Virus record (IMG/VR): IMGVR_UViG_3300042261_001452
Coordinates: 22,640 to 86,639 of that record
Strand: one strand, 5' to 3'
Source of the DNA: a virus
DNA: 64,000 bases
In this document: positions 1 to 64,000 of the stretch, one piece after another
Numbering within the stretch: the stretch's first letter is position 1
Layout: the number at the start of each line of letters is the position of its first letter
Notes under the pieces: generated by a model
The model's input: the letters and a program-made list of their open reading frames with translations, nothing else
Told to the model about the DNA's origin: nothing
Databases searched by the model: none
Program-made: the position numbers and the translations under genes

Positions 1-265
1 GTTTTTCTATTGGAATATCCTTATCTAAGTCTTCTGGCTTGGCATTTGCAACAATTTCAACAGGATTAGTATCTACATAATTGCTAGAAGAGCTTGTGGC
101 AAAGGTAACTAATACGCCAATAGCTATAACATGGAATACTAATGATCCTGCTGGACCCCATAGATGGATTAGAAATTGCCTCCAATGTTTCCTTATATTG
201 TTGAAAAAACTCAGTTTTGGTTCTTCCCATGAAGCCCTTCCACTTTCTAGATCGAAATTTTTCAT
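1..265 (-). CDS. Partial (runs off the left edge) single-pass membrane protein with an S-x-x-x-H transmembrane motif
   Basis: Not in the ORF track. ATG at 265 with GGAGGAG RBS, open to position 1: MKNFDLESGRASWEEPKLSFFNNIRKHWRQFLIHLWGPAGSLVFHVIAIGVLVTFATSS... Confidence 0.7.
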   Translation of the reverse strand, partial: MKNFDLESGRASWEEPKLSFFNNIRKHWRQFLIHLWGPAGSLVFHVIAIGVLVTFATSSSSNYVDTNPVEIVANAKPEDLDKDIPIEK

Positions 266-337
266 GATTTTCTCCTCCTAATTGCCATTATATCACAAAA
301 TAGAAGAATATCTTGAAAAAAAATTATTATGAAATAA

Positions 338-802
338 TTATTTTAGAAGTACTTTTCTAAATTTGCAAAACTCATCTAAATGTTCAACTTCATCGCCAAG
401 AATTTTTTCAATTAACATTTCGGTTGCTCTATCATTAGCTTGTTCGCACAAATCTAGGATTTCAGTATATAATTTTATTGCTTTTTTCTCAGCAAGAATA
501 TCTTGTTTTAAAGCTTCGTCAATATCTGAGGTAAAGGGAGCTAATGGTTCAATTTCCGTAGTTGGAGTACCACCCAATGAGCAAATTCTCATACAAAGAG
601 AATGAGCATGCCCATTTTCTTCATCCATATGGGCCTTAAAATGTTCAATTGTATCTACGAATTTCCCTTTGACATTATTATAATGTTGTTGATATTGCAT
701 TGAAGCTTGATATTCGGAGGCTAGGGCTTTATTTAAGAGGTCAACTAGATCAGTATTATTAGTATCATCATCAAAAAGCTTATTTGAATTGGTAAGTGAC
801 AT
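338..802 (-). CDS. Ferritin-like (bacterioferritin/Dps-like) di-iron protein
   Basis: Four-helix pattern LASEY...EENGH...LAEKKAIKLY...DEVEH (E, ExxH, E, ExxH ligands); RBS AGGAG. Confidence 0.85.
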   Translation of the reverse strand: MSLTNSNKLFDDDTNNTDLVDLLNKALASEYQASMQYQQHYNNVKGKFVDTIEHFKAHMDEENGHAHSLCMRICSLGGTPTTEIEPLAPFTSDIDEALKQDILAEKKAIKLYTEILDLCEQANDRATEMLIEKILGDEVEHLDEFCKFRKVLLK

Positions 803-811
803 TTATATCTC

Positions 812-1576
812 CTATCTTATTGAATTTGAAATTCTTATTACGTCATCTGCATATTCTAGTGAATGTTCAGATTTCCAACCATTTGGCCCACCACCTTGAT
901 GCATTGCAATAAGTTGTCTTAAGGTAGGTGCCTTGCCAGTATCTTCCATAAATTCTCTTACCCATTTTGTAAGATATGCTCTAACAACTTTTTTTGCAAT
1001 ATTTGAATTGTGGCGTACTTGATTTACAGTATATTTGGCATTCATTTCTTTATTAGCATCTGTCAAATAACTTTGTTGTATTTGATAATCGCCATAAGAC
1101 CATTTCTTATTTATATCTAATTTTTTAATTCCCTTTTTACCAGTAGTTTCTTTATATGCAATTGCCGAAAGAATTTTATCGCTAAGTAATTCATTTATAA
1201 CTTCTTTGGCAGAGGAATATTCTTTTGCAGATAGCGTAGCTTTAGGGCTTTGTTGAGTTGGAACTTGTTCTTTAGGCTGAAGTTTATTAGAAAGCCAACT
1301 ATCCGGGATTTCAGGAACATTAAATGAGTTATCTGGAGTACGATTATATGCAAGATAGTTTTTTTCTGCTTCTGATAGATTATTCATTTTTCTTTGAATA
1401 TCTTCTTTTTTAACATTCATTTTCTGAGCGGCTTCAAGGGGGGAATAGCCCATCATTACTAAAAGAATTGCAGATAAGATAGCTTTGCTCCAATCTCCAC
1501 CCCCTTCTTTATACCAATCATCACAACTGGCGAGTATGAGATCATCAATTAGTTTATCTGACTTAATATTATGCAT
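812..1576 (-). CDS. Lysozyme-fold muralytic protein (SLT / i-type destabilase-like C-terminal domain)
   Basis: AIAYKET (candidate catalytic Glu), YGDYQI, IAMHQGGGPNGW; hydrophobic N-terminal stretch. Confidence 0.6.
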   Translation of the reverse strand: MHNIKSDKLIDDLILASCDDWYKEGGGDWSKAILSAILLVMMGYSPLEAAQKMNVKKEDIQRKMNNLSEAEKNYLAYNRTPDNSFNVPEIPDSWLSNKLQPKEQVPTQQSPKATLSAKEYSSAKEVINELLSDKILSAIAYKETTGKKGIKKLDINKKWSYGDYQIQQSYLTDANKEMNAKYTVNQVRHNSNIAKKVVRAYLTKWVREFMEDTGKAPTLRQLIAMHQGGGPNGWKSEHSLEYADDVIRISNSIR

Positions 1577-1671
1577 ATTTTATATTTCTTTTTTTAAAAA
1601 ATATATCCCTTCTTATATTGGGTAGGATTTTTTATAATATTCGTAGAAAAAGATATAAAGGAGAAAAAAAT

Positions 1672-2043
1672 ATGAAACTTACATTTTCTAAGAAAGAATG
1701 GGACTCTTTAGGTGCTTCCAAGATAAAACTAGCTCAAAAAACAGAACAAAAGACAGAACAAAAGACTGAGAAACAACAACCTCAATTACAGCAAGTTGGT
1801 AATACTTATTATGCCAATTATAAACTAGAGAAAGAGACTGGAGATACTGTCATTACGGTAACTGATGAGGTTGGTAGAATTTTTGCAAGTGTAAGAACTG
1901 GCCCTGATGCTAGAGAAAATGCAAGAGATATTATCAGTGATTATGAAATGATGAGAAACATAGATGACTTATTTGGCCTAAAACATTTCCTAGTTCGTTT
2001 TGGCATAATTAGAAGAAAAGATCAGCTCGTCAAGGCAAAATGA
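1672..2043 (+). CDS. Hypothetical protein with MKLTFSKKEW leader and KTEQ repeats
   Basis: ATG 1672 after AAGGAG RBS and late-type promoter; ORF-track TTG start judged too long. Confidence 0.7.
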   Translation: MKLTFSKKEWDSLGASKIKLAQKTEQKTEQKTEKQQPQLQQVGNTYYANYKLEKETGDTVITVTDEVGRIFASVRTGPDARENARDIISDYEMMRNIDDLFGLKHFLVRFGIIRRKDQLVKAK

Positions 2044-2744
2044 AAATCTTTAAAATATCTCAAAAAGTAACTGAAAAACTATTTGACCTTTATGATGTAG
2101 TATGGAATGCTAATTCTATCGAAGAACTTAAAAATGAATTAGTTAAAAATAATATTAATTTTAATGAGTTAAATCTTAAAGGAAATATTGTGCTTACTAT
2201 TAATCATAATGGTAAGAAACAAGTTATTGATGATAGTCTAAATATAAAAGAAGCAACTGAATGGATTTGGAGCATTTTAGATCATCAGTTAGATCAATAT
2301 ATTGGAGAAGATAACGAAGATTTTAATGAAAAATTTTGGAAAAATGTTTGTACGCCATATGGCAATAATGAACTATATCATGCTACTCGCAGTAAAAATG
2401 TTGACGAAATAAAGGCTCGTGGATTATTAAAGATGAATAAGTCCAGAGGAATTAATAATAAATCAACAGGAAATGCTGTTTTTACAAGTTTAACAGATAC
2501 AGATATTGATTCTTATGGAGAAATTATTATTAAAATAGATATGTGCCAAATGAAGAAAGATGGATACATGCCTGAAGTTAGTATGGAAAAACCAATTGAA
2601 GAGGCAAATTTAAGAAATCAGTTAGCATGGAAAATAGGAATAAAAGAATTTAATGCAATTGATGAATATTCTTCTGAGGGATTATTTGAAACAACTGTTG
2701 TTATTTATGGAAATATACCTCCAAAATATCTTTATTTTGCATAA
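2040..2744 (+). CDS. ADP-ribosyltransferase-fold protein (Tpt1/KptA-like C-terminal domain)
   Basis: LYHAT...IKARGL...AVFTS...YG.IIIKID...GNIPPKYL; MKIFKISQ leader. Confidence 0.6.
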   Translation: MKIFKISQKVTEKLFDLYDVVWNANSIEELKNELVKNNINFNELNLKGNIVLTINHNGKKQVIDDSLNIKEATEWIWSILDHQLDQYIGEDNEDFNEKFWKNVCTPYGNNELYHATRSKNVDEIKARGLLKMNKSRGINNKSTGNAVFTSLTDTDIDSYGEIIIKIDMCQMKKDGYMPEVSMEKPIEEANLRNQLAWKIGIKEFNAIDEYSSEGLFETTVVIYGNIPPKYLYFA

Positions 2745-2745
2745 T

Positions 2746-3390
2746 TTAGATATTAATTCTTATTCCGCTTTTCCAACCATTATAGGCACTATTCTTATCT
2801 ATTACCATCACAACTTTTTCATTAAAGTCATATTTTTTAATCTTCTTTCTTCCCCACTTCCCATATGTCTCATCAGTTAATTGGAAAAAAGCCTTCCCAT
2901 TTTTATTAACAAATAATCTTACCCCGCCATGATCTAAAACTAGTTTAATTAATTTGTTTGGATGGGAAGATAAATTCGCATGCATCGCAAAAGTATCAAT
3001 GTCTAAAAGAGAAATAAATAAGTCCATATTCTTCTTTGCAATAGTACAATGATTAGGCCCACTAACTAAGATGCCTTTTGAAACTATCCAATAATTGCCT
3101 AATAACTTTTCAGATTTTACTTCCTTATTTACCTCTCCTATAATATCTTGTCCAGTAATCTTTTTCCATAAAAATCTAATGTTTTCAGCAATTATCTTTA
3201 ATTCTCCCAAAGATAAATCATTTTCTACCTGCCTTGGAGTAGGTAAATTATAAATAAGCTTTCTTAATTGCTCTTCTCCCACTTTATAACTCTTGGAATA
3301 TAACTTAAGAGATTCAACGTAGGCTGCTAAATCTTTTGCAGATGGCATCTCCCCATTCTTTATCGCAGCTAAACTTATTATATTATTCAC
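2746..3390 (-). CDS. Hypothetical protein
   Basis: 214-aa ORF overlapping the end of the upstream gene. Confidence 0.7.
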   Translation of the reverse strand: MNNIISLAAIKNGEMPSAKDLAAYVESLKLYSKSYKVGEEQLRKLIYNLPTPRQVENDLSLGELKIIAENIRFLWKKITGQDIIGEVNKEVKSEKLLGNYWIVSKGILVSGPNHCTIAKKNMDLFISLLDIDTFAMHANLSSHPNKLIKLVLDHGGVRLFVNKNGKAFFQLTDETYGKWGRKKIKKYDFNEKVVMVIDKNSAYNGWKSGIRINI

Positions 3391-5386
3391 TAATATTCTC
3401 CAATAATTTAGGCTTTATTATTCTCTCCTTTGGAATCATATCAATTACCTTTTGATAATTCTCAGGTGATAAATGATACACCCTAGAGGCAACCTCTTTA
3501 ATAACTTCATCTTTTGTTCCAGTTTCTAACATTAAAAGTAATCCCAAAACAGATGCATTCAATATTATATCAAAGAAATTCTCTTCGGCCTTATTAAATA
3601 ATATCAGTAACGTTTTATTGTTTCTAAGCTTTGGATTTATCAATAATATTTTAAAAAGAAATAAAGCCATATTCTTTACTACATCCTCATCAGCTTCGTA
3701 ATTTTCTAATAGATCTTCTACTATTGTTAAAGCTTCTATTTCTTTATTCTCTTTTAACAGTGTTTTAATAGTAAATATCTTTTTGTTTAATAAATGCTTA
3801 GAACAAATGGTTCCCGAAGGTTTTCTTTTCTTTGTCTGAGCGGTTTTGAATTTACCAAATTTATCTTTAAGCAATAAAATAGCTTCTTCTTTAGTGATAT
3901 CTGGATTATCATCTTTTAAACCTTTTACAAACTCTGTAATTTCATTCATGTGTGGACCGGGCTTAATATTAAGAGCTTGCATGATCTCATTTCCATTAAG
4001 AATAGGCGCAACCTTTTCCTTACTACCAATTGATAAAGAACTTACAGCAGACTCTAATTGTTGTTTTAAATTATTATATTCCGCTATTGTATCCTCACTA
4101 ACGGTTTTATCTTTAGAATATGCATCAGCAGTAGAAAGATTTAAAATATCCATCCATTGAAGAGAGGCTTCTCCCATATTTCTAATAAATTTTCTAAATG
4201 CCTTAGCTCCACTATCGTCCCTTGTAAAGGAATGAAGCTTCATATGATTCTTAACTATATCAGAAACTTCTTTTATATAAGGATCTAATTTTAAAAACTT
4301 TAATATATGCTTAACAATTTCTGCACTCTCATCTTCATGTCCAATATAACTCGTATATCCTTTTTCATGCCCCGGATATTTATCTGTTCCAATCCTTTTT
4401 GTTTGTATTTCTGAATATAATTTCCCTATATCATGAGTTAAAGCCGCTAATATCATTACCACTCTTCTCTCTCCCTCATATTCAGGATGATTTTTTAATA
4501 GATTATTAATTACTTGAAAGGTATGTCCCCATAAAGATAGCTTATGATTAGGATTATTTTGATCCATATCTAAATCAGCCATTTTGCCTTCATATTTAGT
4601 TCCAACTAAAGATTCTTTCAATAGCTCTTGAAGCAATCCAGTATCTTTAAGGAGAGATATACCTATTTCTGAATTTGGATTTTTAAATATCTTTTGTAGC
4701 TCTTGCCCAATTCTTTCTTTAGATATTTTCTTTTTAATATCTTCTATTAATTCAGGATTCTTCATGGCTTCATATGTTTCAGAATGAATTGTAAAGCCAA
4801 GTTGAGAGGCAAATCTTATACATCTAAATATTCTTAATGGATCTTCCTTAAATGTCATTAATGGATCTAATGGAGTCCTGACAGTCTTTGCTATAATATC
4901 TTTTATGCCTTTCCCCGTAAAGTCTTCTACTAAATTAGTATTTAAGTTATAAAAAAGAGAATTCATTGTAAAATCTCTTCTTAAAGCATCTTCTTCTGGA
5001 GTTGCTGCCATAACCTCTGGAACTCTAGAATCATCCTTATAAATCTCTGTTCTCGCTTGAGCAAAATCTACTTCAATAACTTTTCCACTAGAAGGCAATG
5101 GAATATAGGCTTTAGCTGTTGTAATATTTTTTGACTTCTCTGGATTAGATTTAATAATATGAGCAGGATTAGCTGATAAATAATTACTAACTAGATTGGC
5201 TATTTGTTCTCCACTTAAATTATCTACCATAATATCAATGTCAGAAGCTTCTTTCCCTAAAAGCTTATTTCGTATCCATCCTCCAGCAATTCTTAAAGTA
5301 GTATTAGGAGCTTTTTCTCTAATAATTGTTTTTAGAATATTAAAAAGCTCTTTTTCTTCTGAGGTGATATTGATATTTGAATTCAT
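3383..5386 (-). CDS. cca: Class II tRNA nucleotidyltransferase (CCA-adding enzyme) with HD domain
   Basis: GGWIRN, DIDI, RTEIY..SRVP, EEDALRRDFTMN, EDPLRIFR motifs; HD domain HT...HDIGK...H...D. Confidence 0.9.
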   Translation of the reverse strand: MNSNINITSEEKELFNILKTIIREKAPNTTLRIAGGWIRNKLLGKEASDIDIMVDNLSGEQIANLVSNYLSANPAHIIKSNPEKSKNITTAKAYIPLPSSGKVIEVDFAQARTEIYKDDSRVPEVMAATPEEDALRRDFTMNSLFYNLNTNLVEDFTGKGIKDIIAKTVRTPLDPLMTFKEDPLRIFRCIRFASQLGFTIHSETYEAMKNPELIEDIKKKISKERIGQELQKIFKNPNSEIGISLLKDTGLLQELLKESLVGTKYEGKMADLDMDQNNPNHKLSLWGHTFQVINNLLKNHPEYEGERRVVMILAALTHDIGKLYSEIQTKRIGTDKYPGHEKGYTSYIGHEDESAEIVKHILKFLKLDPYIKEVSDIVKNHMKLHSFTRDDSGAKAFRKFIRNMGEASLQWMDILNLSTADAYSKDKTVSEDTIAEYNNLKQQLESAVSSLSIGSKEKVAPILNGNEIMQALNIKPGPHMNEITEFVKGLKDDNPDITKEEAILLLKDKFGKFKTAQTKKRKPSGTICSKHLLNKKIFTIKTLLKENKEIEALTIVEDLLENYEADEDVVKNMALFLFKILLINPKLRNNKTLLILFNKAEENFFDIILNASVLGLLLMLETGTKDEVIKEVASRVYHLSPENYQKVIDMIPKERIIKPKLLENISE

Positions 5387-5392
5387 ATTCTT

Positions 5393-5770
5393 TTAGAATT
5401 TTATTGGCGAATTAGATAAAGCAAAATCCGCTAAATCATCGGGAATAACTTTCGGTTTATGAGGAGAACAATCTTTCCACCCACGCCAAAAAGCTCTCCC
5501 AATTGGAAACTTCTTTATCTCGGGATTCAGCATCATCCATTCTCCTTTTATATGTTCTTCTTTTGATTCCCAACCACGAAAATATGCATCTTCAATTTTT
5601 TGTTTAAAATTAGGATCATTTTTATCAATCTTAGAAGTAACAGATTGTTCTTTTTTTTGTTTAAAATTAGGATCATTTTTATCAGTCTTAGAAGTAACAG
5701 ATTGTTCTTTGAACCAACCTGCCTTTTTACCCATTTCTTCCCACTGACTCTTACTTAGCTTTATTTTCAT
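5393..5770 (-). CDS. Hypothetical protein with MKIKLSKSQWEEMGKKAGW leader and 19-aa internal duplication
   Basis: KEQSVTSKxDKNDPNFKQK twice (57-bp tandem repeat at about 5596-5710). Confidence 0.75.
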   Translation of the reverse strand: MKIKLSKSQWEEMGKKAGWFKEQSVTSKTDKNDPNFKQKKEQSVTSKIDKNDPNFKQKIEDAYFRGWESKEEHIKGEWMMLNPEIKKFPIGRAFWRGWKDCSPHKPKVIPDDLADFALSNSPIKF

Positions 5771-5982
5771 ATCTTCTCTTCCTTTTTAATTTGTCTTATT
5801 TGAATTTTACCACCACAGTTTTTACATTTTTTAAATCCATATTGATCTTTAATTACTTTAGGATTTACTTCTCCGCAATATTGACAATATCTTTCTATAT
5901 TCTTCTTTAGAAAGTCTTTCAATAATTCACTGGGAGACGTTTCCTCTTCTTGATTATCTTGCGATATTCTAAATATTCTCAT
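5767..5982 (-). CDS. Small zinc-ribbon protein with MRIFRISQ leader
   Basis: CQYC...CKNC; start moved to 5982 because the late promoter overlaps the upstream ATG. Confidence 0.7.
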   Translation of the reverse strand: MRIFRISQDNQEEETSPSELLKDFLKKNIERYCQYCGEVNPKVIKDQYGFKKCKNCGGKIQIRQIKKEEKI

Positions 5983-6041
5983 ATAAAATAATTCAAGAAA
6001 CATTATTTTATTCCTTTAGTTTTATCGCTATTGGCAAATTT

Positions 6042-6254
6042 TTATTCGATAATTGGAATCGCTGGAGTTAGACCATCTTTAAAATTTTTGTTTAAATGTA
6101 TTTCTAACATTTTTTCTTTTATGACTTTAGCATTTTGACCGATATAAAACCAATAGATAAGAGTTAATCTTTTAGGATTTTCACCACATTGATTAACATA
6201 ACTGGATGATTTGGTTAATTCATCAGATGTAATGCTAACTATTGGAGGTATCAT
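6042..6254 (-). CDS. Hypothetical protein
   Basis: 70 aa, GAGGAG RBS. Confidence 0.55.
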   Translation of the reverse strand: MIPPIVSITSDELTKSSSYVNQCGENPKRLTLIYWFYIGQNAKVIKEKMLEIHLNKNFKDGLTPAIPIIE

Positions 6255-6316
6255 ATTTTACTCCTCAAATGTGGATAAAGATAGATGTTCCTATTTCTTT
6301 CAAAAAATAGAAAAAC

Positions 6317-6342
6317 AAAAAAGAGGGTTTTTCAACCCTCTT
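6317..6342 (-). terminator. Rho-independent terminator after the capsid gene
   Basis: AAGAGGGTT-TTTC-AACCCTCTT stem with A-tract on its left (U-tail on - strand). Confidence 0.75.
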
Positions 6343-6371
6343 CCTTGTTTAATTTGAAACTTTATTCAATC

Positions 6372-7238
6372 TTAGGAACCAGCAGTAACTGTAATCTTGG
6401 CAACTGCATAGTTGTTGATGATTACAATACCAATATCCTCATAGATTACCCAGCCCAAACGAAGCTTCTTTGGATCGTCAGCGGGAAGTACGGTGATGTC
6501 CTGACGAACAGGGAATGCACCAACGTATTCTGCGGGGGCTAGTAGGAATACTGTATCTGATGGACACTTAGACGATACGTGAATATCGGCTGTGAAAATG
6601 TGACCAAATAGACCAGTTGTAAGAACTTCCTTCTGAGTGGCCTCATCATAAACAGTCTTACCCCAGTTACGAATATCAATGTAACGAAGAGCGTGTGTTA
6701 CGACCTTGCCAACAGTTAGATCATGCTGCTCAATTGTACCGAAAGCTGAATTAAGAGCCTGAACGGTTAGAGCGCCACCAGTAGAAACTACGGTATTAGC
6801 CGCAGTAACAGCAGCGTTAATAGCGTTGAAGATGTTAAGATCTTCTTCCTTCTGGATGGCTTCCTTAGCCTTAATCTGAGCGCGATCTACAATATAGAAA
6901 CGGCGAGCCTTAACTTCCGATAGACGGATGGTGGGGTTCGTAGCAATTTCGAATGTAGGAACTAGGATTTCCTCACCTTCGGTGAATCCATCTGGTACTG
7001 CGCCTCTACGAGAAATTACGAATGCGGTCTGTCTTACGTCCTTCTCATAACGGGCATAAGCGCCTTGTGGTAGTTCATCTACCATTAATAGTTTACGACC
7101 TACTGCTTGGTATTCTAGAGCGCGGCGGATAGGTTCTACCATTGCTTGTGCAAGGGCGACTCTTCCATCGGGTGTCTCTAGAGCCTGTGCAATTAGGGCT
7201 TCTCTCTCTGCATTTACTGCTCTCTTATCAATAGCCAT
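6372..7238 (-). CDS. Major capsid protein, HK97 fold (encapsulin-sized)
   Basis: Gene order protease/scaffold > decoration > MCP; strongly biased codon usage; motifs LAQAMVEPIRRALEYQAVGRKLLMVDELPQG and LGWVIYEDIGI. Confidence 0.85.
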   Translation of the reverse strand: MAIDKRAVNAEREALIAQALETPDGRVALAQAMVEPIRRALEYQAVGRKLLMVDELPQGAYARYEKDVRQTAFVISRRGAVPDGFTEGEEILVPTFEIATNPTIRLSEVKARRFYIVDRAQIKAKEAIQKEEDLNIFNAINAAVTAANTVVSTGGALTVQALNSAFGTIEQHDLTVGKVVTHALRYIDIRNWGKTVYDEATQKEVLTTGLFGHIFTADIHVSSKCPSDTVFLLAPAEYVGAFPVRQDITVLPADDPKKLRLGWVIYEDIGIVIINNYAVAKITVTAGS

Positions 7239-7296
7239 TTTATTTCTCCTTTTTTTGTAACTTATAGGGGTGTTAAGTAGCCTATAAACTTATTTA

Positions 7297-7827
7297 TTAG
7301 ATTAACAACTTAATTTCGATGTAGTTGTTAGCAGTACCACTAGGGGACTGACCAGCAAGAGCTGCATCGCCGTTAATGTTTACGCCGGGAACTCCAGAAG
7401 GATAGCTTCCAGCAGTCTTGGTTAGAACTGCAACAACAGTTGAAGTGCTATGGGTATCTACTGTATCAAGAACGCCATTAACACCATATAGGCGGGCCAT
7501 AATGCTAGCACTTGCTACGTTAGCAGCAAATTGATCTGTAGCAAACTCACCACCGCTATGATATACTGTCATCTTGCCGCTTGCCTTGGTCTCATCATAG
7601 TAATCGGAAGCGCGACCCTGCCAGCCAGAAGAAACTCCGGGCATTGAAGAAACAGAGGTGCTCTTTGAGTCACCAGCTAGACCATATGGCTGAATGTTTG
7701 TGCTGCTCTGTAGAACGACATTGCCGTTTGAATCTAGAGAAACAACTTGACCTTCTAGAATCGAGGTCTGACCTGTAGCAACTGTTTTCTCAGCAGCAAC
7801 TACGAAAAAATTTGGAATTATTGCCAT
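7297..7827 (-). CDS. Capsid decoration/cement protein
   Basis: Small beta-rich G/S/T/A protein directly upstream of MCP; ASGKMTVY..GGEFATDQF. Confidence 0.65.
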   Translation of the reverse strand: MAIIPNFFVVAAEKTVATGQTSILEGQVVSLDSNGNVVLQSSTNIQPYGLAGDSKSTSVSSMPGVSSGWQGRASDYYDETKASGKMTVYHSGGEFATDQFAANVASASIMARLYGVNGVLDTVDTHSTSTVVAVLTKTAGSYPSGVPGVNINGDAALAGQSPSGTANNYIEIKLLI

Positions 7828-7998
7828 TTTTTTATCTCCTTTTAAGATTATGTTTTTTGTACTTTCGTTTACCTATTGGCTGCTCTATTTTCTTTCTCAT
7901 CTATATCAATCAATTTAATTCTTTGTTACCGTCCTTACTGCTCCATTTTTATTCCACTTTATATTCTCAGAGAATTATTGCCAATTTATGTATATTTG

Positions 7999-8022
7999 TT
8001 CTAAAAATATTAAGAAATTCCT
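7999..8022 (-). promoter_or_regulatory. Late-type promoter AGGA-N17-GAA driving decoration/MCP
   Basis: - strand AGGAATTTCTTAATATTTTTAGAA; same motif precedes about 16 other genes. Confidence 0.6.
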
Positions 8023-8095
8023 TCTATAAAAAATAAATATTTCACTAAATGTCAAAACAATCAATTTTATTGGTGTTTTTAATGTTTTTAGAAAC

Positions 8096-8128
8096 AAAAA
8101 GGGCTTGGGAATTTTATTTCCCAAGCCC
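8096..8128 (-). terminator. Rho-independent terminator after protease/scaffold gene
   Basis: GGGCTTGGGAA...TTCCCAAGCCC stem plus A-tract. Confidence 0.8.
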
Positions 8129-8176
8129 TAATATGTAATTATTGATTATTTTTTTATATTTATTTACTCAATATAT

Positions 8177-11100
8177 TTATTCGCCTTGATAGCCATATAT
8201 TGTAAGCTTCTGATCAAAATCTTTACTTCCGATTGTGAATGCACTAGCTAGCTTATCCTTAAGACCTTTACTTTCTGATTTGCTTTCTAGCATGATTGCA
8301 GGAATAGCATGACCAGCTTCATTGGTATCTGAGACTGTTGATGCGACTCTAGCGGCTGTCTTAACAGGGAAGAGTTTATCAGCTACTGAAGCGATCTTAT
8401 CAATTTCAAATGTTGATAGAGCCTTAATTGCACTCTCATAGGCGTCCATATCATTGGCTAGTCTGTTATTAGCAATTAGCCATGCTGCAATCTTAGTAGC
8501 CTGTTGCTCTCTAGCCTTAGCTATCTTAGAAACCTGATCCTCTCTTTGCTGGCGAACAACCTTTAACATTTCGTCATTAATTTCGGGCATATCCTTTTGA
8601 ATTTCCTTTTCATTACCCATATAAGCATTATTCATTGGTACATCTGGTCCCTTTAGAGGCTTATTAATTAGAGAATCAGCATCCTTTTCTTGACCCATAT
8701 AGGCTTCTTGACGAGGAACATCTGGTCCCTTATTTGGTGTATTGATAGCAGAATCGGCATCCTTTTCCTTGCCCATATAGGCATCTTTACGAGGAACATC
8801 GGCATCCTTTTCTACTGTATCAACTACTTTCATCTGCTTGGCTTCTTTTGTAACATTCTTGTCTCCAGCGATAACAGTTCCCTTGATTTCATTATTAATG
8901 GCTGGCATACCCTTTTGAGTATTGACTTCATCGCCCATTAGAGAATTACCGACTGGTACATCTGGTCCTTTTAGTGGCTTATTAATTAGAGAATTAGCAG
9001 ATTGTTCCTGTCCCATATAGGCATCCTTACGAGGAACATTTGGGCTATTCATTTTCTTATTAATTAGAGAATCAGCTTCCTTTTCTTTGCCCATATAGGC
9101 ATCTTTACGAGGAACGCCAGCTTCAACATTATTTTCAATTGTCTTTACTAATGTTGGAGTCTTGGCAATCTTTACGATTTCCTCTCCTACCTTTAATACT
9201 CTGTGACTTGCCATAGCTTCAACCTCCTTTGCTGTATTATCAGCTTTTGCCTTGCATTCTTCGCAATCGGCTTTATTACATTCGCATTCCTTTTTGCAAA
9301 TTTCCTTGACTTCATTTTTTTCTTCTTTTTTCTCTTCTTTCTTCTCTTCTGACTTTACAGGAGCCTTATCAGTCTTAGCTTCTTTAACAATTTCTACTTC
9401 AACTTCGGCTTCCTTTAGAGCAGGAAGATCAGAGCCAATATCCTTTTCTAGCTCAGCTTCTTTAGCAGCTACAACTTTCTTTTGTGCGGCGGCTACAGCT
9501 TCCTGATCAATCTTTTGAAGAGTGATTAGGTCGTATTTAGTAAGTCTATCTTCTTTACCAGCTACTACATCCTTTCCAAAAGCATGGACATAGATATTGT
9601 CTGCATGTTCAGAAGCTTTTGCTTTCTTAATGCAACCACAAATGTCACTTGCTTCCTTTAGATTATAGCCTTGCTTTTTCTGATCAGCAATGCATTCATC
9701 CATTGGGTCTTTTTGTAGAGAAGCTTCTGCTAGTCTTATCATATCCTTTACTTTTGTAAAAGCTAGTCTTTGGAGACTCTTACATACGCAATCTGCTAGA
9801 GCCTTACCCTTGCAAGGCCCGAAAGTCGCAACAGTATTTCCACCATAGCTTCTTGCCATTCTTTCAATACAATTTGCCATTGGGAAAGAATCCTTATTCT
9901 GAGTAGCGGCCTTTAGCATTTTGGTCATCTTTAGTGAAGATGCAAACTTAGCAGCCTTTTCTTCGCAACCTTGACACTTAGTATCATGTCTAAGATCCCA
10001 CTTGACTCTTAGATAGCTTTCTTTTGGATTTGCAGCAGCAATTAGAATATCTTTTACTACTTCAGTCTTGCAAGAAGGACAAGTGAATTCTGTATGACCA
10101 TCATCTTCCTTAGAGGCTGTGCAATTCTTTTTACCACAGGCAGGACAGACATGACCATGCGCCTTTACATTGCTACCAATTCTACGGATTGAACCCTTAT
10201 CAATTCTCGTCTGGGCAGCTACAGGTAGGGCTGGAACTTCTGCTGGAGCTTCTGGAGCCTCAGCACCTTCTGGTTCACCTTTCCCCGGAGTCTTACCTAC
10301 GCTTACGGTAGGCTTAATAATCTTAAACTCAACTTCTTTCTTTAGAAGAGCCTCATATTCTGCACCACACTTCTGACAAGTACCCTTAATATTTCCTTTG
10401 TCATTTGTAACATCAACATCAGATGTTCCGCATTCTGGACAGATTGTCCAAGGCATTTGTTGCTCGCCTACAGTTGGGATGTCTTCTGCAATTTCCTTCC
10501 CTTCTGCTGGGGCATCCATTGTAAGTGATTGGATTGCGTCGCCTTGTGGAGCAGCGCCCGGAAGAGCCTGTTCAGGAGCGCCAGAAGCAGCTACGCCACC
10601 GGGAGTACCGGGAACACCACCACCCATAGGAGACTGAGCTATTTTCTTAAGAGCTACTTTCTTTGAGGCCATAGTAGGAGCCATTGCGGGAGCGGCACCT
10701 GTGGGAGCAGCAGCGGGAGCGGCAGGTGGTAGGGCAGATAGAGCATCTACTCCTTCTCCTGTCATATCGCCTTCTGGAACAATCTCTTCTGTTTCGGGCT
10801 GAGTTGTATCGCCAACAGGAATTTCTACTTCTTGATCGCCTTCATCTGTTTGGACTGCAATCTGAATAGTATCACCACTAATAGTAACATTGGTTACAGC
10901 AGCTAGCTTAATATTCTGAGAGGCAAGTGCTCCTTTAGCAAAAGATCTTATATCCTTTTTAAAAGTTGCGCTTTCTTTCGTACTTCCAAGTTCAGAAAAA
11001 TTTGTTTCAATAACAGTATCAGCGCCATTTAACCCTTTTGGATTAAGAATGTTATTGGCTTGTCTTTTTTGACCTTTTTCAAGAGCAGCTAGAATTTCTT

Positions 11101-13705
11101 TTCTTTCTGTCTCTCTCTGTTTCTTTGAGTCAACAGCTTTATCAACTGTAGAAGCTAGAAGAGCATTTCTTAGTTCTTCCTTACGAGAAGTTTTCTTTAC
11201 TTCCTTTGTAGAAGCAAGTTTCTCTTCGACCTTCTTAGTGATTACTGGAACTGCTGTTTCTTCAGAGACAACTTCAAGAGCATCAATTAGAACATCAGGA
11301 TTAATTGTGGAATCTGTAGCAATTTTTCTTAGTCCACCAACAAGAATTTCGGCAATTTGCTGTTTTCCAGCACTTGCAACCTTTAGATTCTTATTGTTCC
11401 AGAATGCAATTCTCTTGGCATAATTAATATCTTCCTTATCTTCAGTCTGCTCAAGAATAGAAGTTGCTAGGTAATAACGATTCTTTACTGAATCTACCAT
11501 AGAAGAGGCAACTAGTTGAACTTCCTCAGGGGTGCAACCGGCAGTAATTATTGTATTTGCAGCAGCTTCAACAACAGCAGCCATGTGATCAGCGGCACTC
11601 TTAAACTGTTTAGGATCACGACTAGCTGATCTTGCCCAAGGAGCAGAGATATCATCAAGTTGTTTTTCAGTTATAACGTCTTTTTCAGACTTTGCACGAT
11701 AATCAGCTAACTGAGCCTGAGTAATCTGATTTGCATCAGTATTTTCTCTTACAGCCTCTAGTTGCTTTTCGCTAATAACTTCTGGAGTAGCATTTTCTCT
11801 CTTGGAGTCAAGTTGCTTTTCTGTAACAACTTCCTGCTCTCCCTTACGTTTAGCTTCTAGCTGGGCTTGAGTTACTTGTTCTGCATCAACGCCTGTTCTG
11901 GCATGATATAGATCTTTCTGCTCAAGTTGTTTTTCGGTAATTACTTCTGGAGCCTTATTCACAGAGGTAGCTCCTGCACTCTTATTTATTTCGGTTGCCA
12001 TATTTTCTCCTTCTTTTTGCTTTTTGGTTAGACTTGCAAATGTTTCTAATAACTTAATAGAAGCTTCTCTTGGTGAATTTTTAATTGTTGTTTTGTCATC
12101 TTCCGTCAAATCCTCATATGTCCAAACAATCCTATCTTCTTCAGAATTTAGTTTATTCTCTGCGACAATTATGAAAGAATCATCTTTCTTACTTATCGTC
12201 AGGCGATTTTCATTATCCTGAATAGAAGGCATTTCTTTTATATACTCGAAAAAGTCTTGTTTTTCCTTCCAAGAATTTGACAAAATTTGCATTACTCTCT
12301 CTTTCTGCTCATTTTTAGCAGCTAAAGTTCTTCTTTTAGACATATTAGACATATCTAAATCTCCCATTTTGTTCAGTTTTTCATTTAAATTTGCTACTTT
12401 TAAGAACATTTCTTCCTGTGATAGCTTATTGTTATTATTACTTATACTGCAAGAACAATTATTTTCTGCAACTTTTTGAATTATATTATCTTCTTGAGAG
12501 GCTTTTGGTCTAATAGGTGCCGTAATAGGTAGTTTAGGTAATTTTAATGCGGAAGACTTAGCAGGAGCAGAAGCAGGTGTTTCTACTGTTGCAGGAGTTG
12601 CTTCTGGTGTTTCTTCGGCACTAATAGGTGTTGGAACAGCCCCACCAGCAGCAGGAGTATTAGGAGTAGGTACAGGAGCAGGAGCGGGAGCAGCAGGAGC
12701 TTGTCCTTCTTCTACATTGCCTGCTGTTCCGGGGACTCCACTATCTTGAAGATTGCCATAACCAGCACCAACTAGTTCATCTACCCATGTTTGTAAATTA
12801 GAAAGAATCTCTACAAGATCAGTAGAAAACTCCATTTCTACTTGTTTTCTATTCTTAATTAAATTAATAGCGATATTTTCTAGTGTTTGTAAAACTTGCT
12901 CTAAGTCTTTAATTTCTTGTTGACCAGCAGTTTTATTTAAAGAAGCTGTCTTAACTAGATAATCTCTTACTGTATTTTCAAGGTTAGCAGCTTTTGTTAG
13001 AAAATCATCATTATGAATAATTCCTTGAATATGGCATGTTGGGCAAGCAGGATCTACTACTGCACTTAATTCAATAAACTTAAGGCCATAATTATACTCA
13101 TAAACTGGATGATCTTTAAATGTCTTAAATTCTCCAGTTATTACATCTCTTGCTTTTCCACTGAATTTTCTACCTTTCTTTTCTTTAATATGAGAACAAT
13201 ATTGCTCTGTTTTTTCGGCCTTATTATGACAAATATTACATACAGAATATTCAACGCTGCAACCCATCGAAACACCACTCACGTATTCTTCTTCAATACC
13301 TCTGCAAATATCTGGATAAGCATCTCTATCTACGAAAGCTACTGTATAAACTGATTTATCTGAGGGATTCCATCTTGCAAAAATTACTTTTCCTCTAGCA
13401 TTTTCAATATTTTGATTATTATGATTTGTAAATATTGGTACTCCTTCAAAGGTCTTATAAGCTTTTACAAGTTCTTCTTCTGAGAAATAATCTCCATTAG
13501 AATTCATCTTATTGGCTTCAATAGCTTTTGCTTCGAAAAATAAGGCATTTGGATGCTTTTTAATCTCAGCAGAAACAATCTTAGATACCTCACTAGAAGG
13601 ATCAATATTAATGCGACCAGAAGCAGCAGTCCGCATCATATAATTAGAACCATTATTTTCTATTGGAGTAACATTAGAAAATGATAAAGCTATTTTTCTT
13701 AACAT
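8177..13705 (-). CDS. Prohead protease (clan SH)-scaffold fusion, 1842 aa
   Basis: N-terminal FTNH...VSMG...FIELSAV with Zn-ribbon insert; low-complexity scaffold with CxxC pairs and internal repeats; lies between portal and MCP. Confidence 0.8.
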   Translation of the reverse strand: MLRKIALSFSNVTPIENNGSNYMMRTAASGRINIDPSSEVSKIVSAEIKKHPNALFFEAKAIEANKMNSNGDYFSEEELVKAYKTFEGVPIFTNHNNQNIENARGKVIFARWNPSDKSVYTVAFVDRDAYPDICRGIEEEYVSGVSMGCSVEYSVCNICHNKAEKTEQYCSHIKEKKGRKFSGKARDVITGEFKTFKDHPVYEYNYGLKFIELSAVVDPACPTCHIQGIIHNDDFLTKAANLENTVRDYLVKTASLNKTAGQQEIKDLEQVLQTLENIAINLIKNRKQVEMEFSTDLVEILSNLQTWVDELVGAGYGNLQDSGVPGTAGNVEEGQAPAAPAPAPVPTPNTPAAGGAVPTPISAEETPEATPATVETPASAPAKSSALKLPKLPITAPIRPKASQEDNIIQKVAENNCSCSISNNNNKLSQEEMFLKVANLNEKLNKMGDLDMSNMSKRRTLAAKNEQKERVMQILSNSWKEKQDFFEYIKEMPSIQDNENRLTISKKDDSFIIVAENKLNSEEDRIVWTYEDLTEDDKTTIKNSPREASIKLLETFASLTKKQKEGENMATEINKSAGATSVNKAPEVITEKQLEQKDLYHARTGVDAEQVTQAQLEAKRKGEQEVVTEKQLDSKRENATPEVISEKQLEAVRENTDANQITQAQLADYRAKSEKDVITEKQLDDISAPWARSASRDPKQFKSAADHMAAVVEAAANTIITAGCTPEEVQLVASSMVDSVKNRYYLATSILEQTEDKEDINYAKRIAFWNNKNLKVASAGKQQIAEILVGGLRKIATDSTINPDVLIDALEVVSEETAVPVITKKVEEKLASTKEVKKTSRKEELRNALLASTVDKAVDSKKQRETERKEILAALEKGQKRQANNILNPKGLNGADTVIETNFSELGSTKESATFKKDIRSFAKGALASQNIKLAAVTNVTISGDTIQIAVQTDEGDQEVEIPVGDTTQPETEEIVPEGDMTGEGVDALSALPPAAPAAAPTGAAPAMAPTMASKKVALKKIAQSPMGGGVPGTPGGVAASGAPEQALPGAAPQGDAIQSLTMDAPAEGKEIAEDIPTVGEQQMPWTICPECGTSDVDVTNDKGNIKGTCQKCGAEYEALLKKEVEFKIIKPTVSVGKTPGKGEPEGAEAPEAPAEVPALPVAAQTRIDKGSIRRIGSNVKAHGHVCPACGKKNCTASKEDDGHTEFTCPSCKTEVVKDILIAAANPKESYLRVKWDLRHDTKCQGCEEKAAKFASSLKMTKMLKAATQNKDSFPMANCIERMARSYGGNTVATFGPCKGKALADCVCKSLQRLAFTKVKDMIRLAEASLQKDPMDECIADQKKQGYNLKEASDICGCIKKAKASEHADNIYVHAFGKDVVAGKEDRLTKYDLITLQKIDQEAVAAAQKKVVAAKEAELEKDIGSDLPALKEAEVEVEIVKEAKTDKAPVKSEEKKEEKKEEKNEVKEICKKECECNKADCEECKAKADNTAKEVEAMASHRVLKVGEEIVKIAKTPTLVKTIENNVEAGVPRKDAYMGKEKEADSLINKKMNSPNVPRKDAYMGQEQSANSLINKPLKGPDVPVGNSLMGDEVNTQKGMPAINNEIKGTVIAGDKNVTKEAKQMKVVDTVEKDADVPRKDAYMGKEKDADSAINTPNKGPDVPRQEAYMGQEKDADSLINKPLKGPDVPMNNAYMGNEKEIQKDMPEINDEMLKVVRQQREDQVSKIAKAREQQATKIAAWLIANNRLANDMDAYESAIKALSTFEIDKIASVADKLFPVKTAARVASTVSDTNEAGHAIPAIMLESKSESKGLKDKLASAFTIGSKDFDQKLTIYGYQGE
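8580..9118 (-). repeat. Coding repeat VPRKDAYMGxExxADSLINK (about 6 copies in two blocks)
   Basis: Visible in the translation and as DNA repeats (gcccatataggcatctttacgaggaac). Confidence 0.85.
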
Positions 13706-13721
13706 GTTTTTTTCCTAATTT

Positions 13722-16304
13722 TTATCTATTTATATATTTTCTAATTATTTTATGAATTTCCTCTGCGGCACCAAACTTTCCATTGTCATCTAAATCACTA
13801 GCTATTTTTACTAGGTTTTTAATAGTATAGCTAAGAACATCCTCCTCTTCTATCTCTGGAGTAGGTGCTGGTTTTTTCTTTTTAGGATTTTTAGGATTTT
13901 TAGGAATTATTGGTTCATCCATCTGTAAATCCATCTCATCTAATTCTAGTTCTGGTTCTGTAATAGAAGGAGTTGGAATAGATCTTCTAGGAGGTCTTTT
14001 AACTTGAGGAACATCTTGTGTAATATCTGTAATCTCCATCTCATCTAATTCAGGATCTGGAGTTTCTTGATTCTTACGAAGATTTGGATTAACAGGTTTA
14101 TTTTGTTCTTCAGGCATTTCTAAATCGTCCATAAGATCTGGAACAATTGCATCCTCATCCATCGTTGAATTTTCCCCTGTTTTATCTTCTGCTTCAGCTC
14201 TATCTTCTGCTTCAGCCTTATCTTCAATAGTAGGAATATCCATTCGTGGGGCCTTACTAATACTACCATACATCTTTCCGATATATTGCTCAACTAAGGC
14301 ACGATTAACCTTTTCAGCTTCAACAAGGGATATAGGAGTAGGAGCCTTATCTCTTTTTTCTTTTGCATCTATAGCCATTTTTGATAATACAGTAGAATTT
14401 AATTGAAGGTCCATATTTTCCGTAAGAGAACCAAAAGTATTTTCATCAATAGCTCTATTTATTCTACCTCTTGTAGCAGGAATAATATTTTCAGCTTCTG
14501 TTCCAGCCCAAGTAATATTTGCCCATAGGAGAAGTTCTTTTGGATCACGAAGGCCTTTTTCTTGCTTTGTTTTTTCCTCGATAAGAGATCTTTTCGTAGC
14601 AATTGCCTTTTGCAATGCTCCAGAATAGGTATATTTCTCTGTCTTTTTCCCCTTTTTCTTTGCTTTTGCTTTATTTTCTGCAAGTTCAGATTTAATTAAG
14701 TCTAAATGATCCTTTACACTCTCTGGGGTAAATTCTCCCTTGCCTTTGACTTGAGGATGTTTTCTAATTATTAATTGGCAATAACTAGCAATGCTTTCTG
14801 GAGTAATATCAGATTCTTTAACTTGTTGCCCACCAGCGGCTTTAGAGGCAATTAATTCTTTAATAGCTGTTAATACTAAAATTTTAGTATCAAGATCTCT
14901 TTCTTTATCTTCTGGAACTTTAAGAGCAGTATATGTAACTTGTCCTGCTTTTCCGGGATATCTAAATTCAGTAACTGTACATTTAGATGGAAGCAAAGAA
15001 GCAGTTGCTAAATCGCCTTTTTTAATAAGATCTGCTTTCATATTGCTTATTGTCCTAGTAAGAATTTTCATTCCTACATAATCAATATCTTCTTCAAGAC
15101 TTCTAGCAAATTGTTCTCTAGTCATACTCATTTGGGCAGCAGCTTTATCCATCGCTTGTTCAAAAATTGCTTGTGCTTGTGGCCCTTTATGTCTAAAGCA
15201 TGTTTCTAGAAGTTTCAAAATACCTCTTGCGCTAAGAGCGACTTCGGCAGGTCCATCTAGAGGAGCAACTTGTTCGCCAACAGCACGGCCATTAGAACCT
15301 AAGAAATTTTGAATACCTGTAATTTCTATAGACTCCCATTTCTTTTGAGATTCTTCTCCTTCTGCTCCAAGTTCTCCAAAAGTAGGAGCATTTAATGGCA
15401 TTGCCTTGGTAGTATATTGAAGATCATCGCCATTTTTACAAATTGATGCTTCTAATTCTTTACGCAAGGCTTCTGCTTCTGCATTGTATTCTGTAGGATT
15501 AAAGTTAGGGATTGCAGTTGGATCTCCGCGCCTTTGTTTTTCCATTTCTTGGGCGATTTGCTCATCATTCATATATGGAATGTTAAAGTTTGAAATTACT
15601 GCTTCAAATATTTTATTAACAAACTTACTTAAATGAGACTTAACTAATTCAGGTGTTAATTGACCATATTTTTTAACAAATCCACCATATAAATTAAGCA
15701 TATCTGCCCTATATCTTAAAAGTGCATCTCTTGTTTTTTCTTCGGTACTTTTTCTAGTATAAGTAGGCTGTTTAATTTTCGCATACCCGATTTCTTTTGG
15801 TGTTTCAATAGAGGCAATTTCTGGATAATCTTCTTGAATAGCCTTTAAAAGAGCATCAGGAGTTGCTGGAATCCCTTTGCTTGCGATATATTTTCTGGCA
15901 AGTGCTCTTTCGTCTTTTGGACATCTATACGGTCCTAATGCTAATGCCCAAAGACCTTCTCCACTTCTAAAACCTATAAGAACACAATATAGTTTCTGAG
16001 CCTGTTTTATTGAAATATTATATTTGGTCATATAATAAGAAATACGTTCAAAATATTCGCGTTTAATATTAGCTAGAGTTCTATTATAATAACTCATTTG
16101 TGCTCTTTCTTCTCTAGTTGGAAGACTTGGATCTATAGGCATGCTATTTTCTATTAACTTATTCCATTCTCTAGCCCTACCATCCATAATATCTGTTAGA
16201 TTATAAAACCAATCGGGTTGCTCTTTATAATGGCGAGCCTTTCGACCAGCAATTCCCATTGCTTCCTTTAATAAATAATCTCTTAATAAATTAAATGTGA
16301 CCAT
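13722..16304 (-). CDS. Hypothetical 860-aa probable virion protein
   Basis: Leader MVTFNLLRDYLLKEA; acidic Pro-rich tail; C-terminal LVKIASDLDDNG helix. Confidence 0.7.
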   Translation of the reverse strand: MVTFNLLRDYLLKEAMGIAGRKARHYKEQPDWFYNLTDIMDGRAREWNKLIENSMPIDPSLPTREERAQMSYYNRTLANIKREYFERISYYMTKYNISIKQAQKLYCVLIGFRSGEGLWALALGPYRCPKDERALARKYIASKGIPATPDALLKAIQEDYPEIASIETPKEIGYAKIKQPTYTRKSTEEKTRDALLRYRADMLNLYGGFVKKYGQLTPELVKSHLSKFVNKIFEAVISNFNIPYMNDEQIAQEMEKQRRGDPTAIPNFNPTEYNAEAEALRKELEASICKNGDDLQYTTKAMPLNAPTFGELGAEGEESQKKWESIEITGIQNFLGSNGRAVGEQVAPLDGPAEVALSARGILKLLETCFRHKGPQAQAIFEQAMDKAAAQMSMTREQFARSLEEDIDYVGMKILTRTISNMKADLIKKGDLATASLLPSKCTVTEFRYPGKAGQVTYTALKVPEDKERDLDTKILVLTAIKELIASKAAGGQQVKESDITPESIASYCQLIIRKHPQVKGKGEFTPESVKDHLDLIKSELAENKAKAKKKGKKTEKYTYSGALQKAIATKRSLIEEKTKQEKGLRDPKELLLWANITWAGTEAENIIPATRGRINRAIDENTFGSLTENMDLQLNSTVLSKMAIDAKEKRDKAPTPISLVEAEKVNRALVEQYIGKMYGSISKAPRMDIPTIEDKAEAEDRAEAEDKTGENSTMDEDAIVPDLMDDLEMPEEQNKPVNPNLRKNQETPDPELDEMEITDITQDVPQVKRPPRRSIPTPSITEPELELDEMDLQMDEPIIPKNPKNPKKKKPAPTPEIEEEDVLSYTIKNLVKIASDLDDNGKFGAAEEIHKIIRKYINR

Positions 16305-16308
16305 ATTT

Positions 16309-16797
16309 TTACTCCTTATAAGAACCCTTTGAATCTTTTGAATCTTTTGAATCTTTTGAATCTAAAGCTGCATCTCTATCAGGTTCTTCTTCCTTATATT
16401 CCTCTTTCCATTTCTTTATTCTCGATTTAATATCGTATAATTGGGCAGATGTATAGGGCTTCATTTTGGCAGGAATTGGAACCCCCCATGTTTCAAAAGC
16501 ATATTTAGCAGCACTATCCATGCTATCAAAATATTTACCACTGGCAGAATAAGTAGCTGGTAATTTTCTTACTCCAGCAAAGAATTTCTCTTTAGGAGCA
16601 TGAATATTTGCTGGACCAATAATACAATAATATTCATCTCCTTCTGAGGACATTCCCTCAAAACGAAAATAACTTCCAGATCCTATTACAGCAGCAAATT
16701 GCTTCTTTAAGAAAGATGTTTTAACAGTATATTTCTCTTTCCAAATTATCTTTTTCTCTACTAACTTTTCTCTGGCATATATAAGTATATTTGACAT
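16309..16797 (-). CDS. Hypothetical protein, DSK repeats at C-terminus
   Basis: ORF track (TTG 16821); ATG 16797 preferred; late promoter at 16841-16865. Confidence 0.65.
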   Translation of the reverse strand: MSNILIYAREKLVEKKIIWKEKYTVKTSFLKKQFAAVIGSGSYFRFEGMSSEGDEYYCIIGPANIHAPKEKFFAGVRKLPATYSASGKYFDSMDSAAKYAFETWGVPIPAKMKPYTSAQLYDIKSRIKKWKEEYKEEEPDRDAALDSKDSKDSKDSKGSYKE

Positions 16798-16870
16798 TTT
16801 TCTATTTAATCCGATACTCAATTGAAAATACCTTTTTTAATTCAAGAAAATATAATTATATTCCTTCCTT

Positions 16871-19800
16871 TCAAGAATTAGCAGGCGAATTATTTTGATT
16901 CTTTTCTGCCTGAGCAACTTGATTTTGGAAATACATTTGTTTTTGCATTACAGTCTTAACAATCTTTTGTATTACTTGAGGCATTCTTTTATCTACATCT
17001 GTATCCCAAAATCTTACTGTAGTCCAGCCTTGTTGAGCCAATAACTTATCTCTTTCTTGATCTTTAGCCTTTTGCTTAGGAGCAGTATGGAAGATTTCTC
17101 CATCTACTTCTACTGCAACCTTAAGTTGAGGGAAAGCAAAGTCAATAACATATTCTTCCCCATTAGCTTGCACTCTATATTGAGGAACAATTACTAAATT
17201 TCCTAATAGTCCATCATTTTGAGCTTGTTTAAGAGGGCCTATTAATTTTCTTTCTGCTCCAGTAAAGGCAATTCTTCCCTTTTCATCTCTTATTTGTCCA
17301 TCTGTGCCTTTTTCATATGAAATTTCACTTGCCTTTGTTTCATGTCTTTGTTGTCTCATTTGATCACTAAGAAATTTGGCTCTTGTCTTTTGTTTTAGAA
17401 TTTTTCCACCAAATTGACCCGGATCAGCTACTTCAGCAGTAACAGAAGATGCCTTTGAAATTGGAGGCCCACCTACACCACCGCCAACAGGTTCAGATGG
17501 TGCGCCCATATCTCCACCGGGGGCTATTGGGGGTTCTCCGCCTCCGCCTCCGCCTCCTCCACCGCCACCACCAAGCATTGCGCCTAATCCTCCTAATCCA
17601 CCGCCCCCTCCACCGGAACCGCCTGCTTCTCCTTGTTGACCTTGACCCAATGCCATCATTTGTAGTGAGTCATATTTCTTTCTCTCAATTTCCTGATCTG
17701 GATCAAAATCAAAGGCTTCCAATACTGTTTGAGCACTTAATAATCCTTTCTCATATAATTGAATTACAAATTGTCTATATTGTTGTTGATCTCTTAAATG
17801 CATTGAATTCCATTTAATTTTAGGAACAATATATTCTATCTCTTCCCCTTCATCATCCTCGTCAATAAATCCTTGTCTTTTAGCTTCTGGAATATAAATT
17901 GATTCCATCAGCCAAGAAGTAATACTCTCTCTAAATGTAGTTAATCTTTGAATCATTGCTTCAATACCAACTGCTGCTGCGCTATTCCCATGAACGCCAA
18001 ATAAGCCATTTCTTTCAGTAATTATAAAATGGTTTGGAACTTCGACACACCAAACCTTACCTACATAATCTTCATCAAAAATAACTTGTTTGCTAGTTTG
18101 TGACTCAGTAGCCATATCTCTAGAAGTTAGCGTTGGAAATCTTCCAATATTTTCTTTGTCAGACCAGCTTATCGTATATTGCGTTTGTAGATTTGGACTA
18201 TCAAACATAATCTTAGTAAATCTTGGACTATATCCTAATTTAAGCAATATTTCTATTACGTCATCTCGTAATTGTGTTGAAACGGTTGTATAGCTATAAC
18301 ATTTTTTATCTGTTGGCTTTTTCTTTGTTGCATCTCTTTCGCTGCCATCTCCATCTACCAACGCCTCTAGTAAAATAGCTAGATTTTTAGAATCCATATT
18401 TTTTAATTCATATGGAAGACACTTCGTATTTGCTTTATCTCCAGTATTATTTGCTAAATATTGAACAAGTTCTCTATTCATAGAATTTGAAATAATAAAA
18501 GCATCAAGATTAGATGGAAGAGTATGAAAAATATTATTAGCCTCTAAAGTATTTTTCATTTTAGCATATGTAATTCTATTAGCTGTAGAACTTTGAGCGA
18601 TTCCTATTGAATAAATGTTGCCAGTATTTGCATCTTTTATTTTCCATCCTTCACTAACATACCATCCAACAATTTTTAAGAAATCAGGAGTCTTTATCCC
18701 AAAATATTCTCCTTTATCTTCCGTTGTTCCATTCCATTTATCAACACAAGCTCTAAATCTATAGCGATTTTTAACTTTTGAAGCATCCATTACTTGCCAA
18801 TTGCCATATTCTTCTTTTTTAAATGAAATTTTTCTAGGAGCGCAGAGCATCTTATGGTTTGGAGTAACTAACATATCGATTCTCTTGGTCAAAAAATGTT
18901 TCATCGGAGCATCTTTTCCATCAACAGAATTATAATTATATTCCCACTTTTTGATAGCCTTTTGATATTCTAATGCTCCTGTTTCCTTATTAAAAGTAGC
19001 TATTAGATCTTTTTCAATATCTAATTCTGACCTATACTTTAATCCATTGTTAGTTAATATTCTGGAATCATCTGACAGGCAAAAATTAGGGCCTTCGCCG
19101 TTTAATAATGCATTATTAATCATCATACCATCAAGTATTTCTTGATTAATAAATTCAAACTCATTATTTAATGTTAAGATTTTTCCAGAAGCGCCAACGA
19201 AGTCGATATCAAATGCATGGTGAGTAATAATTGCAAGATTAGGATCATTGGCTGTTGCAGCTACGCTTGCCTGAACTGCTGCAATATCGGCTGGGCCAGC
19301 AGGACGTTCATCACTACCTACTTTAACTAATTTAATAGGAACTATTAATCTTTCAGCAACAATCCATTGAGCAACCATTAATTTTGTCTTATAAGAAAGA
19401 GTAGGAAATAATCTTCTTACCATACCAATTCCATATTTTTCATATCCACATTCGCCATATTTAAGGTGAGAAACATTGCGATTATCAAGTCTAATAGGTT
19501 GGCCACTAGCAATTAATTTAATTACTTCAGGTGATAATTTTTCATATCCGGGAATTTTCCTTGATACCATATTTATTAGTTCTTCATCTGGTCTTAAGGC
19601 AATTATTGGCTCTGGATTAAGTGGATTGGTTAGTACCTCTACATAGTCTGGATTTAAAATAATTAGTCTTTTTACAGTTCCACCATTATGTTCGCAAATA
19701 TCAGTTCCAATTCTTCCAGACCCATTACATTCTGGGCAAGATATTTCTACCATTGGGAAACAATCTCCAAGAAGATGAACTTCATGGCTAATTAATCGGC

Positions 19801-21238
19801 ACCAGTACGGTAGTTTTAATCTTATTTTAAGTTTATCAAAGTGTTTTTTAATCTTTTGATCTCTGCATTCATGCTCCCAATTACTCATTGGAAATAAAGA
19901 ATAAAAGTCAATAGAAGAACCAACTTTAGGTTCATTTTGATAAAAGAATCTACAGTTAGAAACTTTAAAACCTGATAGAGTATAAGATCTTTCAGGATCT
20001 ATTTGCATATCATAGCCAACTCCAGAATATAGGAATTTCTTTATTTCCTTGATTGGCTGGCAAAAGTATTTTATTCCATTTTGCTCTTTAAAGAATTTAA
20101 GTTCTTGTTTTTCTTGTTTTGAATTTATCGAAATATTTTCTGGAATTCTTTCAGTCTGCATATATTTTTTAAATTTGCCAATATCTGCATATGAAACAGA
20201 AATCAAGTGCATGCTATCCTTGCAAGTTATATTTGCCTTTATTCCACAGCGGATCAACATCCACCAAATTTGGTCTGAAATATCTTTAGAATAACTAGTT
20301 GCATTTAGAGTATTTTCTTTGAAATCATAATATCCATCACAATCAAAATATCCCGCCAAGACATTAAGAATTTCTTTTTCTGATAGATTAAAAATATTCT
20401 TAGTAAATTTCTTTTTGCTGGTTTGTCCAACAATATAGTTTCTAAACTGAGAATGAGTAATGGTAGTCTTATTCTTTTTTATTAAAATAGATGTGAAAGT
20501 AGGTAGGTCATAGACAGATGAAATACTAGCTATTTTTGAAATACATAATCCTAATAGCCATGCTTTACTATTTCCAATTGTCTCTTGGTTATTAAACGGA
20601 ACACAAGGAGTTAATAGATAGTCATTAAAAGAGACATCCTTCGCTTGTTTTTTCACAATCGAATTAACTTTCTTGTCAAAAACAAATATATTGTGTTCTT
20701 CTGTTACTGAAAAATGATTACAGTGTTCGATTGCAGAAAACTTATATGATTCTTTATCTTTACAAATTCTTTCTCCCCATTTTACAGGCTTTCTAATATT
20801 TCCATCTCCTGAAAGGATAGAAGGAGAAATAGGATCTTCATATAATATTCCATTAGTGATAGAGTCTTCGGAGATATTTCCAGATACTTCAAAGCTTTCA
20901 ATATTTTGATAAGTATAGTCTTCTGCTAGAATTTGCCCACTTATTACCATCCATTGATAAATTTCAAGTCTCTTACTTGGAATTTGCCAGTTAATATTTG
21001 TATGAACTGGAGAGAAGAAAGAAGGTTGACCATAAATAGTTCCACCACCTCCAGCAGAAGCAGTTCTCATATTTCCCCCAACATTTATGAATGCTGAAGG
21101 TGCATAATTGCTTCTAGGAATAGGTTTATAACCCGGATTCTCTGGAACGATAGTATTTTGAACTCTTAATGGATCTCTATTTCTTAAGGCTTGAAATGTT
21201 TCAGATAAATTAGTAGTTTGAATGAGTGGGTCCGCCAT
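16871..21238 (-). CDS. Portal protein precursor with two inteins and C-terminal DUF559/Vsr-like endonuclease domain
   Basis: Portal-like exteins (CRFFYQNEPKV, ILNPDYVEV, HLK..YG.GMV, PIKLVKVG); head-module position; IDFA...AVEVDG..FH...RD..L...GW.TVRF. Confidence 0.8.
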   Translation of the reverse strand: MADPLIQTTNLSETFQALRNRDPLRVQNTIVPENPGYKPIPRSNYAPSAFINVGGNMRTASAGGGGTIYGQPSFFSPVHTNINWQIPSKRLEIYQWMVISGQILAEDYTYQNIESFEVSGNISEDSITNGILYEDPISPSILSGDGNIRKPVKWGERICKDKESYKFSAIEHCNHFSVTEEHNIFVFDKKVNSIVKKQAKDVSFNDYLLTPCVPFNNQETIGNSKAWLLGLCISKIASISSVYDLPTFTSILIKKNKTTITHSQFRNYIVGQTSKKKFTKNIFNLSEKEILNVLAGYFDCDGYYDFKENTLNATSYSKDISDQIWWMLIRCGIKANITCKDSMHLISVSYADIGKFKKYMQTERIPENISINSKQEKQELKFFKEQNGIKYFCQPIKEIKKFLYSGVGYDMQIDPERSYTLSGFKVSNCRFFYQNEPKVGSSIDFYSLFPMSNWEHECRDQKIKKHFDKLKIRLKLPYWCRLISHEVHLLGDCFPMVEISCPECNGSGRIGTDICEHNGGTVKRLIILNPDYVEVLTNPLNPEPIIALRPDEELINMVSRKIPGYEKLSPEVIKLIASGQPIRLDNRNVSHLKYGECGYEKYGIGMVRRLFPTLSYKTKLMVAQWIVAERLIVPIKLVKVGSDERPAGPADIAAVQASVAATANDPNLAIITHHAFDIDFVGASGKILTLNNEFEFINQEILDGMMINNALLNGEGPNFCLSDDSRILTNNGLKYRSELDIEKDLIATFNKETGALEYQKAIKKWEYNYNSVDGKDAPMKHFLTKRIDMLVTPNHKMLCAPRKISFKKEEYGNWQVMDASKVKNRYRFRACVDKWNGTTEDKGEYFGIKTPDFLKIVGWYVSEGWKIKDANTGNIYSIGIAQSSTANRITYAKMKNTLEANNIFHTLPSNLDAFIISNSMNRELVQYLANNTGDKANTKCLPYELKNMDSKNLAILLEALVDGDGSERDATKKKPTDKKCYSYTTVSTQLRDDVIEILLKLGYSPRFTKIMFDSPNLQTQYTISWSDKENIGRFPTLTSRDMATESQTSKQVIFDEDYVGKVWCVEVPNHFIITERNGLFGVHGNSAAAVGIEAMIQRLTTFRESITSWLMESIYIPEAKRQGFIDEDDEGEEIEYIVPKIKWNSMHLRDQQQYRQFVIQLYEKGLLSAQTVLEAFDFDPDQEIERKKYDSLQMMALGQGQQGEAGGSGGGGGGLGGLGAMLGGGGGGGGGGGGEPPIAPGGDMGAPSEPVGGGVGGPPISKASSVTAEVADPGQFGGKILKQKTRAKFLSDQMRQQRHETKASEISYEKGTDGQIRDEKGRIAFTGAERKLIGPLKQAQNDGLLGNLVIVPQYRVQANGEEYVIDFAFPQLKVAVEVDGEIFHTAPKQKAKDQERDKLLAQQGWTTVRFWDTDVDKRMPQVIQKIVKTVMQKQMYFQNQVAQAEKNQNNSPANS
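17984..19081 (-). mobile_element. Intein 2 in portal (366 aa) with LAGLIDADG homing endonuclease
   Basis: F|CLSDDSRILT, VTPNH, IVGWYVSEG and LEALVDGDG, VWCVEVPN...HGN|S. Confidence 0.9.
19955..20950 (-). mobile_element. Intein 1 in portal (332 aa, LAGLIDADG partly degenerate, non-canonical N-terminus)
   Basis: Block B TEEH, LAGYFDCDG, block F/G YDMQID...GFKVSN|C; inferred exteins EIYQW|CRFFY. Confidence 0.75.
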
Positions 21239-21301
21239 ACATAGATCTCCTCTATAATTTATTTCTATTATACAATTTATCTTACTTGTATTATCACTTT
21301 A

Positions 21302-22897
21302 TTATATATTCTTTTCTGAAACATTATCCTCTGAGACATCAGTTACATTAAAGTTTTCTTCTGGATTTATAGCTACAGCAGGAGTTGCAGGATTATTTGC
21401 AATATTTGTTTCATTTAATCCCAATGAATCTGCCGCTTCTTGAATTCTATTTCCATCCCCAATAGGTTCAGCCACAATACGTTGCCAATTAGGAACCTTT
21501 AAAACTTTATCTTCAAATTGAACTCTTAATTCTGATTTAGAAGAAGATGTATCAAATCCTTTTGCGATACTAATGGTTGAATTAGGAGGAATTACAAAAG
21601 GCTCATTATTCTCTGTTAATGCCTTGACTGTCTCAGGAACAAACCAAGTGTCAGAAACACTAATGGAAGTTCCTAAGGTGGTGGCTGTAGCAAAGCTATA
21701 CATTAGTCCTTCGTGTCTATCTCTTAGTTTCTTAGCTTCCTTATAAACTTGAGCAACCTTTAAGATAGTAGTATTATAATGTTTTGCAGTTGCTTCTAGC
21801 ATTGTTGAAAAATCAATGCCTGCCTCTGACATATCTAAAACATCCTTAAAGATATTATAAACATTATCATTATGTCTATTTTCTTGACTTACATGAGAAG
21901 CTATTTTAATTGTCTTATTAGCAGAAGCATTTACAGTAATATCAGAAGTTTTATTGCCTCTTGCTTCTTCTAATCTTCTTTCAGTAGAATATTGATGAGG
22001 TCTTGGGAGTCTTGTTCTCTCGCCGGGGATTAATCCCATTTGATTTCCACCATCTCTAGGAGCATCGGGATTATCAGGTGTTCCAGCATCAGGGAATACA
22101 TAGAATCTATCGTTAATATATCCACCAACCCATTTGCCTTCTTTATTCATATATTCGGTTGTAAATTTATCCATGACATACATACGCCAAATAGCTTCAC
22201 CACTATATACTCTAGTTGGATCTTCATCAAACTTAATATCATCAGTATAATAATGGGTAAAATTATAGAATTTATCTCTGTCAATTCTCCAAGGAGTTCC
22301 CTCATTAAATCCATCTACTGTTCTATTCCATTTGTTTCTCATTCCTCTTACCCATCCATTTCTTTGTCTTGAGGTGCTTTGAGCCATTTTTACATTTGTA
22401 TCAACATTATTGCCTTTTTGCATAGCAATTTCCATTTCATTTGATAAGTCAATTAAATGAGCATTACCATGATCACTAATAACAAAGACATTAGGATAAA
22501 ATTCATCTTCTATCATTTTTTTACATAGTTGTAATCTTGTTCCAGTTACATATAGTCTTCCGTATTGATACCAATGAATATCATCTTGGGTGGAAATATC
22601 TCCTGCATTATGATCATATTCATCATCTCCTGCCTCTTGATCATATTCATCTGAGCCAAGTTCTTGAGCAACCTTAACTGTTTTCTTAAGACTATTTGCC
22701 AATACCCCAAAAAGAATAGTAGAAACCTTATCAGCTTCTTCATCTTCTTTTGTTTCAAATATTTGTCTACAAGTATCTTTAACTCTCTGTTGATCGATTG
22801 GATTAACAATATTGACAAGCATAGAAGCTGCCTCATCTTTAGTCTTTCTGGATTTTATCCAACCCTTTAGATCATCTGGACTAGTAAAAAATTCCAT
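21302..22897 (-). CDS. Hypothetical 531-aa probable virion protein
   Basis: Multiple KxA motifs (VKVAQ, VKMAQ, IKIAS). Confidence 0.7.
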   Translation of the reverse strand: MEFFTSPDDLKGWIKSRKTKDEAASMLVNIVNPIDQQRVKDTCRQIFETKEDEEADKVSTILFGVLANSLKKTVKVAQELGSDEYDQEAGDDEYDHNAGDISTQDDIHWYQYGRLYVTGTRLQLCKKMIEDEFYPNVFVISDHGNAHLIDLSNEMEIAMQKGNNVDTNVKMAQSTSRQRNGWVRGMRNKWNRTVDGFNEGTPWRIDRDKFYNFTHYYTDDIKFDEDPTRVYSGEAIWRMYVMDKFTTEYMNKEGKWVGGYINDRFYVFPDAGTPDNPDAPRDGGNQMGLIPGERTRLPRPHQYSTERRLEEARGNKTSDITVNASANKTIKIASHVSQENRHNDNVYNIFKDVLDMSEAGIDFSTMLEATAKHYNTTILKVAQVYKEAKKLRDRHEGLMYSFATATTLGTSISVSDTWFVPETVKALTENNEPFVIPPNSTISIAKGFDTSSSKSELRVQFEDKVLKVPNWQRIVAEPIGDGNRIQEAADSLGLNETNIANNPATPAVAINPEENFNVTDVSEDNVSEKNI

Positions 22898-22898
22898 C

Positions 22899-23888
22899 TT
22901 ATTTCCCCTTTAGTTTTTTTTCTAGTTCTTTAGCCAATATACTAGAAACAGTTCTTGTTGCCTCTCTACTCATTTGCATAGGATCATCTTCTAATCTTTC
23001 TCTTTGAATAGATTTCTTATACTGTTGGCTTTGTTCCTTTAACATTTCGCCAGCAGTCTTATCGGGAATCATATTCTTATCAAATCTTGAAGATATTCTT
23101 TCTGACATTGGTGAATTTAATCCATTTTGAGCATTTAATGATTCTGTTGGAAATACTAATCCCTTAGGAATAATATCTCGATGAATCATATTATTGATCA
23201 TTTCAGTCTCTTGGCTTAGACGTTCTTTTTGTCTTGCTTGTTCTCTTTCAGCTTTTTCCATCTTAAGTCTAATGCTAGTATCTTGTTCGCTACTTTCTAC
23301 TAAGTTTTTAATAGCATCTGGATTAGTTATGCTATTCTGATTTTTAGCAGGATTAGTATCTGAATTAAGATTATAATTTTCTCCTCCTCTAACTGGAACA
23401 ATAGCTTTATTTACTAGACTTGGAGCTTCTTTCATCTTGGCTTCTTTTGAAATTATCTGCCATTTTTGCTTTGGCTCCTCAGAAGCGAACTTTTTATCTA
23501 AATTAAAAGGATCGCCTAATGCATTCTTAAGTTGATCTACTTTACCATTATCCTTTGATGCTATTTTAATCATAGTTTCTCCCATATTTGCTGTTTTTGT
23601 AGTAATATTAGCACATCTAAAATTCTTTTGAGATAGCCCACAAGCAAGGGCATACTCTTTAAGATGATTTATTACTTCTTTATCCCAAGATGAATTATAC
23701 CAATAAGATTCATTTTTAGATGCACAAATTTCTATTTTGTCACATTCTTTAGCAATAACTTCTTCTGTTATAGAACTAGCCAAGGTTGTATTAACCATTG
23801 GAGAAATATTTTCTATTTCAAGACTAGCTGTAGCATTAATTGGCCATGCTGGTGCTTTTTGTTCATTAGCCATTTTAAATATTGTCAT
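22899..23888 (-). CDS. Hypothetical protein, MTIFKMANE leader
   Basis: 329-aa ORF in operon. Confidence 0.7.
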   Translation of the reverse strand: MTIFKMANEQKAPAWPINATASLEIENISPMVNTTLASSITEEVIAKECDKIEICASKNESYWYNSSWDKEVINHLKEYALACGLSQKNFRCANITTKTANMGETMIKIASKDNGKVDQLKNALGDPFNLDKKFASEEPKQKWQIISKEAKMKEAPSLVNKAIVPVRGGENYNLNSDTNPAKNQNSITNPDAIKNLVESSEQDTSIRLKMEKAEREQARQKERLSQETEMINNMIHRDIIPKGLVFPTESLNAQNGLNSPMSERISSRFDKNMIPDKTAGEMLKEQSQQYKKSIQRERLEDDPMQMSREATRTVSSILAKELEKKLKGK

Positions 23889-23891
23889 ATT

Positions 23892-26800
23892 TTATTTCCT
23901 TTGCTTATTTTGTATTTGCTCTGATTCTGTCATATCAAATAATTCTACTGGGGCAACCATGCATTGTCCATTCCAGAACATTCCTACACCTACATCTTCT
24001 AGTTTATCAAAGGCTTTTGAATCCTTAGCTTTTTTATCAGCATCTAGTCTTCTTATTATCTCTCTAAACTCCTCAGCCTTCTCAGGTGACAATTGTTGAT
24101 TATTTTTTAATTCATTATCAAGTTTCTTTAGGCCCTTATCAGCTATTGTATTATTATAAGCAACAACCAACTTATCATCTTGTATAATTCCTTTATTCTT
24201 TAAGAAGCTATATAGATAATCAGTTGATGTCGTTGCCCGAGCTACATTATCAGTGGATTGATTCTGTAAATTGGGTTTATTTTCCTGCTTTTTAACCTTT
24301 GTCTTATCAGTCTCTTCTCCCTTTTTAGGTTTTTCTGGAGTCTTAGCTGGAGGAGTTATTTTTTCTTGAGTGGTTTCTGCGGTTGGCTCTTCTTGATCCT
24401 CCTTCATTCCTTCATCCTTAAGATCTTGCATTGTCTTAGTTTTCTTAACAGGAACTCTTTCAAGTTTTGTCTTTGTGGGATCGTTAGGATCAGGGACTTC
24501 TATAGTAACCACTCCATATTGATCTTCCTCTTCCTCTTCTTTTTTCAGAGGGGCTTTACCATCAACAAGTTCTTGTAACTCTTTTGGCAAACGATAAACT
24601 TTTCTCATTACTGGATTTTTAGGATCTTTTTGAACTACTGTTGGATCTGGAACCATAACTTCTTCCAATGGTTTAGAAGCTAATAGTTCTGAAGTTTCTT
24701 TATGAATCTTTGTAGCATAGTCTCCAACACCTAGTTTATCCTTGCCTTCTCTATCTACTAGTGATTCATTGATTGCCCCTAATAGGTTTTCAGTTGTAAA
24801 AGGAAGTCCCATCATAGGAGTTTTTACTCCTCTCTTTAAGCTATCTTGCCATTGTGCATAAGAATCATATTCCTTGAACATCATTTCTACTAAGTTTACA
24901 ATTGAACGAACACCTAAGTGTTTACCTACTAGAGCTTTAGCAATTGCATCAACATCTACTTTGTTTTCTCTTAGGATATTTCTAATAACATCCCATCTTT
25001 GCTTAGGAGTATTGCCAAAGCTAGGTTGTGATAGCCAAGGATGATTAGGTCTAGCTTGTTCTTCATCATCAATGCATTCATTTAAGAATCTAACAAATTC
25101 TGAAGGATCATCTGGAGGTAGAACTTCCATTTGTCCCATCTGTCCTCTATTTTTTAGAGCGTTATCGAGATTTGCGACATTATTAGTGGTCATAATGACG
25201 AAGATATTTCTATTGATTAATAATTCTTGATTATCTCTTTCAAAGAATTGTAAGAATTTCTTTACTTGTTCTTTTGTTGTTTCATGAGTTTCTTGAGCGG
25301 CACCACCACCTCCGCCTCCACTAGTGCCTTGAGATAACATTCTGTCAATTTCGTCAAAGATATATATGCAGTTTCTAGAATCTGCAATATGTTCAATTAA
25401 TAGATCGGTAAGTCTTCCTGTTTCTCCTAGCCATTTATTCTTTGTCTGTTCAACATTTACAGAATATAAAGAAATAGGCTCGCCAACTGTTTGAATAATA
25501 TCTGCTAGAGCTTCCCCCCAAACAGTTTTACCAACTCCCGGTTTACCATATAGAATTGTAAAGTGAGGAATAGCAGTTTGCAGGAAAATAGAAGCCTGAG
25601 CTTTTAAATCTTTCCACATTCTATTGCTAGCAACAATTTCTTGACTATACATCTCTTTTGTTGCTTTATCTTTTGCAGAATCCCTTAATCTAGTTAATTC
25701 TTTAATCTTTTTAGCTATCTTGCTCATTTCTTCCCCATTTTCACTCAAAATGAGAAGTTTTGTCTTAATTTCCTCCATCTTTTCACCCCATCCACCTTTC
25801 TTATTATAGATGAATGATTTAAATTTAACTCTTGGAGTTTTGGCAACAATACCCATCGTCTGGCCTTTGCGCTCATTTGTTTCTTTAACTAGATTTTCTT
25901 TGGCGGTATCTGCATCAAAATAAATGCCCATTCTTTGACCTTGTTCATCATAAAGGGTTTCATTTAATCCATGAAGATTTTCACTTATAGTTTTATTTAC
26001 TAGATCAATTGCATCTTTTTGACTTAATCCAATAATTGCATTAACTAAAGCATTTACCACATCTTTAGATTGAGAATCTATTGTCCCTTTACTTCTTTCT
26101 TTTTCAAATTCTGTCTTTGCCTTTTCGAGTTCACTAACAAGAGTATTTGGATCATCTTCATACTCTTCTTCCAACTCTTCTTGTTTTCTATAAAGTCTTG
26201 CATCAACCATTTTATTAATAAATGGCCCCATCATATGCCTAACAATAATTCTTGCCTCTTCATCGGTAACTGGGAATGCTGCTAAGTCTGCATATTTGGC
26301 ACCTTCAATTTTAATCTTTTCATTGGATATAAAAACAATTCTTCTTCCATCTGGAATTGATTTGCCTTCAATAGCTTTAAGATCTCTCGCGGCACAAGTA
26401 TCAAAGAAGTCACTAAATCTTTTTTGATCTTGTAGCTGATATCTATAGCCTTGGCCTTCATCTTTCTTGTCGGATCTATTGCTATCAAATGGTTGAATGA
26501 CAGCACATCTATCCATATTTTGAAGAACCATTGTCTTGCCATGAGAACTTGCTTTAGCATTAAACTTTCTCATTTCTTCTTGTATGTTGCTTTGTTTAGC
26601 TAGAATTAGTCTAATTGTCTGAGAAGGATCTTCTTGCCCTTGCGGATTTTTAATTTTAGCTGTTAAAATTCCTAAAATATTATTTTTAATGCCAATTAAC
26701 TCTTCGTCTGTAGTTTGATATTCTTCTAATTTTGTACTTAGTATTTCTAGACTTCTATTAAAATCTGCTATGATAGATTCTTGACTTTGAGATCTATTTG

Positions 26801-28109
26801 CTCTATCTATTTGTCCACGAAAATCTTTATAAGATTCATTAAGCCATTTTAATGGATTCCAAGTTGCAAATCCACCTTCTCTAATATCTTCTAAACTAAA
26901 ATTCTTATATAGTCCAGTTCTGCCGAATAAGGCTCTTACTGTTAAGGAATTTGCTGGTAAAAATTTTGTCTGTCCTGCTTCTTCTTCTGGCAATTGTGAA
27001 GCAGCAAAGGCTTCTTGAAGATTAACGCTTCTTCCAGACCTAAGCATATTATAATAATTAATACAGACTCCTCTTTCTCTTCTATACTGCTGAAGAATGG
27101 TTGACTTTACATTTTCATGTAGCTTTTCCTCTATTTTATTTAAAATGGATATAGCCTCTAGATCAGCAGGAGAATTCATAACCGCCTCTTCATCCATATT
27201 AAGCAATCTTAATCTATCATTATAAATTGCTAATTCTTCTTTGGTTAAGTCACGAAGAATCTCTTCCTGTGACTCATATAATTTATTATTTCTTTTATCT
27301 TCTAATATTTTTTGGATTTTTTTCTGTCTTGCCTGAAGACTCTTATTAATTTTGGCATATCTTTCTTTAACTTCTTTAACATTAACAGGATTGCCATCAT
27401 CGTCAAATGAGGTGACATTCTTGGCACGTTCAGTATTAGCTGCTATAGCATTGTTAATTCTTTCTAGTTCTATTTCTATTCCTTTATATTCTCTATCTAG
27501 CAAGAGTCTTTTATGGGCCTCTCTCATTTTCATAGCAGTTGTCGATTCTTCCATTATCTCTTTAAGGTTCTTTTCAAATTCTATAATAGATTCTTTTATT
27601 TTTTTGCTATTTCCCGTTTGAGATCCATCTGGACTAAAAATTTGGTCAATAATAGAAAGATCAAATCCCTTCTCTTCTAACCAACTAGGAGTAACAACTC
27701 TTTCTTGTCCATAGAGAAGAGAATCAATATTATTGACCACGTTTGGATAATCCGTTGTTAATCTTTTACCTAGAAGATCATCAGTTGTAACATCTTGGAA
27801 GTAATCTTCTGGAAGACTAGCATTTGTTGCGTCTGGATAATAAACTTCATTGTTTGATGGAGGAATAGCATAACGCATAAGCATTTCAACTAATGGCATA
27901 TAAGGATCAGTACCAATTACAAAATTTACCATGCCTGTTGATCTTAGTTTAGAATATAATCTTTCATATTTGGGCAACTTACAAATAGCATCTAACATTT
28001 TATAATTGGCAACATCTTTTGTTCCCAAAACATCATTAAAATGTCCTAAGGCTGCTTGTTTCTTTAGTTTATTATTATGAATTTTCTTTATAGCTATTAT
28101 TTTAAACAT
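23892..28109 (-). CDS. Large AAA+ ATPase (Ycf46-like C-terminal half, long coiled-coil N-terminus)
   Basis: GKPGVGKT, KNKWLGET pore loop, IFDEIDR, MTTN...ALKNRG. Confidence 0.8.
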   Translation of the reverse strand: MFKIIAIKKIHNNKLKKQAALGHFNDVLGTKDVANYKMLDAICKLPKYERLYSKLRSTGMVNFVIGTDPYMPLVEMLMRYAIPPSNNEVYYPDATNASLPEDYFQDVTTDDLLGKRLTTDYPNVVNNIDSLLYGQERVVTPSWLEEKGFDLSIIDQIFSPDGSQTGNSKKIKESIIEFEKNLKEIMEESTTAMKMREAHKRLLLDREYKGIEIELERINNAIAANTERAKNVTSFDDDGNPVNVKEVKERYAKINKSLQARQKKIQKILEDKRNNKLYESQEEILRDLTKEELAIYNDRLRLLNMDEEAVMNSPADLEAISILNKIEEKLHENVKSTILQQYRRERGVCINYYNMLRSGRSVNLQEAFAASQLPEEEAGQTKFLPANSLTVRALFGRTGLYKNFSLEDIREGGFATWNPLKWLNESYKDFRGQIDRANRSQSQESIIADFNRSLEILSTKLEEYQTTDEELIGIKNNILGILTAKIKNPQGQEDPSQTIRLILAKQSNIQEEMRKFNAKASSHGKTMVLQNMDRCAVIQPFDSNRSDKKDEGQGYRYQLQDQKRFSDFFDTCAARDLKAIEGKSIPDGRRIVFISNEKIKIEGAKYADLAAFPVTDEEARIIVRHMMGPFINKMVDARLYRKQEELEEEYEDDPNTLVSELEKAKTEFEKERSKGTIDSQSKDVVNALVNAIIGLSQKDAIDLVNKTISENLHGLNETLYDEQGQRMGIYFDADTAKENLVKETNERKGQTMGIVAKTPRVKFKSFIYNKKGGWGEKMEEIKTKLLILSENGEEMSKIAKKIKELTRLRDSAKDKATKEMYSQEIVASNRMWKDLKAQASIFLQTAIPHFTILYGKPGVGKTVWGEALADIIQTVGEPISLYSVNVEQTKNKWLGETGRLTDLLIEHIADSRNCIYIFDEIDRMLSQGTSGGGGGGAAQETHETTKEQVKKFLQFFERDNQELLINRNIFVIMTTNNVANLDNALKNRGQMGQMEVLPPDDPSEFVRFLNECIDDEEQARPNHPWLSQPSFGNTPKQRWDVIRNILRENKVDVDAIAKALVGKHLGVRSIVNLVEMMFKEYDSYAQWQDSLKRGVKTPMMGLPFTTENLLGAINESLVDREGKDKLGVGDYATKIHKETSELLASKPLEEVMVPDPTVVQKDPKNPVMRKVYRLPKELQELVDGKAPLKKEEEEEDQYGVVTIEVPDPNDPTKTKLERVPVKKTKTMQDLKDEGMKEDQEEPTAETTQEKITPPAKTPEKPKKGEETDKTKVKKQENKPNLQNQSTDNVARATTSTDYLYSFLKNKGIIQDDKLVVAYNNTIADKGLKKLDNELKNNQQLSPEKAEEFREIIRRLDADKKAKDSKAFDKLEDVGVGMFWNGQCMVAPVELFDMTESEQIQNKQRK

Positions 28110-28188
28110 AATTATCTTCCTAAATTTTTATATTGATAAAATTTAACTTCTTTTATTATTTCTTGAAATAAATCCAAAACTCCTACCT

Positions 28189-30132
28189 TTATCCCTCTAT
28201 AAATCCTCTTTCTTTTACGGGAAAAGGAAGTTCAAGTTGTTCTTCTTTATTTTCTTCCTCTTCTGTAAAGAATTGTCTATCTCCTAACACTAATTCTCCT
28301 GTTCCATTTTTTCTTACAGAGCCTTGACTATTCTCAAGGATCTTTATAAAATTTTCAGAATTCCACTTGATTCCTTCCCCTGTTTTTACAAAGAAATAAT
28401 CATATGTAGCCATTTCCACTAATAATGTCTCAACATCTCTAACTGTAAACCCCTTAATTGTCGCTATATGTGCTATTCTATCTAAATCTAATTTATTAAT
28501 CTTTTCTTGAAATGTTTCTGCCGAACTATAGCCTATAATCTTAATGCCTCTATTATTCATTCTTCTGGCAGAGGTCAATAATGTCTCTTTTAAAGATTTG
28601 GCATCAAAGTTGTCAATATTTATTACTAAATCTGCTCTTCCAGATCTTAATAATGGGCCTGTTATATTTTCTTTATGGTTAGTTGTTAATACTATAAAGA
28701 TATTATTTTTAACTAACCCATTCTCTTCTTGAATATTTTGTAACCAATTCATGAATTCAGATTCAACCTGCTTATGAGATTCATGCATTCCTTGTCCAGC
28801 TTGATTTGTAGCACCAATGGCTCTATCATATTCATCTATCCTTACGATTAAATGAGAGGCATTAGCAATTTTTTTCAAACTTTCTCTCATTCTTTCTGCT
28901 CCTTCTCCAACCCATTTTGAGTGTACGGCACCTATATTAAAGTCCCATACATCAAATCCTAATAATCCTGCCAAATGAATCGGAAAACTACTTTTACCTA
29001 CTCCACCCTTTCCATAAAGAACTAAAACATGTGGTATTCTAGTTTGTAAGGCTTCTATTGTTTCAGAATAATAATCATCTTTACAAGATTTTAAGGCTTG
29101 ATCTTGGGCTTGTTTCAAATCCCTAATTTCATTAAAATCTCTCAATATCTTTTTAACATCATATGTAAAACTACTAGTCTCTGGACAAATATAATCTTCC
29201 CATGGTCTAGGTATTAATTGCGTGAGTCCAAATCCATCTTCCATAAAATTCTTATTAATTTTATCTCTTAATACTTTTACTAATGCATTTCCGTTAATAA
29301 TTGTTTCATCTACTTTATCTTTTGACCTAGAAAAAGCATATCCTAAAATATCACCTGCATTAAGATAAGTTAGACCAGAAACTTTTCTTAAAATTTGTTC
29401 TCTATGAGAATGATTCATAAGAACTTTATATTTGTAGTTATTAAATAAAAAGATATAACTATCCAATAAATGATCTGCACCAAATTTATCAACTGGAGGA
29501 AGTTCAATAGTTCTTATCTTAAAAGGAAATTGCAATTTTATATTTGATATCAATAATAATCTACAAGACTTTCTATTTGTGACATTTCTAAAATCATCAA
29601 AAATCCATAAGGCTCTTTGATCTATTCTTCCGGGTTCTTTACAAAAATCTAGACTATAATCAATATTTCTTATTACCAGATATTTATCTTTAAAATCATT
29701 TAGTAAAACTTCTTTCCTAGAAACAAATCCATCTGGTTTTCTCAATCTTTTACCAGTTTGATAATCTATTTTAAAGGTTGGCATTCCATTAGAATCAATT
29801 TCAGTTTCAAAATTACCATAAATAAGTTCATCTAAAGATGTTGTACTATTGCTTGCTCCGGGCGAACCTTTTTGAAGTTCGACAGCATCTATTTTAGTAG
29901 TATTACGAAATAACTCTTGTTTTTTAAAACAATCATCCAAGAAAAAATCAACAAGGCAAGGATCTTCATAATTTACAACTAAATTGGTTATTCCTGTTAA
30001 AGATAGCTTAATGGCTCCCAAAAGTTCTTTTTTAGTTTCTTGAAAACGCTCGCTATTTTGAATAAGTGAAATAAAATCAATATTCTTTTTGATTTTTTGA
30101 TTATTTTCTTCAATATTAATATCTTCTGCCAT
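28189..30132 (-). CDS. Ycf46-like AAA+ ATPase (degenerate N-terminal AAA plus active AAA)
   Basis: GKGGVGKS, HSKWVGEG, RIDEYDR, TTNH...PLLRSGRAD; ATG 30132 preferred because the TTG overlaps a terminator. Confidence 0.8.
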   Translation of the reverse strand: MAEDINIEENNQKIKKNIDFISLIQNSERFQETKKELLGAIKLSLTGITNLVVNYEDPCLVDFFLDDCFKKQELFRNTTKIDAVELQKGSPGASNSTTSLDELIYGNFETEIDSNGMPTFKIDYQTGKRLRKPDGFVSRKEVLLNDFKDKYLVIRNIDYSLDFCKEPGRIDQRALWIFDDFRNVTNRKSCRLLLISNIKLQFPFKIRTIELPPVDKFGADHLLDSYIFLFNNYKYKVLMNHSHREQILRKVSGLTYLNAGDILGYAFSRSKDKVDETIINGNALVKVLRDKINKNFMEDGFGLTQLIPRPWEDYICPETSSFTYDVKKILRDFNEIRDLKQAQDQALKSCKDDYYSETIEALQTRIPHVLVLYGKGGVGKSSFPIHLAGLLGFDVWDFNIGAVHSKWVGEGAERMRESLKKIANASHLIVRIDEYDRAIGATNQAGQGMHESHKQVESEFMNWLQNIQEENGLVKNNIFIVLTTNHKENITGPLLRSGRADLVINIDNFDAKSLKETLLTSARRMNNRGIKIIGYSSAETFQEKINKLDLDRIAHIATIKGFTVRDVETLLVEMATYDYFFVKTGEGIKWNSENFIKILENSQGSVRKNGTGELVLGDRQFFTEEEENKEEQLELPFPVKERGFIEG

Positions 30133-30145
30133 TTTATTATTATAC

Positions 30146-30181
30146 AAAAAAAGAAGGACGACAAAAATCGTCCTTCTTTTT
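30146..30181. terminator. Bidirectional terminator
   Basis: AAAAGAAGGACGA-CAAAAA-TCGTCCTTCTTTT. Confidence 0.8.
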
Positions 30182-30224
30182 AAGTTTGTTTATTATATGA
30201 GTTATAATATTTAGATTTTATATC

Positions 30225-31040
30225 TTACTTCTCATAATCTGTAACAAGAAGCTTACAGAAGTCTGGAATATAACCTAGATCATTCTTCCAGTATTCATAA
30301 ATCTTTTTCTTGACAGAAGGACTAAGCTTGGCAACTCTAACCATTCCATCACTATCAGTAGAAGCACTCTTCATCTCTACTTTCTTAGAAGCCTTGCCGC
30401 TTTCTTGAATGATTTCATCTTCCTTTTTGCCTTCGCCTTCATCTTCCTTATCTTCATCACCTTCTTCTTCGTCAGTGACTTCTAGCTCAATTGCTTCTTC
30501 CTCTTCATTATCTTCATCTGTATCAGTGATTTCAACTTCAATCTCTTCGCCATTGTCTTTATTTTCATCTTCAACAATGACTTCTGTATCTGCATCAACT
30601 GGCTCAGCTTCGTCTTCAATTTCGATTTCTACTTCTTCAGGAACAACTTTGTCACCACCAACTACTTCCTTAACTTCCTGAACAGCCTGCTCGACCTTCT
30701 CTACTGCCTGTCCTATTTTGCCAGCTAGATCTTCAGCTTTCTTGGCTTTATCAACAAGATCAGCAACGGCCTTTTGGGCATCAGTACCAACTTCCTTGCT
30801 AATCTCGCCAACTTGAGCCATGGGTTCCTGACAAGGAGCGCAAATCTCAGTAGTTTCTCCCTCTTCAACTGTAGCCTCTATCTGAGCTTTCTTATCACTT
30901 AGATAAGATTTTGCAGCAGCAAATAGAGCGTCTTTATCTGTTTTGTCTTGTTGGGTGCCTGTAGAAGCAGTCTTAGTTAGGACTTTGCCCTTAGGACTCC
31001 AATTAAATTCTGAATTACCAACTGGTGTAATAATAGCCAT
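30225..31040 (-). CDS. Acidic, probably highly expressed internal head protein
   Basis: E/D-rich; LTKTAS, DKKAQ, MKSAS motifs; codon usage like MCP. Confidence 0.7.
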   Translation of the reverse strand: MAIITPVGNSEFNWSPKGKVLTKTASTGTQQDKTDKDALFAAAKSYLSDKKAQIEATVEEGETTEICAPCQEPMAQVGEISKEVGTDAQKAVADLVDKAKKAEDLAGKIGQAVEKVEQAVQEVKEVVGGDKVVPEEVEIEIEDEAEPVDADTEVIVEDENKDNGEEIEVEITDTDEDNEEEEAIELEVTDEEEGDEDKEDEGEGKKEDEIIQESGKASKKVEMKSASTDSDGMVRVAKLSPSVKKKIYEYWKNDLGYIPDFCKLLVTDYEK

Positions 31041-31134
31041 TTTTATATCTCCTTATTTGTTCTTATGCACTCTATTATGTGCCTTGATATTGTTATACTC
31101 AAAAACTAATAAATATTCCTTCTTACATTTTTAT

Positions 31135-31356
31135 TTATTTTTTATCCCCATGAGCGGCATGATTCAACGTCCAGTCTTTCCCACTATCTTTCTGAAATTC
31201 TTCTAGGCAAGAAAACCAAGCCTCTTGAGGATTCATCCCATCATTTAGCTTACTTCGATAAGCATTCATCCAAGAACGAGAAAGCCCTAACATCAAGCCT
31301 CTTCCATCATCATTAAAAGCTTTTTTAACAAATTTATTTAAATTAAAAGTCGTCAT
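31135..31356 (-). CDS. Hypothetical protein, MTTFNLNKFVKKAF leader
   Basis: 73 aa; late promoter at 31367-31390. Confidence 0.7.
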   Translation of the reverse strand: MTTFNLNKFVKKAFNDDGRGLMLGLSRSWMNAYRSKLNDGMNPQEAWFSCLEEFQKDSGKDWTLNHAAHGDKK

Positions 31357-31406
31357 AATTATTTATTTCCTATATTTTAAAAAAAATCCTTCTGTTTTTT
31401 ATATTT

Positions 31407-32369
31407 CTACATTAATCTATCTACTTCCTGTCTACTTCTTTCACGAAATTCATTTAACTTATTAGGATCTATTTCTTGATCATTATAATCTAAAACTATT
31501 AAATTGACAATATTATCTAATAAAAAGCTCTTAGGTTGATTCCCTTTAATCGTCCATCCATCCCCACCAGATATATTTGAAGATATATCAAAAGCCACTA
31601 AAAATTCTCCGTTAGGCCCACTTTTAATGACATAACCTTCTCCGGGTAAAGGCATAACTTTTCTAGGGGGTAATATATGTCCATTTAATGTCCAATAAAT
31701 AATTTCCATTTTAAGGTTGAATTCATCAGCAAAACGAATTTTTCCTCTTAAATCTCTTAACCAATCAACCTTATCTGCCATTTCTTCATCATGTTTTTCT
31801 AGGTAAAGGCTTTGAGGATATTGCCCTCCTTCTGGCTGTTGTTCTGGAGGAGTTAATTCTTTTGGCTGTTCTTCTACTTTCTCTGGAATTGTCTTAGTTT
31901 CTTCTACCTTAGGAGTTTCTTTTGGCTTAACTTCTTCCTTTTTGGGTTCTTCTTTCTTTTTAAATGGTCTTGATAATAAATCTTTAATTGTCTTAATAAA
32001 TCCGCCTTGGGCAGTTATTTCTCTTTTATTTCTATGAGTAACGCCTTCTCCAACTATTGAAAATCCAATATTTACATTATTCTCTCTAAACCAATTCTTA
32101 TTGACTTCCAATGCATATTTACAAGGTTTATTAGAACGAATTGATCTTGTGCTTAAAGGAGCCATACTTTCTATTTGAGTAATTGTTCCTTTTTCATCTA
32201 TAAAGGCAATATCTAATGGAATATAAGTATTCTTCATCCAAAAACTTAAAACATTAGATTCTGGAAATTTAAATAGCATTCCATTATTTTGAGCTAATTT
32301 TTTCCTTCCCATTAATCCAAGTTCCCTCTTGGAAGGAGTATCAGCTAATTCTATTTTTAGTTTTTTCAT
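31407..32369 (-). CDS. DUF192 domain fused to a WYL-like C-terminal domain
   Basis: ELADTP..R.LGLM...GMLF...FWMKNT.IPLDIAF; C-terminal IIY...G....RKVMP...LVAFD...KSFLLDNI. Confidence 0.75.
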   Translation of the reverse strand: MKKLKIELADTPSKRELGLMGRKKLAQNNGMLFKFPESNVLSFWMKNTYIPLDIAFIDEKGTITQIESMAPLSTRSIRSNKPCKYALEVNKNWFRENNVNIGFSIVGEGVTHRNKREITAQGGFIKTIKDLLSRPFKKKEEPKKEEVKPKETPKVEETKTIPEKVEEQPKELTPPEQQPEGGQYPQSLYLEKHDEEMADKVDWLRDLRGKIRFADEFNLKMEIIYWTLNGHILPPRKVMPLPGEGYVIKSGPNGEFLVAFDISSNISGGDGWTIKGNQPKSFLLDNIVNLIVLDYNDQEIDPNKLNEFRERSRQEVDRLM

Positions 32370-32602
32370 TTTTCTCTTGCTGCCTTTTCCAAAGTAAAAA
32401 CATCTTGCCAAGAAATTCCACTTGTATCTAAGCCTTCAGTTAATTCCTGATAAGCATCTTCGTCTTCACAAGTGAAATATAAATTTCTAGATCCTGCTTT
32501 ATTTGCCAAGTTAACACCATAAGGTACTTCTAGACTATATTGCCCATTAATAACCTTTTGGTATTGTGATTTAGAAAGAATAGCTATTATATCTTTTGCC
32601 AT
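32366..32602 (-). CDS. Hypothetical protein
   Basis: 78 aa, ATGA overlap with next gene. Confidence 0.65.
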   Translation of the reverse strand: MAKDIIAILSKSQYQKVINGQYSLEVPYGVNLANKAGSRNLYFTCEDEDAYQELTEGLDTSGISWQDVFTLEKAAREK

Positions 32603-32603
32603 A

Positions 32604-33065
32604 TTAATCTAATCTGATATTATTGTTATTATTAGCAGCATATGTAGGAGTTCTGTATCCTGTTTTTCCTTTAATGCTTATACTTGCTAAAATTTCAGTA
32701 TATTTCTTACTCTTCTGATCTTTTAAGAACTTATTATTCTCTCCTAGTGCCATCGTAGTAATAATAGTTTTTGCTCTATTAGTAAAACTAAGTTTTTGTT
32801 TGTCTTCAGAAATCAGCCCTCTCTGCTTTAATCTTTGAATGTCATCTTTTGATATTTTTGAATTTTCTTTTAGCTTATATATTTCATCGCCAACTTTTTC
32901 AGTTTCATTCCAAATCTCTACAAGAAGATCGGCATCATTATTAGAGGCTAAAACCTCTAATCCATTTTTTTTAACAGGACCAATATTCTTTAAAAAAGAA
33001 TAATCTATTCCAGAATACCCTGTCTCATTATTCTCATCTTTAGTCTTTCCTATTGGCAATGGCAT
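32604..33065 (-). CDS. Hypothetical protein (possible winged helix)
   Basis: IQRLKQRGLI...LSFTNRAK pattern. Confidence 0.6.
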   Translation of the reverse strand: MPLPIGKTKDENNETGYSGIDYSFLKNIGPVKKNGLEVLASNNDADLLVEIWNETEKVGDEIYKLKENSKISKDDIQRLKQRGLISEDKQKLSFTNRAKTIITTMALGENNKFLKDQKSKKYTEILASISIKGKTGYRTPTYAANNNNNIRLD

Positions 33066-33066
33066 T

Positions 33067-36000
33067 TTAGTCTCCTATTAGTTTTTCTAATCTAAATTTC
33101 TTCAAAATATCCCTTAATTCCTCTCCATCTTTACAATTAAATAAAGTAGATATATTTTCATTTATGTAAATTCTATACTTTTCATCAAATAATAAATTTG
33201 AATTTGATATAATTGCAACCATAAGATCTTCTGAAATATTATATCCCTCAATATTATATTTAATCGCTCTTACAATAATCATCGGATTGAGTTTAACTAC
33301 TTCATTAGCATCTAAAACAGTCTCTAATGTATTATTATTTATATCTTCTACCGCTCTCCCAAGAATATCAATAATATTATTATCACATATATTAAGAGCC
33401 AATGTATTTATTGTAAAATCTCTATTGCATGCTGACCTGACTAAGCTATTTTTTAAATGTTCTTCATTTAATTCTTCAGTAAGCTTATTTAATTTTGGAT
33501 AATGAGCAGATTTACTAAAATCTAGCTGTATTCCTTTATATACAAACGAAAGGCCAAAACGAGCACTTTCATAAATGTCTTCCCCACTAACGCCAAGTTT
33601 TTCCATTAAGGCATAGCCTATCTTTTGGCAAACATCTGGATTATTTGCGATAAATTCTAGTTTATTAATATTAAAGTCCTTATTAAGATAAATTCTTCTA
33701 GGCAAATCACCAATAATATAAAAATTGCTATATTCTAACTCCTTACATATATGCTTAATATTAGATACAATAGACTTAATATTACTCTCTCTTTTCTCCT
33801 TAATACCAATAATCTTCTCTACTATATTCTTTAGCTCTTCTTTTACTTCATTATTTTGAAAATAAGATTCACAATCATCTATTAAAGTATCTCTTAATTC
33901 TTCTGAAAAAAGCCAAATTGCACAAACATCTTCCCAATCTCCAATTGTTTTTGGAGGAATATCATATGTATTGACTCTTATTCCATCCTTGGGCATCATT
34001 TTAATTATAAAGTCAGAGAATCCTTTATTTGTAACTATTCTACTTGCCTTGATTTTATTATTTAGAATACTATATTCTATAGTTCTTAAAATCTTTAAAA
34101 TATCAATAATTTCTTTATCTAATTGTCCTTTTTGTGCAAATCTTAAAGCTGGAGTTGTATGAGAATAATCTCTTGTCATATCATCAAATAACTGAGGACG
34201 GAATCTAGGCTCAATCCATCTATAATAAAACCCTTTGACATCATATTCTGGGTTATATCTTGGCTGCTTGCGAATTTCTTTATCACTCCATGCAAAATCT
34301 TCATCTCTATCATCCCAAGCCATTACTCTATCGCTTAATCCGGGAATAGTGCTTCCATCTGAAATATCAAGATTATTAAACCATCCAAATAGGAATCTAT
34401 CTCCAGCTTTTCTCGCTTCTTTCTTAAAAGGATCATAAGAAAAAGCTTTAATATTCTCTATCTTTAGATTTTCTGTAATAGGAATCATTAATGGCTTAGG
34501 TCTTTTATTCTCTAAAAGCATTTCGAGAGAAGTATAGCCTATAGATTCATCTCTGCTAGGCTCCAATAATTCTTCCATGATTAATTTTACATTTGGCCTA
34601 GAATCCATTCTAGTTTGTTTTCTTAATTGTTCTTCAATACTATTGTCTCTTTGAGATATATCAGGAGCAAGATATTGTCTATTATCTCTTGCAATCTCTA
34701 ACCTTCTATCGGTTGGGTCGCCTGAGCGTTGAGTTAGAATCATCGACCAATCAGGCAAAGAAGATAAATTAGATTGAGAAAGATATCTTCCTTGAATATC
34801 TGAGCCAGTAGGCTGTCCACTTAAAACAGACCCAGACATATGAGGACGAAATTGGGCTTGTTTATACCAAGAGTTACTTTGAGCATGAATTGTTTCGTGA
34901 CCTACAGAAAGAGGCGTATAATATTTTTCTAAATTAGAACTCTGAAGCCGTTTCATATATTCTGAATTTACATAGTTGGTTTGCGCCCATGCTCTAAATT
35001 TAGCTTCTTCTGCTTCTGCTGGTCCTTCACTTGTAGCTCCCTTAGAGTGAGTAGCTTCATGTACAATTGTTGCAGCTAAATGATATATCCCAAGAACATT
35101 TGTTAAAATTTGCTTGATTTCACTAGGCAAATTAGGATCTTGGTTTCTTAACCCATCAATAATATTATTAACATTTTGATTGGTGGCACTAATTATTCCG
35201 CTCATATTAAGACCAATAGCTGTTCCTCCACCACTTTCTATTTGTCTCCATAGTGAATCTATATCTTCTTCTACCTTGGCTTGATCAATAGCATCATCTT
35301 TAGGATAGGCAAACAACATATTATTTTCATCTTTAATGATATAGCCTTTTTGTTCTAACTTCTTCTTAAGAAGATTAGTTTTAATAGCTCTATCTAAGGC
35401 TGGAACATAAACGCCAAAAGCCCCGCCTTTAGAGAAATTAAACACAAATGCTATATTTCTGAGAAAATCTCCAGAATATTTATTTACTAGTTGAATAGCT
35501 TCATTTGTTCCACCAAAGACTCCTGCAATTTGAGAGGCATCAACAGATGACGTTCCTATAAATCTTTCAGCATGCTCGGGAATATTGCCAGAAAAATATC
35601 CATCGAAATCTGTTGGTTTTTCTATCTTCATTTGAGCATTTTTCTTTATCCCTTCATACCAATTAGAAGCAATATTCTCATCAAACAAGTTTCTCATTCT
35701 CTTTAGTTTCTTAATTCTTTCCATTTCTGGGGAAATCGTTGAAGATGGAGTCTTTTCTTCCTCGTCTGTATCCTCTTGTGAAGCTTGTTCTGATTGTGGT
35801 AATGGCTTTACTTCTGGAGTTTGTGGAATTTTATCTTCTGCTTCCTGAGAAGGCATATCATAATTTTTAGGTCTATTTAGTTCAAAATTCCAGTTGTTCT
35901 TTGTAGCATCAACTGGAATATAATTTATATTTTCTGATCCCACATACTTTTTCTCAGATTTTGCTGATTCAATAGCTTTTCTTAAAATAACTCTTACCTC

Positions 36001-36774
36001 ATCTATGTTTTCTCTATATGTTTCTTGCAATGGTTGAACCTTAGATTGATTTTCACTTTCAAGATCAATGTATTCAAAGGCAGGAATAAATGCTGAGCTA
36101 GAAAACTCACTAAGTCCCCTACGTCTAACAATAAATAAATTCATTACCGATGCATGATAAATTCGACTCTTCATTCTTGTTAATCTGACTAGGCCCATTA
36201 TATCATATGATCCATATTTAGTTGTCTGTTCGTCATAAATGGCTTCTCGCTCAGCAATTGTGTCTGCTAGTCTTTCTTTTTCAGATTTATTTCTTTCTTT
36301 CTCTATTCTTACTTCTTCTATATATTCCTCATAATCATTAACTGTCAATGCAGATCTTGATCCCCATGGAATTCTAAAAATAGCTAAAATTCTTCTAACT
36401 GCCTCATTATAAGGTAATTGTTTTTTACTCTTATCATACTCTACAGTAAATATAGGTTTATTATCAAGAATGCTAAAAAGCGTGACTGTAAAAGAATTGT
36501 ATTTGTCTTGACTTTTACCATATACCATTTTTAACATGTATTCTGGTCTATTTTTTACCCTATTTGGAAGATTAATGTTCCCAATGCAGGTTTTAAAGGC
36601 AGAATCATCAGTATAAGAGAATTCTTCTTTGTTTTGCCAAATAATTCCCGGACTTTTTGATATTTTAAAGAAAAAATTTCTCTGAACACTATTAATATCT
36701 TTTATAGTAGCTACGTTACTTATAAAATTGAATTCTGATTGCTCAGAAGATTGTGCTTTTTTATACCAATTCAT
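33067..36774 (-). CDS. Multidomain probable polyprotein: unknown domain, HExxH metallopeptidase-like domain, degenerate nucleotidyltransferase domain
   Basis: Start MNWYKKAQ; IVHEATH...EAE; C-terminal FYIIGDLPR...RDFTIN...NPMIIVRAIKY lacking DxD. Confidence 0.7.
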   Translation of the reverse strand: MNWYKKAQSSEQSEFNFISNVATIKDINSVQRNFFFKISKSPGIIWQNKEEFSYTDDSAFKTCIGNINLPNRVKNRPEYMLKMVYGKSQDKYNSFTVTLFSILDNKPIFTVEYDKSKKQLPYNEAVRRILAIFRIPWGSRSALTVNDYEEYIEEVRIEKERNKSEKERLADTIAEREAIYDEQTTKYGSYDIMGLVRLTRMKSRIYHASVMNLFIVRRRGLSEFSSSAFIPAFEYIDLESENQSKVQPLQETYRENIDEVRVILRKAIESAKSEKKYVGSENINYIPVDATKNNWNFELNRPKNYDMPSQEAEDKIPQTPEVKPLPQSEQASQEDTDEEEKTPSSTISPEMERIKKLKRMRNLFDENIASNWYEGIKKNAQMKIEKPTDFDGYFSGNIPEHAERFIGTSSVDASQIAGVFGGTNEAIQLVNKYSGDFLRNIAFVFNFSKGGAFGVYVPALDRAIKTNLLKKKLEQKGYIIKDENNMLFAYPKDDAIDQAKVEEDIDSLWRQIESGGGTAIGLNMSGIISATNQNVNNIIDGLRNQDPNLPSEIKQILTNVLGIYHLAATIVHEATHSKGATSEGPAEAEEAKFRAWAQTNYVNSEYMKRLQSSNLEKYYTPLSVGHETIHAQSNSWYKQAQFRPHMSGSVLSGQPTGSDIQGRYLSQSNLSSLPDWSMILTQRSGDPTDRRLEIARDNRQYLAPDISQRDNSIEEQLRKQTRMDSRPNVKLIMEELLEPSRDESIGYTSLEMLLENKRPKPLMIPITENLKIENIKAFSYDPFKKEARKAGDRFLFGWFNNLDISDGSTIPGLSDRVMAWDDRDEDFAWSDKEIRKQPRYNPEYDVKGFYYRWIEPRFRPQLFDDMTRDYSHTTPALRFAQKGQLDKEIIDILKILRTIEYSILNNKIKASRIVTNKGFSDFIIKMMPKDGIRVNTYDIPPKTIGDWEDVCAIWLFSEELRDTLIDDCESYFQNNEVKEELKNIVEKIIGIKEKRESNIKSIVSNIKHICKELEYSNFYIIGDLPRRIYLNKDFNINKLEFIANNPDVCQKIGYALMEKLGVSGEDIYESARFGLSFVYKGIQLDFSKSAHYPKLNKLTEELNEEHLKNSLVRSACNRDFTINTLALNICDNNIIDILGRAVEDINNNTLETVLDANEVVKLNPMIIVRAIKYNIEGYNISEDLMVAIISNSNLLFDEKYRIYINENISTLFNCKDGEELRDILKKFRLEKLIGD

Positions 36775-36817
36775 AATAGTATTATACTTCAAAAAAATGA
36801 ACAAAAAACCTTTAAAC

Positions 36818-36851
36818 AAAAAGCCAACGAAGAATTATCTCGTTGGCCTTT
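36818..36851 (-). terminator. Rho-independent terminator
   Basis: GCCAACGA...TCGTTGGC stem with flanking A/T tracts. Confidence 0.65.
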
Positions 36852-36872
36852 TATTTTTCAAACTATTCTTTT

Positions 36873-37220
36873 TTAAACGCCAAAGCCTTTATCTAAGGCT
36901 CTTTGAGTGCTTTGTGGATCAAGATCTTCAAGAGTTCTAAGACCCTTTGACTTTTCTTTCTGTGGAGTCTTAGCAGTAGGAGCCTGTACTCTACTTAAAT
37001 GTTTAGTAGCTTCTTCTAGTCCTTCTGCTGTTAGTCCTGAATCTAGCTTATCCTCACCTTCGGCTAGCATATCTATTAGTGTTTGGTCTAACCCATCAGA
37101 ACAACTAGATCCTTCAGAGTGTCCAAGAATATGATAGGCTGCACTGCCACTTTCCATATCAAGAGTAATTTGGATTGTTCTTTTTCCCTTTCCTGCTGCG
37201 GCTAATTTAAATATTTTCAT
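36873..37220 (-). CDS. DUF2997-like small protein with MKIFKLAA leader
   Basis: IQITLD.ESG....I.G..GSSC pattern; directly downstream of the DUF1257-like gene. Confidence 0.5.
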   Translation of the reverse strand: MKIFKLAAAGKGKRTIQITLDMESGSAAYHILGHSEGSSCSDGLDQTLIDMLAEGEDKLDSGLTAEGLEEATKHLSRVQAPTAKTPQKEKSKGLRTLEDLDPQSTQRALDKGFGV

Positions 37221-37237
37221 TTTATTAATCCTCTTTC

Positions 37238-37690
37238 TTAGTTTAGAATTTTTCCTTTTACTGATCCCATTGCCTCATCAGGAACTTCTAGAGTTATAAT
37301 AACCTTATTGCCCGCTTTAGTTATTTTTGGGGTAGCACCTAGTTTTGCAGCTAATGCCTTTAAATTTCTTTCTTTAATCTTGGTTTTAACGACATTTGGA
37401 ATATTTAATCCGCCTTTTGTTTTCATATAGTCGGAGTCTGCAATCATAGTCCAATTACCATCATCATCCTGTGCAAAACCGATTGATCTCCATGATCCTT
37501 TTAAAACAACCTTACATTTTCGTCCATTAACTAATGTTTCGCCACTAGGATCAATAACTAAATGCTTGCGCCATTCAGATCCTATCATGCTTTTCCAATG
37601 CTGCATTACATCACCTTGTCCTACCAAAATATCTACCAAAACGTTAACGGAACATTTACATTTCATATTTGTAGTCATCCAAGTACTCAT
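37238..37690 (-). CDS. DUF1257/Ycf35-like protein
   Basis: MS.W.T.....L...L start, IGFAQDDDGNWTMIAD core, C-terminal A.KLG...GNKVIITLEV. Confidence 0.6.
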   Translation of the reverse strand: MSTWMTTNMKCKCSVNVLVDILVGQGDVMQHWKSMIGSEWRKHLVIDPSGETLVNGRKCKVVLKGSWRSIGFAQDDDGNWTMIADSDYMKTKGGLNIPNVVKTKIKERNLKALAAKLGATPKITKAGNKVIITLEVPDEAMGSVKGKILN

Positions 37691-37704
37691 TTTCTTCTCC
37701 TATT

Positions 37705-38775
37705 TTATTTAATATCTTTTAAAAATTGTTCTAAATAGATAGATGATAATCCTGCATTTAGGCCATACTCACCAACATCTGAAACAATTGCCGTCAACAT
37801 TCCTATTACTTTCCCATTATTTATATTAACTATTGGACACCCACTATTGCCGGGGAAAGCTGATAAATCAACAAATATATAGTCTGGAGCATTTGTATAA
37901 TTGTAAATTCGTCTATTTAAACTTCCAATTGTTCCAAATGTCACATTATTCTCAAATCCATGCGGACTTCCTACTGCCATTATATCTAACCCAATAGTAA
38001 TGCTTTGCCGATTATCTAATTCAAAAGGCTCTACATCTATATCTGCCCTTAATAATGCAATATCTAATGTTGGATTAACTTTTTCAATAACTGCTGGATA
38101 TTTTTGATTATTTTGCATTAAGAATATTTGAATATTATTAGATATTCCAACGTTTTCCATTTCTTTTCTAGCAGCATTATTATTTTTATCATATCTTGAA
38201 ATGACATGAGCGCAAGTTAAGAATAATCCAGGACCAATACAAAATGCAGATCCAATTTCTCTAACTCCTTTTAGTGCATTAATACTTTCAACCATAAAAG
38301 TCTTTTCAAGAGCTTCTGCAATAACTATAGCCTTATTATTCTGGGCAATTCTAGTTAATGATATTGAAGATATCCCTTTGTCTTTTAAGTTTGATATATA
38401 TTTCTGAGCAGAATAATAAGAAGAAAAAGTTTTTGCTCCACCGGGAACTTTAACTCTCCATTTTTCCATATTTAATTGACCTATAGGAAGCATACCCTCT
38501 AAGATAGACATATCCATTTGTTCTCTTTTATATTGTCCACCATCTTCCTTATAAGATTTGCCTACATCTTCGCCCCATGTTTGCGGAGACATTTCAGACC
38601 AATCTCCTCCACCACTTGGTATACGATATTTTTTACCCTCTAAAGCATCTTGCAAGGTAAAAACATTGTTAGCTGGAATAACTGATTTATCCGTAATCGG
38701 ACTTAATCCAGTTCCCGGACTAATTATTTCAGGCATAAAGGTTCTTGATTCTTTTATTATGGGTTTCTTTTCCAT
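37705..38775 (-). CDS. Trypsin-like (HtrA-type, no PDZ) serine protease with N-terminal extension
   Basis: GSAF, LTCAHV, DIALL, VGSPHG, PGNSGCP triad motifs. Confidence 0.85.
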   Translation of the reverse strand: MEKKPIIKESRTFMPEIISPGTGLSPITDKSVIPANNVFTLQDALEGKKYRIPSGGGDWSEMSPQTWGEDVGKSYKEDGGQYKREQMDMSILEGMLPIGQLNMEKWRVKVPGGAKTFSSYYSAQKYISNLKDKGISSISLTRIAQNNKAIVIAEALEKTFMVESINALKGVREIGSAFCIGPGLFLTCAHVISRYDKNNNAARKEMENVGISNNIQIFLMQNNQKYPAVIEKVNPTLDIALLRADIDVEPFELDNRQSITIGLDIMAVGSPHGFENNVTFGTIGSLNRRIYNYTNAPDYIFVDLSAFPGNSGCPIVNINNGKVIGMLTAIVSDVGEYGLNAGLSSIYLEQFLKDIK

Positions 38776-38808
38776 AATACTATTTTCAAAATTTTATAAG
38801 ATATTCCT

Positions 38809-39585
38809 CTAGTACTCGCCTGTTTTATCGCCACTAATATCTTCTATATCTGGATTATTATTTAAATTTATAAAAGCACCTTTTACATTATCGCTAATCT
38901 TATTGTTTATTTCAGTGTCTATAAATGCCTCTCTATCAGAATTATCATCTACAGAATTAATAAACTTAATATTCTTCCCTTTAGCTCTTGCTTTGGCAGA
39001 AACTTCTGATTCTAGAAGGATAGAATTTCTCATATTTACTTTGGTTGCTTCTTTTCCAGTTCCAACAGTAGCTTCTAATCCCATTCTTTCATTCATTTGC
39101 AAATTAGATTCGTCAACTTCTATTTCCTCTTCATTTTCGTAATCTTCTTCTTCTAATCTCTTTAATGCCTCAATTGAAGCTCTTGTTGCATCTGTTTCTG
39201 GGATATCGCCAGTCATATTTCTTAACATTTTCCCATGTCTAGGACCATTAAGAGTCATAGCTGTAACTTCGCTATTGTCAGTTTTATCTTCTTTTCTAGC
39301 AATTGCCTTAACAAACTTCTTAACTGAAGTATTATTTTTATTCTCTATTGGGGTATTTCCATTCTCTATTATAGGATTAATTTTTATTTCTTCCATTCTT
39401 TGGGTTTTAGCCTCTAAGGACTGTGAATCTATCAAAAGGCCAGCATTCTTAAGACTAATAATTTCTCGCATTTGTTCATCATCTGTAATTTCTATATTAG
39501 ATAATTTGGTTTTACCTACCAAAGAACGCTTTAAACTATTTAACACAATAGTAGAATCAGTCAATCCCTGTATGGAAATAATCAT
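38809..39585 (-). CDS. Hypothetical protein
   Basis: 258 aa, AAGGAG RBS. Confidence 0.7.
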   Translation of the reverse strand: MIISIQGLTDSTIVLNSLKRSLVGKTKLSNIEITDDEQMREIISLKNAGLLIDSQSLEAKTQRMEEIKINPIIENGNTPIENKNNTSVKKFVKAIARKEDKTDNSEVTAMTLNGPRHGKMLRNMTGDIPETDATRASIEALKRLEEEDYENEEEIEVDESNLQMNERMGLEATVGTGKEATKVNMRNSILLESEVSAKARAKGKNIKFINSVDDNSDREAFIDTEINNKISDNVKGAFINLNNNPDIEDISGDKTGEY

Positions 39586-39622
39586 GTTTTTACTCCTTTG
39601 TTTTTCTTCTATTATACAAGAA

Positions 39623-39832
39623 TTAATAAAGTGCGTCTAAAGAAATATGCTTTTTATCCATTTCTTTTCTAATCTTAGCTAAAAACTTAGATTTTTCACC
39701 CTGAGAAAATTGAGCAGCACCTAATAGACTCATTATTTCTCTATTGGCAGCAGGGAGATCAACATCCTTAAATTTACTAATAAAAGAATTAAAAGCCTTA
39801 TTTACTTTATTTTCAGATGTTTTAGGGTCTAC
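39623..39832 (-). other. 69-codon -1 frame extension of the 450-aa gene (putative frameshift product)
   Basis: A9-G-TAG at 39841-39829; -1 frame open VDPKTSENK...LDALY* with no start codon near its beginning. Confidence 0.55.
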
Positions 39833-41181
39833 TTTTTTTTTATATCTGCAATAACAATTGGGAAGTCATAATCTGATTTAGCAGTATGAACTTCTGGCAT
39901 ATCTTTAGACTTCAAAGGGTTCTTTTCAATTGTCTCTGGCAATTCAGAAAATTCTATATTTTCTGGAATTTCAGTCTCATCAACTTCTTCTGGAGAAACT
40001 TCTGTTATTGGAATATCTTCTTCTTCGTCTGCTGTTTCATTTCCAGCATACATGAATTTAATGACCTTATTTACTTTGTCTAAAGAGAAGGCACTAGCTG
40101 GAATTTCAACTCCCTTTTCATCAGCAATATAATTTGCAGCATCTGCTAAAAGTTGATCAATATAATCTTCATCGTTTAAATTTGTTGCAATAGAAGGATT
40201 TAACTTAACAGTACCAAACTGATGAACTGTCCCATCTATATCTTTCGTATTTAATGTGATATTAGTAAAAGGATTTTGAATTTCATTTCCTTCTGCTTTA
40301 TCTTCTGTAAATCCTAGCATTCTAAAATTGATATCAGAATGATTAAGATTATTTCTTGATTTAGAAATTGAAAAATCTTCTTCTGAAATTTGTCCAGTCA
40401 AGAAAGGATATATTTCTAGTACCTTTTCCATTGCAGATTGTTTAACTTCTGAAACATTGGCAAAATCATCATTATCATATGACATTTTTACGAATATTGT
40501 GGGAGTTCCATCTGGAGTTATAGATTTAACATTTTTAATCATAGAAATCTTTGAAGGATCTACTCCAAAAGTAGTAGGCATAGCGGCATCTAATCCTTCT
40601 CCTCTTTCATTCTCTTCATCTTCATAAATATCAACAAATGGATCTTCTGGGAGATCAAGCACATCTTCGCCTTCATCATCTTCTTTTTGCAAAGCATTAA
40701 ATCTTTTACCCATTGTGCCATCATCAAAATTTAATCCTCCATACTGAGCTGTCTTAATAGTATTTTTTGAAGAAGCTGCTTTCAAACTCTCCCACCATCT
40801 CATTTTCTTGCTAATTTCAGATGCTGGCTTATATTTTTCATCTTCTACCTTATTGCCAGCTAATCTCTTTTCCTCTAGCTTATTAATATTCCCTTGATAG
40901 ACTTTAGGATTACGGAATTTAGATCCAAACTCCGACGCTGTTGTTTCCAATTGTCTTTCTATAAGAGAATCAGCGGAACCCTTTCTAACAGAATCTAGTA
41001 ATTTTTCAATAGTAACATCTTTTTCTTCTACTCTATCCCTTTCTAATTGTTTTTGAGTAATTGTTTCAGGAGCATCTTGTCTCATTTTGTTTTCCTTAAA
41101 ACGCATATTAATATGAGTATCACCTAAATTTTTCTGTTCTTTTTTTGCCTTCTCAGCCTTAATTTTGATAAAATTAGCCAT
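39829..41181 (-). CDS. Hypothetical acidic probable head protein
   Basis: TQKQL-type repeats like the scaffold; LKAAS, IKTAQ; ends in slippery IKKK*. Confidence 0.75.
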   Translation of the reverse strand: MANFIKIKAEKAKKEQKNLGDTHINMRFKENKMRQDAPETITQKQLERDRVEEKDVTIEKLLDSVRKGSADSLIERQLETTASEFGSKFRNPKVYQGNINKLEEKRLAGNKVEDEKYKPASEISKKMRWWESLKAASSKNTIKTAQYGGLNFDDGTMGKRFNALQKEDDEGEDVLDLPEDPFVDIYEDEENERGEGLDAAMPTTFGVDPSKISMIKNVKSITPDGTPTIFVKMSYDNDDFANVSEVKQSAMEKVLEIYPFLTGQISEEDFSISKSRNNLNHSDINFRMLGFTEDKAEGNEIQNPFTNITLNTKDIDGTVHQFGTVKLNPSIATNLNDEDYIDQLLADAANYIADEKGVEIPASAFSLDKVNKVIKFMYAGNETADEEEDIPITEVSPEEVDETEIPENIEFSELPETIEKNPLKSKDMPEVHTAKSDYDFPIVIADIKKK

Positions 41182-41251
41182 GTTTTACTCCGCTTGTTAT
41201 ATATTTCTGTTATATTTCTTATTAATTATGTGAAATTCCTTCCTATCTGCT

Positions 41252-43135
41252 TTATCTCCATCCTACCCACATTGTTGTTGGTTCTGGTAATCCCATTTCA
41301 ATACTCTCAGATGCCATAGCAACTGCTCCAGCCAATGAGTCTGCCAAGTCATCAGTCTTTACGTCTGCATTTTTATCTGGAATTAATCCAAAGGTTCTAG
41401 ATTTAGTCTTCATTTTAAGATTCTTCAACTCAGCTATAAGAATACTAGAATCTCCCCCATCATCATATATATATACTTCAGGATTAGGTTGATAAGCCAT
41501 CATTTCTCTTAAAGTAAAATAAAACTTAGATTTATTAGCATTATTAAATGGCAATTCTCTAGTATTAATACCATGACTTCTTAATAGTTGTAAGCTATTG
41601 ATAGAATTATAAGCATCATATGTAACATACATTGGATGGAATATTGAACAAATCCTAATAATGTCTTGGTCAATTAAGTTAAACATTAAACCCTGTCCCG
41701 GAACTGGTCTCCATATCCATACCCCTGCTAAATAACATCTGTTTCTTCTTTTTCCTAAATGATTGCTATATCTCTCTTTAGCTACTAATACCGCTGCATA
41801 TTGATTTTTCTTTTTTGCAGGGTCAACATGTAGAAAATAACTCATTTCTGGCCTTGGTCTATTATGTGGCCCTAAATCATACCTTATACATCTAGTAACT
41901 AGTTGATCATCAAAGAATTTACTCAAAGTTCCAGATTCTGCCCATTGAGCACCATATTCTACTTTAAACATCTCTAAATTGCTCTCTCTTTCTCTTTGCA
42001 TTTCTGAGTTTTCATATGGTACGTCTGGATTAACATCCCATGAAGGTAACTGGAAAGAAAGAATGCTATCATCCTTTTTAGCCAAATTCCAAGTGTCATA
42101 AAATATTCCACTTCTAACATTTGGAGAAGAAATTTGAACAATTCTAGCCGCTCCATATTTATAAAACTTTGCAAGAGAAGGTTTTAAACGTTTATAGAAA
42201 TAAGTTCCAGTTACTTTACCAGACTCATCATAGAATGCAATTTCGTCAAATAATATAAGAATTGCGCTATAGCCAGCAAGAGAGTCAGGATTACTATGTC
42301 CGCATAACAATACAATAGAACCATAAACTTCTAATTGAGCACCATCATTCTTCTTTTCAATATCTTGATTTGTAAGAAGTCTGACCTCTGAGGCATTACC
42401 TCTTCCAATTCTATTCTTAAAGAAGGGAGAATTTCTTATTCTTGATTGTATTTGCGCGAACAATCTTCCTGCCTGTTTTTCAGACAAGGCAACATTAATA
42501 ATTGCTATTTCATCATCAGCAGGTAGTCTATAATAACCATGTGGATTACCATGATTAACTTCTAGTAATTTATAAGCTTCATAGGCAGTAATAATAGAAG
42601 CCATAAACGTCTTGGTTGCTCTTCGCCCTAATACTAAGTGTAGTTCTTTAAAATATGGAGCCTTAGGATCTTGTATTCTTTGATGCATTTTTCGAATTAC
42701 ATCTTTTATATTTTTCTCGTATTCAACATCATCTCTCATTTCATTTTCTTGCTGCGAATATAACCATTCCCATTCTTCTTGCGAGAGAGTAATATTTTCA
42801 TTTCCCATTGTTCCCATATAAAAACATTTAAGAATTACTCTTTGACCTAAAAAAAGAGATGGCGCAGCATCAGGAACTGCAAGTATATCTTCGTCATCAC
42901 CTCCAATTATTTGAGCAGTTACCTCTGATTCTGCTGCTTGACGTTCTGGCTGGACTTCCTCACCTTTTCCAGAAAATCCTAAAAACTCAGGATCTTCACA
43001 GAATGTAATAATATCAACAATCTCCTTATTTCTTTTTTTCTCTACTTTTTCTACAACTACTCCACTAGCAATTGTCTTTAATTCCTGAATTGCCCCCATT
43101 AATGGATTTACCAACTCTTCTTTTTTAGCTGCCAT
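41252..43135 (-). CDS. terL: Terminase large subunit
   Basis: LGRRATKT Walker A, ILFDEIAF Walker B, ISSP motif III, nuclease HVDPA/YD/DDLAD; GAGGAG RBS before ATG 43135. Confidence 0.88.
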   Translation of the reverse strand: MAAKKEELVNPLMGAIQELKTIASGVVVEKVEKKRNKEIVDIITFCEDPEFLGFSGKGEEVQPERQAAESEVTAQIIGGDDEDILAVPDAAPSLFLGQRVILKCFYMGTMGNENITLSQEEWEWLYSQQENEMRDDVEYEKNIKDVIRKMHQRIQDPKAPYFKELHLVLGRRATKTFMASIITAYEAYKLLEVNHGNPHGYYRLPADDEIAIINVALSEKQAGRLFAQIQSRIRNSPFFKNRIGRGNASEVRLLTNQDIEKKNDGAQLEVYGSIVLLCGHSNPDSLAGYSAILILFDEIAFYDESGKVTGTYFYKRLKPSLAKFYKYGAARIVQISSPNVRSGIFYDTWNLAKKDDSILSFQLPSWDVNPDVPYENSEMQRERESNLEMFKVEYGAQWAESGTLSKFFDDQLVTRCIRYDLGPHNRPRPEMSYFLHVDPAKKKNQYAAVLVAKERYSNHLGKRRNRCYLAGVWIWRPVPGQGLMFNLIDQDIIRICSIFHPMYVTYDAYNSINSLQLLRSHGINTRELPFNNANKSKFYFTLREMMAYQPNPEVYIYDDGGDSSILIAELKNLKMKTKSRTFGLIPDKNADVKTDDLADSLAGAVAMASESIEMGLPEPTTMWVGWR

Positions 43136-43136
43136 G

Positions 43137-43934
43137 TTACTCCTCAATTAATGATATTATTTTATTATCTGTACTTAAAGATATATTTCGGAGTTTTGGG
43201 TTTTGATAGTTTATAACTATATTAGTTGTACTCATTGATAATAAATATACTGTACTTTCATTATTATAGTATAAAATATTATTTATAATAAAAAGTTTTT
43301 CCATTTTTATATTTCTTTTTTTAGGATCTCCCACTATAATTCTATGAGATGGATTATGATGAACACTTCTAAATCCCCTTAAACATCCATTTCCATAGTC
43401 TGAAAAAATAAGCTCATTCTTATAGAAAGAAATGCCTTTTGGAATAGATAAGCTAGATTTCAAAATATCATCAGATAAAGAATAGTTTCTATCTCCTTTT
43501 CCTATTGTATAGCATACCTTTAAATCTTTAATTATAAAACATCTATTAAGATTTTCTACACTTATATATATATTATTATTATCTACATGTAACTTGGCCT
43601 TAGGGTTTTTAATATTATTAAATAGGTTGCGAAAATCTGCTCTCTCAGATTTACTTAAATAATATTTATTAATAAATGGACTAAAAACTTCGCCATCTGC
43701 TAATAAATAGATAGTATTATTAAAAGAACAAACTCCTTGTATTTGATTCTCTGCTATTTTTATTTCTTTTATAATACGCCCATCTAGACCAACAAGATAT
43801 GCCTTTTGTTGCTCTACTATAAAAAATCCATTATCAACACAACAAAAATCTTCTATCGGGGAAGAAGTATTTAATTGAAGGATTAACTCTGGATCTTTAA
43901 TGCCCGGTTTTTTATGAACAAAGTTATATTTCAT
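43137..43934 (-). CDS. Beta-propeller (NHL-like) protein
   Basis: LSIPKGIS...LIFSDYGNGCLR repeat-like motif. Confidence 0.5.
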   Translation of the reverse strand: MKYNFVHKKPGIKDPELILQLNTSSPIEDFCCVDNGFFIVEQQKAYLVGLDGRIIKEIKIAENQIQGVCSFNNTIYLLADGEVFSPFINKYYLSKSERADFRNLFNNIKNPKAKLHVDNNNIYISVENLNRCFIIKDLKVCYTIGKGDRNYSLSDDILKSSLSIPKGISFYKNELIFSDYGNGCLRGFRSVHHNPSHRIIVGDPKKRNIKMEKLFIINNILYYNNESTVYLLSMSTTNIVINYQNPKLRNISLSTDNKIISLIEE

Positions 43935-45114
43935 CTAGTTTTTTAATTTGAGATGTAGTAAGTCTAACAATCTTACGACCAAAATTTACATCTAGTTCTA
44001 TATGTGTATCACAAGGAATAATCTGAACAACCTCGCCAATTCTATTATAAACACTTTCCAAGTCAGAATCAATGCATTTTACTTTTGTAGGACTATTTTT
44101 AATAAAATCTTCTATTGTATATTCTGTCTTTACCTCTTCTCTACTTCCATCATCTTCTTTAAAAACCCACATTAAAGGATTCCCACTAAACTGTAGTAGG
44201 AAAGGCTTTTTCTTCTTGCTTGCCATATCTAATCCTACTAGTTTAAATACCTGCTTATCTTTAGTTATATTTGGCAAAGAAATATCATTGGTAGAAAATA
44301 ATATATTCATGTCCTCTAAGAAATAATGCCCTAACCCCTCAACTACTGGTTTCCAAAATTTCTGATAAAATGGTAGTTTATTATAAGGATATATCTTAGA
44401 GTATTTCCCCATTGCTGTTATTCCATTTAAAAACATTTTTTTATTGAAAGAAGCCACTAAAAACTGCTCGCCATCCTCAGAATATAGAATCACTTCATTC
44501 CTATCTGGATTAATTTTGGCAATAAACTCTATCCCACAATTCTCAAGAGATTTACATATTAAATTGGCATATTCTTGCAATACCTCTCCTTTAACATTTG
44601 TATCCTCTGAAATATCATGAACATTAGCAGTCTTTAATATCGACCTATTTTTAAAAGATGCAACCTGAGATAATGGTTCTTCTTGTGTGGGTTCCTCTTG
44701 CCCTTCTAAATCTCCCATTGGTGGAAGATCTGGAACATCTGAAATCTCAGGGGATTCTGGAAGATCTTCTGGCTCTGATTCTTGTTTCTTTAATTCTTCA
44801 AGATCCCTCATTAAAAAATCTTTAAATTTATCATTAGCTAACTCTCTAAAATTCTTAAGTGTTTCTTCTAGCTTGTCTTTATCTTTAAAATCTTCTGACT
44901 TTTTAACCCTTAATAATCCATCTACTGTAGAAACAAGCTCCAGATAGACAGATTCTCTCTCTTCGTCATCTTTAAATCCATTTGTTCTTTTCTTTATTAA
45001 GTCAAAAATATTATCGAAATGATTAGTCAACCTTTCTTCTGCGGAAATATCAGAAATAATAGTTCCATCCTCTGGATCATTACTTTCAGCTATCTTATAC
45101 CAATTATTTAACAT
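43924..45114 (-). CDS. Hypothetical protein, MLNNWYKIAE leader, possible C-terminal SH3-like domain
   Basis: ORF track; VKC....VYNRIGEVVQI. Confidence 0.7.
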   Translation of the reverse strand: MLNNWYKIAESNDPEDGTIISDISAEERLTNHFDNIFDLIKKRTNGFKDDEERESVYLELVSTVDGLLRVKKSEDFKDKDKLEETLKNFRELANDKFKDFLMRDLEELKKQESEPEDLPESPEISDVPDLPPMGDLEGQEEPTQEEPLSQVASFKNRSILKTANVHDISEDTNVKGEVLQEYANLICKSLENCGIEFIAKINPDRNEVILYSEDGEQFLVASFNKKMFLNGITAMGKYSKIYPYNKLPFYQKFWKPVVEGLGHYFLEDMNILFSTNDISLPNITKDKQVFKLVGLDMASKKKKPFLLQFSGNPLMWVFKEDDGSREEVKTEYTIEDFIKNSPTKVKCIDSDLESVYNRIGEVVQIIPCDTHIELDVNFGRKIVRLTTSQIKKLDEI

Positions 45115-45301
45115 TTTTAGACTCCTTTAGAGCTTCTAAGGCTATTTTCTTTGTAGATACCATTTTAGCATCTTTATAAGCTTCCCAAAGATGAGTATAT
45201 GTAGACTTAGTACCGGGAAATAAGTAGAAATCTTTAACAGATTCAAAAGAACCTATAGTAAAAGCATATCTTCCATTAACATTATATAAGGCAAGTTTCA
45301 T
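45104..45301 (-). CDS. Hypothetical protein
   Basis: 65 aa; late promoter at 45339-45363. Confidence 0.6.
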   Translation of the reverse strand: MKLALYNVNGRYAFTIGSFESVKDFYLFPGTKSTYTHLWEAYKDAKMVSTKKIALEALKESKNVK

Positions 45302-45379
45302 TTGTATAAAAAGTAATACGGTATTATTCTATAAATTATTCTATAAAATAATACCGTATTCCTTGAGTATATTTATTAT

Positions 45380-48007
45380 TTAGCTACAGAATGAAGTTCC
45401 ACAAATAGAACAAGAAACACATCCATCTGCATAAATTAGATCAGTTGATCCACATTTTACACATGTTTTACCACCTGCCTTGCTTCCTTCTCTAATATAT
45501 TTCTTCAAAACTCTTGCAATGGCAGCAGGCAATGAGAAAATATCATCATTAGCCTTACTATACTGCTCTACAATTGTTTCAATAGGAATACCATAACGAA
45601 GCATTAATGATAAGCTTCTAAATAGGTTCTTCTCAATAGGAGTGAATTGCTGTGAAAAATCATCAACTAATACATCGCCTATTTCAAGAGAATATTTACC
45701 TCTAGAAACTCTGGTAATCTTACCTTCTAGATGCTTGGAATCAATCTTAATCTTTAGACTATCCATTTTTCCACCAAAAATTTCATATGGATATCCATTC
45801 TGAATGCCTACGGCAACAATATATTTTTCCTTATTGACTGTTACGCTATATACATCAGCCTTTAATGATAATTCTCTTTTAGGGGCGGCATTATTATGAA
45901 CAATGACATTCTCTCTTGAAAGAGATAACTCCTTTAATTCTGCATCATTAAAGTTTTGAGGATGTATCGCTACTCTTTCATTTTGTAATTTAACTGCTAA
46001 TTCTTTAAATGAAATAGTTGAAACAATTCCATACATCTTACGATCTGGAAAGGCAGAAATACTCTTAACTTCCTTTTCATGAGATAGCATTATAAAATCA
46101 TATACATCTTCTACAGTAGAATTTTCTGGAAGCATATATGTTGTAGAAATAGATGAATCTACCCATTTATTAATTTTAGCCATTAATTCTAACTTATCAA
46201 TATACTTTATTTCAGTAGAACTCTTAAACTCAATTCCTACTTTCGACTTATTCTTTTCAATAAAGTCTACTATTGGTTTACCCTTGCTACCCTGCCAATC
46301 ATCTTGAATTGTATCACTATTCATTGGGATTTCAAGACCGGCCTTTTTAAAAGCATTTCTTACGGCAGAAGGAACATTGAAATAATATAGATATTCATTT
46401 CCTGTCTTCATTCTTGTCCTTTTCCAGAAATAAATCCCGAAAGCAGGTTCTACGCCATACCCTAATACAGATTCAGGGAACATAAGGCTAACAGTTCCAC
46501 TAGGAGGAATTGTAATTAGAGTAACATTTCTTAATGCTGTAAACTCTAACCCTAGCTTCTTCATTCTCTTTATAAATGGAGCCTTTTCTAACTTCTCTCT
46601 ATTAAATAACTTAAATGATCCTCTTTCTTCTCCAAGCTTAATAGAAGACTTATAAAGATGATAAGCATATCTTTCCATAAATTTTTCCATTACTTCGGCA
46701 GACTTATCAGAACCATATGATACATTCTTATTAAATAACCATCCAGCAATATTAGTCACGCCTGCTCCTGTTCTACGAAGATATTCAATAGCAAGTCTTT
46801 GGTGAGGAGTAGCACATGTGGAATATGCCAATTCACATTCATTTACATTGTCTAAGAATCTATTAATTGAAGGTGCTATTATTGCTAGTTCTTTTTCTAA
46901 TTGTTCAAAATCAGTTGAGAATCTTCCGCAGTCCAATGAGGAAAGAACACAAAGGGATTCTCTTGATAAATACTGCTCACTACATGCATTTGTAGAGATA
47001 ATATTTGCGCTAATTGGAGCATCAGGATCATGAACATAGTCGGAATTAGACATCTTTCTGGCAGTATCAATATTTTGAATTCCGGGTTCTGCAAAATCAT
47101 GCATATGCTTTGCAATTAACATCATTAACTTCTTGGCCTTAACAGTCTTCTTAATTACTTCTCCTTTTCTATCACGAATAGCAATATAATAGTAGCCCTT
47201 ATCATCTTTCTTATAATCCATTGTTGTAGAGTGAACATCTACATAAATCTTTTGACCCTTTTTAACCTCTGGAACCTCAAAGGAAAGCTCCCAATCTTCA
47301 TCAGCTTTAACAGCCTCATAAAAATCGTCAGTACAATGAACTGATAGGTTTGCACTCTGAACTTTTGTCGTATCAGACTTTACCTTAATAAATTCTTCAA
47401 TATCAGGATGCTTGCAATTCAAAGAAAATAGTAAAGCAGGGCGTCTACCACACTGACCAACATACTCAGTAATATTATCAATAAATTTCATCCAGTGAAC
47501 TGATCCAGTAGATTTCTTCGCGGAATTAAAAACAGTTGTTCCAGATGGTCTTATCTTAGAAAAGTCTACTCCAATTCCTTGTCTATAAGCAGCAGACTTT
47601 GCAACTGTATAAGCACAATTTTTAAAAATAGCCTCTAAAGAATCCCATTCCTCATTCTCAGTTCCACCACCTAGAGACACAGTAGTACAATTACTAAGCG
47701 AAACATTTCTACCACTACCTGCTCCTTGCATAATGCTTCCAGCAGGGTGCCACCAACCATGATAAATCTCATGGAACCATCTCTTACTCCAATACTCTTT
47801 TAATTCTTTTGTTTTTTCCACAGAAGCAATATAATCACAAACTCTTTTAACAGCTTCTACATAGGTTTCATTTGACTTATCTATTAAAGCATATTTAGAT
47901 TCAAATGCATCAATACTAAATTGATTTCCTTTAAAATGCTGACTGGTTGTTTCATTCTTTACATCTTCAAATACGGTAAACTTATCGGCACCAATAATGT
48001 TATTCAT
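45380..48007 (-). CDS. nrdJ: Class II (B12-dependent) ribonucleotide reductase with C-terminal TSCPD/Zn-ribbon domain
   Basis: PAGS, SLSNC, EPG, TNACSE, CVLSSL, TIPPSGTVS, GVEP, DSSISTT; C-terminal CVKC...CSIC. Confidence 0.9.
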   Translation of the reverse strand: MNNIIGADKFTVFEDVKNETTSQHFKGNQFSIDAFESKYALIDKSNETYVEAVKRVCDYIASVEKTKELKEYWSKRWFHEIYHGWWHPAGSIMQGAGSGRNVSLSNCTTVSLGGGTENEEWDSLEAIFKNCAYTVAKSAAYRQGIGVDFSKIRPSGTTVFNSAKKSTGSVHWMKFIDNITEYVGQCGRRPALLFSLNCKHPDIEEFIKVKSDTTKVQSANLSVHCTDDFYEAVKADEDWELSFEVPEVKKGQKIYVDVHSTTMDYKKDDKGYYYIAIRDRKGEVIKKTVKAKKLMMLIAKHMHDFAEPGIQNIDTARKMSNSDYVHDPDAPISANIISTNACSEQYLSRESLCVLSSLDCGRFSTDFEQLEKELAIIAPSINRFLDNVNECELAYSTCATPHQRLAIEYLRRTGAGVTNIAGWLFNKNVSYGSDKSAEVMEKFMERYAYHLYKSSIKLGEERGSFKLFNREKLEKAPFIKRMKKLGLEFTALRNVTLITIPPSGTVSLMFPESVLGYGVEPAFGIYFWKRTRMKTGNEYLYYFNVPSAVRNAFKKAGLEIPMNSDTIQDDWQGSKGKPIVDFIEKNKSKVGIEFKSSTEIKYIDKLELMAKINKWVDSSISTTYMLPENSTVEDVYDFIMLSHEKEVKSISAFPDRKMYGIVSTISFKELAVKLQNERVAIHPQNFNDAELKELSLSRENVIVHNNAAPKRELSLKADVYSVTVNKEKYIVAVGIQNGYPYEIFGGKMDSLKIKIDSKHLEGKITRVSRGKYSLEIGDVLVDDFSQQFTPIEKNLFRSLSLMLRYGIPIETIVEQYSKANDDIFSLPAAIARVLKKYIREGSKAGGKTCVKCGSTDLIYADGCVSCSICGTSFCS

Positions 48008-48028
48008 TTTTAATTCTCCTTTAAACGT

Positions 48029-49129
48029 TTATTTACAAATATCAAGTACAAACACTTCAGAAACATTGGCTAAAAATTTTATTAACTCTTTTTTAAAAGA
48101 TTCTATGTTTTTTATTTCTTTAAAACAATTAGCCTTAATTTTCTTCCCTTGTTTGATTAATCTCTCAATATCTGATTTTTTTTCAATGATTTTCAACTTC
48201 ATTATACAGTCATCAATCTCGTCTGCAACTGTAAATCTCCAAGAATCTTTTTTCACTATATCACTAGCTCTTGCCATTCTTGTGTCATAAATTCCAGCCC
48301 TCTTTCCCAAAGCCTTAATATAATAGCTATGAGTAGTAGAAAGTATCTGGCAATCAGGGAAACACTTCTTCATTGCAGTAACTAAAGCCAAGTGTCTTAG
48401 TCTATCTACATGCATTTCAATATTATCTACCAATATTATTTTAGGAACATAATCTAATGCCAATAAAGTAGAGAAAGATTTAATAATTTTCTTCTCCCCA
48501 TCGCTAGCTTGTCTTACACTAATTGTTTCATAAGGTTTCTTTATTTTAAAATCAAAGACATATGATTCTGAATTAATGGTAAATGGAGTTTTTACAATTT
48601 TTGTTTTAAATCCTGTCACTGCTTCAAAAAGCTCTTGAAACATTGGCCATTTATCTTTTTTAAGTTGAAATTTATTTAATTCTTGATCAAACCTTGCCCA
48701 ATAACAAATTCTATGTAGTAATGTTATATATTCCTTAGGATGATTTTTAATAAATCCAGTTTTATTCATTTCTACTTCGTAATCTCCATTAGAAGTAGAA
48801 ATAGTAGCTTTTATATTAAAATCATCTATCTTCTTATCCTCAATATTTCTAATGCCTCTACTTAAATTATTAACAATTCTGTCTTTTTCATAATTGTCTA
48901 AGCTATTAAAAAGCATAACTATGGCATTCAAAATAGTACTTTTTCCATTTCCATTTGGACCTATAAAACAAATAAAGTCTTTAATGTCTTTCCCATTTGC
49001 AAAATCTAAAGAATAATTATCAAAAACTTTAAAGTTCTTAAAAGAAATATTTTTAATCTTAATTGCCTTCGGAATACTTGATAATTTATCTTCAATATCT
49101 TGGTTCTTTTTAATCACTTGTTCTTCCAT
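48029..49129 (-). CDS. ABC-type (AAA_15/OLD/SMC-like) ATPase
   Basis: NFKVF, GPNGNGKST, SDGE signature, ILVDNIE, TTHS; GGAGGAG RBS before ATG 49129. Confidence 0.8.
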   Translation of the reverse strand: MEEQVIKKNQDIEDKLSSIPKAIKIKNISFKNFKVFDNYSLDFANGKDIKDFICFIGPNGNGKSTILNAIVMLFNSLDNYEKDRIVNNLSRGIRNIEDKKIDDFNIKATISTSNGDYEVEMNKTGFIKNHPKEYITLLHRICYWARFDQELNKFQLKKDKWPMFQELFEAVTGFKTKIVKTPFTINSESYVFDFKIKKPYETISVRQASDGEKKIIKSFSTLLALDYVPKIILVDNIEMHVDRLRHLALVTAMKKCFPDCQILSTTHSYYIKALGKRAGIYDTRMARASDIVKKDSWRFTVADEIDDCIMKLKIIEKKSDIERLIKQGKKIKANCFKEIKNIESFKKELIKFLANVSEVFVLDICK

Positions 49130-49289
49130 ATTCTCCTCCAACAATTTTCTTTACAGACTCTATGTCTACTGTTTTCCTTCTATTTTCGTATCTTGTTTCA
49201 GGTGGATCTTTCTTCGAGTTTTCTAAATTGATATCTGCGCCGGGAGGTATATATACCGTATAGTCTTTTATTTTTCCTTTATTGTTCAT
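49110..49289 (-). CDS. Small hypothetical protein
   Basis: Fills the gap between genes; start MNNKGK. Confidence 0.5.
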   Translation of the reverse strand: MNNKGKIKDYTVYIPPGADINLENSKKDPPETRYENRRKTVDIESVKKIVGGEYGRTSD

Positions 49290-49749
49290 TTTTTTGATCC
49301 TTAATAGCATGTTGTATTTTAAAATCTTCTGTTAATATATCTTGTATCAACGATATGTGGAAAGAAAATGTAACAACTCCACCTTCTATTTTCATTCCAA
49401 ATCTCTTATGAATGCTTTTACTAGCTGCCTCAGTATAATTCTTCTCAGTAGTTAATTTAGACATAAACAATTCTATATTTTCTCTAATTATAAGTTCTCC
49501 CATTAGATCAACTACATAATTAGTAATAAACTCCTTAGTATACTTATAATAATCTTCTATAGATATTAAGTCTCTTAGATTAACACAAAATTGCATATCT
49601 CCATTTTCATTGTAATCATGAGCCGCAATAATTTTAGGCTGTTTTGTCGCCAATATAGTCAAAAGAGCTCTAAAATTAGATCTCTTTTCATTTTTAATAT
49701 CTTCTTTTTTCAACATTTTTTTCTCCAGTTGCTTAATCTCATTATACAT
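49279..49749 (-). CDS. Hypothetical protein
   Basis: ORF track; start uncertain. Confidence 0.65.
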   Translation of the reverse strand: MYNEIKQLEKKMLKKEDIKNEKRSNFRALLTILATKQPKIIAAHDYNENGDMQFCVNLRDLISIEDYYKYTKEFITNYVVDLMGELIIRENIELFMSKLTTEKNYTEAASKSIHKRFGMKIEGGVVTFSFHISLIQDILTEDFKIQHAIKDQKNEQ

Positions 49750-49882
49750 CTATTTTTGATAAAAAAATGATAAATCGATTTCACTAATATTCAAATATTT
49801 TTTAAAATGTGCCTTATTTTAAAAAAAAGGATTTTCAAATCATTATTTAGAATAAAATAATATATCATTACAGGAGAATAAC

Positions 49883-50746
49883 ATGAGCCAAATTAGAAAA
49901 TATGGATGGAAACCAGATGTACCTGATCAAAGAGATAGAATTTGCAAAATGTCTCTACGCCAAGAACAATTGCCTCCAATTATTGATTTAAGATCTCAAA
50001 TCACCTTTGATCCATATGACCAACTGTCACTAGGGTCATGCACGGCGCAAGGTATAAGTGCTTGTCATCAATTTAACCAAGTAAAACAAAAACTAGATGT
50101 CTTTAATCCTTCAAAGCTCTTTATCTATTTTAATGAAAGAGCTATGGAAGGAACTATTAATGAAGATGCAGGAGCAATGATTCGTGATGGAATTAAATCT
50201 GTTGTCTCTCAAGGAGTATGCTCGGAAGATATGTGGGTTTATTCAGATGATGGTATTAAGTTTAAACAAAAACCACCACGAAATTGCTATGACTCTGCAA
50301 AAAAGCATCAAGCATTAGTTTATGAAAGAGTAGATAATAGAATTATAAATAATATTAAATCAGTATTAGTACAAGGTTATCCAATTGTTTGTGGCATTGC
50401 CCTCTATGAGTCTTTTGAATCTAAAAAAGTCGCCACAACAGGAATAGTGCCTATGCCAGATCCTAATGAAAGAATGCTAGGTGGGCATGCTATTGTCTGT
50501 GTAGGCTATGATGATACAAAACAACATTGGATCATGCGCAATAGTTGGGGATGCAATTGGGGAGATAAAGGATACTTCTATCTGCCTTATGATTATTTAA
50601 CTAATCCAAACCTAGCAGATGATTTTTGGGTTATTAAATTTGTAGAAGATGAAGATATGAATACAGATACAACAACAACTATGACAACCACAGCTAAAAG
50701 AAGAAAAAAGAGTTTCTTTGAATGGCTAATAAGTTTATTCAAATAA
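49883..50746 (+). CDS. Papain-family (C1A, xylellain-like) cysteine protease
   Basis: YGWKPD, QLSLGSCTA, GGHAI, RNSWG..WG..GYF. Confidence 0.92.
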   Translation: MSQIRKYGWKPDVPDQRDRICKMSLRQEQLPPIIDLRSQITFDPYDQLSLGSCTAQGISACHQFNQVKQKLDVFNPSKLFIYFNERAMEGTINEDAGAMIRDGIKSVVSQGVCSEDMWVYSDDGIKFKQKPPRNCYDSAKKHQALVYERVDNRIINNIKSVLVQGYPIVCGIALYESFESKKVATTGIVPMPDPNERMLGGHAIVCVGYDDTKQHWIMRNSWGCNWGDKGYFYLPYDYLTNPNLADDFWVIKFVEDEDMNTDTTTTMTTTAKRRKKSFFEWLISLFK

Positions 50747-51066
50747 TGAGTAATAATATTTTACATTCTTTCATCAAGCAAACTTATGGTTCTGTTGAAA
50801 ATGCTATTCAACAAAGCCAAGAAGCTGATAAAAGAGAAGCTTTAGAAAAAGAATTTGCAGACATAAGAGAGAAAAAAGCTATTGCTCAAATGTGTACGCC
50901 TATTGATCTCAGTAAGCATTTTCCTGTTCCAACAAGATTATCAAAAAATGAATTGAATAAAAAGACAGAAGTTCACCCCAATTTTAAGAATTATGACCAT
51001 AATTTAGAAACCAATAGAAGTTCCAAGTTAGGACTAATAAGTTTGGAAAATCCTACAGAAGAATAA
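50746..51066 (+). CDS. Hypothetical protein
   Basis: TAATG coupling to the protease gene. Confidence 0.6.
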   Translation: MSNNILHSFIKQTYGSVENAIQQSQEADKREALEKEFADIREKKAIAQMCTPIDLSKHFPVPTRLSKNELNKKTEVHPNFKNYDHNLETNRSSKLGLISLENPTEE

Positions 51067-51076
51067 GGAGTATAAA

Positions 51077-51424
51077 ATGAAGATATTTAAACTAGCCGAT
51101 AACCAATGGTCTGATGAAGGACATGATTCTGTTGAATTACCTGATGCAGAAACTTTTGAAGCTAAACAACAATTAGAGAAAAAAGAGATAGGCGCAACAG
51201 GAGAAACTTTTACAGCCCATGTATTAAGTAAGTTTTTGTCTTCTGGAATTGGACAATCTATCCCTAAAAGTTATTTTACCGCTAATGGATCTGTTGGATG
51301 GTTAAAATTTGATGGAATTATCTATGAAGTAGCGATAAGCCCTGCAAGATGGGGAAATCATTATGACCTATTCAAAAGAGACGAAAGCTCTAATCCTTCT
51401 CCAGCAGATCAAGACGAGATTTAA
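51077..51424 (+). CDS. Hypothetical protein, MKIFKLAD leader
   Basis: AAGGAG RBS. Confidence 0.7.
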   Translation: MKIFKLADNQWSDEGHDSVELPDAETFEAKQQLEKKEIGATGETFTAHVLSKFLSSGIGQSIPKSYFTANGSVGWLKFDGIIYEVAISPARWGNHYDLFKRDESSNPSPADQDEI

Positions 51425-51712
51425 TTATTTTTTTGCTAGAGATTCAATAACGCTCTTAATAGATTCAGCGCCCTTCTTATAAACAACAACGGCTAATAAA
51501 TTGCCATTTAGTGTTACTTGCCAAAATCTACTATTAGGATATCTATCTATTTGAACGTTTGCATTTCCATCCTTTACCCCGTATATATCAAAATCGGGGA
51601 AACTAACTGGTGGAATCTCTTCTGGAAAATCTATTCCCTTTGATGGTTTTTTTGTCCATCCAGCAAGCTTTCCTATATTGTTCCATTGATTTTTAGAGAT
51701 TTTAATTTTCAT
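51425..51712 (-). CDS. Hypothetical protein, MKIKISKNQWNNIGKLAGW leader
   Basis: Shared leader family. Confidence 0.7.
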   Translation of the reverse strand: MKIKISKNQWNNIGKLAGWTKKPSKGIDFPEEIPPVSFPDFDIYGVKDGNANVQIDRYPNSRFWQVTLNGNLLAVVVYKKGAESIKSVIESLAKK

Positions 51713-51717
51713 AATCT

Positions 51718-52053
51718 TTATCCAAATATTTTATAGTTATTAATTATATCATTCCCAATATCTATTAAATCATTAAACTCTTTTAAGTTTTCTGATCTAT
51801 TTTGCTTACATGTTAATTGATGCAACTTTAAAACTTCCACTGATACTAAAACAATCAAATAAACAACTTGAGGAACACTTTCTTTAGTACTTCCATTAAC
51901 TAATAAACCAATATCTCTTGGAAAATCTGGAAAATTAATATCTTTCCAAGGAATACTATTTAGATATGGAATTGCTAGCCCTAAAAACTTTTTCTTAAGA
52001 TCATATCTCTTATCTTTAGTCCCTATATTTCTAGGTTTAGATTTAGCCTTCAT
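51718..52053 (-). CDS. Hypothetical protein
   Basis: ORF track, ATG start chosen. Confidence 0.6.
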   Translation of the reverse strand: MKAKSKPRNIGTKDKRYDLKKKFLGLAIPYLNSIPWKDINFPDFPRDIGLLVNGSTKESVPQVVYLIVLVSVEVLKLHQLTCKQNRSENLKEFNDLIDIGNDIINNYKIFG

Positions 52054-52070
52054 AAGTATTACCAAATTAA

Positions 52071-52385
52071 CTATATACTAGTTAATTCGGTAATTATATG
52101 ATCTTTCCTTTGTAAACCTATAAGTTTTTTAACTAATATGCCATCTTTAAATATGGCTATTGTAGGAACACTCTTAACTTCTAGACTTTTAGCAATGGAC
52201 TGTTCATCGTCTATATTTATTTTTATAAATTTAGCAATATTGTCTGTTTGCTTTTCTATCTCTTGTAATATTGCTAATTGCATTTTGCATGGCCCACACC
52301 ATGTAGCAGTAAAATCAACCAATGATATTCCTCTTGCAATTTCTTCATTAAAATTAGTAACTGTTTCTTCCTTAATTTCTATCAT
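52071..52385 (-). CDS. trxA: Thioredoxin
   Basis: VDFTATWCGPCK, SVPT. Confidence 0.93.
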   Translation of the reverse strand: MIEIKEETVTNFNEEIARGISLVDFTATWCGPCKMQLAILQEIEKQTDNIAKFIKINIDDEQSIAKSLEVKSVPTIAIFKDGILVKKLIGLQRKDHIITELTSI

Positions 52386-52510
52386 TCTTTTTTCTCCTTA
52401 ATTAGATAATATATTTCAAAAAAAATTCTTTTCTAACCTATTTTTTCTAAGATTAATTTATACATTTTTTTAAAAAGAAATTACTTTAAAATTTATCTAA
52501 AAAGAAGGAA

Positions 52511-52951
52511 CTAGAAACTCTTTGGGGTTCTATACATTTGACAACTAAGCTGATAATCTTTTGTTCTGCCAAAATTCCTAATAAAACCAAACCGCCTATA
52601 AAACTCTATTAGTCTATTTTTAGAAGTTGTTTCTCCTCTTTCTTTCGAAGCCAAATCTAATTCAATAGTTTTTCCCATCTCATCAGCAATCCTACAAAGC
52701 TCATCCATAAACGTAGTTCCTAATCCTTGCTTTCTCATACCTTTTTCTACTCTTAAATTATGCAATTTAATATTGCCATTATTCAATATAGAAAGATAGC
52801 TATCGACACCTAAAGACTTTTGCAGCCTTTCAAAGTCCTTAATAGGTTTTTCTTCCTTTTCTCTTTTTTGTAAGAGTTGATTTTTTTCTATCTCTTCGCC
52901 CTCAGAAATATCATCAATTGAAAAATTTTCGCATATTCTAATGATCTTCAT
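52511..52951 (-). CDS. GNAT acetyltransferase, MKIIRICE leader
   Basis: RKQGLGT acetyl-CoA motif A, LIEFYRRFGF. Confidence 0.8.
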   Translation of the reverse strand: MKIIRICENFSIDDISEGEEIEKNQLLQKREKEEKPIKDFERLQKSLGVDSYLSILNNGNIKLHNLRVEKGMRKQGLGTTFMDELCRIADEMGKTIELDLASKERGETTSKNRLIEFYRRFGFIRNFGRTKDYQLSCQMYRTPKSF

Positions 52952-53537
52952 TTTGTTTGTCCCAAGCAATATCAATTAGCTCATAAATTAATGCCTCTTG
53001 ATATTTACTAAATTTCCATCTCTTATTTATATTTTTATTACACCACTCAATTGGATCAGTCTTTCTTTCTTCGGATACAGCACACCAATCAGCACACATT
53101 TCCGCTATGTCAATGTCTTTCATCTTGGTGGCATCTATCATCTCTTCTGGAGCCTTATCTCTATCTTTTTTATTTATTAGATTAGCCTTTTTATCACAAT
53201 GATACTCTGGATGATGAGAATTATTTTTCATATGGTGTTCAGTTGCGTCATTTGTCTTGTCTTCCATTCCATCTGGATATTTATACTCCTTGCCGTTTGC
53301 TTTGCATTTATAGTTCCATGTCAAATAGATATAGGGAGTATTTTCTGGATCTTCAAATTTGCTCTTGTCATGATTCTCTGCTCTCTCTGTCAATTCATCA
53401 AATTCTCCATTGCCATACTCTTTAATTTTTTGACAATATTTTTTAACAAGAGCAATATGCTTCTTAGTTCTTTGATCAAACCATTCTTTCATCTCCTCAA
53501 TATTGGATTCCTTTTCTGCTATTTTGATTATTTTCAT
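52938..53537 (-). CDS. HD-superfamily hydrolase (DUF5662-like), MKIIKIAE leader
   Basis: H..HD.SKF...HH...N.HHPEY...EMCADW. Confidence 0.7.
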   Translation of the reverse strand: MKIIKIAEKESNIEEMKEWFDQRTKKHIALVKKYCQKIKEYGNGEFDELTERAENHDKSKFEDPENTPYIYLTWNYKCKANGKEYKYPDGMEDKTNDATEHHMKNNSHHPEYHCDKKANLINKKDRDKAPEEMIDATKMKDIDIAEMCADWCAVSEERKTDPIEWCNKNINKRWKFSKYQEALIYELIDIAWDKQNEDH

Positions 53538-53556
53538 ATTTCCCCCTTAGAAAGAA

Positions 53557-55422
53557 TTATACACAAAATTCCTCATGAAATTCTTTTTCCCAGTTAGAGA
53601 CATCTAATTTTGATAAATCATCTAAAAAGTCAGTATTTACATTAGAAATAATATAATCATCTGGTATAAAATCTACCATAATTGTTCCAGCCACATGTTG
53701 AACATTTAAGGCTAAAGATATTGCAGCAGTCATTTCAGATATTGATGCCTCTTCTCCCTTATTAGAAACATCTTCTAGTCTCTTAATTGCCACATTAACA
53801 TTCGCTATAATCTTTCTTACATCTTCTCCCCATACTTGCATATAGCTATTATATAAGATTTCTTTTATTGCATAATGAATGCCACGTTCATCTATTAAGT
53901 GAGAATATAGCCCATCACCCATATTCTCAACATGCCATTCAATAAAGTTATCATCTATTAAATCTACTGATGGCTCCTTATTAATAGATTTTTCTCTAAA
54001 ATATAATCCCATAGAATATAGAATTTCTTCTTGGTCTAACGATAAGACATATTCTTTTGTAACTGCTTTATCTAAAGGTATTTCTCTTAATGATAATTCA
54101 CATCCACCCCACTGCATATTATATTTTTCAAAGAAATTATTCCAATTAGTTATATTTTCATGGGTATCCATTACCATATCGGCCCATTTTTCAGAATCCT
54201 CTATTGGATGTATATCTTTCCATTGATTAAATCCCTTAATAATGAAATCTTTTAGGTACTCAAAATATCTGTTAGCAAAATACCCTAATCTATTTTGAAT
54301 GTTTTCTCTTCTCTTGGGATGAATAGCATTTTCTGTAACTTGATTTAATAAATGATTCTTATACTCTATTTCATGTAACAGAGTAATTAGTTTAGTCGCT
54401 GAAATTTCCCCACTGCCAATCTCCTCTTCAGGTTTTTCTGATAGTTGAGACATTTTACTAGCGCCTTTATACCAATTTATTTTCGCTAAAATATCTTTGC
54501 TTTCCTTGCTAGTTTTACCTATTTCATCACGAATAGATGTGTTATTAGCTATCTTATTCTGACATCTCCCAATCCAAGGGTATGAATCCTTCTTCTCTGG
54601 ATGACGAGCTATCCATTTGTCAAATATATCCCTAAATTCTTCGTCTCCATAGAGTGATTTAAATACTCCCTCCCTACATAATGAAATCCATTCCCCTGAT
54701 TGATACTTCTTTTCTAATTTCTCAAAAAAAACATCAATAATCTTTTCTGGCATAATATCTTTAAGAGAAGTCATCATGGATATTGAAGAATAAGAACCAT
54801 AAGCCTCTATGTATTCATCAAGTTTGTTTATCACAAAAGTAATATTGCTTTTTAAATATGCTACCTTTGCCTCCTTAGGAAATTTATCGTCTTGTAAAAT
54901 TCTAATAATACTAAAAAATCTTCTCCCATTTCTTAATATAGATCTCTTTAAATAAATATTCCCAGGATTATAAGCAATAATATCCTCCAAAGCTGGATCT
55001 GATAATATCTTCTTCTCTATTACTTCTAAAGAAACTCTACCACTTTTTATAATCATCAGTGAAATAGTTTCTCTTTGAATAGTATCAACCGACTCATCCT
55101 CTAATATCTTCTCAAGTTTTTTAACAGGGAAATTAGGATTGTTTAAAAAACATTGAAAAATTAAAGGTGTCATGGAAGGCAGTAAAGAATATAACCTCAA
55201 TAATACTTCCCCATCAGTCTCTTGTTCTATAACTGATTTATCCCCTCTACAATATGCATCACATAATTCTTTTGCTCTGTCTTCTATACTCAATTTTGAA
55301 GATTCTAATGCCCCAAAAGACAATAAAGACGAATTGCTACATTCTATTATACGATTGTAACCCTTCCTCTGTATTATCTCTTTCTTCTCTACCCTATACC
55401 AGTTTTCCTTTCTCTCTTCCAT
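53557..55422 (-). CDS. 621-aa two-part protein; N-terminal half duplicated in the adjacent gene
   Basis: N-terminal ~287 aa near-identical to 55619-56482; internal NWYKGAS motif. Confidence 0.75.
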   Translation of the reverse strand: MEERKENWYRVEKKEIIQRKGYNRIIECSNSSLLSFGALESSKLSIEDRAKELCDAYCRGDKSVIEQETDGEVLLRLYSLLPSMTPLIFQCFLNNPNFPVKKLEKILEDESVDTIQRETISLMIIKSGRVSLEVIEKKILSDPALEDIIAYNPGNIYLKRSILRNGRRFFSIIRILQDDKFPKEAKVAYLKSNITFVINKLDEYIEAYGSYSSISMMTSLKDIMPEKIIDVFFEKLEKKYQSGEWISLCREGVFKSLYGDEEFRDIFDKWIARHPEKKDSYPWIGRCQNKIANNTSIRDEIGKTSKESKDILAKINWYKGASKMSQLSEKPEEEIGSGEISATKLITLLHEIEYKNHLLNQVTENAIHPKRRENIQNRLGYFANRYFEYLKDFIIKGFNQWKDIHPIEDSEKWADMVMDTHENITNWNNFFEKYNMQWGGCELSLREIPLDKAVTKEYVLSLDQEEILYSMGLYFREKSINKEPSVDLIDDNFIEWHVENMGDGLYSHLIDERGIHYAIKEILYNSYMQVWGEDVRKIIANVNVAIKRLEDVSNKGEEASISEMTAAISLALNVQHVAGTIMVDFIPDDYIISNVNTDFLDDLSKLDVSNWEKEFHEEFCV

Positions 55423-56695
55423 ATCCTATATTATTCAAATCTATATATATATTTCCTGTCTATTCTGTTCTTATTAAAAAAACTTAATCTTGGAAAATCC
55501 AGATTGAGGAAAGGTAAAAGAACCATATCTCCTGTATTGTTTGAATCTTGGGAAAGCGAAATCGGAAACAATCAGAAAATATATTGAAGAACAAGGTTAG
55601 ATTATAGTATTTCTTTTATCACTTCCCAATCCAAGGGTATGAATCCTTCTTCTCTGGATGACGAGCTATCCATTTGTCAAATATATCCCTAAATTCTTCG
55701 TTTTCTCCATAGATTGATTTAAATGCTCCCTCCTCACATAGATTAGCTGAAATCCATTCCTCTGATTGAAACCTCTTTTCTAATTTCTCAAAAAAAACAT
55801 CAATAATCTTTTCTGGCATAATATCTTTAAGAGAAATCATCAAGGCTATTAAAGAATAAGAACCATAATTACCTATGTATTCATCAAATTTGTTTATCAT
55901 AAAAGTAATATTGCTTTTTAAATATGCTGCCTTTGCCTCTTTAGGAAATTTATCGTCTTCTAAAATTCTAATAATACTAGAAAATCTTCTCCCATTTCTT
56001 AATATATATCTCTTTAAATAAATATTCCCAGGATTATAAACAATAATCTCCTCCAAAACTGGATCTGATAATATCTTCTTCTCTATTACTTCTAAAGAAA
56101 CCCTACCACTTTTTATAATCATCAATGTAACAGTTTCTCTTTGAATAGACTTATCATCTAATATATTCTCAAGTTTTTTAACAGGGAAATTAGGATTGTT
56201 TAAAAAACATTGAAAAATTAAAGCTGTCATGGAAGGCTCAAGTAAAGAATATAACCTCGTTAATACGTCCACATCAGTCTCTTGTTCTATAGCTAATTTA
56301 TCCCCTCTACAATATGCATCATATAACTCTTCTGCCCTGTTTTCTATACTCAATTTTGAAGATTCTAATGTCCCAAAAGACAATAAAGACGAATTGCTAC
56401 ATTCTATTATACGATTGTAACCCTTCCTCTGTATTATCTCTTTCTTCTCTACCCTATACCAGTTTTCCTTTCTCTCTTCCATATCCTATATTATTCAAAT
56501 CTATATATATATTTCCTGTCTATTCTGTTCTTCTTAAAAACGTTCTCTTTTAATTTAATCTTGGAAAATCCAGATTGAGGAAAGGTAAAAGAACCATATC
56601 TTCCGTATTGTTTGAATCTTGGAAAAGCGAACTCGGAAATAATCAGAAAATATATTGAAGAACAAGGTTAGATTATAGTATTTCTTTTATCACTT
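54568..56695. repeat. Diverged tandem duplication, units 54568-55624 and 55625-56695
   Basis: Direct alignment by eye, including promoter region and the last ~24 nt of the upstream ART gene. Confidence 0.9.
55619..56482 (-). CDS. 287-aa truncated paralog of 53557-55422
   Basis: Stop codon created at the duplication junction. Confidence 0.75.
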   Translation of the reverse strand: MEERKENWYRVEKKEIIQRKGYNRIIECSNSSLLSFGTLESSKLSIENRAEELYDAYCRGDKLAIEQETDVDVLTRLYSLLEPSMTALIFQCFLNNPNFPVKKLENILDDKSIQRETVTLMIIKSGRVSLEVIEKKILSDPVLEEIIVYNPGNIYLKRYILRNGRRFSSIIRILEDDKFPKEAKAAYLKSNITFMINKFDEYIGNYGSYSLIALMISLKDIMPEKIIDVFFEKLEKRFQSEEWISANLCEEGAFKSIYGENEEFRDIFDKWIARHPEKKDSYPWIGK

Positions 56696-57146
56696 TGGCA
56701 GATGTTGTTAAATACTCCCATACAGATTCATTATAGTGTGGAGTTCCTTTCCAATAATTCAATGCCGCATTTTTAACTTTTTCTATAGTTTCTTCATCTT
56801 CCTGTGTTCCGTTACCATATGCTTCGCTAAATATCAAATCAATTTCAGTCATCCAATTTAAATCATGCCTTTCAACTTTTCCTAATGGCTTAACAATATA
56901 GATATGCTCAGATGAACCTCCAGCAAGGTCAATATCTTCGGGATTGTCGGTCATATAAACGCAATTGTTTCTTGAAATGAAATTAGATGGTCTGAATTGC
57001 TCTAACTTAAAATGAGAGTCCATTTCATCTTGGGTAAATGTTCCCATGAAATTGCCTTTTTCTGGACTAAGAATAGTTCCATTAGGCAAAAAATGATAAC
57101 TCCCATGAAAGTATTTAATATTGCTTGCTATTTTATATATCTTCAT
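56673..57146 (-). CDS. ADP-ribosyltransferase, Arr-like fold, MKIYKIAS leader
   Basis: YFHGS...GTILSP, VYMT, IYIVKPLG, WEYL. Confidence 0.7.
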   Translation of the reverse strand: MKIYKIASNIKYFHGSYHFLPNGTILSPEKGNFMGTFTQDEMDSHFKLEQFRPSNFISRNNCVYMTDNPEDIDLAGGSSEHIYIVKPLGKVERHDLNWMTEIDLIFSEAYGNGTQEDEETIEKVKNAALNYWKGTPHYNESVWEYLTTSAKVIKEIL

Positions 57147-57321
57147 ACAATATCTTTCGCCTTTAACCTAAAAAATCCTTCTAATATCCCCGAACCTAAA
57201 GGTCAAGTAAATTTGTCGGAGTTTTACACTCAACGCTCACAATATAAACAATTTAACTAAATTATCTCAAAAGGATTTTCTCTATATAAATAAGAATTAT
57301 TTTCAAAAAAGGAGAATAAAT

Positions 57322-57630
57322 ATGAAAATTAAATTAAGTAAAACTCAATGGACTGAAATGGGCAAAAAAGCAGGTTGGATTAAATCATCCTCTAAAACTA
57401 AAAATATAAGAAAATTAGCCGGTACAGTTGATGATGTAATTAAATTCCAATTGTCACAACGCTTCCAAAGAATTATGAACGATCTGCAATGGGCTGAATC
57501 TGTAGCTAAAAAAGGCACCACTACTCAAACACAAGAACTGGCTAATGCTATCTCTTCCTCCTATGAAGATCTAGTCAAAATTAATGAGCAAATTAAAAAC
57601 GCTATCAATCTCATTAGAAAACAAAAATAA
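57322..57630 (+). CDS. Coiled-coil hypothetical protein, MKIKLSKTQWTEMGKKAGW leader
   Basis: GGAG RBS, late promoter at 57272-57296. Confidence 0.75.
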   Translation: MKIKLSKTQWTEMGKKAGWIKSSSKTKNIRKLAGTVDDVIKFQLSQRFQRIMNDLQWAESVAKKGTTTQTQELANAISSSYEDLVKINEQIKNAINLIRKQK

Positions 57631-57671
57631 TGAAAATATTTAAAATAACCTTCCAGATCCAGAAGCTGTAA
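57630..57671 (+). pseudogene. 13-codon remnant consisting of an MKIFKI leader
   Basis: TAATG-coupled MKIFKITFQIQKL*. Confidence 0.4.
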
Positions 57672-57734
57672 AAAATTGGACTAAAGATAGATAATCTATG
57701 TTTATCCAATGTATTCTTCTATCACCTAATATCT

Positions 57735-58364
57735 TCATCCCTCCCCCTCCATCTCTCTTACCATCTCTATAGGTATTATCCCCCTATTATTCTTGCACCA
57801 ATCATAAATACCTCTATATTCCCCCTCCCCATATTCACTCTGATACCCATTCCATACTATGCCCACATTATGTTTCCCACTAGAACATCCAAATATGTCA
57901 TGATATGTACTTGTATCCCCAGCTTCCTCCCCCATGTAACTACTATCATATGCCCTACTAAAATCTTTATCTATATAATAAACCTTTATGAATCTATTCC
58001 AATCTTTAATTATATATGTCTTATCTTTATCCCTACACCAAATAGTAGGCTTCCCATTCTCTAGCCCTAATCCATTTATTATCGGCCTTATATTAGAATA
58101 ACAGATAGGACAATATAAATCATTGCAAAAACCATCTGCCATTCTAACTTTCTTATCTTTTAAGACTATATCCGTAAATTCCTTAGCCCCCCTTATAGAA
58201 TTTGTCCATATACTAGATTTCCCACATCCACATTTATATGTTATCCCCCATGGAAAATGATGCCTGCTATTCCTGTTAAAACTAGTAGGCTTTAAATTCC
58301 CACCACAATATAAACAATTATGGGAATGCCCAGACATATGCTTCGCTATTTTATAAATCCTCAT
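57735..58364 (-). CDS. Cys-rich (Zn-ribbon) hypothetical protein, MRIYKIAK leader
   Basis: CLYC, CGC, CPIC; GGAGG RBS. Confidence 0.7.
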   Translation of the reverse strand: MRIYKIAKHMSGHSHNCLYCGGNLKPTSFNRNSRHHFPWGITYKCGCGKSSIWTNSIRGAKEFTDIVLKDKKVRMADGFCNDLYCPICYSNIRPIINGLGLENGKPTIWCRDKDKTYIIKDWNRFIKVYYIDKDFSRAYDSSYMGEEAGDTSTYHDIFGCSSGKHNVGIVWNGYQSEYGEGEYRGIYDWCKNNRGIIPIEMVREMEGEG

Positions 58365-58400
58365 TTCTTCCTCCTATTAGTATATTATTCTCTATACCAC

Positions 58401-58677
58401 TAAGGAATCCCTTAAAGATAGAATTCTAATATTTGCCTATGCCCCTAAGGAATCCCTTTGCTTTTAGAAATTAGATTTTTATATAGAATAAGGAATCCCT
58501 TAATATCCAGAATTTAAAATTTTATTTTTTTTATTTACGCCCTAAGGAATCCCTTAACTTTTAGAATCTAGATTTCTATTTCCCCACACTATTATCCCAC
58601 CCCTATAAAATTCTTATAAATATTTATTATTGATTTAAAATAAAACCTTCGTCAAACTAGTCATAAGGCATCCCTTA
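58401..58677. repeat. Five iteron-like TAAGG(A/C)ATCCCTT repeats
   Basis: Copies at 58401, 58446, 58489, 58543, 58664 in AT-rich non-coding DNA. Confidence 0.85.
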
Positions 58678-58959
58678 CTAAAGGAAATCGAAAATGATTC
58701 AGACCCCCCTTGACTCAGGCTAATCCCATAAAAAAAAGATATAGAGTACAATCTTTCCTCATTAAACTATAGGCAATCTCTATAGGCATAGTAGAATATC
58801 ATAGGGAACATAGGTATAAGTTGAAAGTACAAACTAGGGTAGACCTAGATCCCAGCAAAGTAACCTCCCCCTTTTCCTTGCCTTCAGGAAGGACAAGGGA
58901 ATATTGTACTCTAGGTTTGCAACTGATTTCCATGGAGGTTTCTTTTGTACTCTTAACCT

Positions 58960-59268
58960 TTACTTCTTACAAAGCAAACATGTGGCAAAGGGAGGCTTAG
59001 AGTTAAGTTGTAGTCCGACACCTAACGACTTTAACTCGTAACCTTCAGGGATTACAGGTGGTGGAACCTTAAAACCTGCATACCATTTGCTGTCGGGGTG
59101 GCGGCAGTTAATATCTATTTTTCCATCAGGGGTAAGGATAATTCCCCCATTATAGCGATAGGAAACAGGATAGGTTACTTCCACGCTCCCTTTCTTTTCT
59201 AGGGTCTTTTTTTGTTTATCTGTAAGGTTAATACCGGATTGAGGGAAGGGGAAAAAATCATCGTTCAT
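58960..59268 (-). CDS. Hypothetical early protein
   Basis: Start MNDDFF after GGAGG/AAGGA; TTGACA-N17-CATACT promoter at 59325-59353. Confidence 0.65.
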   Translation of the reverse strand: MNDDFFPFPQSGINLTDKQKKTLEKKGSVEVTYPVSYRYNGGIILTPDGKIDINCRHPDSKWYAGFKVPPPVIPEGYELKSLGVGLQLNSKPPFATCLLCKK

Positions 59269-59748
59269 AATAGGTTTTCCTTTTCCTCCTGTTGAGAGAA
59301 GCCTTTTCTCTCTTTGATAAAAGCAGTATGGCACAAAAGAATGTGGATGTCAACTTCTATTTTTTACCGTCAATATAAATGAACGACGTTGAGGTCTCAT
59401 CCTTGTCCCAAAAGAAACTACTCTCTTTTGTACTTTATATAAATGAACGACATTGAGGAGTCTCATCATCTCATCCTTGTCTCCTAAGAAACTATTTTCT
59501 TTTGTACTTTATATATTTTTAAGAGTACAATTTTATCTCAAACGGCTCGTGGTTATCTCTAACGGCTCGTGTGCTACGTCAGCGTTGTTAGATGGTCTTA
59601 ACGTTCGGTTGGGTTGTGGTTAATTTGTACTCTTAATAATAGAGGGAGCCTAAATAAGGGAGATAGCCTTTTTGTACTCTTAATGGCAAAGAAGGGAATA
59701 AATGTTTTTTGTACTCTGAATAAAAAAATAAGCCAGACTTCTTGAAGG

Positions 59749-59782
59749 AAAAAAGGGTATCCTCTTTTGGGAGGATACCCTT
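59749..59782 (-). terminator. Terminator, near-identical to 63059-63092
   Basis: AAGGGTATCCTC-TTTTGG-GAGGATACCCTT with A-tract. Confidence 0.8.
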
Positions 59783-59838
59783 AAAACTGGATAGGGATTG
59801 GTATGACGGCCAACCGACTCCAATTTTGAGAAGCCGGA

Positions 59839-60327
59839 TTAGCTTGCGAGCATCGCCTTGCGTTCGGCCAACTCCTTCTCCTGCTGCTCGATCTCGATGA
59901 TGGCGGCGTCACGCTTGGCCTCGATGGTCGTATCGAGAACCTTACGAGCATCCAGAAGTTCGGCGACGGTCACATGCTCGAAAATCTTCTGGAAGTCAAC
60001 CTTCTTCCCCTGTCCACCGCCCTTGAGAGTGTACTTGCCCGCGTTGACCGCATCCAGACGATCACGGACTTCCTTCTGGATGTCGGCAGGCAGCTTGCCA
60101 CACTTCTCATTGAACCACGCTTCACGCTGATCGGGGGTCATGCCGACAACCGCAGCCGTAATGCGCGGAATGCCAGCGGTGGACTTCTTCTGTGGCGCGG
60201 CGGGCGCGGGCGGTTCCAGGACGACATATCCGGCGTCGGGCGCGGCGGGCGCGGCGGGCGCGGCGGGCGCGGCGGGGGTGGCGGGGGTGGCGGGGGTGGC
60301 GGGGGTGGGGGTGGACTTCTTGGCCAT
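59839..60327 (-). CDS. GC-rich early gene with (PAT/PAA)n N-terminus and coiled-coil C-terminus
   Basis: AAGGA RBS before MAKKSTP; TTGACA-N17-TACATT at 60389-60417; 9-bp tandem repeats at about 60236-60310. Confidence 0.75.
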   Translation of the reverse strand: MAKKSTPTPATPATPATPAAPAAPAAPAAPDAGYVVLEPPAPAAPQKKSTAGIPRITAAVVGMTPDQREAWFNEKCGKLPADIQKEVRDRLDAVNAGKYTLKGGGQGKKVDFQKIFEHVTVAELLDARKVLDTTIEAKRDAAIIEIEQQEKELAERKAMLAS

Positions 60328-60784
60328 GGTATCCTTCTTTCTTTGGTTTTGCGCTTTGGGTTTATCCCATTGCTTCTTTGATGAGAACAATGTATCAGTT
60401 CTACTCGGGACTGTCAACAGGTTTTTTAGACTTTTTTTTAGTCGTTTTGTTCTGTGACGATCCCTTGTATCCCTTCAACGCGATCATCATTACATATTGG
60501 AGGGCTTATGTCAATAGGGGAAATAAGATTTCTTTAAGAGTACAAAGTTTAAGCTTGAACTGGTCAGGAGTATGATATGAATGCTAGTAGAGTGCGGGGG
60601 TGGGATAAAATTGTACTTTAGAAAAGCAAAGGCTTATGACGAAGTATGGTTCTTGCTTTATACTCTATATTATCTAGTGGGTAATAGTTAGTTTGTACTT
60701 TAAAAAACTAGATGCAGACTGAAAAAACTCTAATATGTCATTATTAACAACCGCCCATATTTTTATATTCATATCTCTGATATG

Positions 60785-60813
60785 AATATAACTGTTTTTG
60801 GAGGATATGTCAA
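60785..60813 (-). promoter_or_regulatory. Sigma70-type promoter TTGACA-N17-TATATT
   Basis: Near-consensus; no long ORF immediately downstream. Confidence 0.6.
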
Positions 60814-60867
60814 GACATTTTTTTTTGTACTTTATATTTTTTTAAGAGTACAAAATTTGGAGAAAAT

Positions 60868-60906
60868 ACCCGGCGGAACCTCCTTCGACTCCGGGTTCCG
60901 CCGGGT
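60868..60906. repeat. 13-bp GC-rich inverted repeat followed by CCGCCGGGTGGAACCTG direct repeats
   Basis: ACCCGGCGGAACC-N13-GGTTCCGCCGGGT. Confidence 0.8.
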
Positions 60907-61210
60907 GGAACCTGCCGCCGGGTGGAACCTGGCGTCGGGTGGACTCTGTAGGAGTTTTTTGTACTTTATATTTTTTTAAGAGTACAAAGATTGGAGAGAG
61001 TCGCCGTATGGACCCTGTAGGAGGCGGAGGTGAAGGCTGGTGGAGGTGGTGAACGCTGGAGTACCAATGACTTTTGTACTCTGAAAAGACAGGAAGAAGT
61101 TTATTAGGCTCTTATGATTTTGTACTTTAGAAGCAAAGAGTAGACGATAATAAGTTTGTACTCTAATCTTTTAGTAGGCTTCAATCTAAAGTTTGTACTC
61201 TAATAAAACA

Positions 61211-61241
61211 AAAAACTAGGGTTTTTAAGCCCTAGTCTTTT
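61211..61241 (-). terminator. Terminator after 61265-61783
   Basis: ACTAGGG...CCCTAGT with A-tract. Confidence 0.7.
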
Positions 61242-61264
61242 GTAAGTCTTTGGAATAGAGTGTA

Positions 61265-61783
61265 TTACACCTCTTCCAAAACTTGTTCTTCCACGGGGGT
61301 TTCGGTTTTTGCCTCAACCGATTCTCGATTGATGCGGAGGATGGTTTCCACCGCACAGGAGAAGCAGGCTTCGGGCTTGCTCTTCGTTAGTTCCTTGGCG
61401 AGAAGCAGGCTTTCGACAGCCTCACGATCAACCGGTTTCCCGTCAAGAAAGAATTGCGAGTCGGCATGGGACTTGCTATTGGTGCTGGTGTAGAGCCGCA
61501 GGTACAGCTTGCCGCTTTTGGTCGCCCGTAGCAACCACGGATATTCGACCCATTCCATGCCCCTGAGACCCTGATTTTCGGCGGGCAGGGTGCCGTTCTC
61601 CCTTGCTTCCACGATCTTCTTCTGGTTGTCGTATTCGATGCCAACCCGCCCTACCATCTTGACACGCTTTGTAATGACGGCAGTGATTCCCTTGAATGTT
61701 GAGCAAGGCCGCTCCCATTCAACCACGATGTTTGCACCGGCTTGAGTATTTTCGATAGCTTGCTTGACCTGTTCCAGTTCCAT
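61265..61783 (-). CDS. GC-rich hypothetical early protein
   Basis: GGGAG RBS; TTGACA-N17-TATTAT at 61829-61857. Confidence 0.75.
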   Translation of the reverse strand: MELEQVKQAIENTQAGANIVVEWERPCSTFKGITAVITKRVKMVGRVGIEYDNQKKIVEARENGTLPAENQGLRGMEWVEYPWLLRATKSGKLYLRLYTSTNSKSHADSQFFLDGKPVDREAVESLLLAKELTKSKPEACFSCAVETILRINRESVEAKTETPVEEQVLEEV

Positions 61784-62141
61784 GACTTGCTCCCTTTGAC
61801 TTTTGATATGATCCTGTCAACGCCCCTAATAATAGGAGAAAAAGGGGATGATGTCAAGAGGGAAAAATAAAAAATGTTGAGAGTACAAACTTTGGGCAAC
61901 TGCGAGCTAGGATAACGAGGCAAGAAGGAGTGAGCCAAGCCAATTATCCAGTGAGTAGGGGTGGGTGTGTGGGAGAGAGGCGGATTTTGTACTCTATAAA
62001 ATAAGATATAGTGAATGCTTTAAGAGTACAAAGTGGATAAGCCAGTAGGCAGGCATTAGGGTTAGAGGTAGTAGCACATAACAGTGTATAGATTTTTGTA
62101 CTCTATAACAGTGGAGAGAAGAGTGTTATAGAGATTGTACT

Positions 62142-62729
62142 TTATACTTCTTTGGCATAAGCGAAAACAAGGAGAGCCTTACAATATTTACAACGATAGA
62201 CAAAACCACGAAGGATCTTACCATGAAGAATCTTACTTATGCCATGTTCCCGACAAGAACACTTATAGATATAGGGAGAGCCAATGGTTCTGCTATAAGT
62301 GGAGTGAGCAGTTGTTTCCAGTCCCATAATCCGCATGATGTTCTTCCAGATTTTCCCATGCTTGAGACAGGTTTTTGCATAGGGTTTTGTAATCCTATAT
62401 TTGTTATCTTCCTTGCTATGAGTAATGATACCTTTATTAAGAAGGTAATGAAACTCGAAAAAATGAGCGATCTCATGGGGGATAGTTCTGCTAATGAATC
62501 TATCTCTATAAGCAGCGAAGTGGGAAAGGTTATATTTAATTGTTCCAATTTGATAACAGGCTCTACCAGCGACTAAACCTGTTAAAGAGGTGTCAATTTT
62601 TGGATAAGGATAGTTTGTCTTAAAGACATAATTAAACTTATCCCACCATTGCATAGTTAAGGCTAGAAGCTCTTGGTAGGCATGAAGAGCTTTGTTGTCT
62701 GCGGATTGAACAGGCTGAGTCATTTCCAT
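62142..62729 (-). CDS. SprT-like zinc metalloprotease
   Basis: AGRA, TIPHEIAH, HGKIWK..M, YKCSC...YRCKYC; start uncertain; promoter TTGACA-N17-TACTAT at 62761-62789. Confidence 0.85.
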   Translation of the reverse strand: MEMTQPVQSADNKALHAYQELLALTMQWWDKFNYVFKTNYPYPKIDTSLTGLVAGRACYQIGTIKYNLSHFAAYRDRFISRTIPHEIAHFFEFHYLLNKGIITHSKEDNKYRITKPYAKTCLKHGKIWKNIMRIMGLETTAHSTYSRTIGSPYIYKCSCREHGISKILHGKILRGFVYRCKYCKALLVFAYAKEV

Positions 62730-63058
62730 AAATGAAACCTTTTTCTTCCTTGTTGCCTTCATAGTATAGTAAGAGAGGGGGCTTGTCAATGATATTTTTT
62801 AGAAAACTTTAAGAGTACAAAATGTGGGCTAGAGTTTGCCAAGCGAGGTTGCCACAGCCCCAGAAGACGGAGAACAAGGTTATGAGAGTTGGTAGGGGGA
62901 ACGGATTTTGTACTCTAAAAGAGTTTGGGAATTATTTAGCGATTACATGTTTAGAGAATAGGTTATTATACTCTATACTATACAGTGGATGAGTTATTGT
63001 ACTCTATATTATACAGTGGATAAAAATACTATTTTGTACTCTAGGATATATAGTGAAT

Positions 63059-63092
63059 GAAAAAAGGTATTCTCTTTTAGGAGGATACCCTT
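63059..63092 (-). terminator. Terminator, near-identical to 59749-59782
   Basis: AAGGTATTCTC-TTTTAG-GAGGATACCCTT. Confidence 0.75.
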
Positions 63093-63101
63093 CGATGAAC
63101 T

Positions 63102-63257
63102 TTACTTGAACAGGAACGTCCACCATGACGCATTGTGATACCTCTGATGGTATGCGTTCCACTTCAAGCCCACGTATCCGCCAATCGCGGCAGCGAAAAT
63201 CAGTCCGACCGCAACAGCGGCTAGCACGGACAACACCTGATTCAACCACTTCTTCAC
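63102..63257 (-). CDS. 51-aa single-pass membrane protein (not in ORF track)
   Basis: GGAGG RBS, GTG start, MKKWLNQVLSVLAAVAVGLIFAAAIGGYVGLKWNAYHQRYHNASWWTFLFK*; promoter TTGACG-N17-AATACT; terminator follows. Confidence 0.75.
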   Translation of the reverse strand: MKKWLNQVLSVLAAVAVGLIFAAAIGGYVGLKWNAYHQRYHNASWWTFLFK

Positions 63258-63337
63258 TCTTTGCCTCCGTTGCTACCTGGTTTGCTCTACATGGGAGTCA
63301 GTATTTCACATAAGCCGGTTTACGTCAACAACTATTT

Positions 63338-63718
63338 TCAACTTTTTTTCTTGGACTTGGCGTGGGCCTTCATGGGACAGTAGTTGTCGAGTTGCTCTGC
63401 TTCTGCCACCTTGAAGCATTGCGGCCATCCACGCCGGTCAGCTTCTGCCGCTGCTGCGTCTTCAGCCGCTTCCGCGTTGTCGGCAGATACCGTAAGGCTG
63501 CGAGTTTCATCACCGTGTTTGTCGAAAAAGTTTACTCTCCAGTATTTTTCTGGAACTTGCTGCACCAAATTGCGGATGGCACGCATATCCTCCATCGGCA
63601 AATCTAATGCCGGTTTCAGCAGTTCGTAATCAGGGATGGCCCCGCTTTTGGCATTGATGTTCCACAGCCGTATGGCTGCTAGAACGATCTTCTTTTCTCT
63701 GTCGCTAAGATTCTTCAT
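63338..63718 (-). CDS. GC-rich hypothetical early protein
   Basis: AGGAG RBS before MKNLSDRE; TTGATT-N17-TATAAC at 63759-63787. Confidence 0.7.
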   Translation of the reverse strand: MKNLSDREKKIVLAAIRLWNINAKSGAIPDYELLKPALDLPMEDMRAIRNLVQQVPEKYWRVNFFDKHGDETRSLTVSADNAEAAEDAAAAEADRRGWPQCFKVAEAEQLDNYCPMKAHAKSKKKS

Positions 63719-63830
63719 TGTCTTTCTCCTGTAAGGATTACTCATTGAAAACAAAGATGTTATAGCCTATTTGGAATGAAAAATCAATATGTTTTTTTCA
63801 TTTTTTTTCTAAAGTACAAAATTGCGGAAC

Positions 63831-63890
63831 GCCCAAAAAGGGGCTCCAGCTTACTCCGCTTCGCTACGAAGCTGAGCTTGATCGTTGGGT
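63831..63890 (+). mobile_element. Integron attC-like site (60 bp, one mismatch in R'')
   Basis: GCCCAAA-N5-GCTCCAGC...GCTGAGC-N6-GTTGGGT with one extrahelical base. Confidence 0.6.
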
Positions 63891-64000
63891 GTATTACGTT
63901 CTAACCGCCTTTTCCCCACCGCTCGCCGCAGTATGTTCTCAGCGAATAACCCCGCCAATGCTTGGTGGCACAGTGATTCGGCATCCCGAGGACATACATC

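Follow-up and report, generated by a model that had tools for sequence, protein, structure and literature searches.

Why should a series of unrelated proteins in a megaphage begin with almost the same seven to ten residues? The question is raised by a stretch of 64,000 nucleotides (the window) of an 86.6-kb virus record (G000), which represents approximately 22% of one genome according to CheckV. The window belongs to a megaphage of the phage G type, a relative of Bacillus phage G, and 86 ORFs were called across the whole record. Three relatives were compared with it, namely a related record with a GC content of 41.6%, as opposed to 33% in G000 (G001), a 476-kb relative which is 98% complete (G002) and the cultured phage G, for which 690 ORFs were scanned.

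The N-terminal leader in the window

The twelve peptides that had been listed as leaders in the original prediction all translate as written from the start codons given for them. They are shown below with the major capsid gene and a family of longer leaders of approximately 25 residues (starting at 1672+, 5770-, 51712- and 57322+), which that prediction did not include.

2040..2063, + strand: short leader MKIFKISQ of a 234-aa protein with sub-threshold Tpt1/ART-like matches
5959..5982, - strand: short leader MRIFRISQ of a 71-aa zinc-ribbon protein adjoining the major capsid gene
13682..13705, - strand: weak leader MLRKIALS, opening the 1842-aa protease fusion protein
23865..23888, - strand: leader MTIFKMAN of a 329-aa protein, with MNILRVAD (G001) and MKINRTQD (G002) in the orthologues
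36751..36774, - strand: NWYK-type leader MNWYKKAQ of the 1235-aa fusion protein
37197..37220, - strand: short leader MKIFKLAA of a 115-aa protein
45085..45114, - strand: NWYK-type leader MLNNWYKIAE of a 396-aa protein
51077..51100, + strand: short leader MKIFKLAD of a 115-aa protein
52928..52951, - strand: short leader MKIIRICE of a 146-aa GNAT acetyltransferase, with MKIYRIAQ in the G001 orthologue
53514..53537, - strand: short leader MKIIKIAE of a 199-aa DUF5662 protein, in which the Pfam domain begins at residue 19
57123..57146, - strand: short leader MKIYKIAS of a 157-aa protein
58341..58364, - strand: short leader MRIYKIAK of a 209-aa Cys-rich protein
6372..7238, - strand: major capsid protein gene, product 56% identical to phage G gp27 and lacking the leader
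1672..1737, + strand: long leader MKLTFSKKEWDSLGASKIKLAQ, with K-x-A-Q at its end
5696..5770, - strand: long leader MKIKLSKSQWEEMGKKAGWFK...
51638..51712, - strand: long leader MKIKISKNQWNNIGKLAGWTK...
57322..57396, + strand: long leader MKIKLSKTQWTEMGKKAGWIK...

Eight of the twelve short leaders match the strict form M-[KR]-I-[FIY]-[KR]-[IL]-[ASC] (starts at 2040+, 5982-, 37220-, 51077+, 52951-, 53537-, 57146- and 58364-). The leader at 23888- is close to this form, those at 36774- and 45114- represent a variant with NWYK-x-A, and that of the protease fusion protein (13705-) is a weak case, with K-phi-A at positions 4-6 in all six sequences of the alignment that begin with a start codon of their own. 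The residue following the alanine varies among the twelve (Q and E three times each; A, D, K, L, N and S once each), and Ser or Cys replaces the alanine itself in three. One further short leader, also absent from the original prediction, is encoded in G000 outside the window. The largest group of leaders in the window, at 51-58 kb, is localised approximately 45 kb away from the capsid gene. Many of the tagged proteins are enzyme-like, including GNAT, DUF5662, lysozyme and rhodanese proteins. NrdJ, thioredoxin, the terminase and the ABC ATPase are without the leader, as had been predicted.

The hexamer of the strict leader, taken without its methionine, occurs nine times in the six frames of the window, eight times directly after a start methionine and once (34088+) antisense to a gene. 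Among the 86 called ORFs, all eight hexamer matches follow a methionine near the ORF start, where 0.002 would be expected from the N-terminal composition, and 300 residue shuffles gave a mean of 0.16 and a maximum of two matches. The claim that the carriers are unrelated is borne out, as all-against-all BLASTP of the 38 tagged ORFs in three genomes yielded three homologous pairs, all of them between genomes and none within one.

Copies of the leader differ by synonymous codons among the G000 genes, and the DNA upstream of them is not conserved. Because the codons vary and the upstream DNA differs, selection on the leader, as judged from these sequences, acts at the peptide level. A leader lacking any function as a protein, arising through translation-start optimisation in an AT-rich genome or from 5' ends copied by recombination, would fit its largely AT-rich codons and the lack of an obvious Shine-Dalgarno sequence upstream of approximately half of the tagged genes. 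This explanation is nevertheless most improbable, given that the peptide stays constant across AAA/AAG/AGA/AGG, ATA/ATT/ATC and GCN codons, that the GC-rich Ala codon is conserved and Trp is present in the variants, that the tagged genes share no upstream DNA, and that a reversed-pattern control gave 0 matches as against 11 for the real DNA pattern in five records. The peptide also persists at the 41.6% GC of G001, where K is changed to R.

The leader in related megaphages

Position 4 of the leader is genome-specific, being mostly F in G000 (F in five, I in two and Y in two), Y in G001 (Y in eleven, F in two, I in two and L in one) and I in G002 (I in seven and V in one); the observed chi-square for this difference was reached by 0 of 20,000 label permutations. 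Such concerted tuning by lineage points, at the level of sequence comparison, to a single partner in each phage that co-evolves with the leader. In G001, small tagged genes form an unbroken run of eight at 13.4-15.9 kb and small leader-bearing genes also adjoin the capsid gene, and eight of the ten tagged ORFs of G002 fall within 415-450 kb, an interval picked after the data had been seen. Phage G carries a version of its own, [KR]R[LI]x[KRS]K, in 14 ORFs out of 690, and in every one of them it falls among the first 13 residues (shuffle mean 0.78). These genes are scattered over 12-447 kb, with four of the 14 in the head region.

The spread of the tagged genes across the phage G genome, together with the enzyme-like nature of many tagged proteins, could indicate that the leader addresses proteins to a place other than the head interior, such as a replication or assembly compartment, a membrane or a chaperone. 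The probability of this is small: the leaders cluster with head genes in G002 and lack a hydrophobic stretch of the export type, and a phage nucleus is unlikely because phage G is placed among the jumbo phages outside the chimallin-encoding family in the available part of PMC13282480.

The internal motif and the prohead protease

The original prediction held that the same K/R-x-A(Q/S) recurs inside proteins at domain boundaries, and the copies it named are all present, with RIAQ ahead of the trypsin domain, ITAQ between DUF192 and WYL, KTAQ after the CCA enzyme, and RTAS and SKAS flanking the portal core. The motif is also commoner than chance would give, with 42 occurrences of [KR]-x-A-[QS] in 51 proteins against 16.1±3.8 in 500 shuffles, none of which reached 42. 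The narrower phi-[KR]-x-A-[QSN] was observed 31 times against 8.1±2.8, again reached by 0/500 shuffles. Among 12 class permutations, [KR]-x-A-[QS] ranks first in G000 (51 vs 17-25), G001 (62 vs 16-35) and G002 (135 vs 74-98), but is no outlier in phage G (110 vs 56-113). In an unbiased pattern scan from which the first 15 residues of the proteins had been removed, K-x-A-Q ranked 7th of 1524 patterns in G000 and K-x-A-S 2nd of 1792 in G001, while V-x-T-A ranked 4th and K-x-A-S 7th of 1622 for the head region of G002 relative to the rest; the patterns ranked above the K-x-A-[SQ] patterns are mostly low-complexity repeats.

In G002, the internal phi-[KR]-x-A-[SQN] motif and the leaders are localised in the head-gene region. 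The density of the motif per 1000 aa is 0-0.70 over 0-400 kb and rises around the capsid gene to 1.25 at 400-420 kb and 2.50 at 420-440 kb, with control patterns at 0.04-0.58. The description of the code as genome-wide does not survive this restriction, and G000 itself covers only about a fifth of a genome. The identity of the leader with the internal motif is upheld in part: the core recurs internally, but the residue after the alanine varies in the leaders, and the strict internal motif is not enriched at N-termini in G000 (2/86 vs 1.08 expected), G002 (5 vs 2.56) or phage G (4 vs 3.13), being enriched only in G001 (8 vs 1.26 expected). For this reason, the equation of the leader core with a cut site rests on the low-information K-x-A.

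The internal copies and the protease and portal features to which they relate are as follows.

34852..34878, - strand: SNSWYKQAQ within the 1235-aa protein, positionally conserved in its orthologues from G001 and G002
35617..35664, - strand: fusion junction NWYEGIKKNAQ/MKIEK in the 1235-aa protein, its Met aligning with the one at which the G002 orthologue begins (MKIIKVSQ)
54457..54480, - strand: internal INWYKGAS in a 621-aa protein, approximately 30 residues past the end of its 287-aa paralogue
13616..13636, - strand: MRTAAS immediately N-terminal to the protease domain, where the model has pLDDT <50; [KR]-x-A in 11/11 orthologues
13001..13573, - strand: prohead protease domain with a modelled gp21/assemblin fold, approximately residues 45-235 of the 1842-aa protein
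12920..12955, - strand: double motif VKTAS/LNKTAG immediately C-terminal to the protease domain; second K-x-A-[SG] in 11/11
21056..21073, - strand: NMRTAS directly ahead of the conserved portal core; [KR]-x-[AS]-[ASQ] in 7/7 sequences
17447..17461, - strand: ISKAS at the boundary of the portal body and the C-terminal DUF559 domain

The motif is present at two gene-fusion junctions, and it persists within the variable flanks of the 329-aa and 531-aa proteins. Several other internal sites (701, 774 and 932) lie inside conserved segments, where conservation is uninformative on the motif. The internal NWYK copies at 34852-34878 and 54457-54480 are additions to the original prediction.

The protease domain is N-terminal on its 1842-aa polypeptide and, as modelled (pLDDT 80.4), has the gp21/assemblin fold. 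Its best structural match is T4 gp21 (5jbl; Foldseek E 3e-3, probability 1.0), with a Z-score of 9.8 and an rmsd of 3.1 Å over 128 residues, while the herpesvirus proteases give Z-scores of 7.2-8.9 (VZV 8.9, PrV 8.8, HSV-2 7.5 and HCMV 7.4). Across 21 sequences, His95 and Ser146 do not vary. [KR]-x-A occurs on both sides of the domain in 11/11 orthologues, in linkers that are otherwise variable, and its invariant Ala is followed by Ser, Ala or Gln, so that the protease would be bracketed by its own putative recognition sites. The protease of phage G, gp19, is flanked by LVKTAA and LLKIAS. A large propeptide on the phage G capsid protein gp27 is not indicated, because its PDB chain covers 280/282 residues.

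Leader and internal motif could alternatively be docking motifs only, which bind a head component (the scaffold region of the 1842-aa protein, the portal or the shell interior) and are left uncut, much as the cargo-loading peptides of encapsulins dock cargo. Position, head specificity and lineage tuning fit docking equally well, and both the variable residue after the alanine and the shortness of the leader as a propeptide speak for it. Docking alone is, however, unlikely, as the motif is found at the junctions of fused modules and brackets the protease domain at the positions of the release sites in protease-scaffold fusions, such as PrV pUL26 in the portion of PMC4498786 at hand.

The same internal copies bear on a leader acting as an N-terminal signal for an unfoldase or protease, be it ClpXP of phage or host origin or the pair of AAA+ proteins encoded in the window, which would time the life of the accessory proteins. 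One class of N-terminal ClpX signals is Met-basic-hydrophobic-hydrophobic, which the leader resembles; ClpP genes are found in three of the four records searched (one in G001, two in G002 and one in phage G), and two PF00004 AAA proteins are encoded in the window. Yet a signal acting at the terminus would account neither for the copies conserved inside head proteins, nor for the confinement to the head region in G002, nor for the motifs around the prohead protease, and ClpP was not found in the G000 fragment, which is only part of a genome. Timed degradation is accordingly rated quite unlikely.

Proposed function and comparison with known systems

The reading put forward here, with middling confidence, is that the leader is a lineage-tuned capsid-address propeptide combined with a protease recognition motif, comparable to the T4 capsid targeting sequence (CTS) but with an assemblin-like Ala chemistry. 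M-K/R-I-(F/Y/I)-K/R-(I/L)-A-x, of seven to eight residues, heads many unrelated accessory proteins and would serve as a modular address or propeptide which brings them into the assembling head by binding a head component. Its Lys/Arg-x-Ala core would be the motif that the gp21/assemblin-fold prohead protease of the phage recognises, and probably cuts, in the protease-scaffold fusion, the portal and neighbouring head proteins. The scissile bond may lie after the Ala, which is a guess, and the tagged proteins would be packaged and ejected. The modular head-address system of the original prediction is thereby retained as far as the head-region restriction in G002, the modelled fold and the conserved flanking motifs go, but sits poorly with the dispersed leaders and the lack of internal enrichment in phage G.

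A more far-reaching joint claim, which is possible but doubtful, is that of a programmable cargo code, in which the lineage-retuned seven-residue leader would suffice to load arbitrary enzymes, including ADP-ribosyltransferase-like, acetyltransferase and lysozyme proteins, into phage-G-type heads. The gp21/assemblin-fold protease would then clip the leader after Ala, as a phage counterpart of the herpesvirus Ala-Ser specificity, and the same motif would cut polyprotein-like head proteins. The heads of phage-G-type megaphages are, to our knowledge, the largest phage heads known. If the leader is an address label, the likely injected protein set of an uncultured megaphage clade could be read from sequence alone, and a minimal peptide would then be available with which to bring foreign proteins into capsids of very large size. 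Phage prohead proteases are known to cut after Glu in T4 and the phiKZ group; cleavage beside the Ala of K/R-x-A would link such proteases to the Ala-Ser specificity of herpesvirus assemblin. The version of the leader in the cultured phage G opens the idea to direct bench work.

Short N-terminal extensions common to head proteins and removed next to Ala are also described in the available part of PMC9405229, for the L27-like extension of the staphylococcal phage 80alpha. The motif there is different and the protease is a host cysteine protease, whereas a serine-type prohead protease is encoded by the phage here. The leaders might likewise imitate a substrate of a host protease and be cleaved by that enzyme, just as the N-terminal extension of ribosomal protein L27, the target of Prp, is copied by the capsid and scaffold proteins of 80alpha. 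This would be in keeping with the Firmicute host of phage G and with a 170-aa head-region protein, the distant orthologues of which start with phi-N-L-x-K-x-A-[GS]-[RK]-[KR], resembling the L27 motif MLxx(D/N)LQ(F/L)F'A(S/H)KK (PMC9405229, in part). Such mimicry has very little probability, in that the window leaders do not match the L27 motif, Prp (PF04327) was found in 0/3 phage records and it is the prohead protease of the phage itself that the motif brackets.

phiKZ, 201phi2-1 and SPN3US resemble the proposed address propeptide in having many head and ejection proteins with N-terminal propeptides, a three-residue protease motif and a large protein-loaded capsid (parts of PMC9026906 and PMC10052503). 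In these same parts, cleavage in those phages follows a Glu (S/A-x-E or A-x-E) and their propeptides comprise 20-254 residues, while the putative propeptide here can be as short as seven residues and is itself conserved in sequence.

With the 10-residue CTS of T4, foreign proteins are loaded into the head, and gp21 cleaves the sequence off (PMC9026906, in part), and the T4 internal proteins are diverse, with the CTS as their sole common part (PMC3012670, in part). As on IPI-III and Alt in these extracts, a very short N-terminal peptide is carried here by unrelated, fast-evolving accessory proteins; tagged genes likewise occur in runs, as with the eight in G001, and a protease with a predicted gp21 fold is encoded by the phage. 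The differences are that T4 cuts after Glu in L/I-x-E in the part of PMC9026906 concerned, whereas the window leaders have a K/R-x-Ala core, with Glu after [IL]-[AC] in only 3/12, that the capsid protein is of the phage G type and the phage not T4-like, and that the protease is fused to a 1600-residue tail.

Herpesviruses differ in that the motif here requires a Lys/Arg third before the putative cut, and in lacking N-terminal cargo tags or dozens of sites on many proteins. A substrate of the HCMV protease spans Asn-Ala-Ser-Ser in the section of PMC13486704 consulted. In assemblin/pUL26, as in the megaphage protein, a protease nonetheless forms the N-terminal part of a longer chain and is flanked on both sides by short motifs in which an invariant Ala precedes Ser, and the architecture of pUL26 given in part in PMC4498786 matches that of the 1842-aa protein as known here from its sequence and model.

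Gene content and kinship of the fragment

The window covers positions 22,640-86,639 of a single virus record (G000) of 86,639 bp, which CheckV puts at 22% completeness. Among the proteins encoded in the window are:

6372-7238, minus strand: major capsid protein
8177-13705, minus strand: 1842-aa protein, the first ~250 residues of which match a head-maturation-protease PHROG
16871-21238, minus strand: portal protein of 1455 aa with an intein and a C-terminal DUF559 domain
41252-43135, minus strand: large terminase

Further genes code for NrdJ, a CCA-adding enzyme, a trypsin-like protease, a thioredoxin, a ferritin and two AAA (PF00004) proteins, the latter located among the head genes (23892-28109, minus strand, 1405 aa, and the adjacent 28189-30132, minus strand, 647 aa). 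Relatives of the capsid protein were identified in 162 of 175 candidate stretches from IMG/VR, on contigs of up to 548 kb. Among cultured phages, Bacillus (Lysinibacillus) phage G (497.5 kb) is the closest; its capsid protein gp27, for which structure 6wkk has been solved, shares 56.2% identity across 96% of the query. By this gene content and the kinship with phage G the window is a piece of a phage-G-type megaphage, and taken by itself it does not allow a verdict on the 'genome-wide' extent claimed in the original prediction for its K/R-x-A peptide code. Two related IMG/VR records, G001 (93.9 kb, 20% complete) and G002 (476,248 bp, 98% complete, labelled a provirus in IMG/VR), were compared alongside G000.

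The portal intein, which includes a LAGLIDADG endonuclease, spans residues ~171-421, and the DUF559/REase-like domain residues 1353-1429; neither G001 nor G002 has the intein insert at the aligned place of its portal. Outside the window (G000:C1:13564-14748, plus strand), a gene for a LAGLIDADG homing endonuclease lies in an otherwise one-directional block, on the opposite strand. At positions 59000-64000 the GC content is 0.37-0.59, against ~0.31 elsewhere; the GC skew is reversed there and all ORFs are short, one of them SprT-like. Scans for tRNAs and Rfam families gave no match there, and foreign DNA inserted at this place, or a join made during assembly, may explain the region.

The N-terminal tag and its carriers

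All 12 N-terminal peptides originally listed translate as stated, and eight of them fit the pattern M-[KR]-I-[FIY]-[KR]-[IL]-[ASC], the short tag. The NWYK-x-A variant occurs on two proteins and a near match on one, while MLRKIALS, at the start of the 1842-aa protease fusion, is a weak tag in which M-phi-x-K-phi-A (phi, hydrophobic) is kept in all six aligned sequences that begin at their own start codon. Without its methionine, the hexamer has nine matches in six-frame translation, eight directly after a start Met and the ninth antisense to a gene, and in a crude set of 86 ORFs from the whole record 8/8 matches follow M near the ORF start. Shuffled sequences (n = 300) gave a mean of 0.16 hexamer matches and a maximum of two, and N-terminal composition predicts 0.002 tagged starts. 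The codons differ among the copies (AAA/AAG/AGA/AGG, ATA/ATT/ATC and varying Ala, Ser or Cys codons) and the 45 bases upstream bear no mutual resemblance. The tag is therefore under selection as a peptide; that it is a by-product of translation or recombination is an unlikely alternative. A longer leader, M-K-I-K-L-S-K-x-Q-W-x-x-[IM]-G-K-x-A-G-W-x-K, was overlooked in the original prediction. Four copies of it lie in the window and a fifth outside, and in G001 and G002 it ends in ...G-W-x-K-x-A-[QN], the core of the short tags. A homologue search with one long-leader protein returned three proteins among 11 candidates and was uninformative.

The 38 tagged ORFs (11 in G000, 17 in G001 and 10 in G002) yielded three pairs in an all-against-all BLASTP comparison (E ≤ 1e-4), each between genomes, and their bearers are thus unrelated as judged by sequence. 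They include a GNAT, a zinc ribbon, a lysozyme, a rhodanese and a DUF5662 protein (Pfam domain from residue 19), while the nearest named ESM Atlas clusters of a 157-aa tagged protein are uninformative. A PolyA_pol head domain lies at the C-terminus of both the 1235-aa tagged protein (33067-36774, minus strand) and its orthologue in G002, and both have an H-E-A-T-H (HExxH-type) motif, which suggests a zinc peptidase-like module. Eight small tagged genes form an unbroken row in G001, and several small tagged proteins have ADP-ribosyltransferase-like rows, at sub-threshold level only. An aromatic-H-G-[ST] or Y-H-A-T motif lies directly behind the tag in several such proteins, with sub-threshold rows to Tpt1, Arr, DRAT and HYD1:

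56673-57146, minus strand: small tagged protein with the motif
2040-2744, plus strand: small tagged protein with the motif
L081:15513-16501 of G001: small tagged protein with the motif
phage G ORFs from 178.7-179.2, 246.0 and 446.7 kb: small tagged proteins with the motif

A supplementary table lists one small tagged phage G ORF under the name 'gp336 multigene family'. These small ADP-ribosyltransferase-like proteins may be counterparts of the packaged Alt enzyme of T4.

The hexamer was also looked for in 80 loci centred on the capsid gene (1.37 Mb): 12 of its 29 matches follow M, and all 12 fall in the six loci with a capsid identity of at least 79%. A scan across IMG/VR with the DNA pattern of M-K-I-[FY]-K-I-A returned 56 stretches, of which 36 contain an ORF of at least 40 aa. 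Since many are chance matches or lie inside tape-measure-like proteins, the exact tag is restricted to this clade. Within it the consensus is M-K-I-F-K-I-A in G000, M-K-I-Y-R-[LI]-A-Q in G001 and M-K-I-I-K-[VI]-[SA] in G002, and the genome specificity of position 4 was matched in 0/20,000 permutations. The phage G version is M-K-R-L-I-K-K-[AS], the hexamer of which occurs 14 times in 690 ORFs, always within the first 13 residues (shuffle mean 0.78). When the 38 tagged ORFs were compared by BLASTP with those of phage G, one match resulted, a NUDIX protein in which the 'tag' has probably arisen by chance; this ORF was left out of the consensus table and is still counted among the 10 of G002 in the analysis of positions.

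Because unrelated proteins within one phage shift their tag together, these patterns point to a single, shared and co-evolving partner. One rival is that the tag is a signal for an unfoldase or for ClpXP, given that ClpP is present in three of the four records searched and that ClpP and ClpX have been detected in phage G particles. A second is that the tag directs proteins elsewhere in the cell. Eight of the 10 tagged G002 ORFs lie within 415-450 kb (binomial 3e-8, for an interval picked post hoc). In phage G only 4/14 tagged genes are in the head region, which speaks against a combined head address and cut site.

The internal motif and the prohead protease

The five internal K/R-x-A strings of the original prediction are all present. 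A set of 51 window proteins (18,437 aa) contains 42 copies of [KR].A[QS], against 16.1±3.8 in 500 within-protein shuffles, none of which reached 42; with a preceding hydrophobic residue the count is 31 (8.1±2.8 in shuffles). When its residue classes are arranged in all 12 orders, [KR].A[QS] stands out most in each of G000, G001 and G002. All patterns of the forms a.bc, ab.c and abc were also scanned without prior choice, leaving out the first 15 residues: K.AS ranked 2nd of 1792 in G001, K.AQ 7th of 1524 in G000, and V.TA and K.AS 4th and 7th of 1622 when the head region of G002 was compared with the rest of that genome; the patterns ranked higher are mostly low-complexity repeats. The density in G002 is 0-0.70 per 1000 aa over 0-400 kb and rises near the capsid gene to 1.25 (400-420 kb) and 2.50 (420-440 kb), with permuted controls at 0.04-0.58 throughout. 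The internal motif is thus more frequent than chance, although phage G, taken as a replicate, has no enrichment (110 occurrences, 56-113 for permutations).

The protease domain (13001-13573, minus strand) is preceded by M-[KR]-T-A, in a segment disordered in the structure model, and followed by [VI]-[KR]-T-[AS]-[AS] and then K-x-A-[SG]; [KR]-x-A at the N-terminal and second C-terminal sites is kept in 11/11 close orthologues despite varying linkers. The stand-alone protease gp19 of phage G is bracketed likewise, by LVKTAA and LLKIAS. Directly before the conserved portal core, [KR]-x-[AS]-[ASQ] is found in 7/7 sequences, four of them distant, and 329-aa and 531-aa head-region proteins keep the motif at sites whose flanks change. 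Two gene fusions also carry such strings. In one, residue 382 of the 1235-aa protein (MKIEK, after ...KKNAQ) aligns with the start Met of its G002 orthologue, MKIIKVSQ, and an internal NWYK-x-AQ is retained in the G000, G001 and G002 orthologues. The other fusion, a 621-aa protein, carries I-N-W-Y-K-G-A-S ~30 residues past the end point of its 287-aa paralogue. These paralogues (53557-55422 and 55619-56482, both minus strand) are identical in their first 25 residues and 20 upstream bases, and the longer has an extra C-terminal module behind the internal NWYKGAS, a picture that would fit a recent duplication accompanied by fusion or loss. Two points speak against a reading of the motif as cut site: some conserved sites are inside conserved domains, where conservation is uninformative, and, as the deposited phage G capsid chain holds 280 of 282 residues, a large capsid propeptide is unlikely. 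The gene for an untagged 176-aa protein (7297-7827, minus strand) is flanked by those of the protease and the capsid protein, the place taken in phage G by gp26, which is annotated as a capsid decoration protein; no separate scaffold gene was identified.

Sequence searches with the protease domain returned no PDB chain (E up to 10), and its Pfam scores were not meaningful for any family; its class is assigned by fold search only. A model from a 21-sequence alignment (mean pLDDT 80.4) has T4 gp21 (5jbl) as its top Foldseek match (E 3e-3, probability 1.0), followed by herpesvirus proteases. VIA-align gave Z 9.8 for gp21 (rmsd 3.1 Å over 128 residues), 8.9 for VZV, 8.8 for PrV, 7.5 for HSV-2 and 7.4 for HCMV, with unrelated MCE-domain proteins at ~6, and His95 and Ser146 are invariant. 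By virtue of these matches, the proposed membership of the herpesvirus protease clan holds at the level of the fold. Five cysteines (C156, C159, C170, C221 and C224) of the domain (12926-13705, minus strand) are invariant in the 21 sequences and may form a zinc site within a gp21-fold protease; more distant relatives have an additional Cys/His-rich insert.

With crude start calls, N-termini bearing the strict internal motif are enriched in G001 alone (8, 1.26 expected) and not in G000 (2, 1.08 expected), G002 (5, 2.56 expected) or phage G (4, 3.13 expected). A minor rival is mimicry of the host L27-type extension that is cut by Prp. A 170-aa protein of the head region (16309-16821, minus strand) has orthologues in loci L013-L078, and in distant relatives it begins phi-N-L-x-K-x-A-[GS]-[RK]-[KR], which resembles the published L27 motif. 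Prp was found in none of three phage records, and the window tags do not match the published motif.

Comparison with known capsid maturation systems

The peptide pattern as first observed was borne out as a whole. Its interpretation, head packaging by the leader followed by Ala-specific release by the prohead protease, is supported in part: enrichment, placement and fold favour it, while the residue after Ala is variable in the tags, Ser or Cys replaces Ala in three of them, and phage G has no enrichment of the internal motif. Tag and motif might instead dock to a partner without being cut. No printed description of the tag was found by a search with tag-peptide strings and in a 2026 jumbo-phage review, which does not contain 'capsid targeting', 'propeptide' or 'ejection proteins', and the main text of the phage G particle study makes no mention of the tagged ORFs. 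The system is open to test in cultured phage G.

The release sites of herpesvirus pUL26 are Ala-Ser bonds. This protein carries an N-terminal protease on a scaffold with its own release sites, as outlined in PMC4498786, and an HCMV protease substrate spans Asn-Ala-Ser-Ser (PMC13486704). In phiKZ-group giant phages many head proteins are cut at S/A-x-Glu (PMC9026906 and PMC10052503). The otherwise diverse internal proteins of T4 share a 10-residue capsid targeting sequence, which attaches to the scaffolding core, can load foreign proteins and is cut off by gp21 at L/I-x-Glu (PMC3012670 and PMC9026906). On the strength of a tag logic like that of T4 and a motif and architecture like those of herpesvirus assemblin, the tag is read as a putative address or propeptide and K/R-x-A as a putative recognition motif, probably the cut site, of the prohead protease, with T4 as the closest precedent.

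Follow-up and report, generated by a model that had tools for sequence, protein, structure and literature searches.

Two small neighbouring genes encode the Ycf35 (DUF1257, PF06868) and DUF2997 (PF11211) proteins of cyanobacteria and plastids, and a DUF2997, ycf35 and fed7 cluster is listed in one published report (PMC4284462). DUF2997 adjoins DUF1257 in all five cyanobacterial genomes that we searched, and in cyanobacteria the pair stands beside a ferredoxin gene. The AAA+ ATPase Ycf46 is connected to the same families: at 26 of 34 cyanobacterial Ycf46 loci a DUF1257 paralogue comes immediately after its gene. The full trio occurs at two cyanobacterial loci, and at seven more DUF2997 lies within ~600 nt of a Ycf46 paralogue, confirming on cyanobacterial genomes the trio to which an earlier note on this DNA had pointed. 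Phages carry the pair as well. In Prochlorococcus phage P-SSM2, PSSM2_178 and PSSM2_179, both annotated as hypothetical, form an adjoining DUF2997/DUF1257 pair (Pfam E 7.9e-18 and 3.3e-24) with a ferredoxin gene nearby. Canonical pairs are common in viral contigs, with 380 confirmed loci, and DUF2997 adjoins DUF1257 in 75 of the 80 examined. We found no published description of phage Ycf46/DUF1257/DUF2997 modules in the literature.

We analyzed a window of 64,000 nucleotides from IMG/VR record IMGVR_UViG_3300042261_001452 (positions 22,640 to 86,639; coordinates below are those of the window). The 86.6-kb record, estimated to be 22% complete, covers part of the genome of a huge phage that has not been cultured. 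The phage is related to Bacillus phage G, which, judged by the major head protein (56% identity), is its nearest cultured relative. Judged from sequence, the block between the large terminase (TerL) and portal genes holds very diverged homologues of DUF1257 and DUF2997, together with a classical-clade AAA+ ATPase, or two that are paralogous, in which ATPase and pore-loop-like motifs are intact. The observation in the earlier note, a Ycf46/DUF1257/DUF2997 module among head genes, is thereby partly confirmed, and its interpretation as a protein-threading machine is partly supported.

All features of the block lie on the minus strand. TerL (41252–43147; phrog_2, E 3.1e-27) forms its upstream boundary and the portal gene (16871–21238; phrog_16240, E 4.8e-35), with intein/LAGLIDADG and DUF559 inserts detected by Pfam, its downstream boundary; just past the portal the major head protein is encoded, along with a prohead-protease domain. 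With TerL and portal on either side, the proposed head-cluster setting holds, and the four ORFs of the proposed module are real and located where they had been placed. Following TerL are a 258-aa protein (38809–39585), whose orthologues share an acidic C-terminal tail, D-x-F-[IL]-E-h, a Trypsin_2 serine protease (37705–38775; PF13365, E 1.5e-22), the DUF1257-like protein P0002 (37238–37690; 150 aa) and the DUF2997-like protein P0001 (36873–37220; 115 aa). Seven intervening conserved ORFs (30225–36819), recognized from the ORF list, Pfam and synteny, include in order proteins of 1250 aa (with a nucleotidyltransferase piece), 153 aa, 78 aa, 334 aa (DUF192), 73 aa and 271 aa. The short ATPase AAA-S (28189–30132) and the giant ATPase AAA-L (23892–28109; 1405 aa) complete the set. 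No DUF3150 match was found in the record, and the ATPase and partner proteins have no single C-terminal peptide in common.

Neither P0001 nor P0002 matches any Pfam family, even at E ≤ 10, nor were they placed by NCBIfam, and a weak Pfam DUF1257 match appears in just three of 72 relatives (best E 0.0039). For profile–profile comparison by hhalign we built reference DUF1257 and DUF2997 alignments from cyanobacterial genomes. The 150-aa family (72 members) aligned with 42 cyanobacterial DUF1257 sequences over 115 columns (Prob 97.2, E 3e-11), scoring 70.1 against a maximum of 17.0 in 50 column shuffles. The 115-aa family (20 members) aligned with 53 DUF2997 sequences over 56 columns (Prob 95.1, E 3e-8), scoring 44.2 against a maximum of 14.3 in 100 column shuffles. 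Cross-family controls gave Prob 0.15–0.3, and no shuffled or cross control exceeded Prob 1.3. A structure search of the ESM Atlas with P0002, whose AF2 model has a pLDDT of 84.7, ranked DUF1257 clusters first (TM 0.58–0.60). The profile comparisons show remote homology of the 150-aa family to DUF1257/Ycf35 and of the 115-aa family to DUF2997; both assignments proposed in the earlier note thus stand at the profile level and fail at the level of Pfam. Chance likeness could be argued from the missing Pfam matches, from small initial alignments of that 115-aa family, which reached just Prob 0.3, and from the poor AF2 model of P0001 (pLDDT 57.5). However, the full-length profile matches stand far above 150 shuffled and three cross or reversed controls, the two partners match both partners of one cellular pair, and the Atlas matches add independent structural support, leaving chance close to refuted.

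The profile homology spans both whole domains of the cellular pair. The phage DUF1257-like protein keeps the MSH[FW] start and the D-x-G-F motif, and the DUF2997-like protein keeps G-x-x-G-x-x-C and T-x-E-Y, with the cysteine of the former motif aligned to Cys40, which is invariant in the P0001 family. Unlike cellular DUF2997, the phage protein adds a tail of 50–60 residues that terminates in a conserved G-[FY]-G-[VI], and some phage versions carry an N-terminal MKIxKxA extension. The gene order is the reverse of that in cyanobacteria, with the DUF1257-like gene first, as in one cyanobacterial locus (L247), and the pair lies inside a head-gene block, below Pfam thresholds and without a ferredoxin neighbour. 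Canonical cyanophage pairs, in contrast, are host-like (30–45% identical to cyanobacterial Ycf35), keep the host order and lie among metabolic and replication genes, whereas the pair described here is far more diverged and lies in a morphogenesis block.

Both ATPases contain a PF00004 AAA domain, at residues 376–512 of AAA-S in its 652-aa form (E 2.2e-20) and at residues 852–988 of AAA-L (E 7.7e-20). AAA-S may start at an ATG at 30132 (647 aa, the start chosen previously) or at a TTG at 30147 (652 aa), and has an N-terminal domain of ~360 aa ahead of a classical-clade AAA core. The following motifs can be read from its sequence: Walker A GKGGVGKS, Walker B IDEYD, a KWVGEG loop and RSGRAD. Walker A and B and the KW[VL]GE loop, which we take to occupy the pore loop 1 position of classical AAA+ translocases, are kept in both ATPases. 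The two proteins are paralogues: they align over 453 columns (hhalign Prob 99.9), a match that extends N-terminally ~200 residues past the AAA core. AAA-L has extra sequence on its N-terminal side and a C-terminal region rich in Lys and Glu. AAA-L is present between AAA-S and a 329-aa gene at 11 of 37 distinct loci and absent from the other 26.

The best PDB sequence matches of AAA-S, over residues 360–535, are VAT, Afg2, Cdc48/p97 and FtsH (E 6.9e-17 to 1e-8); the same search gave no solved relative of its N-terminal domain. Like VAT, Cdc48/p97 and FtsH, AAA-S keeps Walker A/B, an aromatic-hydrophobic-Gly loop and the second region of homology, but it has one recognizable AAA module and no protease domain. 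With Ycf46, whose gene lies beside a DUF1257 paralogue, it has in common a single active classical AAA module placed C-terminal of a long N-terminal domain; its own N-terminal domain is ~100 residues longer and its gene is not beside the DUF1257-like gene. With deep alignments, Ycf46 (score 111.8, 362 columns) came out ahead of FtsH (89.6, 249 columns), and ~77 residues preceding the AAA core also aligned with Ycf46 (Prob 60.6, E 8e-5), whereas the control with the FtsH N-terminus gave Prob 0.0. With shallow alignments FtsH outscored Ycf46, and in single-sequence searches of five cyanobacterial genomes FtsH-type ORFs (~620–690 aa) matched at E 1e-12 to 1e-13 and Ycf46 at 2e-9 at best. Of the earlier description as Ycf46-like ATPases, the AAA+ domain is thus secure in both proteins, and kinship to Ycf46 specifically is weakly supported.

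The module genes spread over 14 kb and fall into at least three transcription-like units. The pair closes an operon-like unit of the 258-aa gene, the protease, the DUF1257-like gene and the DUF2997-like gene, with intergenic gaps of 14–33 nt in the window. A recurring TGTATAATA box lies 5′ of the 258-aa gene (39610–39618), just 5′ of the AAA-S start (30138–30146) and upstream of the portal gene. A terminator-like hairpin of 18 pairs followed by a T run (36814–36856) lies immediately 3′ of the DUF2997-like gene. Another (30148–30181), reported on the plus strand by the scan, with palindrome and T run readable on the coding minus strand too, lies 3′ of the 271-aa gene and is followed by the box. 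The pair belongs to the same block as the ATPases, as had been proposed, but lies upstream of them and is not adjacent: 6.7 kb, seven ORFs and a terminator-like hairpin intervene. A late promoter of its own had also been claimed for AAA-L; we found no recognizable promoter motif upstream of that gene, the box fronting other genes instead, and a generic promoter scan gave no excess of sites (89 versus 82.6 in shuffles).

We tentatively favour an explanation in which the pair is accessory to a protein-remodelling step in head morphogenesis, a possibility that we rate somewhat short of probable. The DUF1257-like and DUF2997-like proteins, encoded side by side here as in cyanobacteria and cyanophages, would form a unit that serves as adaptor, regulator or dedicated client, and a hexameric AAA-S unfoldase would drive the step, perhaps joined by the co-transcribed trypsin-like protease. 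The unit would work within the infected cell while assembly proceeds, not as an injection device carried by the virion, and AAA-L would be a duplicate, and an optional one, of AAA-S. Of the 19 loci covering the position of the pair, 17 have both members, and the co-occurrence expected of a true module in related phages was therefore found. It is not specific to pair and ATPase, since colinearity extends alike to all genes of the block, from TerL to portal, across 58 distinct loci. The separate transcription-like units of pair and ATPases count against a functional link, as does one locus (L197) that has AAA-S and the DUF2997-like gene but no DUF1257-like gene. None of the three families was found in the first 50 kb of phage G, and searches with P0004 and P0002 against a phage collection gave no matches; a phage-G-type head therefore does not need the module.

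The pair might instead regulate, inhibit or supply substrates to the co-transcribed protease, with AAA-S and AAA-L as independent assembly chaperones. The protease lies immediately upstream of the pair, and the order of the four-gene unit is kept, at every locus reaching that far; the unit is set off by its own box and a strong hairpin, and AAA-S has a box of its own after another hairpin. Yet pairs in cyanobacteria and cyanophages have no conserved protease neighbour, and in cells the DUF1257 paralogue is associated with an AAA+ ATPase, making this account somewhat unlikely. We consider it unlikely, too, that the pair is self-contained and unrelated to ATPases or heads, possibly with a redox- or metal-linked role that uses the invariant cysteine; it would then be in the head block for historical reasons. 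None of the 80 viral loci examined has an AAA-S-like ATPase within 6 kb of the canonical pair, which can therefore work without a phage ATPase, a point against the favoured account as well; both the ferredoxin neighbours and Cys40 fit such a role. Against it, the place of the pair, after the protease and before the 1250-aa gene, does not vary across 19 loci whose members are 13–38% identical, and phage versions have gained the long conserved-ended tail and, in some cases, a leader common to neighbouring head-block proteins.

That leader underlies the reading in the earlier note, a partly virion-borne machine threading K-x-A-leader cargo into proheads or delivering it into the host. MKIFKLAA is indeed the N-terminus of P0001, an MK-I-x-K-h-A start recurs in the 1250-aa and 329-aa proteins, and pore-loop-like motifs are kept in both ATPases. 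The K-x-A-[SAV]-x-G-x-F motif is found 17–31 residues into 9 of 14 AAA-L members, including the protein in the window. However, 12 of 18 P0001 orthologues do without the leader (6 have it), which is therefore dispensable for P0001; it occurs in 4 of 23 orthologues of the 1250-aa protein and, by the strict pattern, in 6 of 41 of the 329-aa protein, where a looser pattern fits more. AAA-S has no leader here or in its orthologues (0 of 53), as had been noted. Of the two sites pointed out in AAA-L, KKQAA (residues 16–20) and VARA (~1289), both are present, but VARA is not conserved in 13 aligned orthologues, and AAA-L itself is dispensed with at most loci. We know of no AAA+ unfoldase that loads phage heads, and regard the threading machine as quite improbable.

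The small DUF2997-like and DUF1257/Ycf35-like genes and two AAA+ ATPase genes are embedded in a phage head-morphogenesis block. Every gene between 16.8 and 49.7 kb of the window lies on the minus strand, including all four ORFs that the earlier note had named: the giant ATPase AAA-L (23892-28109, 1405 aa), the short ATPase AAA-S (28189-30132 or 30147, 647 or 652 aa), the DUF2997-like protein P0001 (36873-37220, 115 aa), and the DUF1257/Ycf35-like protein P0002 (37238-37690, 150 aa), with 17 nt separating the last two genes. These genes sit between the large terminase gene (41252-43147, minus strand) and a portal gene that carries inserts of the intein/LAGLIDADG and DUF559 types (16871-21238, minus strand, 1455 aa). 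Past the portal lie a protein of 1842 aa that resembles head-maturation proteases at its N-terminus (8177-13705) and the major head protein (6372-7238), to which gp27 of Bacillus phage G is 56% identical (NC_023719.1). Because terminase, portal, head-maturation protease match and major head protein surround the four genes, their placement inside the head gene cluster was correct, and the terminase-to-portal position is conserved along with the structural genes. The source record is an 86.6-kb virus fragment with an estimated completeness of 22% (CheckV), and megablast of the region returned no match.

Neither small protein is recognized by Pfam. P0002 had no match to PF06868 and P0001 none to PF11211 at E ≤ 10, whether searched alone or over the whole 86.6-kb record, so that neither gathering threshold was reached; NCBIfam, PHROGs and PADLOC scans of both proteins also returned no match. 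A word-based search with P0002 found only itself, a full HMMER scan found five relatives, and a profile of nine relatives reached 67 database relatives, none of which carried a precomputed Pfam domain. Within the resulting family of 72 sequences, three members showed a weak DUF1257 match (best E 0.0039). Profile-profile comparison by hhalign gave a different picture: the 72-sequence family aligned with DUF1257 at Prob 94.6 (E 6.6e-8, 118 columns) against 10 references and at Prob 97.2 (E 3e-11, 115 columns) against 42, with an observed score of 70.1 against a top score of 17.0 in 50 column shuffles. The alignment covers the whole domain, from a common MSH[FW] start through a D-x-G-F motif to the helix and strands at the C-terminus. 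An ESM Atlas structure search provided an independent lead, with DUF1257 clusters in the first two rows (TM 0.58-0.60). The AF2 model of P0002 was good (pLDDT 84.7), and its fold search yielded one unnamed BFVD match (E 5.6e-4, TM 0.53) and no PDB entry at E ≤ 0.001; the family profile had no match among PDB sequences. In the same Atlas search, P0002 showed weak similarity (TM 0.47-0.49) to fvmX2 of the FtsH ternary systems (PMC7159879).

The P0001-DUF2997 match emerged only with deeper alignments on both sides and one trimmed reference. Four family sequences against five references gave Prob 0.3 (E 0.21, 13 columns); 20 family sequences raised this to Prob 47.7 against the five-sequence set (E 1.9e-4, 55 columns) and to Prob 73.1 against 53 uncleaned DUF2997 sequences (E 3.1e-5, 57 columns). 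Trimming a spurious N-terminal extension from a single reference brought the match to Prob 95.1 (E 3e-8, 56 columns). The observed score of 44.2 compares with a top score of 14.3 in 100 column shuffles, the reversed control gave Prob 0.3, and cross-family controls for both small families gave Prob 0.15-0.3. Homology at the profile level extends over the whole 47-residue DUF2997 domain, including its conserved cysteine, and all 20 sequences keep Cys40 of P0001. Pfam domains were absent from all 25 database relatives, the AF2 model was poor (pLDDT 57.5), and the Atlas returned nothing usable. The names given to the two proteins thus hold by hhalign with clean controls, but not by Pfam. From their sequences, the identification of P0001 and P0002 as remote homologues of DUF2997 and DUF1257 beneath Pfam's reach is well supported; Pfam overlooks a sizeable viral branch of both families, for which 72 and at least 45 sequences were gathered.

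The kinship of the two ATPases to Ycf46 is less firm. PF00004 matches each protein once (AAA-L, E 7.7e-20; AAA-S, E 2.2e-20), and both keep Walker A, Walker B and a KW[VL]GE loop, a classical AAA module whose ATPase motifs are intact. The two ATPases align with each other at Prob 99.9 over 453 columns and are clearly paralogous. Among PDB sequences, AAA-S matched VAT, Afg2, Cdc48/p97 and FtsH; in five cyanobacterial genomes its best matches were FtsH-type ORFs of ~620-690 aa (E 1e-12 to 1e-13), with Ycf46 genes at E 2e-9 or weaker. Shallow profiles likewise ranked FtsH (92) above Ycf46 (86), but alignments of 39 sequences on both sides reversed the order, with 111.8 over 362 columns for Ycf46 against 89.6 over 249 for FtsH, the sole comparator family. 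Ahead of the AAA core, the N-terminal parts of AAA-S and Ycf46 aligned at Prob 14.1 with shallow alignments and at Prob 60.6 with deep ones (E 8.3e-5, 77 columns); the FtsH N-terminus as control gave Prob 0.0, and the N-termini of AAA-L and Ycf46 Prob 0.2. Deep profiles favor Ycf46, genome searches and shallow profiles favor FtsH, and Ycf46-likeness is only weakly shown for AAA-S and AAA-L. A DUF3150 search of the 86.6-kb record found no match.

Gene order in the block is strictly conserved. Relatives of AAA-S were recovered in five IMG/VR loci and 63 metagenome loci, 58 of them distinct once duplicates were removed, and all 58 share one order as far as each extends: TerL, 450, 258, protease, DUF1257-like, DUF2997-like, 1250, 153, 78, DUF192, 73, 271, AAA-S, [AAA-L], 329, 531, portal, with numbers denoting protein lengths in aa and protease a Trypsin_2 serine protease. 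The pair counts are based on the nineteen loci that extend from the protease to the 1250-aa gene. The DUF1257-like gene is present in 18 and absent from L197; the DUF2997-like gene is detected by HMM in 18, the diverged copy of L170 being recognized only by eye; and 17 carry both by HMM. The pair therefore co-occurs in related phages as had been expected. AAA-L occupies its position in 11 of 37 spanning loci.

The ATPases had been described as adjacent to the pair, but seven ORFs and a terminator-like hairpin intervene, and the Ycf46-type adjacency to a DUF1257 gene is lacking in the window. Terminator-like hairpins lie directly 3' of the DUF2997-like gene and of the 271-aa gene, and a TGTATAATA box stands upstream of the 258-aa gene, AAA-S and the portal gene. 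With 1.36 copies of the box expected, the window contains four, a count equaled or exceeded in 6 of 100 shuffles. From the box and hairpin positions, the pair closes a unit that also holds the trypsin-like protease, and a separate unit opens with AAA-S. AAA-L had been credited with its own late promoter; no TGTATAATA box was found ahead of it, and a generic promoter scan performed at chance level.

The cellular trio that motivated the comparison is real. Reference families were drawn from cyanobacterial genomes located by a scan with a cyanobacterial 16S primer; in all five genomes PF06868 identified two paralogues and PF11211 one gene, and a wider sample yielded DUF2997 in 47 of 81 genomes; for Ycf46 the count was 41 of 61. 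DUF2997 lies directly upstream of Ycf35, one of the DUF1257 paralogues, and a ferredoxin gene comes next, a cluster listed in PMC4284462. The second DUF1257 paralogue immediately follows the Ycf46 ATPase gene (26 of 34 loci). Two loci hold the full trio, and in seven more DUF2997 lies ~600 nt or less from a Ycf46 paralogue. In L237, L245, L246 and L248-L251, cyanobacterial loci with ~570-1280 nt between a Ycf46 paralogue and DUF2997, the DUF1257 profile finds nothing in the gap, which may hold a diverged DUF1257-like gene. The set in the window is dispersed, embedded in a head block, and includes a highly diverged pair.

Other phages carry the pair by itself. Prochlorococcus phages encode canonical, host-like DUF2997/DUF1257 pairs, as in P-SSM2 genes 178 and 179 (Pfam E 7.9e-18 and 3.3e-24), and the canonical pair was found on 380 IMG/VR contigs. 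Among the best 80 of these 380, 75 carried both genes, and none had an ATPase resembling Ycf46 or AAA-S within 6 kb. tblastn of GenBank phages with P0002 and P0004 gave no match. Phage G shares with the window phage a portal, a head protein and a protease domain, but has another gene set between terminase and portal, and its first 50 kb contain none of the three module families. Canonical pairs without an ATPase make the pair the robust unit and its tie to an ATPase facultative.

We then compared protein termini. The strict start MK-I-x-[KR]-h-[AS] occurs in 6/18 P0001 orthologues, 4/23 members of the 1250-aa family and 6/41 of the 329-aa family; the 14 other families lack it. AAA-L starts without an MK-I leader; of the two candidate internal sites assigned to it, KKQAA belongs to a K-x-A-[SAV]-x-G-x-F motif at residues 17-31 in 9 of 14 members, the window's own included, whereas VARA is unconserved among orthologues, the conserved element being the S-[ST]-T-D-Y-L-[YF]-N-[FY]-L-K-K that follows it. 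A single C-terminal peptide common to ATPase and partners was considered and rejected, as the ends differ between proteins: P0001 ends in G-[FY]-G-[VI], the end of AAA-S is variable (G-F-x-E or F-F-like), and an acidic F-x-[IV]-E tail is found on the 258-, 450- and 531-aa proteins.

Beyond the well supported identity of the proteins, we infer function. The most economical model is that the pair would be accessory to a protein-remodelling step of head morphogenesis, powered by AAA-S and possibly fed by the neighboring protease, with AAA-L as an optional duplicate. The shared unit with the protease also suits a pair that serves the protease alone, a reading we consider possible if on the unlikely side. 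An autonomous pair would agree with the ATPase-free canonical pairs, and we regard it as unlikely. The earlier note had proposed a partly virion-borne machine that loads leader-tagged cargo; the leader exists in P0001 and two further families, but in just a third of P0001 orthologues, and such a loader appears very doubtful.

The remodelling model has a broader form, in which Ycf46-type unfoldases and DUF1257/DUF2997 would constitute one ancient remodelling machine, rebuilt by phage-G-like huge phages for head assembly and unfolding or threading proteins with short terminal tags (an N-terminal MKIxKxA leader, K-x-A sites, possibly acidic F-x-[IV]-E tails). We consider this form improbable. If true, it would for the first time give a way into the function of ycf46 and ycf35, two orphan plastid genes. 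Ycf46, Ycf35 (DUF1257) and DUF2997 are conserved across cyanobacteria and red-lineage plastids, and the literature passages covered treat them only as unexplained ORFs and describe no such phage module. Here, profile-level homologues of both small families and, more tentatively, of Ycf46 occur in a strictly conserved huge-phage head block, beside a protease and amid tag-sharing proteins, a setting that could make their clients and timing accessible to ordinary phage genetics and proteomics. The value of the finding is limited, because we infer the functional link between pair and ATPase, and because cyanophages are already known to carry the canonical pair commonly with no ATPase beside it.

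Several further features of the window were observed. Many unrelated ORFs carry M-[KR]-I-[FIYK]-[KR]-[IL]-[AS] at, or shortly past, the annotated start (minus-strand gene starts 5393, 5767, 22899, 33067, 36873, 51425, 52511, 52938, 56673 and 57735). The unrelated 258-aa (38809-39585), 450-aa (39829-41181) and 531-aa (21302-22897) families tend toward an acidic stretch and an F-x-[IV]-x-[DE]-h end, as in DAFIEI, EFPVVEA and DFPIVEA, among the window's proteins and their orthologues in loci L001-L206. A strict x-F-P-[IVFLM] occurs in 13/29 members of the 531-aa family and 2/7 of the 450-aa family, and the acidic tail may serve the three families as a common docking tag at the C-terminus. In the portal ORF, LAGLIDADG/intein-splicing matches cover residues ~171-421 and a DUF559/REase domain residues 1353-1429; the inserts vary between loci, since relatives match portal segments alone. 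The 1842-aa protein combines the head-maturation-protease match (residues 68-221) with a TFIIB-type zinc ribbon (1186-1222), such that a canonical prohead protease appears fused to a giant protein.

Auxiliary genes encode a ferritin/rubrerythrin-like protein (338-802), a CCA-adding-type nucleotidyltransferase with an HD domain (3383-5386), a ribonucleotide reductase large subunit (45380-48007), a papain-family protease (49883-50746, plus strand) and a thioredoxin-like WCGPC protein (52071-52385). Between 58000 and 64000, G+C rises from ~0.31 to 0.42-0.48, with a switch of sign in the GC skew; no tRNA genes were found in this segment. The ORFs at 53557-55422 and 55619-56482 share their first 36 residues, differ at residue 37, and are preceded by an identical 22-nt sequence, which looks like a recent tandem duplication.

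Follow-up and report, generated by a model that had tools for sequence, protein, structure and literature searches.

In this study, we examined a cluster of short repeated sequence boxes in phage DNA and relate them to the genes that they surround. The boxes most likely serve as boundary and control elements of an island of self-contained cassettes transcribed by the host polymerase. More specifically, we tentatively favour, at somewhat short of an even chance, the reading that a lineage-specific DNA-binding protein, a regulator or insulator, docks at them much as at stoperators, and that they double as recombination joints like those of PeSL (promoter-early plus stem-loop) regions. The window, that is, the whole stretch analysed, comprises 64 kb (22640-86639 of an 86,639-base record). 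This record is a fragment of a giant freshwater phage, with an island of about 5 kb of small self-contained genes at its end.

The word TTGTACTYT matches the window exactly 32 times, against 1.55 expected from 100 dinucleotide-preserving shuffles (sd 1.24, largest 5), none of which reached 32. All but one of these matches lie within 58743-63819, the single outlier being found at 7857. The whole record holds the same 32 (22 on the plus strand, 10 on the minus strand) and its first 22.6 kb none, while the pattern read backwards, as a control, matches once in the 86,639 bases. Motif density, a check proposed in the earlier note, is concentrated in one island and uneven across the record. That note had claimed about 31 boxes in 58743-63820, in agreement with our 31 exact matches; a one-mismatch search adds two copies of TTATACTCT, at 60658 and 62966, both within arrays, giving 33 island boxes. 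It had also noticed a single box in the preceding 58 kb, which is correct apart from its position (7857, not 7856); all ten of its minus-strand coordinates are exact, whereas on the plus strand 4 of 21 are exact and 17 are one base low. Avoidance of open reading frames, as it had proposed, holds for all 33 boxes (P = 2.6e-10, in a 5077-bp island that is 51.3% non-coding by our own gene calls), one of them overlapping a stop codon by 2 nt. Likewise, the frequent 36-47 bp spacing is borne out, most same-orientation neighbour spacings of up to 80 nt falling in or near that range (31, 35, 36, 37, 37, 37, 39, 41, 46, 47, 47, 58 and 74 nt).

The cassettes of the island are monocistronic, rich in GC and located on the minus strand; most have a TTGACA-N17-TAnnnT promoter and three a hairpin terminator. 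The features of the island, with boxes on the minus strand called forward and those on the plus strand backward, are as follows.

58743-58751, minus strand: forward box, reads TTGTACTCT in gene direction (exact motif match)
58824-58832, minus strand: forward box TTGTACTTT (exact motif match)
58904-58953, plus strand: two backward boxes (58904, 58945), beginning 6 nt past the stop of the 102-aa gene
58960-59268, minus strand: cassette gene, 102 aa, no family; 50% identity over 72 aa to an L245 ORF
59325-59353, minus strand: sigma-70-like promoter TTGACA-17-CATACT, 102-aa gene; no box within 60 nt upstream
59428-59436, plus strand: backward box closing the first copy of a 74-bp direct repeat present twice
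59502-59530, unstranded: tight inverted pair, a backward box first, then 11 nt of A/T and the forward box
59625-59717, plus strand: array of three backward boxes (59625, 59672, 59709), past the terminator of the 162-aa gene
59753-59782, minus strand: intrinsic terminator, 162-aa gene
59839-60327, minus strand: cassette gene of 162 aa with a GC of 0.65 and an N-terminus rich in Pro, Ala and Thr; L230, L232 and L233-235 have homologues
60486-60514, minus strand: sigma-70-like promoter TTGACA-17-AATGAT, 162-aa gene
60537-60545, minus strand: forward box, 22 nt upstream of the -35 TTGACA (promoter 60514-60486)
60611-60701, plus strand: three backward boxes in an array, at 60611, 60658 (single mismatch) and 60693
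60785-60813, minus strand: sigma-70-like promoter TTGACA-17-TATATT; only a 32-aa ORF downstream
60825-60853, unstranded: tight inverted pair, forward box 31 nt upstream of the -35 at 60813 (ssDNA fold z = -4.3)
60959-60987, unstranded: tight inverted pair
61074-61201, plus strand: array of four backward boxes (61074, 61120, 61156, 61193), the 172-aa gene's terminator lying 14 nt away
61208-61243, unstranded: two-way intrinsic terminator, 172-aa gene
61265-61783, minus strand: cassette gene p172, 172 aa, GC 0.53; query for islands in other phages
61829-61857, minus strand: sigma-70-like promoter TTGACA-17-TATTAT, 172-aa gene
61880-61888, minus strand: forward box, 22 nt upstream of the -35 (promoter 61857-61829)
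61987-62031, unstranded: looser inverted pair (backward 61987, forward 62023)
62096-62143, plus strand: two backward boxes (62096, 62135), the 62135 box overlapping the SprT-like gene stop by 2 nt
62142-62762, minus strand: cassette gene, 206 aa, SprT-like zincin (PF10263, E 3e-7, 30.7 bits; cut-off 25.6)
62761-62789, minus strand: sigma-70-like promoter TTGACA-17-TACTAT, SprT-like gene
62812-62820, minus strand: forward box, 22 nt upstream of the -35 (promoter 62789-62761)
62908-63042, plus strand: four backward boxes in an array, at 62908, 62966 (single mismatch), 62997 and 63034
63066-63089, minus strand: terminator-like hairpin after the 51-aa gene, one stem mismatch (by eye; absent from the program's terminator list)
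63102-63257, minus strand: hydrophobic 51-aa ORF, second gene of the rightmost cassette
63338-63718, minus strand: cassette gene, 126 aa, no family
63811-63819, minus strand: forward box, 23 nt upstream of TTGATT-N17-TATAAC (63787-63759; partly by eye)

An attC-like hairpin at 63826-63895 folds weakly. The label "early region" given by the earlier note was inference, not observation; the cassettes are probably early and anti-defence.

Boxes are scattered over about seven intergenic regions in both orientations. Four cassette promoters are each faced by one box, 22-23 nt upstream of the -35 and centred near -62, and each gene then has two to four boxes of opposite orientation, past the terminator where one exists. 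A -35 hexamer (at least 5/6 of TTGACA) follows exactly 22 nt downstream of 3 of the 10 forward boxes, with TTGATT at 23 nt and TTGACA at 31 nt for two more; the intervening spacers are mutually unrelated in sequence. The boxes thus placed lie upstream of the core promoters and do not overlap them, unlike the sites of classical repressors, and this speaks against a regulator.

In the mechanism we propose, one sequence-specific protein of the phage lineage would recognise all boxes. At -62 it could contact host RNA polymerase like a class I regulator and move promoter output up or down, and on backward boxes the same protein might form an orientation-dependent, stoperator-like roadblock or insulator, which would block read-through and antisense transcription between adjacent cassettes. 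At inverted pairs the protein may sit as a dimer or form a bridge. Since an identical short sequence flanks every cassette on both sides, the boxes could also act as recombination joints at which cassettes are gained, lost or replaced, as is seen in a sister lineage and may hold for the window. Several findings count against such a regulator: none of the island genes matched a DNA-binding family, 23 of the 33 boxes lack a neighbouring promoter, the clear promoter at 59353 lacks a box within 60 nt, and array spacings of 31-58 nt are not whole helical turns. Conservation of the core is also stricter than usual for regulator sites, and an enzyme, for example a recombinase, would suit it as well.

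The box has a 9-bp core, or about 14 nt with flanks (T-W-W-ARAGTACAA-A on the other strand). It is letter-perfect in 31 island copies, the DNA separating them is unrelated, and no flank consensus was found past about 3 nt from the core in either orientation among the window boxes. It is highly improbable that the boxes are functionless remnants of repeated duplication of one intergenic module. Duplication clearly produced the three tight inverted pairs and the two 74-bp repeats, and the sister contigs L295 and L296 differ in their number of 55-bp box units; nevertheless, a perfect core amid spacers diverged to random, together with the emergence of the pattern around different boxes in at least seven other contig groups, requires selection on the core.

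This recurrence, which the earlier note did not foresee, came from homologues of the 172-aa gene, found in many phage contigs, some with an equal layout around different boxes. The same architecture in related phages, which that note had wished to see, therefore exists as a layout but not as a shared box. TTGTACTYT is not enriched in four relatives found via the portal protein or in Bacillus phage G; the boxes are lineage-specific. Four box families keep a fixed distance to a -35-like hexamer (9, 12 or 13 nt, some copies one turn further). Counted as box copies with such a hexamer at the given distance, the contigs give 18/29 at 12 nt and 3 more at 22 nt for the L262 box GGTAATACC, 10/12 at 9 nt for the L265 box CACGCCAGAA, 11/13 at 9 nt in L259, 8/11 at 13 nt in L254, and 4/9 at 13 nt plus 2/9 at 23 nt in L271. 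Steps of 10 bp are consistent with helix-face dependence, and two families have palindromic, dimer-site-like cores (GGTAWTACC and TGTAWTACA). L245 has 33 copies of the box TAGGAGTAA within 6 kb. These are found alongside TTGACA-N16-TATAGT promoters and terminators, and they form inverted pairs as well as 45-bp arrays. The L245 box is most like that of the window (common TACTC core), a likeness that could be chance (about 2% by our estimate); no fixed box-promoter distance was found in it, which counts against the regulator.

These distances also bear on whether the boxes are promoters, or promoter specificity elements, read by an RNA polymerase or sigma factor that the phage encodes or injects, a view that we consider distinctly unlikely. 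Forward boxes would then be a second, phage-dependent promoter of each cassette, and antisense transcription from the backward arrays would run into the gene before them and silence it later in infection. Single-element promoters for phage sigma factors exist (phiEco32, T4 late promoters), and the motif resembles phage-specific promoters in being strict, asymmetric, lineage-specific and limited to one gene class, with an orientation bias of 23 to 10 among the 33 island boxes. Further, the L245 box leads to a -10-like TATTA 6 nt downstream, with arrays aimed at genes, and in L265 both forward and backward boxes precede full -35/-10 pairs. However, no cassette lacks a host-type promoter close to consensus, tight pairs that face each other across 11 nt would make poor promoters, and nothing downstream of the window core is conserved past about 3 nt in either orientation. 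The position 9-13 nt upstream of a -35-like hexamer in four families makes the box an upstream element there rather than an independent promoter. Searches for Sigma70_r2, T7-type polymerase and other DNA-binding families in the island genes found none; nor did those for Sigma70_r2 or a T7-type single-subunit polymerase in the 86.6-kb record, a weak argument, as this is about 22% of the genome and one search's control matched nothing.

Comparison of L295 with L296 revealed the boxes, again unforeseen, to be breakpoints of cassette exchange. Internal ends of homology blocks fall within 16 nt of a box centre in 8/14 cases on the L296 side and 6/14 on the L295 side, where box density predicts about 9%, and a 520-bp cassette swap and a 600-bp indel end inside boxes. 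Between L296 and L271, 5/6 block ends are near boxes. Such box-bounded swaps were seen in one other lineage only and not in the phage of the window, which counts against our preferred reading.

Exchange of this kind invites the view, unlikely but deserving weight, that the boxes are sites of a lineage-specific recombinase or transposase and the island a platform for cassette capture and exchange, a phage counterpart of an integron or shufflon. A forward box and a backward array would be the two ends of a cassette, and the three near-identical 29-bp tight pairs, with nothing between their arms, empty sites. Genes are indeed bracketed by opposite-orientation boxes, one upstream and two to four downstream, and Tn7 and Mu have similarly unequal multi-site ends. 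An enzyme fits the letter-perfect core, swaps and indels of the sister lineage terminate in boxes, cassette gene families turn up in varied combinations across other phages, and cassette genes have a much higher GC than the backbone (0.50 vs 0.33). Yet this offset is still present in the 172-aa family at 30-55% protein identity and is thus old, and gene direction is uniform within every island examined, which frequent inversion between inverted sites would not preserve. Fixed, 10-bp-stepped distances to the -35 are expected of transcription, not recombination, and in L245 the forward box comes after the terminator and not before the promoter; boxes are therefore not constant limits of cassettes. 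The segment swapped between L295 and L296 has flanking boxes of the same orientation and exchanges diverged alleles, for which short-homology recombination suffices without a dedicated enzyme. No recombinase gene came to notice in the 86.6-kb fragment.

It is also very doubtful that the boxes mark the first-entering end, where a protein would load on them to coat, protect, stop or pull in the DNA, or serve as origin, partition or packaging signals (iterons, centromere-like repeats). All that speaks for the former, an idea of the earlier note, comes from the contig end, to which the window island runs and away from which its genes are all transcribed. T5 and SPO1 keep early host-takeover genes at or in terminal repeats, and T7 DNA is pulled in by transcription. 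Assemblers, though, end contigs in repeat-rich stretches anyway, and in three large-phage fragments (G006, G007 and G008) the equivalent island is internal, with 11 kb or more between it and each contig end. It spans 20.4-36.5 kb in the fragment of 96 kb, 16.4-34.8 kb in that of 87 kb and 12.7-30.6 kb in that of 42 kb. The partition and packaging proposals of the same note found no support, as the boxes occupy some seven intergenic regions, not one or two clusters, in both orientations and at irregular spacings (31-58 nt).

Our preferred reading, regulator or insulator docking sites that double as joints, shares features with several known systems. Class I activator sites and upstream promoter elements (CRP at -61.5; in phages, phi29 p4, P2 Ogr and Mu Mor) are likewise specific sites at a fixed distance, in helical-turn steps, upstream of a sigma-70-type -35, but here only 5 of the 33 window boxes adjoin a promoter and the rest are orphan array copies. 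Integrons too show a row of unrelated small genes in one orientation with repeated, recombination-prone elements between them. Their cassettes are promoterless, whereas those of the island each have their own promoter, and their attC sites are imperfect palindromes of 57-141 nt conserved in structure rather than sequence, whereas the repeats here are short identical words. The stoperator-like silencing suggested in the earlier note is the closest functional analogy and is retained in our reading, although here the boxes are restricted to a single island and sit upstream of the core promoters, not over them. As far as the available part of the source describes them, Cluster A stoperators are more than 20 asymmetric 13-mers, bound by monomeric repressors at promoters and in intergenic space in an orientation-dependent manner (PMC9283540). 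To that extent, the L5 gp71 type is alike in that dozens of near-identical asymmetric sites occur around promoters and in short intergenic stretches, their orientation following the direction of transcription. Stoperators, however, belong to the immunity repressor of temperate phages and are genome-wide, with an operator that overlaps the promoter, while the island boxes are found in just 5 kb out of at least 86 kb, upstream of the -35 and in tandem arrays, a third of them reversed. The accessible portions of two reports describe PeSL in T4-type phages as a plastic region of small variable genes, each with its own early promoter and terminator, in which conserved short flanks are exchange points for unrelated cassettes between close relatives (PMC4122927, PMC2839356). 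The box-bounded cassette swaps in L295, L296 and L271 are alike in this respect. In PeSL, the conserved part is the host-type promoter and terminator themselves, common to T4-type phages, whereas here it is an extra, lineage-specific box of 9-14 nt that is also present in promoterless arrays and inverted pairs.

The boxes (TTGTACTYT) are strongly enriched and tightly confined. The 64-kb window contains 32 exact copies, against 1.55 expected from 100 dinucleotide-preserving shuffles (largest shuffled count 5; 0 of 100 reached 32), and 31 of them fall within 58743-63819, a span of about 5.1 kb in a record of 86.6 kb. The first 22.6 kb of the record hold no copy, and the reversed pattern, used as a control, occurs once in all 86,639 bases. 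The clustering described in the earlier note is therefore real; its minus-strand coordinates are exact, while 17 of its 21 plus-strand coordinates are one base low. A one-mismatch search adds TTATACTCT at 60658 and 62966, both in register within arrays, giving 33 boxes with an orientation split of 23:10. That boxes avoid ORFs is likewise borne out, as 33/33 are non-coding by the gene calls made here, although coding sequence makes up 48.7% of the island (P = 2.6e-10); a single box reaches 2 nt into a stop codon. They are distributed over about seven intergenic regions in 5 kb, in both orientations and at spacings of 31-58 nt. Each comprises a 9-bp core, or about 14 nt including conserved flanks, with an extended consensus on the other strand of T-W-W-ARAGTACAA-A-a-t (T at -3 in 29/33 copies) and random sequence past approximately 3 nt on either side of the core. 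Perfect cores amid diverged spacers contradict the idea that the boxes are functionless products of duplication, which we regard as very improbable.

From 58.7 kb to the contig end the composition shifts, with GC of 0.50 in genes and 0.38 in spacers as compared to 0.33 in the remaining window. The island genes are small, self-contained and without exception on the minus strand. Below, a box is called forward when TTGTACTYT reads in gene direction (minus strand) and backward when it reads the opposite way.

Features of the island and its borders (window coordinates)
58401-58677: five copies of quasi-palindromic TAAGGAATCCCTTA, the last being TAAGGCATCCCTTA, with starts spaced by 45, 43, 54 and 121 nt; they sit just left of the first box, in the A/T-rich spacer that precedes the 209-aa gene, and form a second repeat family, distinct from the boxes
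59380-59510: a 74-bp direct repeat in two copies, both closing with a backward box, upstream of the 102-aa gene's promoter
Minus strand: gene of 102 aa
59839-60327, minus strand: gene of 162 aa (GC 0.65) with a Thr/Pro/Ala-rich start, TPATPATPATPAAPAAPAAPAAP, encoded by a GC-rich tandem repeat (~60229-60300)
Minus strand: ORF of 32 aa
60853-60960, minus strand: GC-rich, ORF-less stretch between two inverted box pairs, with three GGTGGAACCTG-like repeats and a strong hairpin with a T-run behind it (ssDNA fold -26.8 kcal/mol, z = -4.6); apparently what is left of a lost cassette and its terminator
61265-61783, minus strand: gene of 172 aa
Minus strand: gene of 206 aa, SprT-like (PF10263, E 3e-7)
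Minus strand: genes of 126 aa and then 51 aa
63826-63895: attC-like hairpin directly after the stop of the ORF entering from the contig edge; it folds weakly (z -1.8 and -2.0), with outer pairing in the centroid only
Minus strand: ORF cut by the contig edge

Promoters of the form TTGACA-N17-TAnnnT are found on the minus strand in five spacers and TTGATT-N17-TATAAC in a sixth; there are three terminator hairpins, two from a terminator scan and one recognized by eye. Three promoters (boxes 60537, 61880 and 62812) have a forward box 22 nt upstream of their -35, a fourth (63811) has one at 23 nt and a fifth (60845) at 31 nt, and the intervening DNA is unrelated in sequence from promoter to promoter. 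At these 22-31 nt the box never covers the core promoter, and for just 5/31 exact boxes does a sigma-70-like core follow within 40 nt. Backward boxes follow each gene as two to four tandem copies, beyond the terminator or, if there is no hairpin, straight after the stop. The spaces between cassettes also hold three tight pairs of nearly identical sequence (backward box, 11 A/T, forward box) and a looser one. Scans of the island with Rfam and for tRNAs returned no matches. Several familiar identities were dropped: Bacteroidota-type promoters, given the presence of Shine-Dalgarno sites and TTGACA/TATAAT promoters; boxA/nut sites, as forward boxes lie upstream of promoters; Chi-like sites, owing to the mixed orientations; and REP elements, CRISPR-like arrays and NtcA or LexA sites, which misfit in spacing or sequence.

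The record, 86,639 bases long with the window as its final 64 kb, is part of the genome of a very large phage, 22% of it by CheckV. Over the portal region it shares 35% identity with gp14 of Bacillus phage G and approximately 70% with contigs of 58, 296 and 476 kb. No box enrichment was found in the four contig records related through the portal (G001-G004) or in phage G, the counts of box versus reversed pattern being 0 vs 4 in G001, 17 vs 16 in G002, 8 vs 6 in G003, 0 vs 0 in G004 and 21 vs 23 in phage G. The 58-kb G001 carries a homologue of the 209-aa neighbour gene, but with ordinary dense genes beside it and no island, and a k-mer search of the 296-kb G003 yielded a coding repeat only. 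In positions 1-9000 of G001 (locus L134), at least six consecutive genes open with the same MNWYK leader. IMG/VR scans for two boxes, inverted pairs or three boxes brought up only tandem repeats in coding sequence or unrelated arrays of GTAC boxes; neither scanning metagenomes for the inverted box pair nor comparing the island by blastn with 50,697 phage records gave a match. Non-coding GTAC-core arrays are present on unrelated IMG/VR phage contigs, as CTTATTGTACTTTnTACCATAA in seven copies each on L187 and L198 (25-103 bp) and as TTTTTTGTACTTTTTAT on L117, L179 and L200 (43-46 bp). Freshwater/lake runs of two studies contain the DNA itself, at 92-95% of the words sampled, and the source sample may be among them.

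Phages carrying the 172-aa gene gave a different picture from the portal relatives. This gene has 19 protein relatives, 66 metagenome loci and 11 IMG/VR loci; one of the proteins, 90% identical, is encoded on the contig of a close relative. Other cassette genes co-occur with it across loci: the 162-aa family (L230, L232 and L233-235), the SprT-like family (L261 and L265), the 102-aa family (L245), ArdC (five loci), DUF932 (seven loci) and GP88 (two loci, L262 and L296). L230, L233 and this record have backbone genes in common, for example a 621-aa ORF at 43% identity, which argues against an assembly chimera and for an island that truly adjoins these genes of the phage. A search of the contig records G006-G010 for the 621-aa neighbour protein found none, which tells neither way. 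Many of the 172-aa loci are densely covered by a short word of their own.

Words covering loci of the 172-aa gene (locus; word; copies)
L245; TAGGAGTAA; 33 in 6 kb
L256, L260-264; GGTAWTACC; 13-29
L286, L287, L303; TGTAATACA(A); 7-24
L271, L295, L296; TGTCATACAA; 9-27
L274; TGTAAGACAA; 7
L254/255; AACTCCACGCC; 11
L259, L265; CACGCCAGAA; 12-13
L258; ATCTTCTAA; 18
Other loci; extended -35 only, TTCTTGACAAA; repeated

Locus L245 mirrors the island described here. Its genes are monocistronic and GC-rich, with TTGACA-N16-TATAGT promoters and hairpin terminators; its boxes form inverted pairs and tandem arrays spaced at 45 bp, with an orientation split of 21:12 (here 23:10); and short tandem repeats rich in GC are present as well. 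Its box and ours have a TACTC core in common, which may reflect homology or chance. The earlier note had proposed looking for the same architecture in related phages; the layout does recur in the 172-aa loci, but with other words, and TTGTACTYT is not enriched in the portal relatives. What is new is a single grammar built around different words in at least seven other contig groups, several of them fragments of large phages. Dispersed 9-mers occurred in 20/46 of the 172-aa loci versus 41/180 control loci, a comparison that we set aside because the controls had been chosen for GTAC repeats and were A/T-rich.

Three whole contig records locate such islands within longer sequence. All 38 boxes of G007 lie at 20.4-36.5 kb of 96 kb, all 31 of G006 at 16.4-34.8 kb of 87 kb and all 28 of G008 at 12.7-30.6 kb of 42 kb, with no reversed-pattern occurrence in any of the three. 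The islands are discrete and internal, and CheckV completeness of 19-47% makes these records fragments of large phages too. This internal placement elsewhere weakens the earlier suggestions of packaging or partition signals or of loading sites on first-injected DNA, and a role as terminal, packaging, partition or origin elements, weakened in the same way, now appears most unlikely.

Across five loci representing four box families, most copies stand at a fixed distance upstream of a -35-like hexamer.

Distance from box to -35-like hexamer (locus; main class; one helical turn further)
L262; 18/29 at 12 nt; 3 at 22 nt
L265; 10/12 at 9 nt; none
L259; 11/13 at 9 nt; none
L254; 8/11 at 13 nt; none
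L271; 4/9 at 13 nt; 2 at 23 nt

The 22-23 nt seen in the window fits the class one turn further in these relatives. At such a distance from the -35, class I regulators and upstream promoter elements have their place. Two of the box families have palindromic cores. In L296 and L265, backward units of box plus -35 stand directly against the terminator of the gene before them and lack a -10, so that they are promoter halves. L265 also has, at 5219-5350, 6696-6810 and 8148-8260, complete box/-35/-10 promoters standing face to face about 103 bp apart with overlapping -10 regions, which could form a mutually exclusive switch between cassettes. That the boxes are themselves phage-specific promoters is a rather improbable reading, since no conserved element follows the core (nothing past approximately 3 nt on either side), the tight pairs stand face to face, and in the relatives the box sits upstream of a -35-like hexamer.

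The sister contigs L295 and L296 are 83-95% identical where aligned and differ by cassette-sized indels and replacements inside the island. Of the internal ends of their homology blocks, 8/14 on the L296 side and 6/14 on the L295 side fall no more than 16 nt from the centre of a box, as against expected shares that we estimate at about 9% from the density of boxes, or about 20% for ends restricted to spacers. In the alignments identity breaks off and resumes within the box; a 520-bp segment with diverged alleles of one small gene is bounded in boxes, and a 600-bp insertion lies between two boxes where the sister contig has one. Between L296 and L271, which is close to L295, 5/6 block ends fall within 16 nt of a box. 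These box-bounded swaps suggest a way in which such phages may renew their arsenal gene by gene. Dedicated recombination sites would explain why conservation is perfect, cassettes are bracketed, some pairs are empty and swaps occur, yet they leave out the promoter spacing and the uniform gene orientation, and we consider this explanation unlikely. The same joint behaviour has been described for the promoter-early plus stem-loop (PeSL) elements of T4-type phages (PMC4122927). If the boxes are protein-binding sites, recombination at them would be a by-product, as with PeSLs.

We thus come, tentatively and at somewhat short of an even chance, to the boxes as putative protein-binding sites with a regulatory or insulating function. 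Four observations make this the best reading: the word is strict and lineage-specific, its distance to the -35 is fixed and varies in steps of a helical turn, two families have palindromic cores, and orientation follows a grammar. Family, PDB sequence and structure searches of the island proteins gave no candidate binder. Pfam and PHROGs returned only the SprT-like match and no DNA-binding family, tblastn of two cassette proteins against plasmids found no match, and PDB sequence searches with three cassette proteins found nothing below E = 0.6. As modelled by AlphaFold (pLDDT 78), the 172-aa protein is mostly beta; Foldseek against the PDB gave nothing at E <= 0.001, and a wide VIA structure search reached a best Z of 6.4, for WYL/Sm-like barrels, which is inside the tool's stated noise band. 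Those weak matches are the barrels of PafBC, DriD, CapW and BrxR (Z 6.0-6.4, noise band), ssDNA-sensing domains in regulators of defence systems; a protein atlas look-up gave nothing usable for this protein. Neither the sigma-factor family PF04542 nor the T7-type polymerase family PF00940 was found in these 86.6 kb, about 22% of the genome; the control for PF00940 had no match in any sequence. Genes of the 172-aa family are GC-richer than their surroundings in 43/56 loci (L227-L303; mean +0.07), with offsets of +0.09 to +0.16 in most box-island loci and +0.06 in L271, and this offset is old, as the proteins are just 30-55% identical.

A bolder proposal, which we hold as speculative and on balance doubtful, is that giant phages own a dedicated, so far undescribed cassette platform in which a lineage-specific box and its cognate protein would both insulate and drive self-contained anti-defence-type genes (ArdC, DUF932, SprT-like, the 172-aa family) and catalyse or channel their exchange, a phage counterpart of the integron whose "address" evolves per lineage. 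If the favoured protein-binding reading holds, the boxes would provide a simple signature for early, probably counter-defence, islands of uncultured giant phages, namely a short word occurring dozens of times in a few kb of spacer around monocistronic genes, and would point to a regulator co-evolving with its site, which would offer a set of natural orthogonal protein-DNA pairs.

Our literature searches found no description of the architecture or, among the papers listed, of the motif: of 903 papers containing one of its four words, none of the 25 listed deals with phage regulation. Stoperator and PeSL site lists in supplements might refine the comparison with known systems. Integron arrays consist of promoterless cassettes with attC palindromes and an integrase, whereas most cassettes here have their own promoter and the boxes are not attC-like. 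Iterons and centromere repeats form one or two compact, regular direct-repeat clusters by an initiator or partition gene, unlike boxes spread over about seven intergenic regions in both orientations. The fixed, helix-phased distance to the -35 (22 nt three times and 23 nt once; 9, 12 and 13 nt in relatives, with minor classes 10 nt further) resembles that of a class I activator site or upstream element, although there each site serves a promoter, while here 5/31 exact boxes do. Stoperators of cluster A mycobacteriophages, proposed in the earlier note, number more than 20, each asymmetric, about 13 bp long and nearly identical to the others, and in this respect the 33 boxes of about 14 nt with flanks agree. 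The comparison fails where stoperators are spread genome-wide, one of them overlapping the early lytic promoter, as 32/33 boxes lie within 5.1 kb of the 86.6 kb and none over a core promoter. Stoperators keep one orientation relative to transcription; of the boxes, 23/33 face one way and 10 the other. Stoperators have a cognate immunity repressor encoded by a temperate phage; in this record of about 22% of a genome, no DNA-binding family was found among the island genes. PeSLs combine variable ORFs with an early sigma-70 promoter and a stem-loop terminator, much like the five TTGACA promoters, one TTGATT promoter, three hairpins and six genes found here, and indels and replacements between close relatives end in the element, as seen in a sister lineage (L295/L296/L271). 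They differ in recombining at the shared promoter or terminator itself, in contrast to a separate box that is absent from the portal relatives and differs per lineage. Stoperators (PMC9283540) and PeSLs (PMC4122927) are the nearest published kinds, and next to them the boxes would stand as putative cis-acting boundary and regulatory repeats of phage early cassettes.
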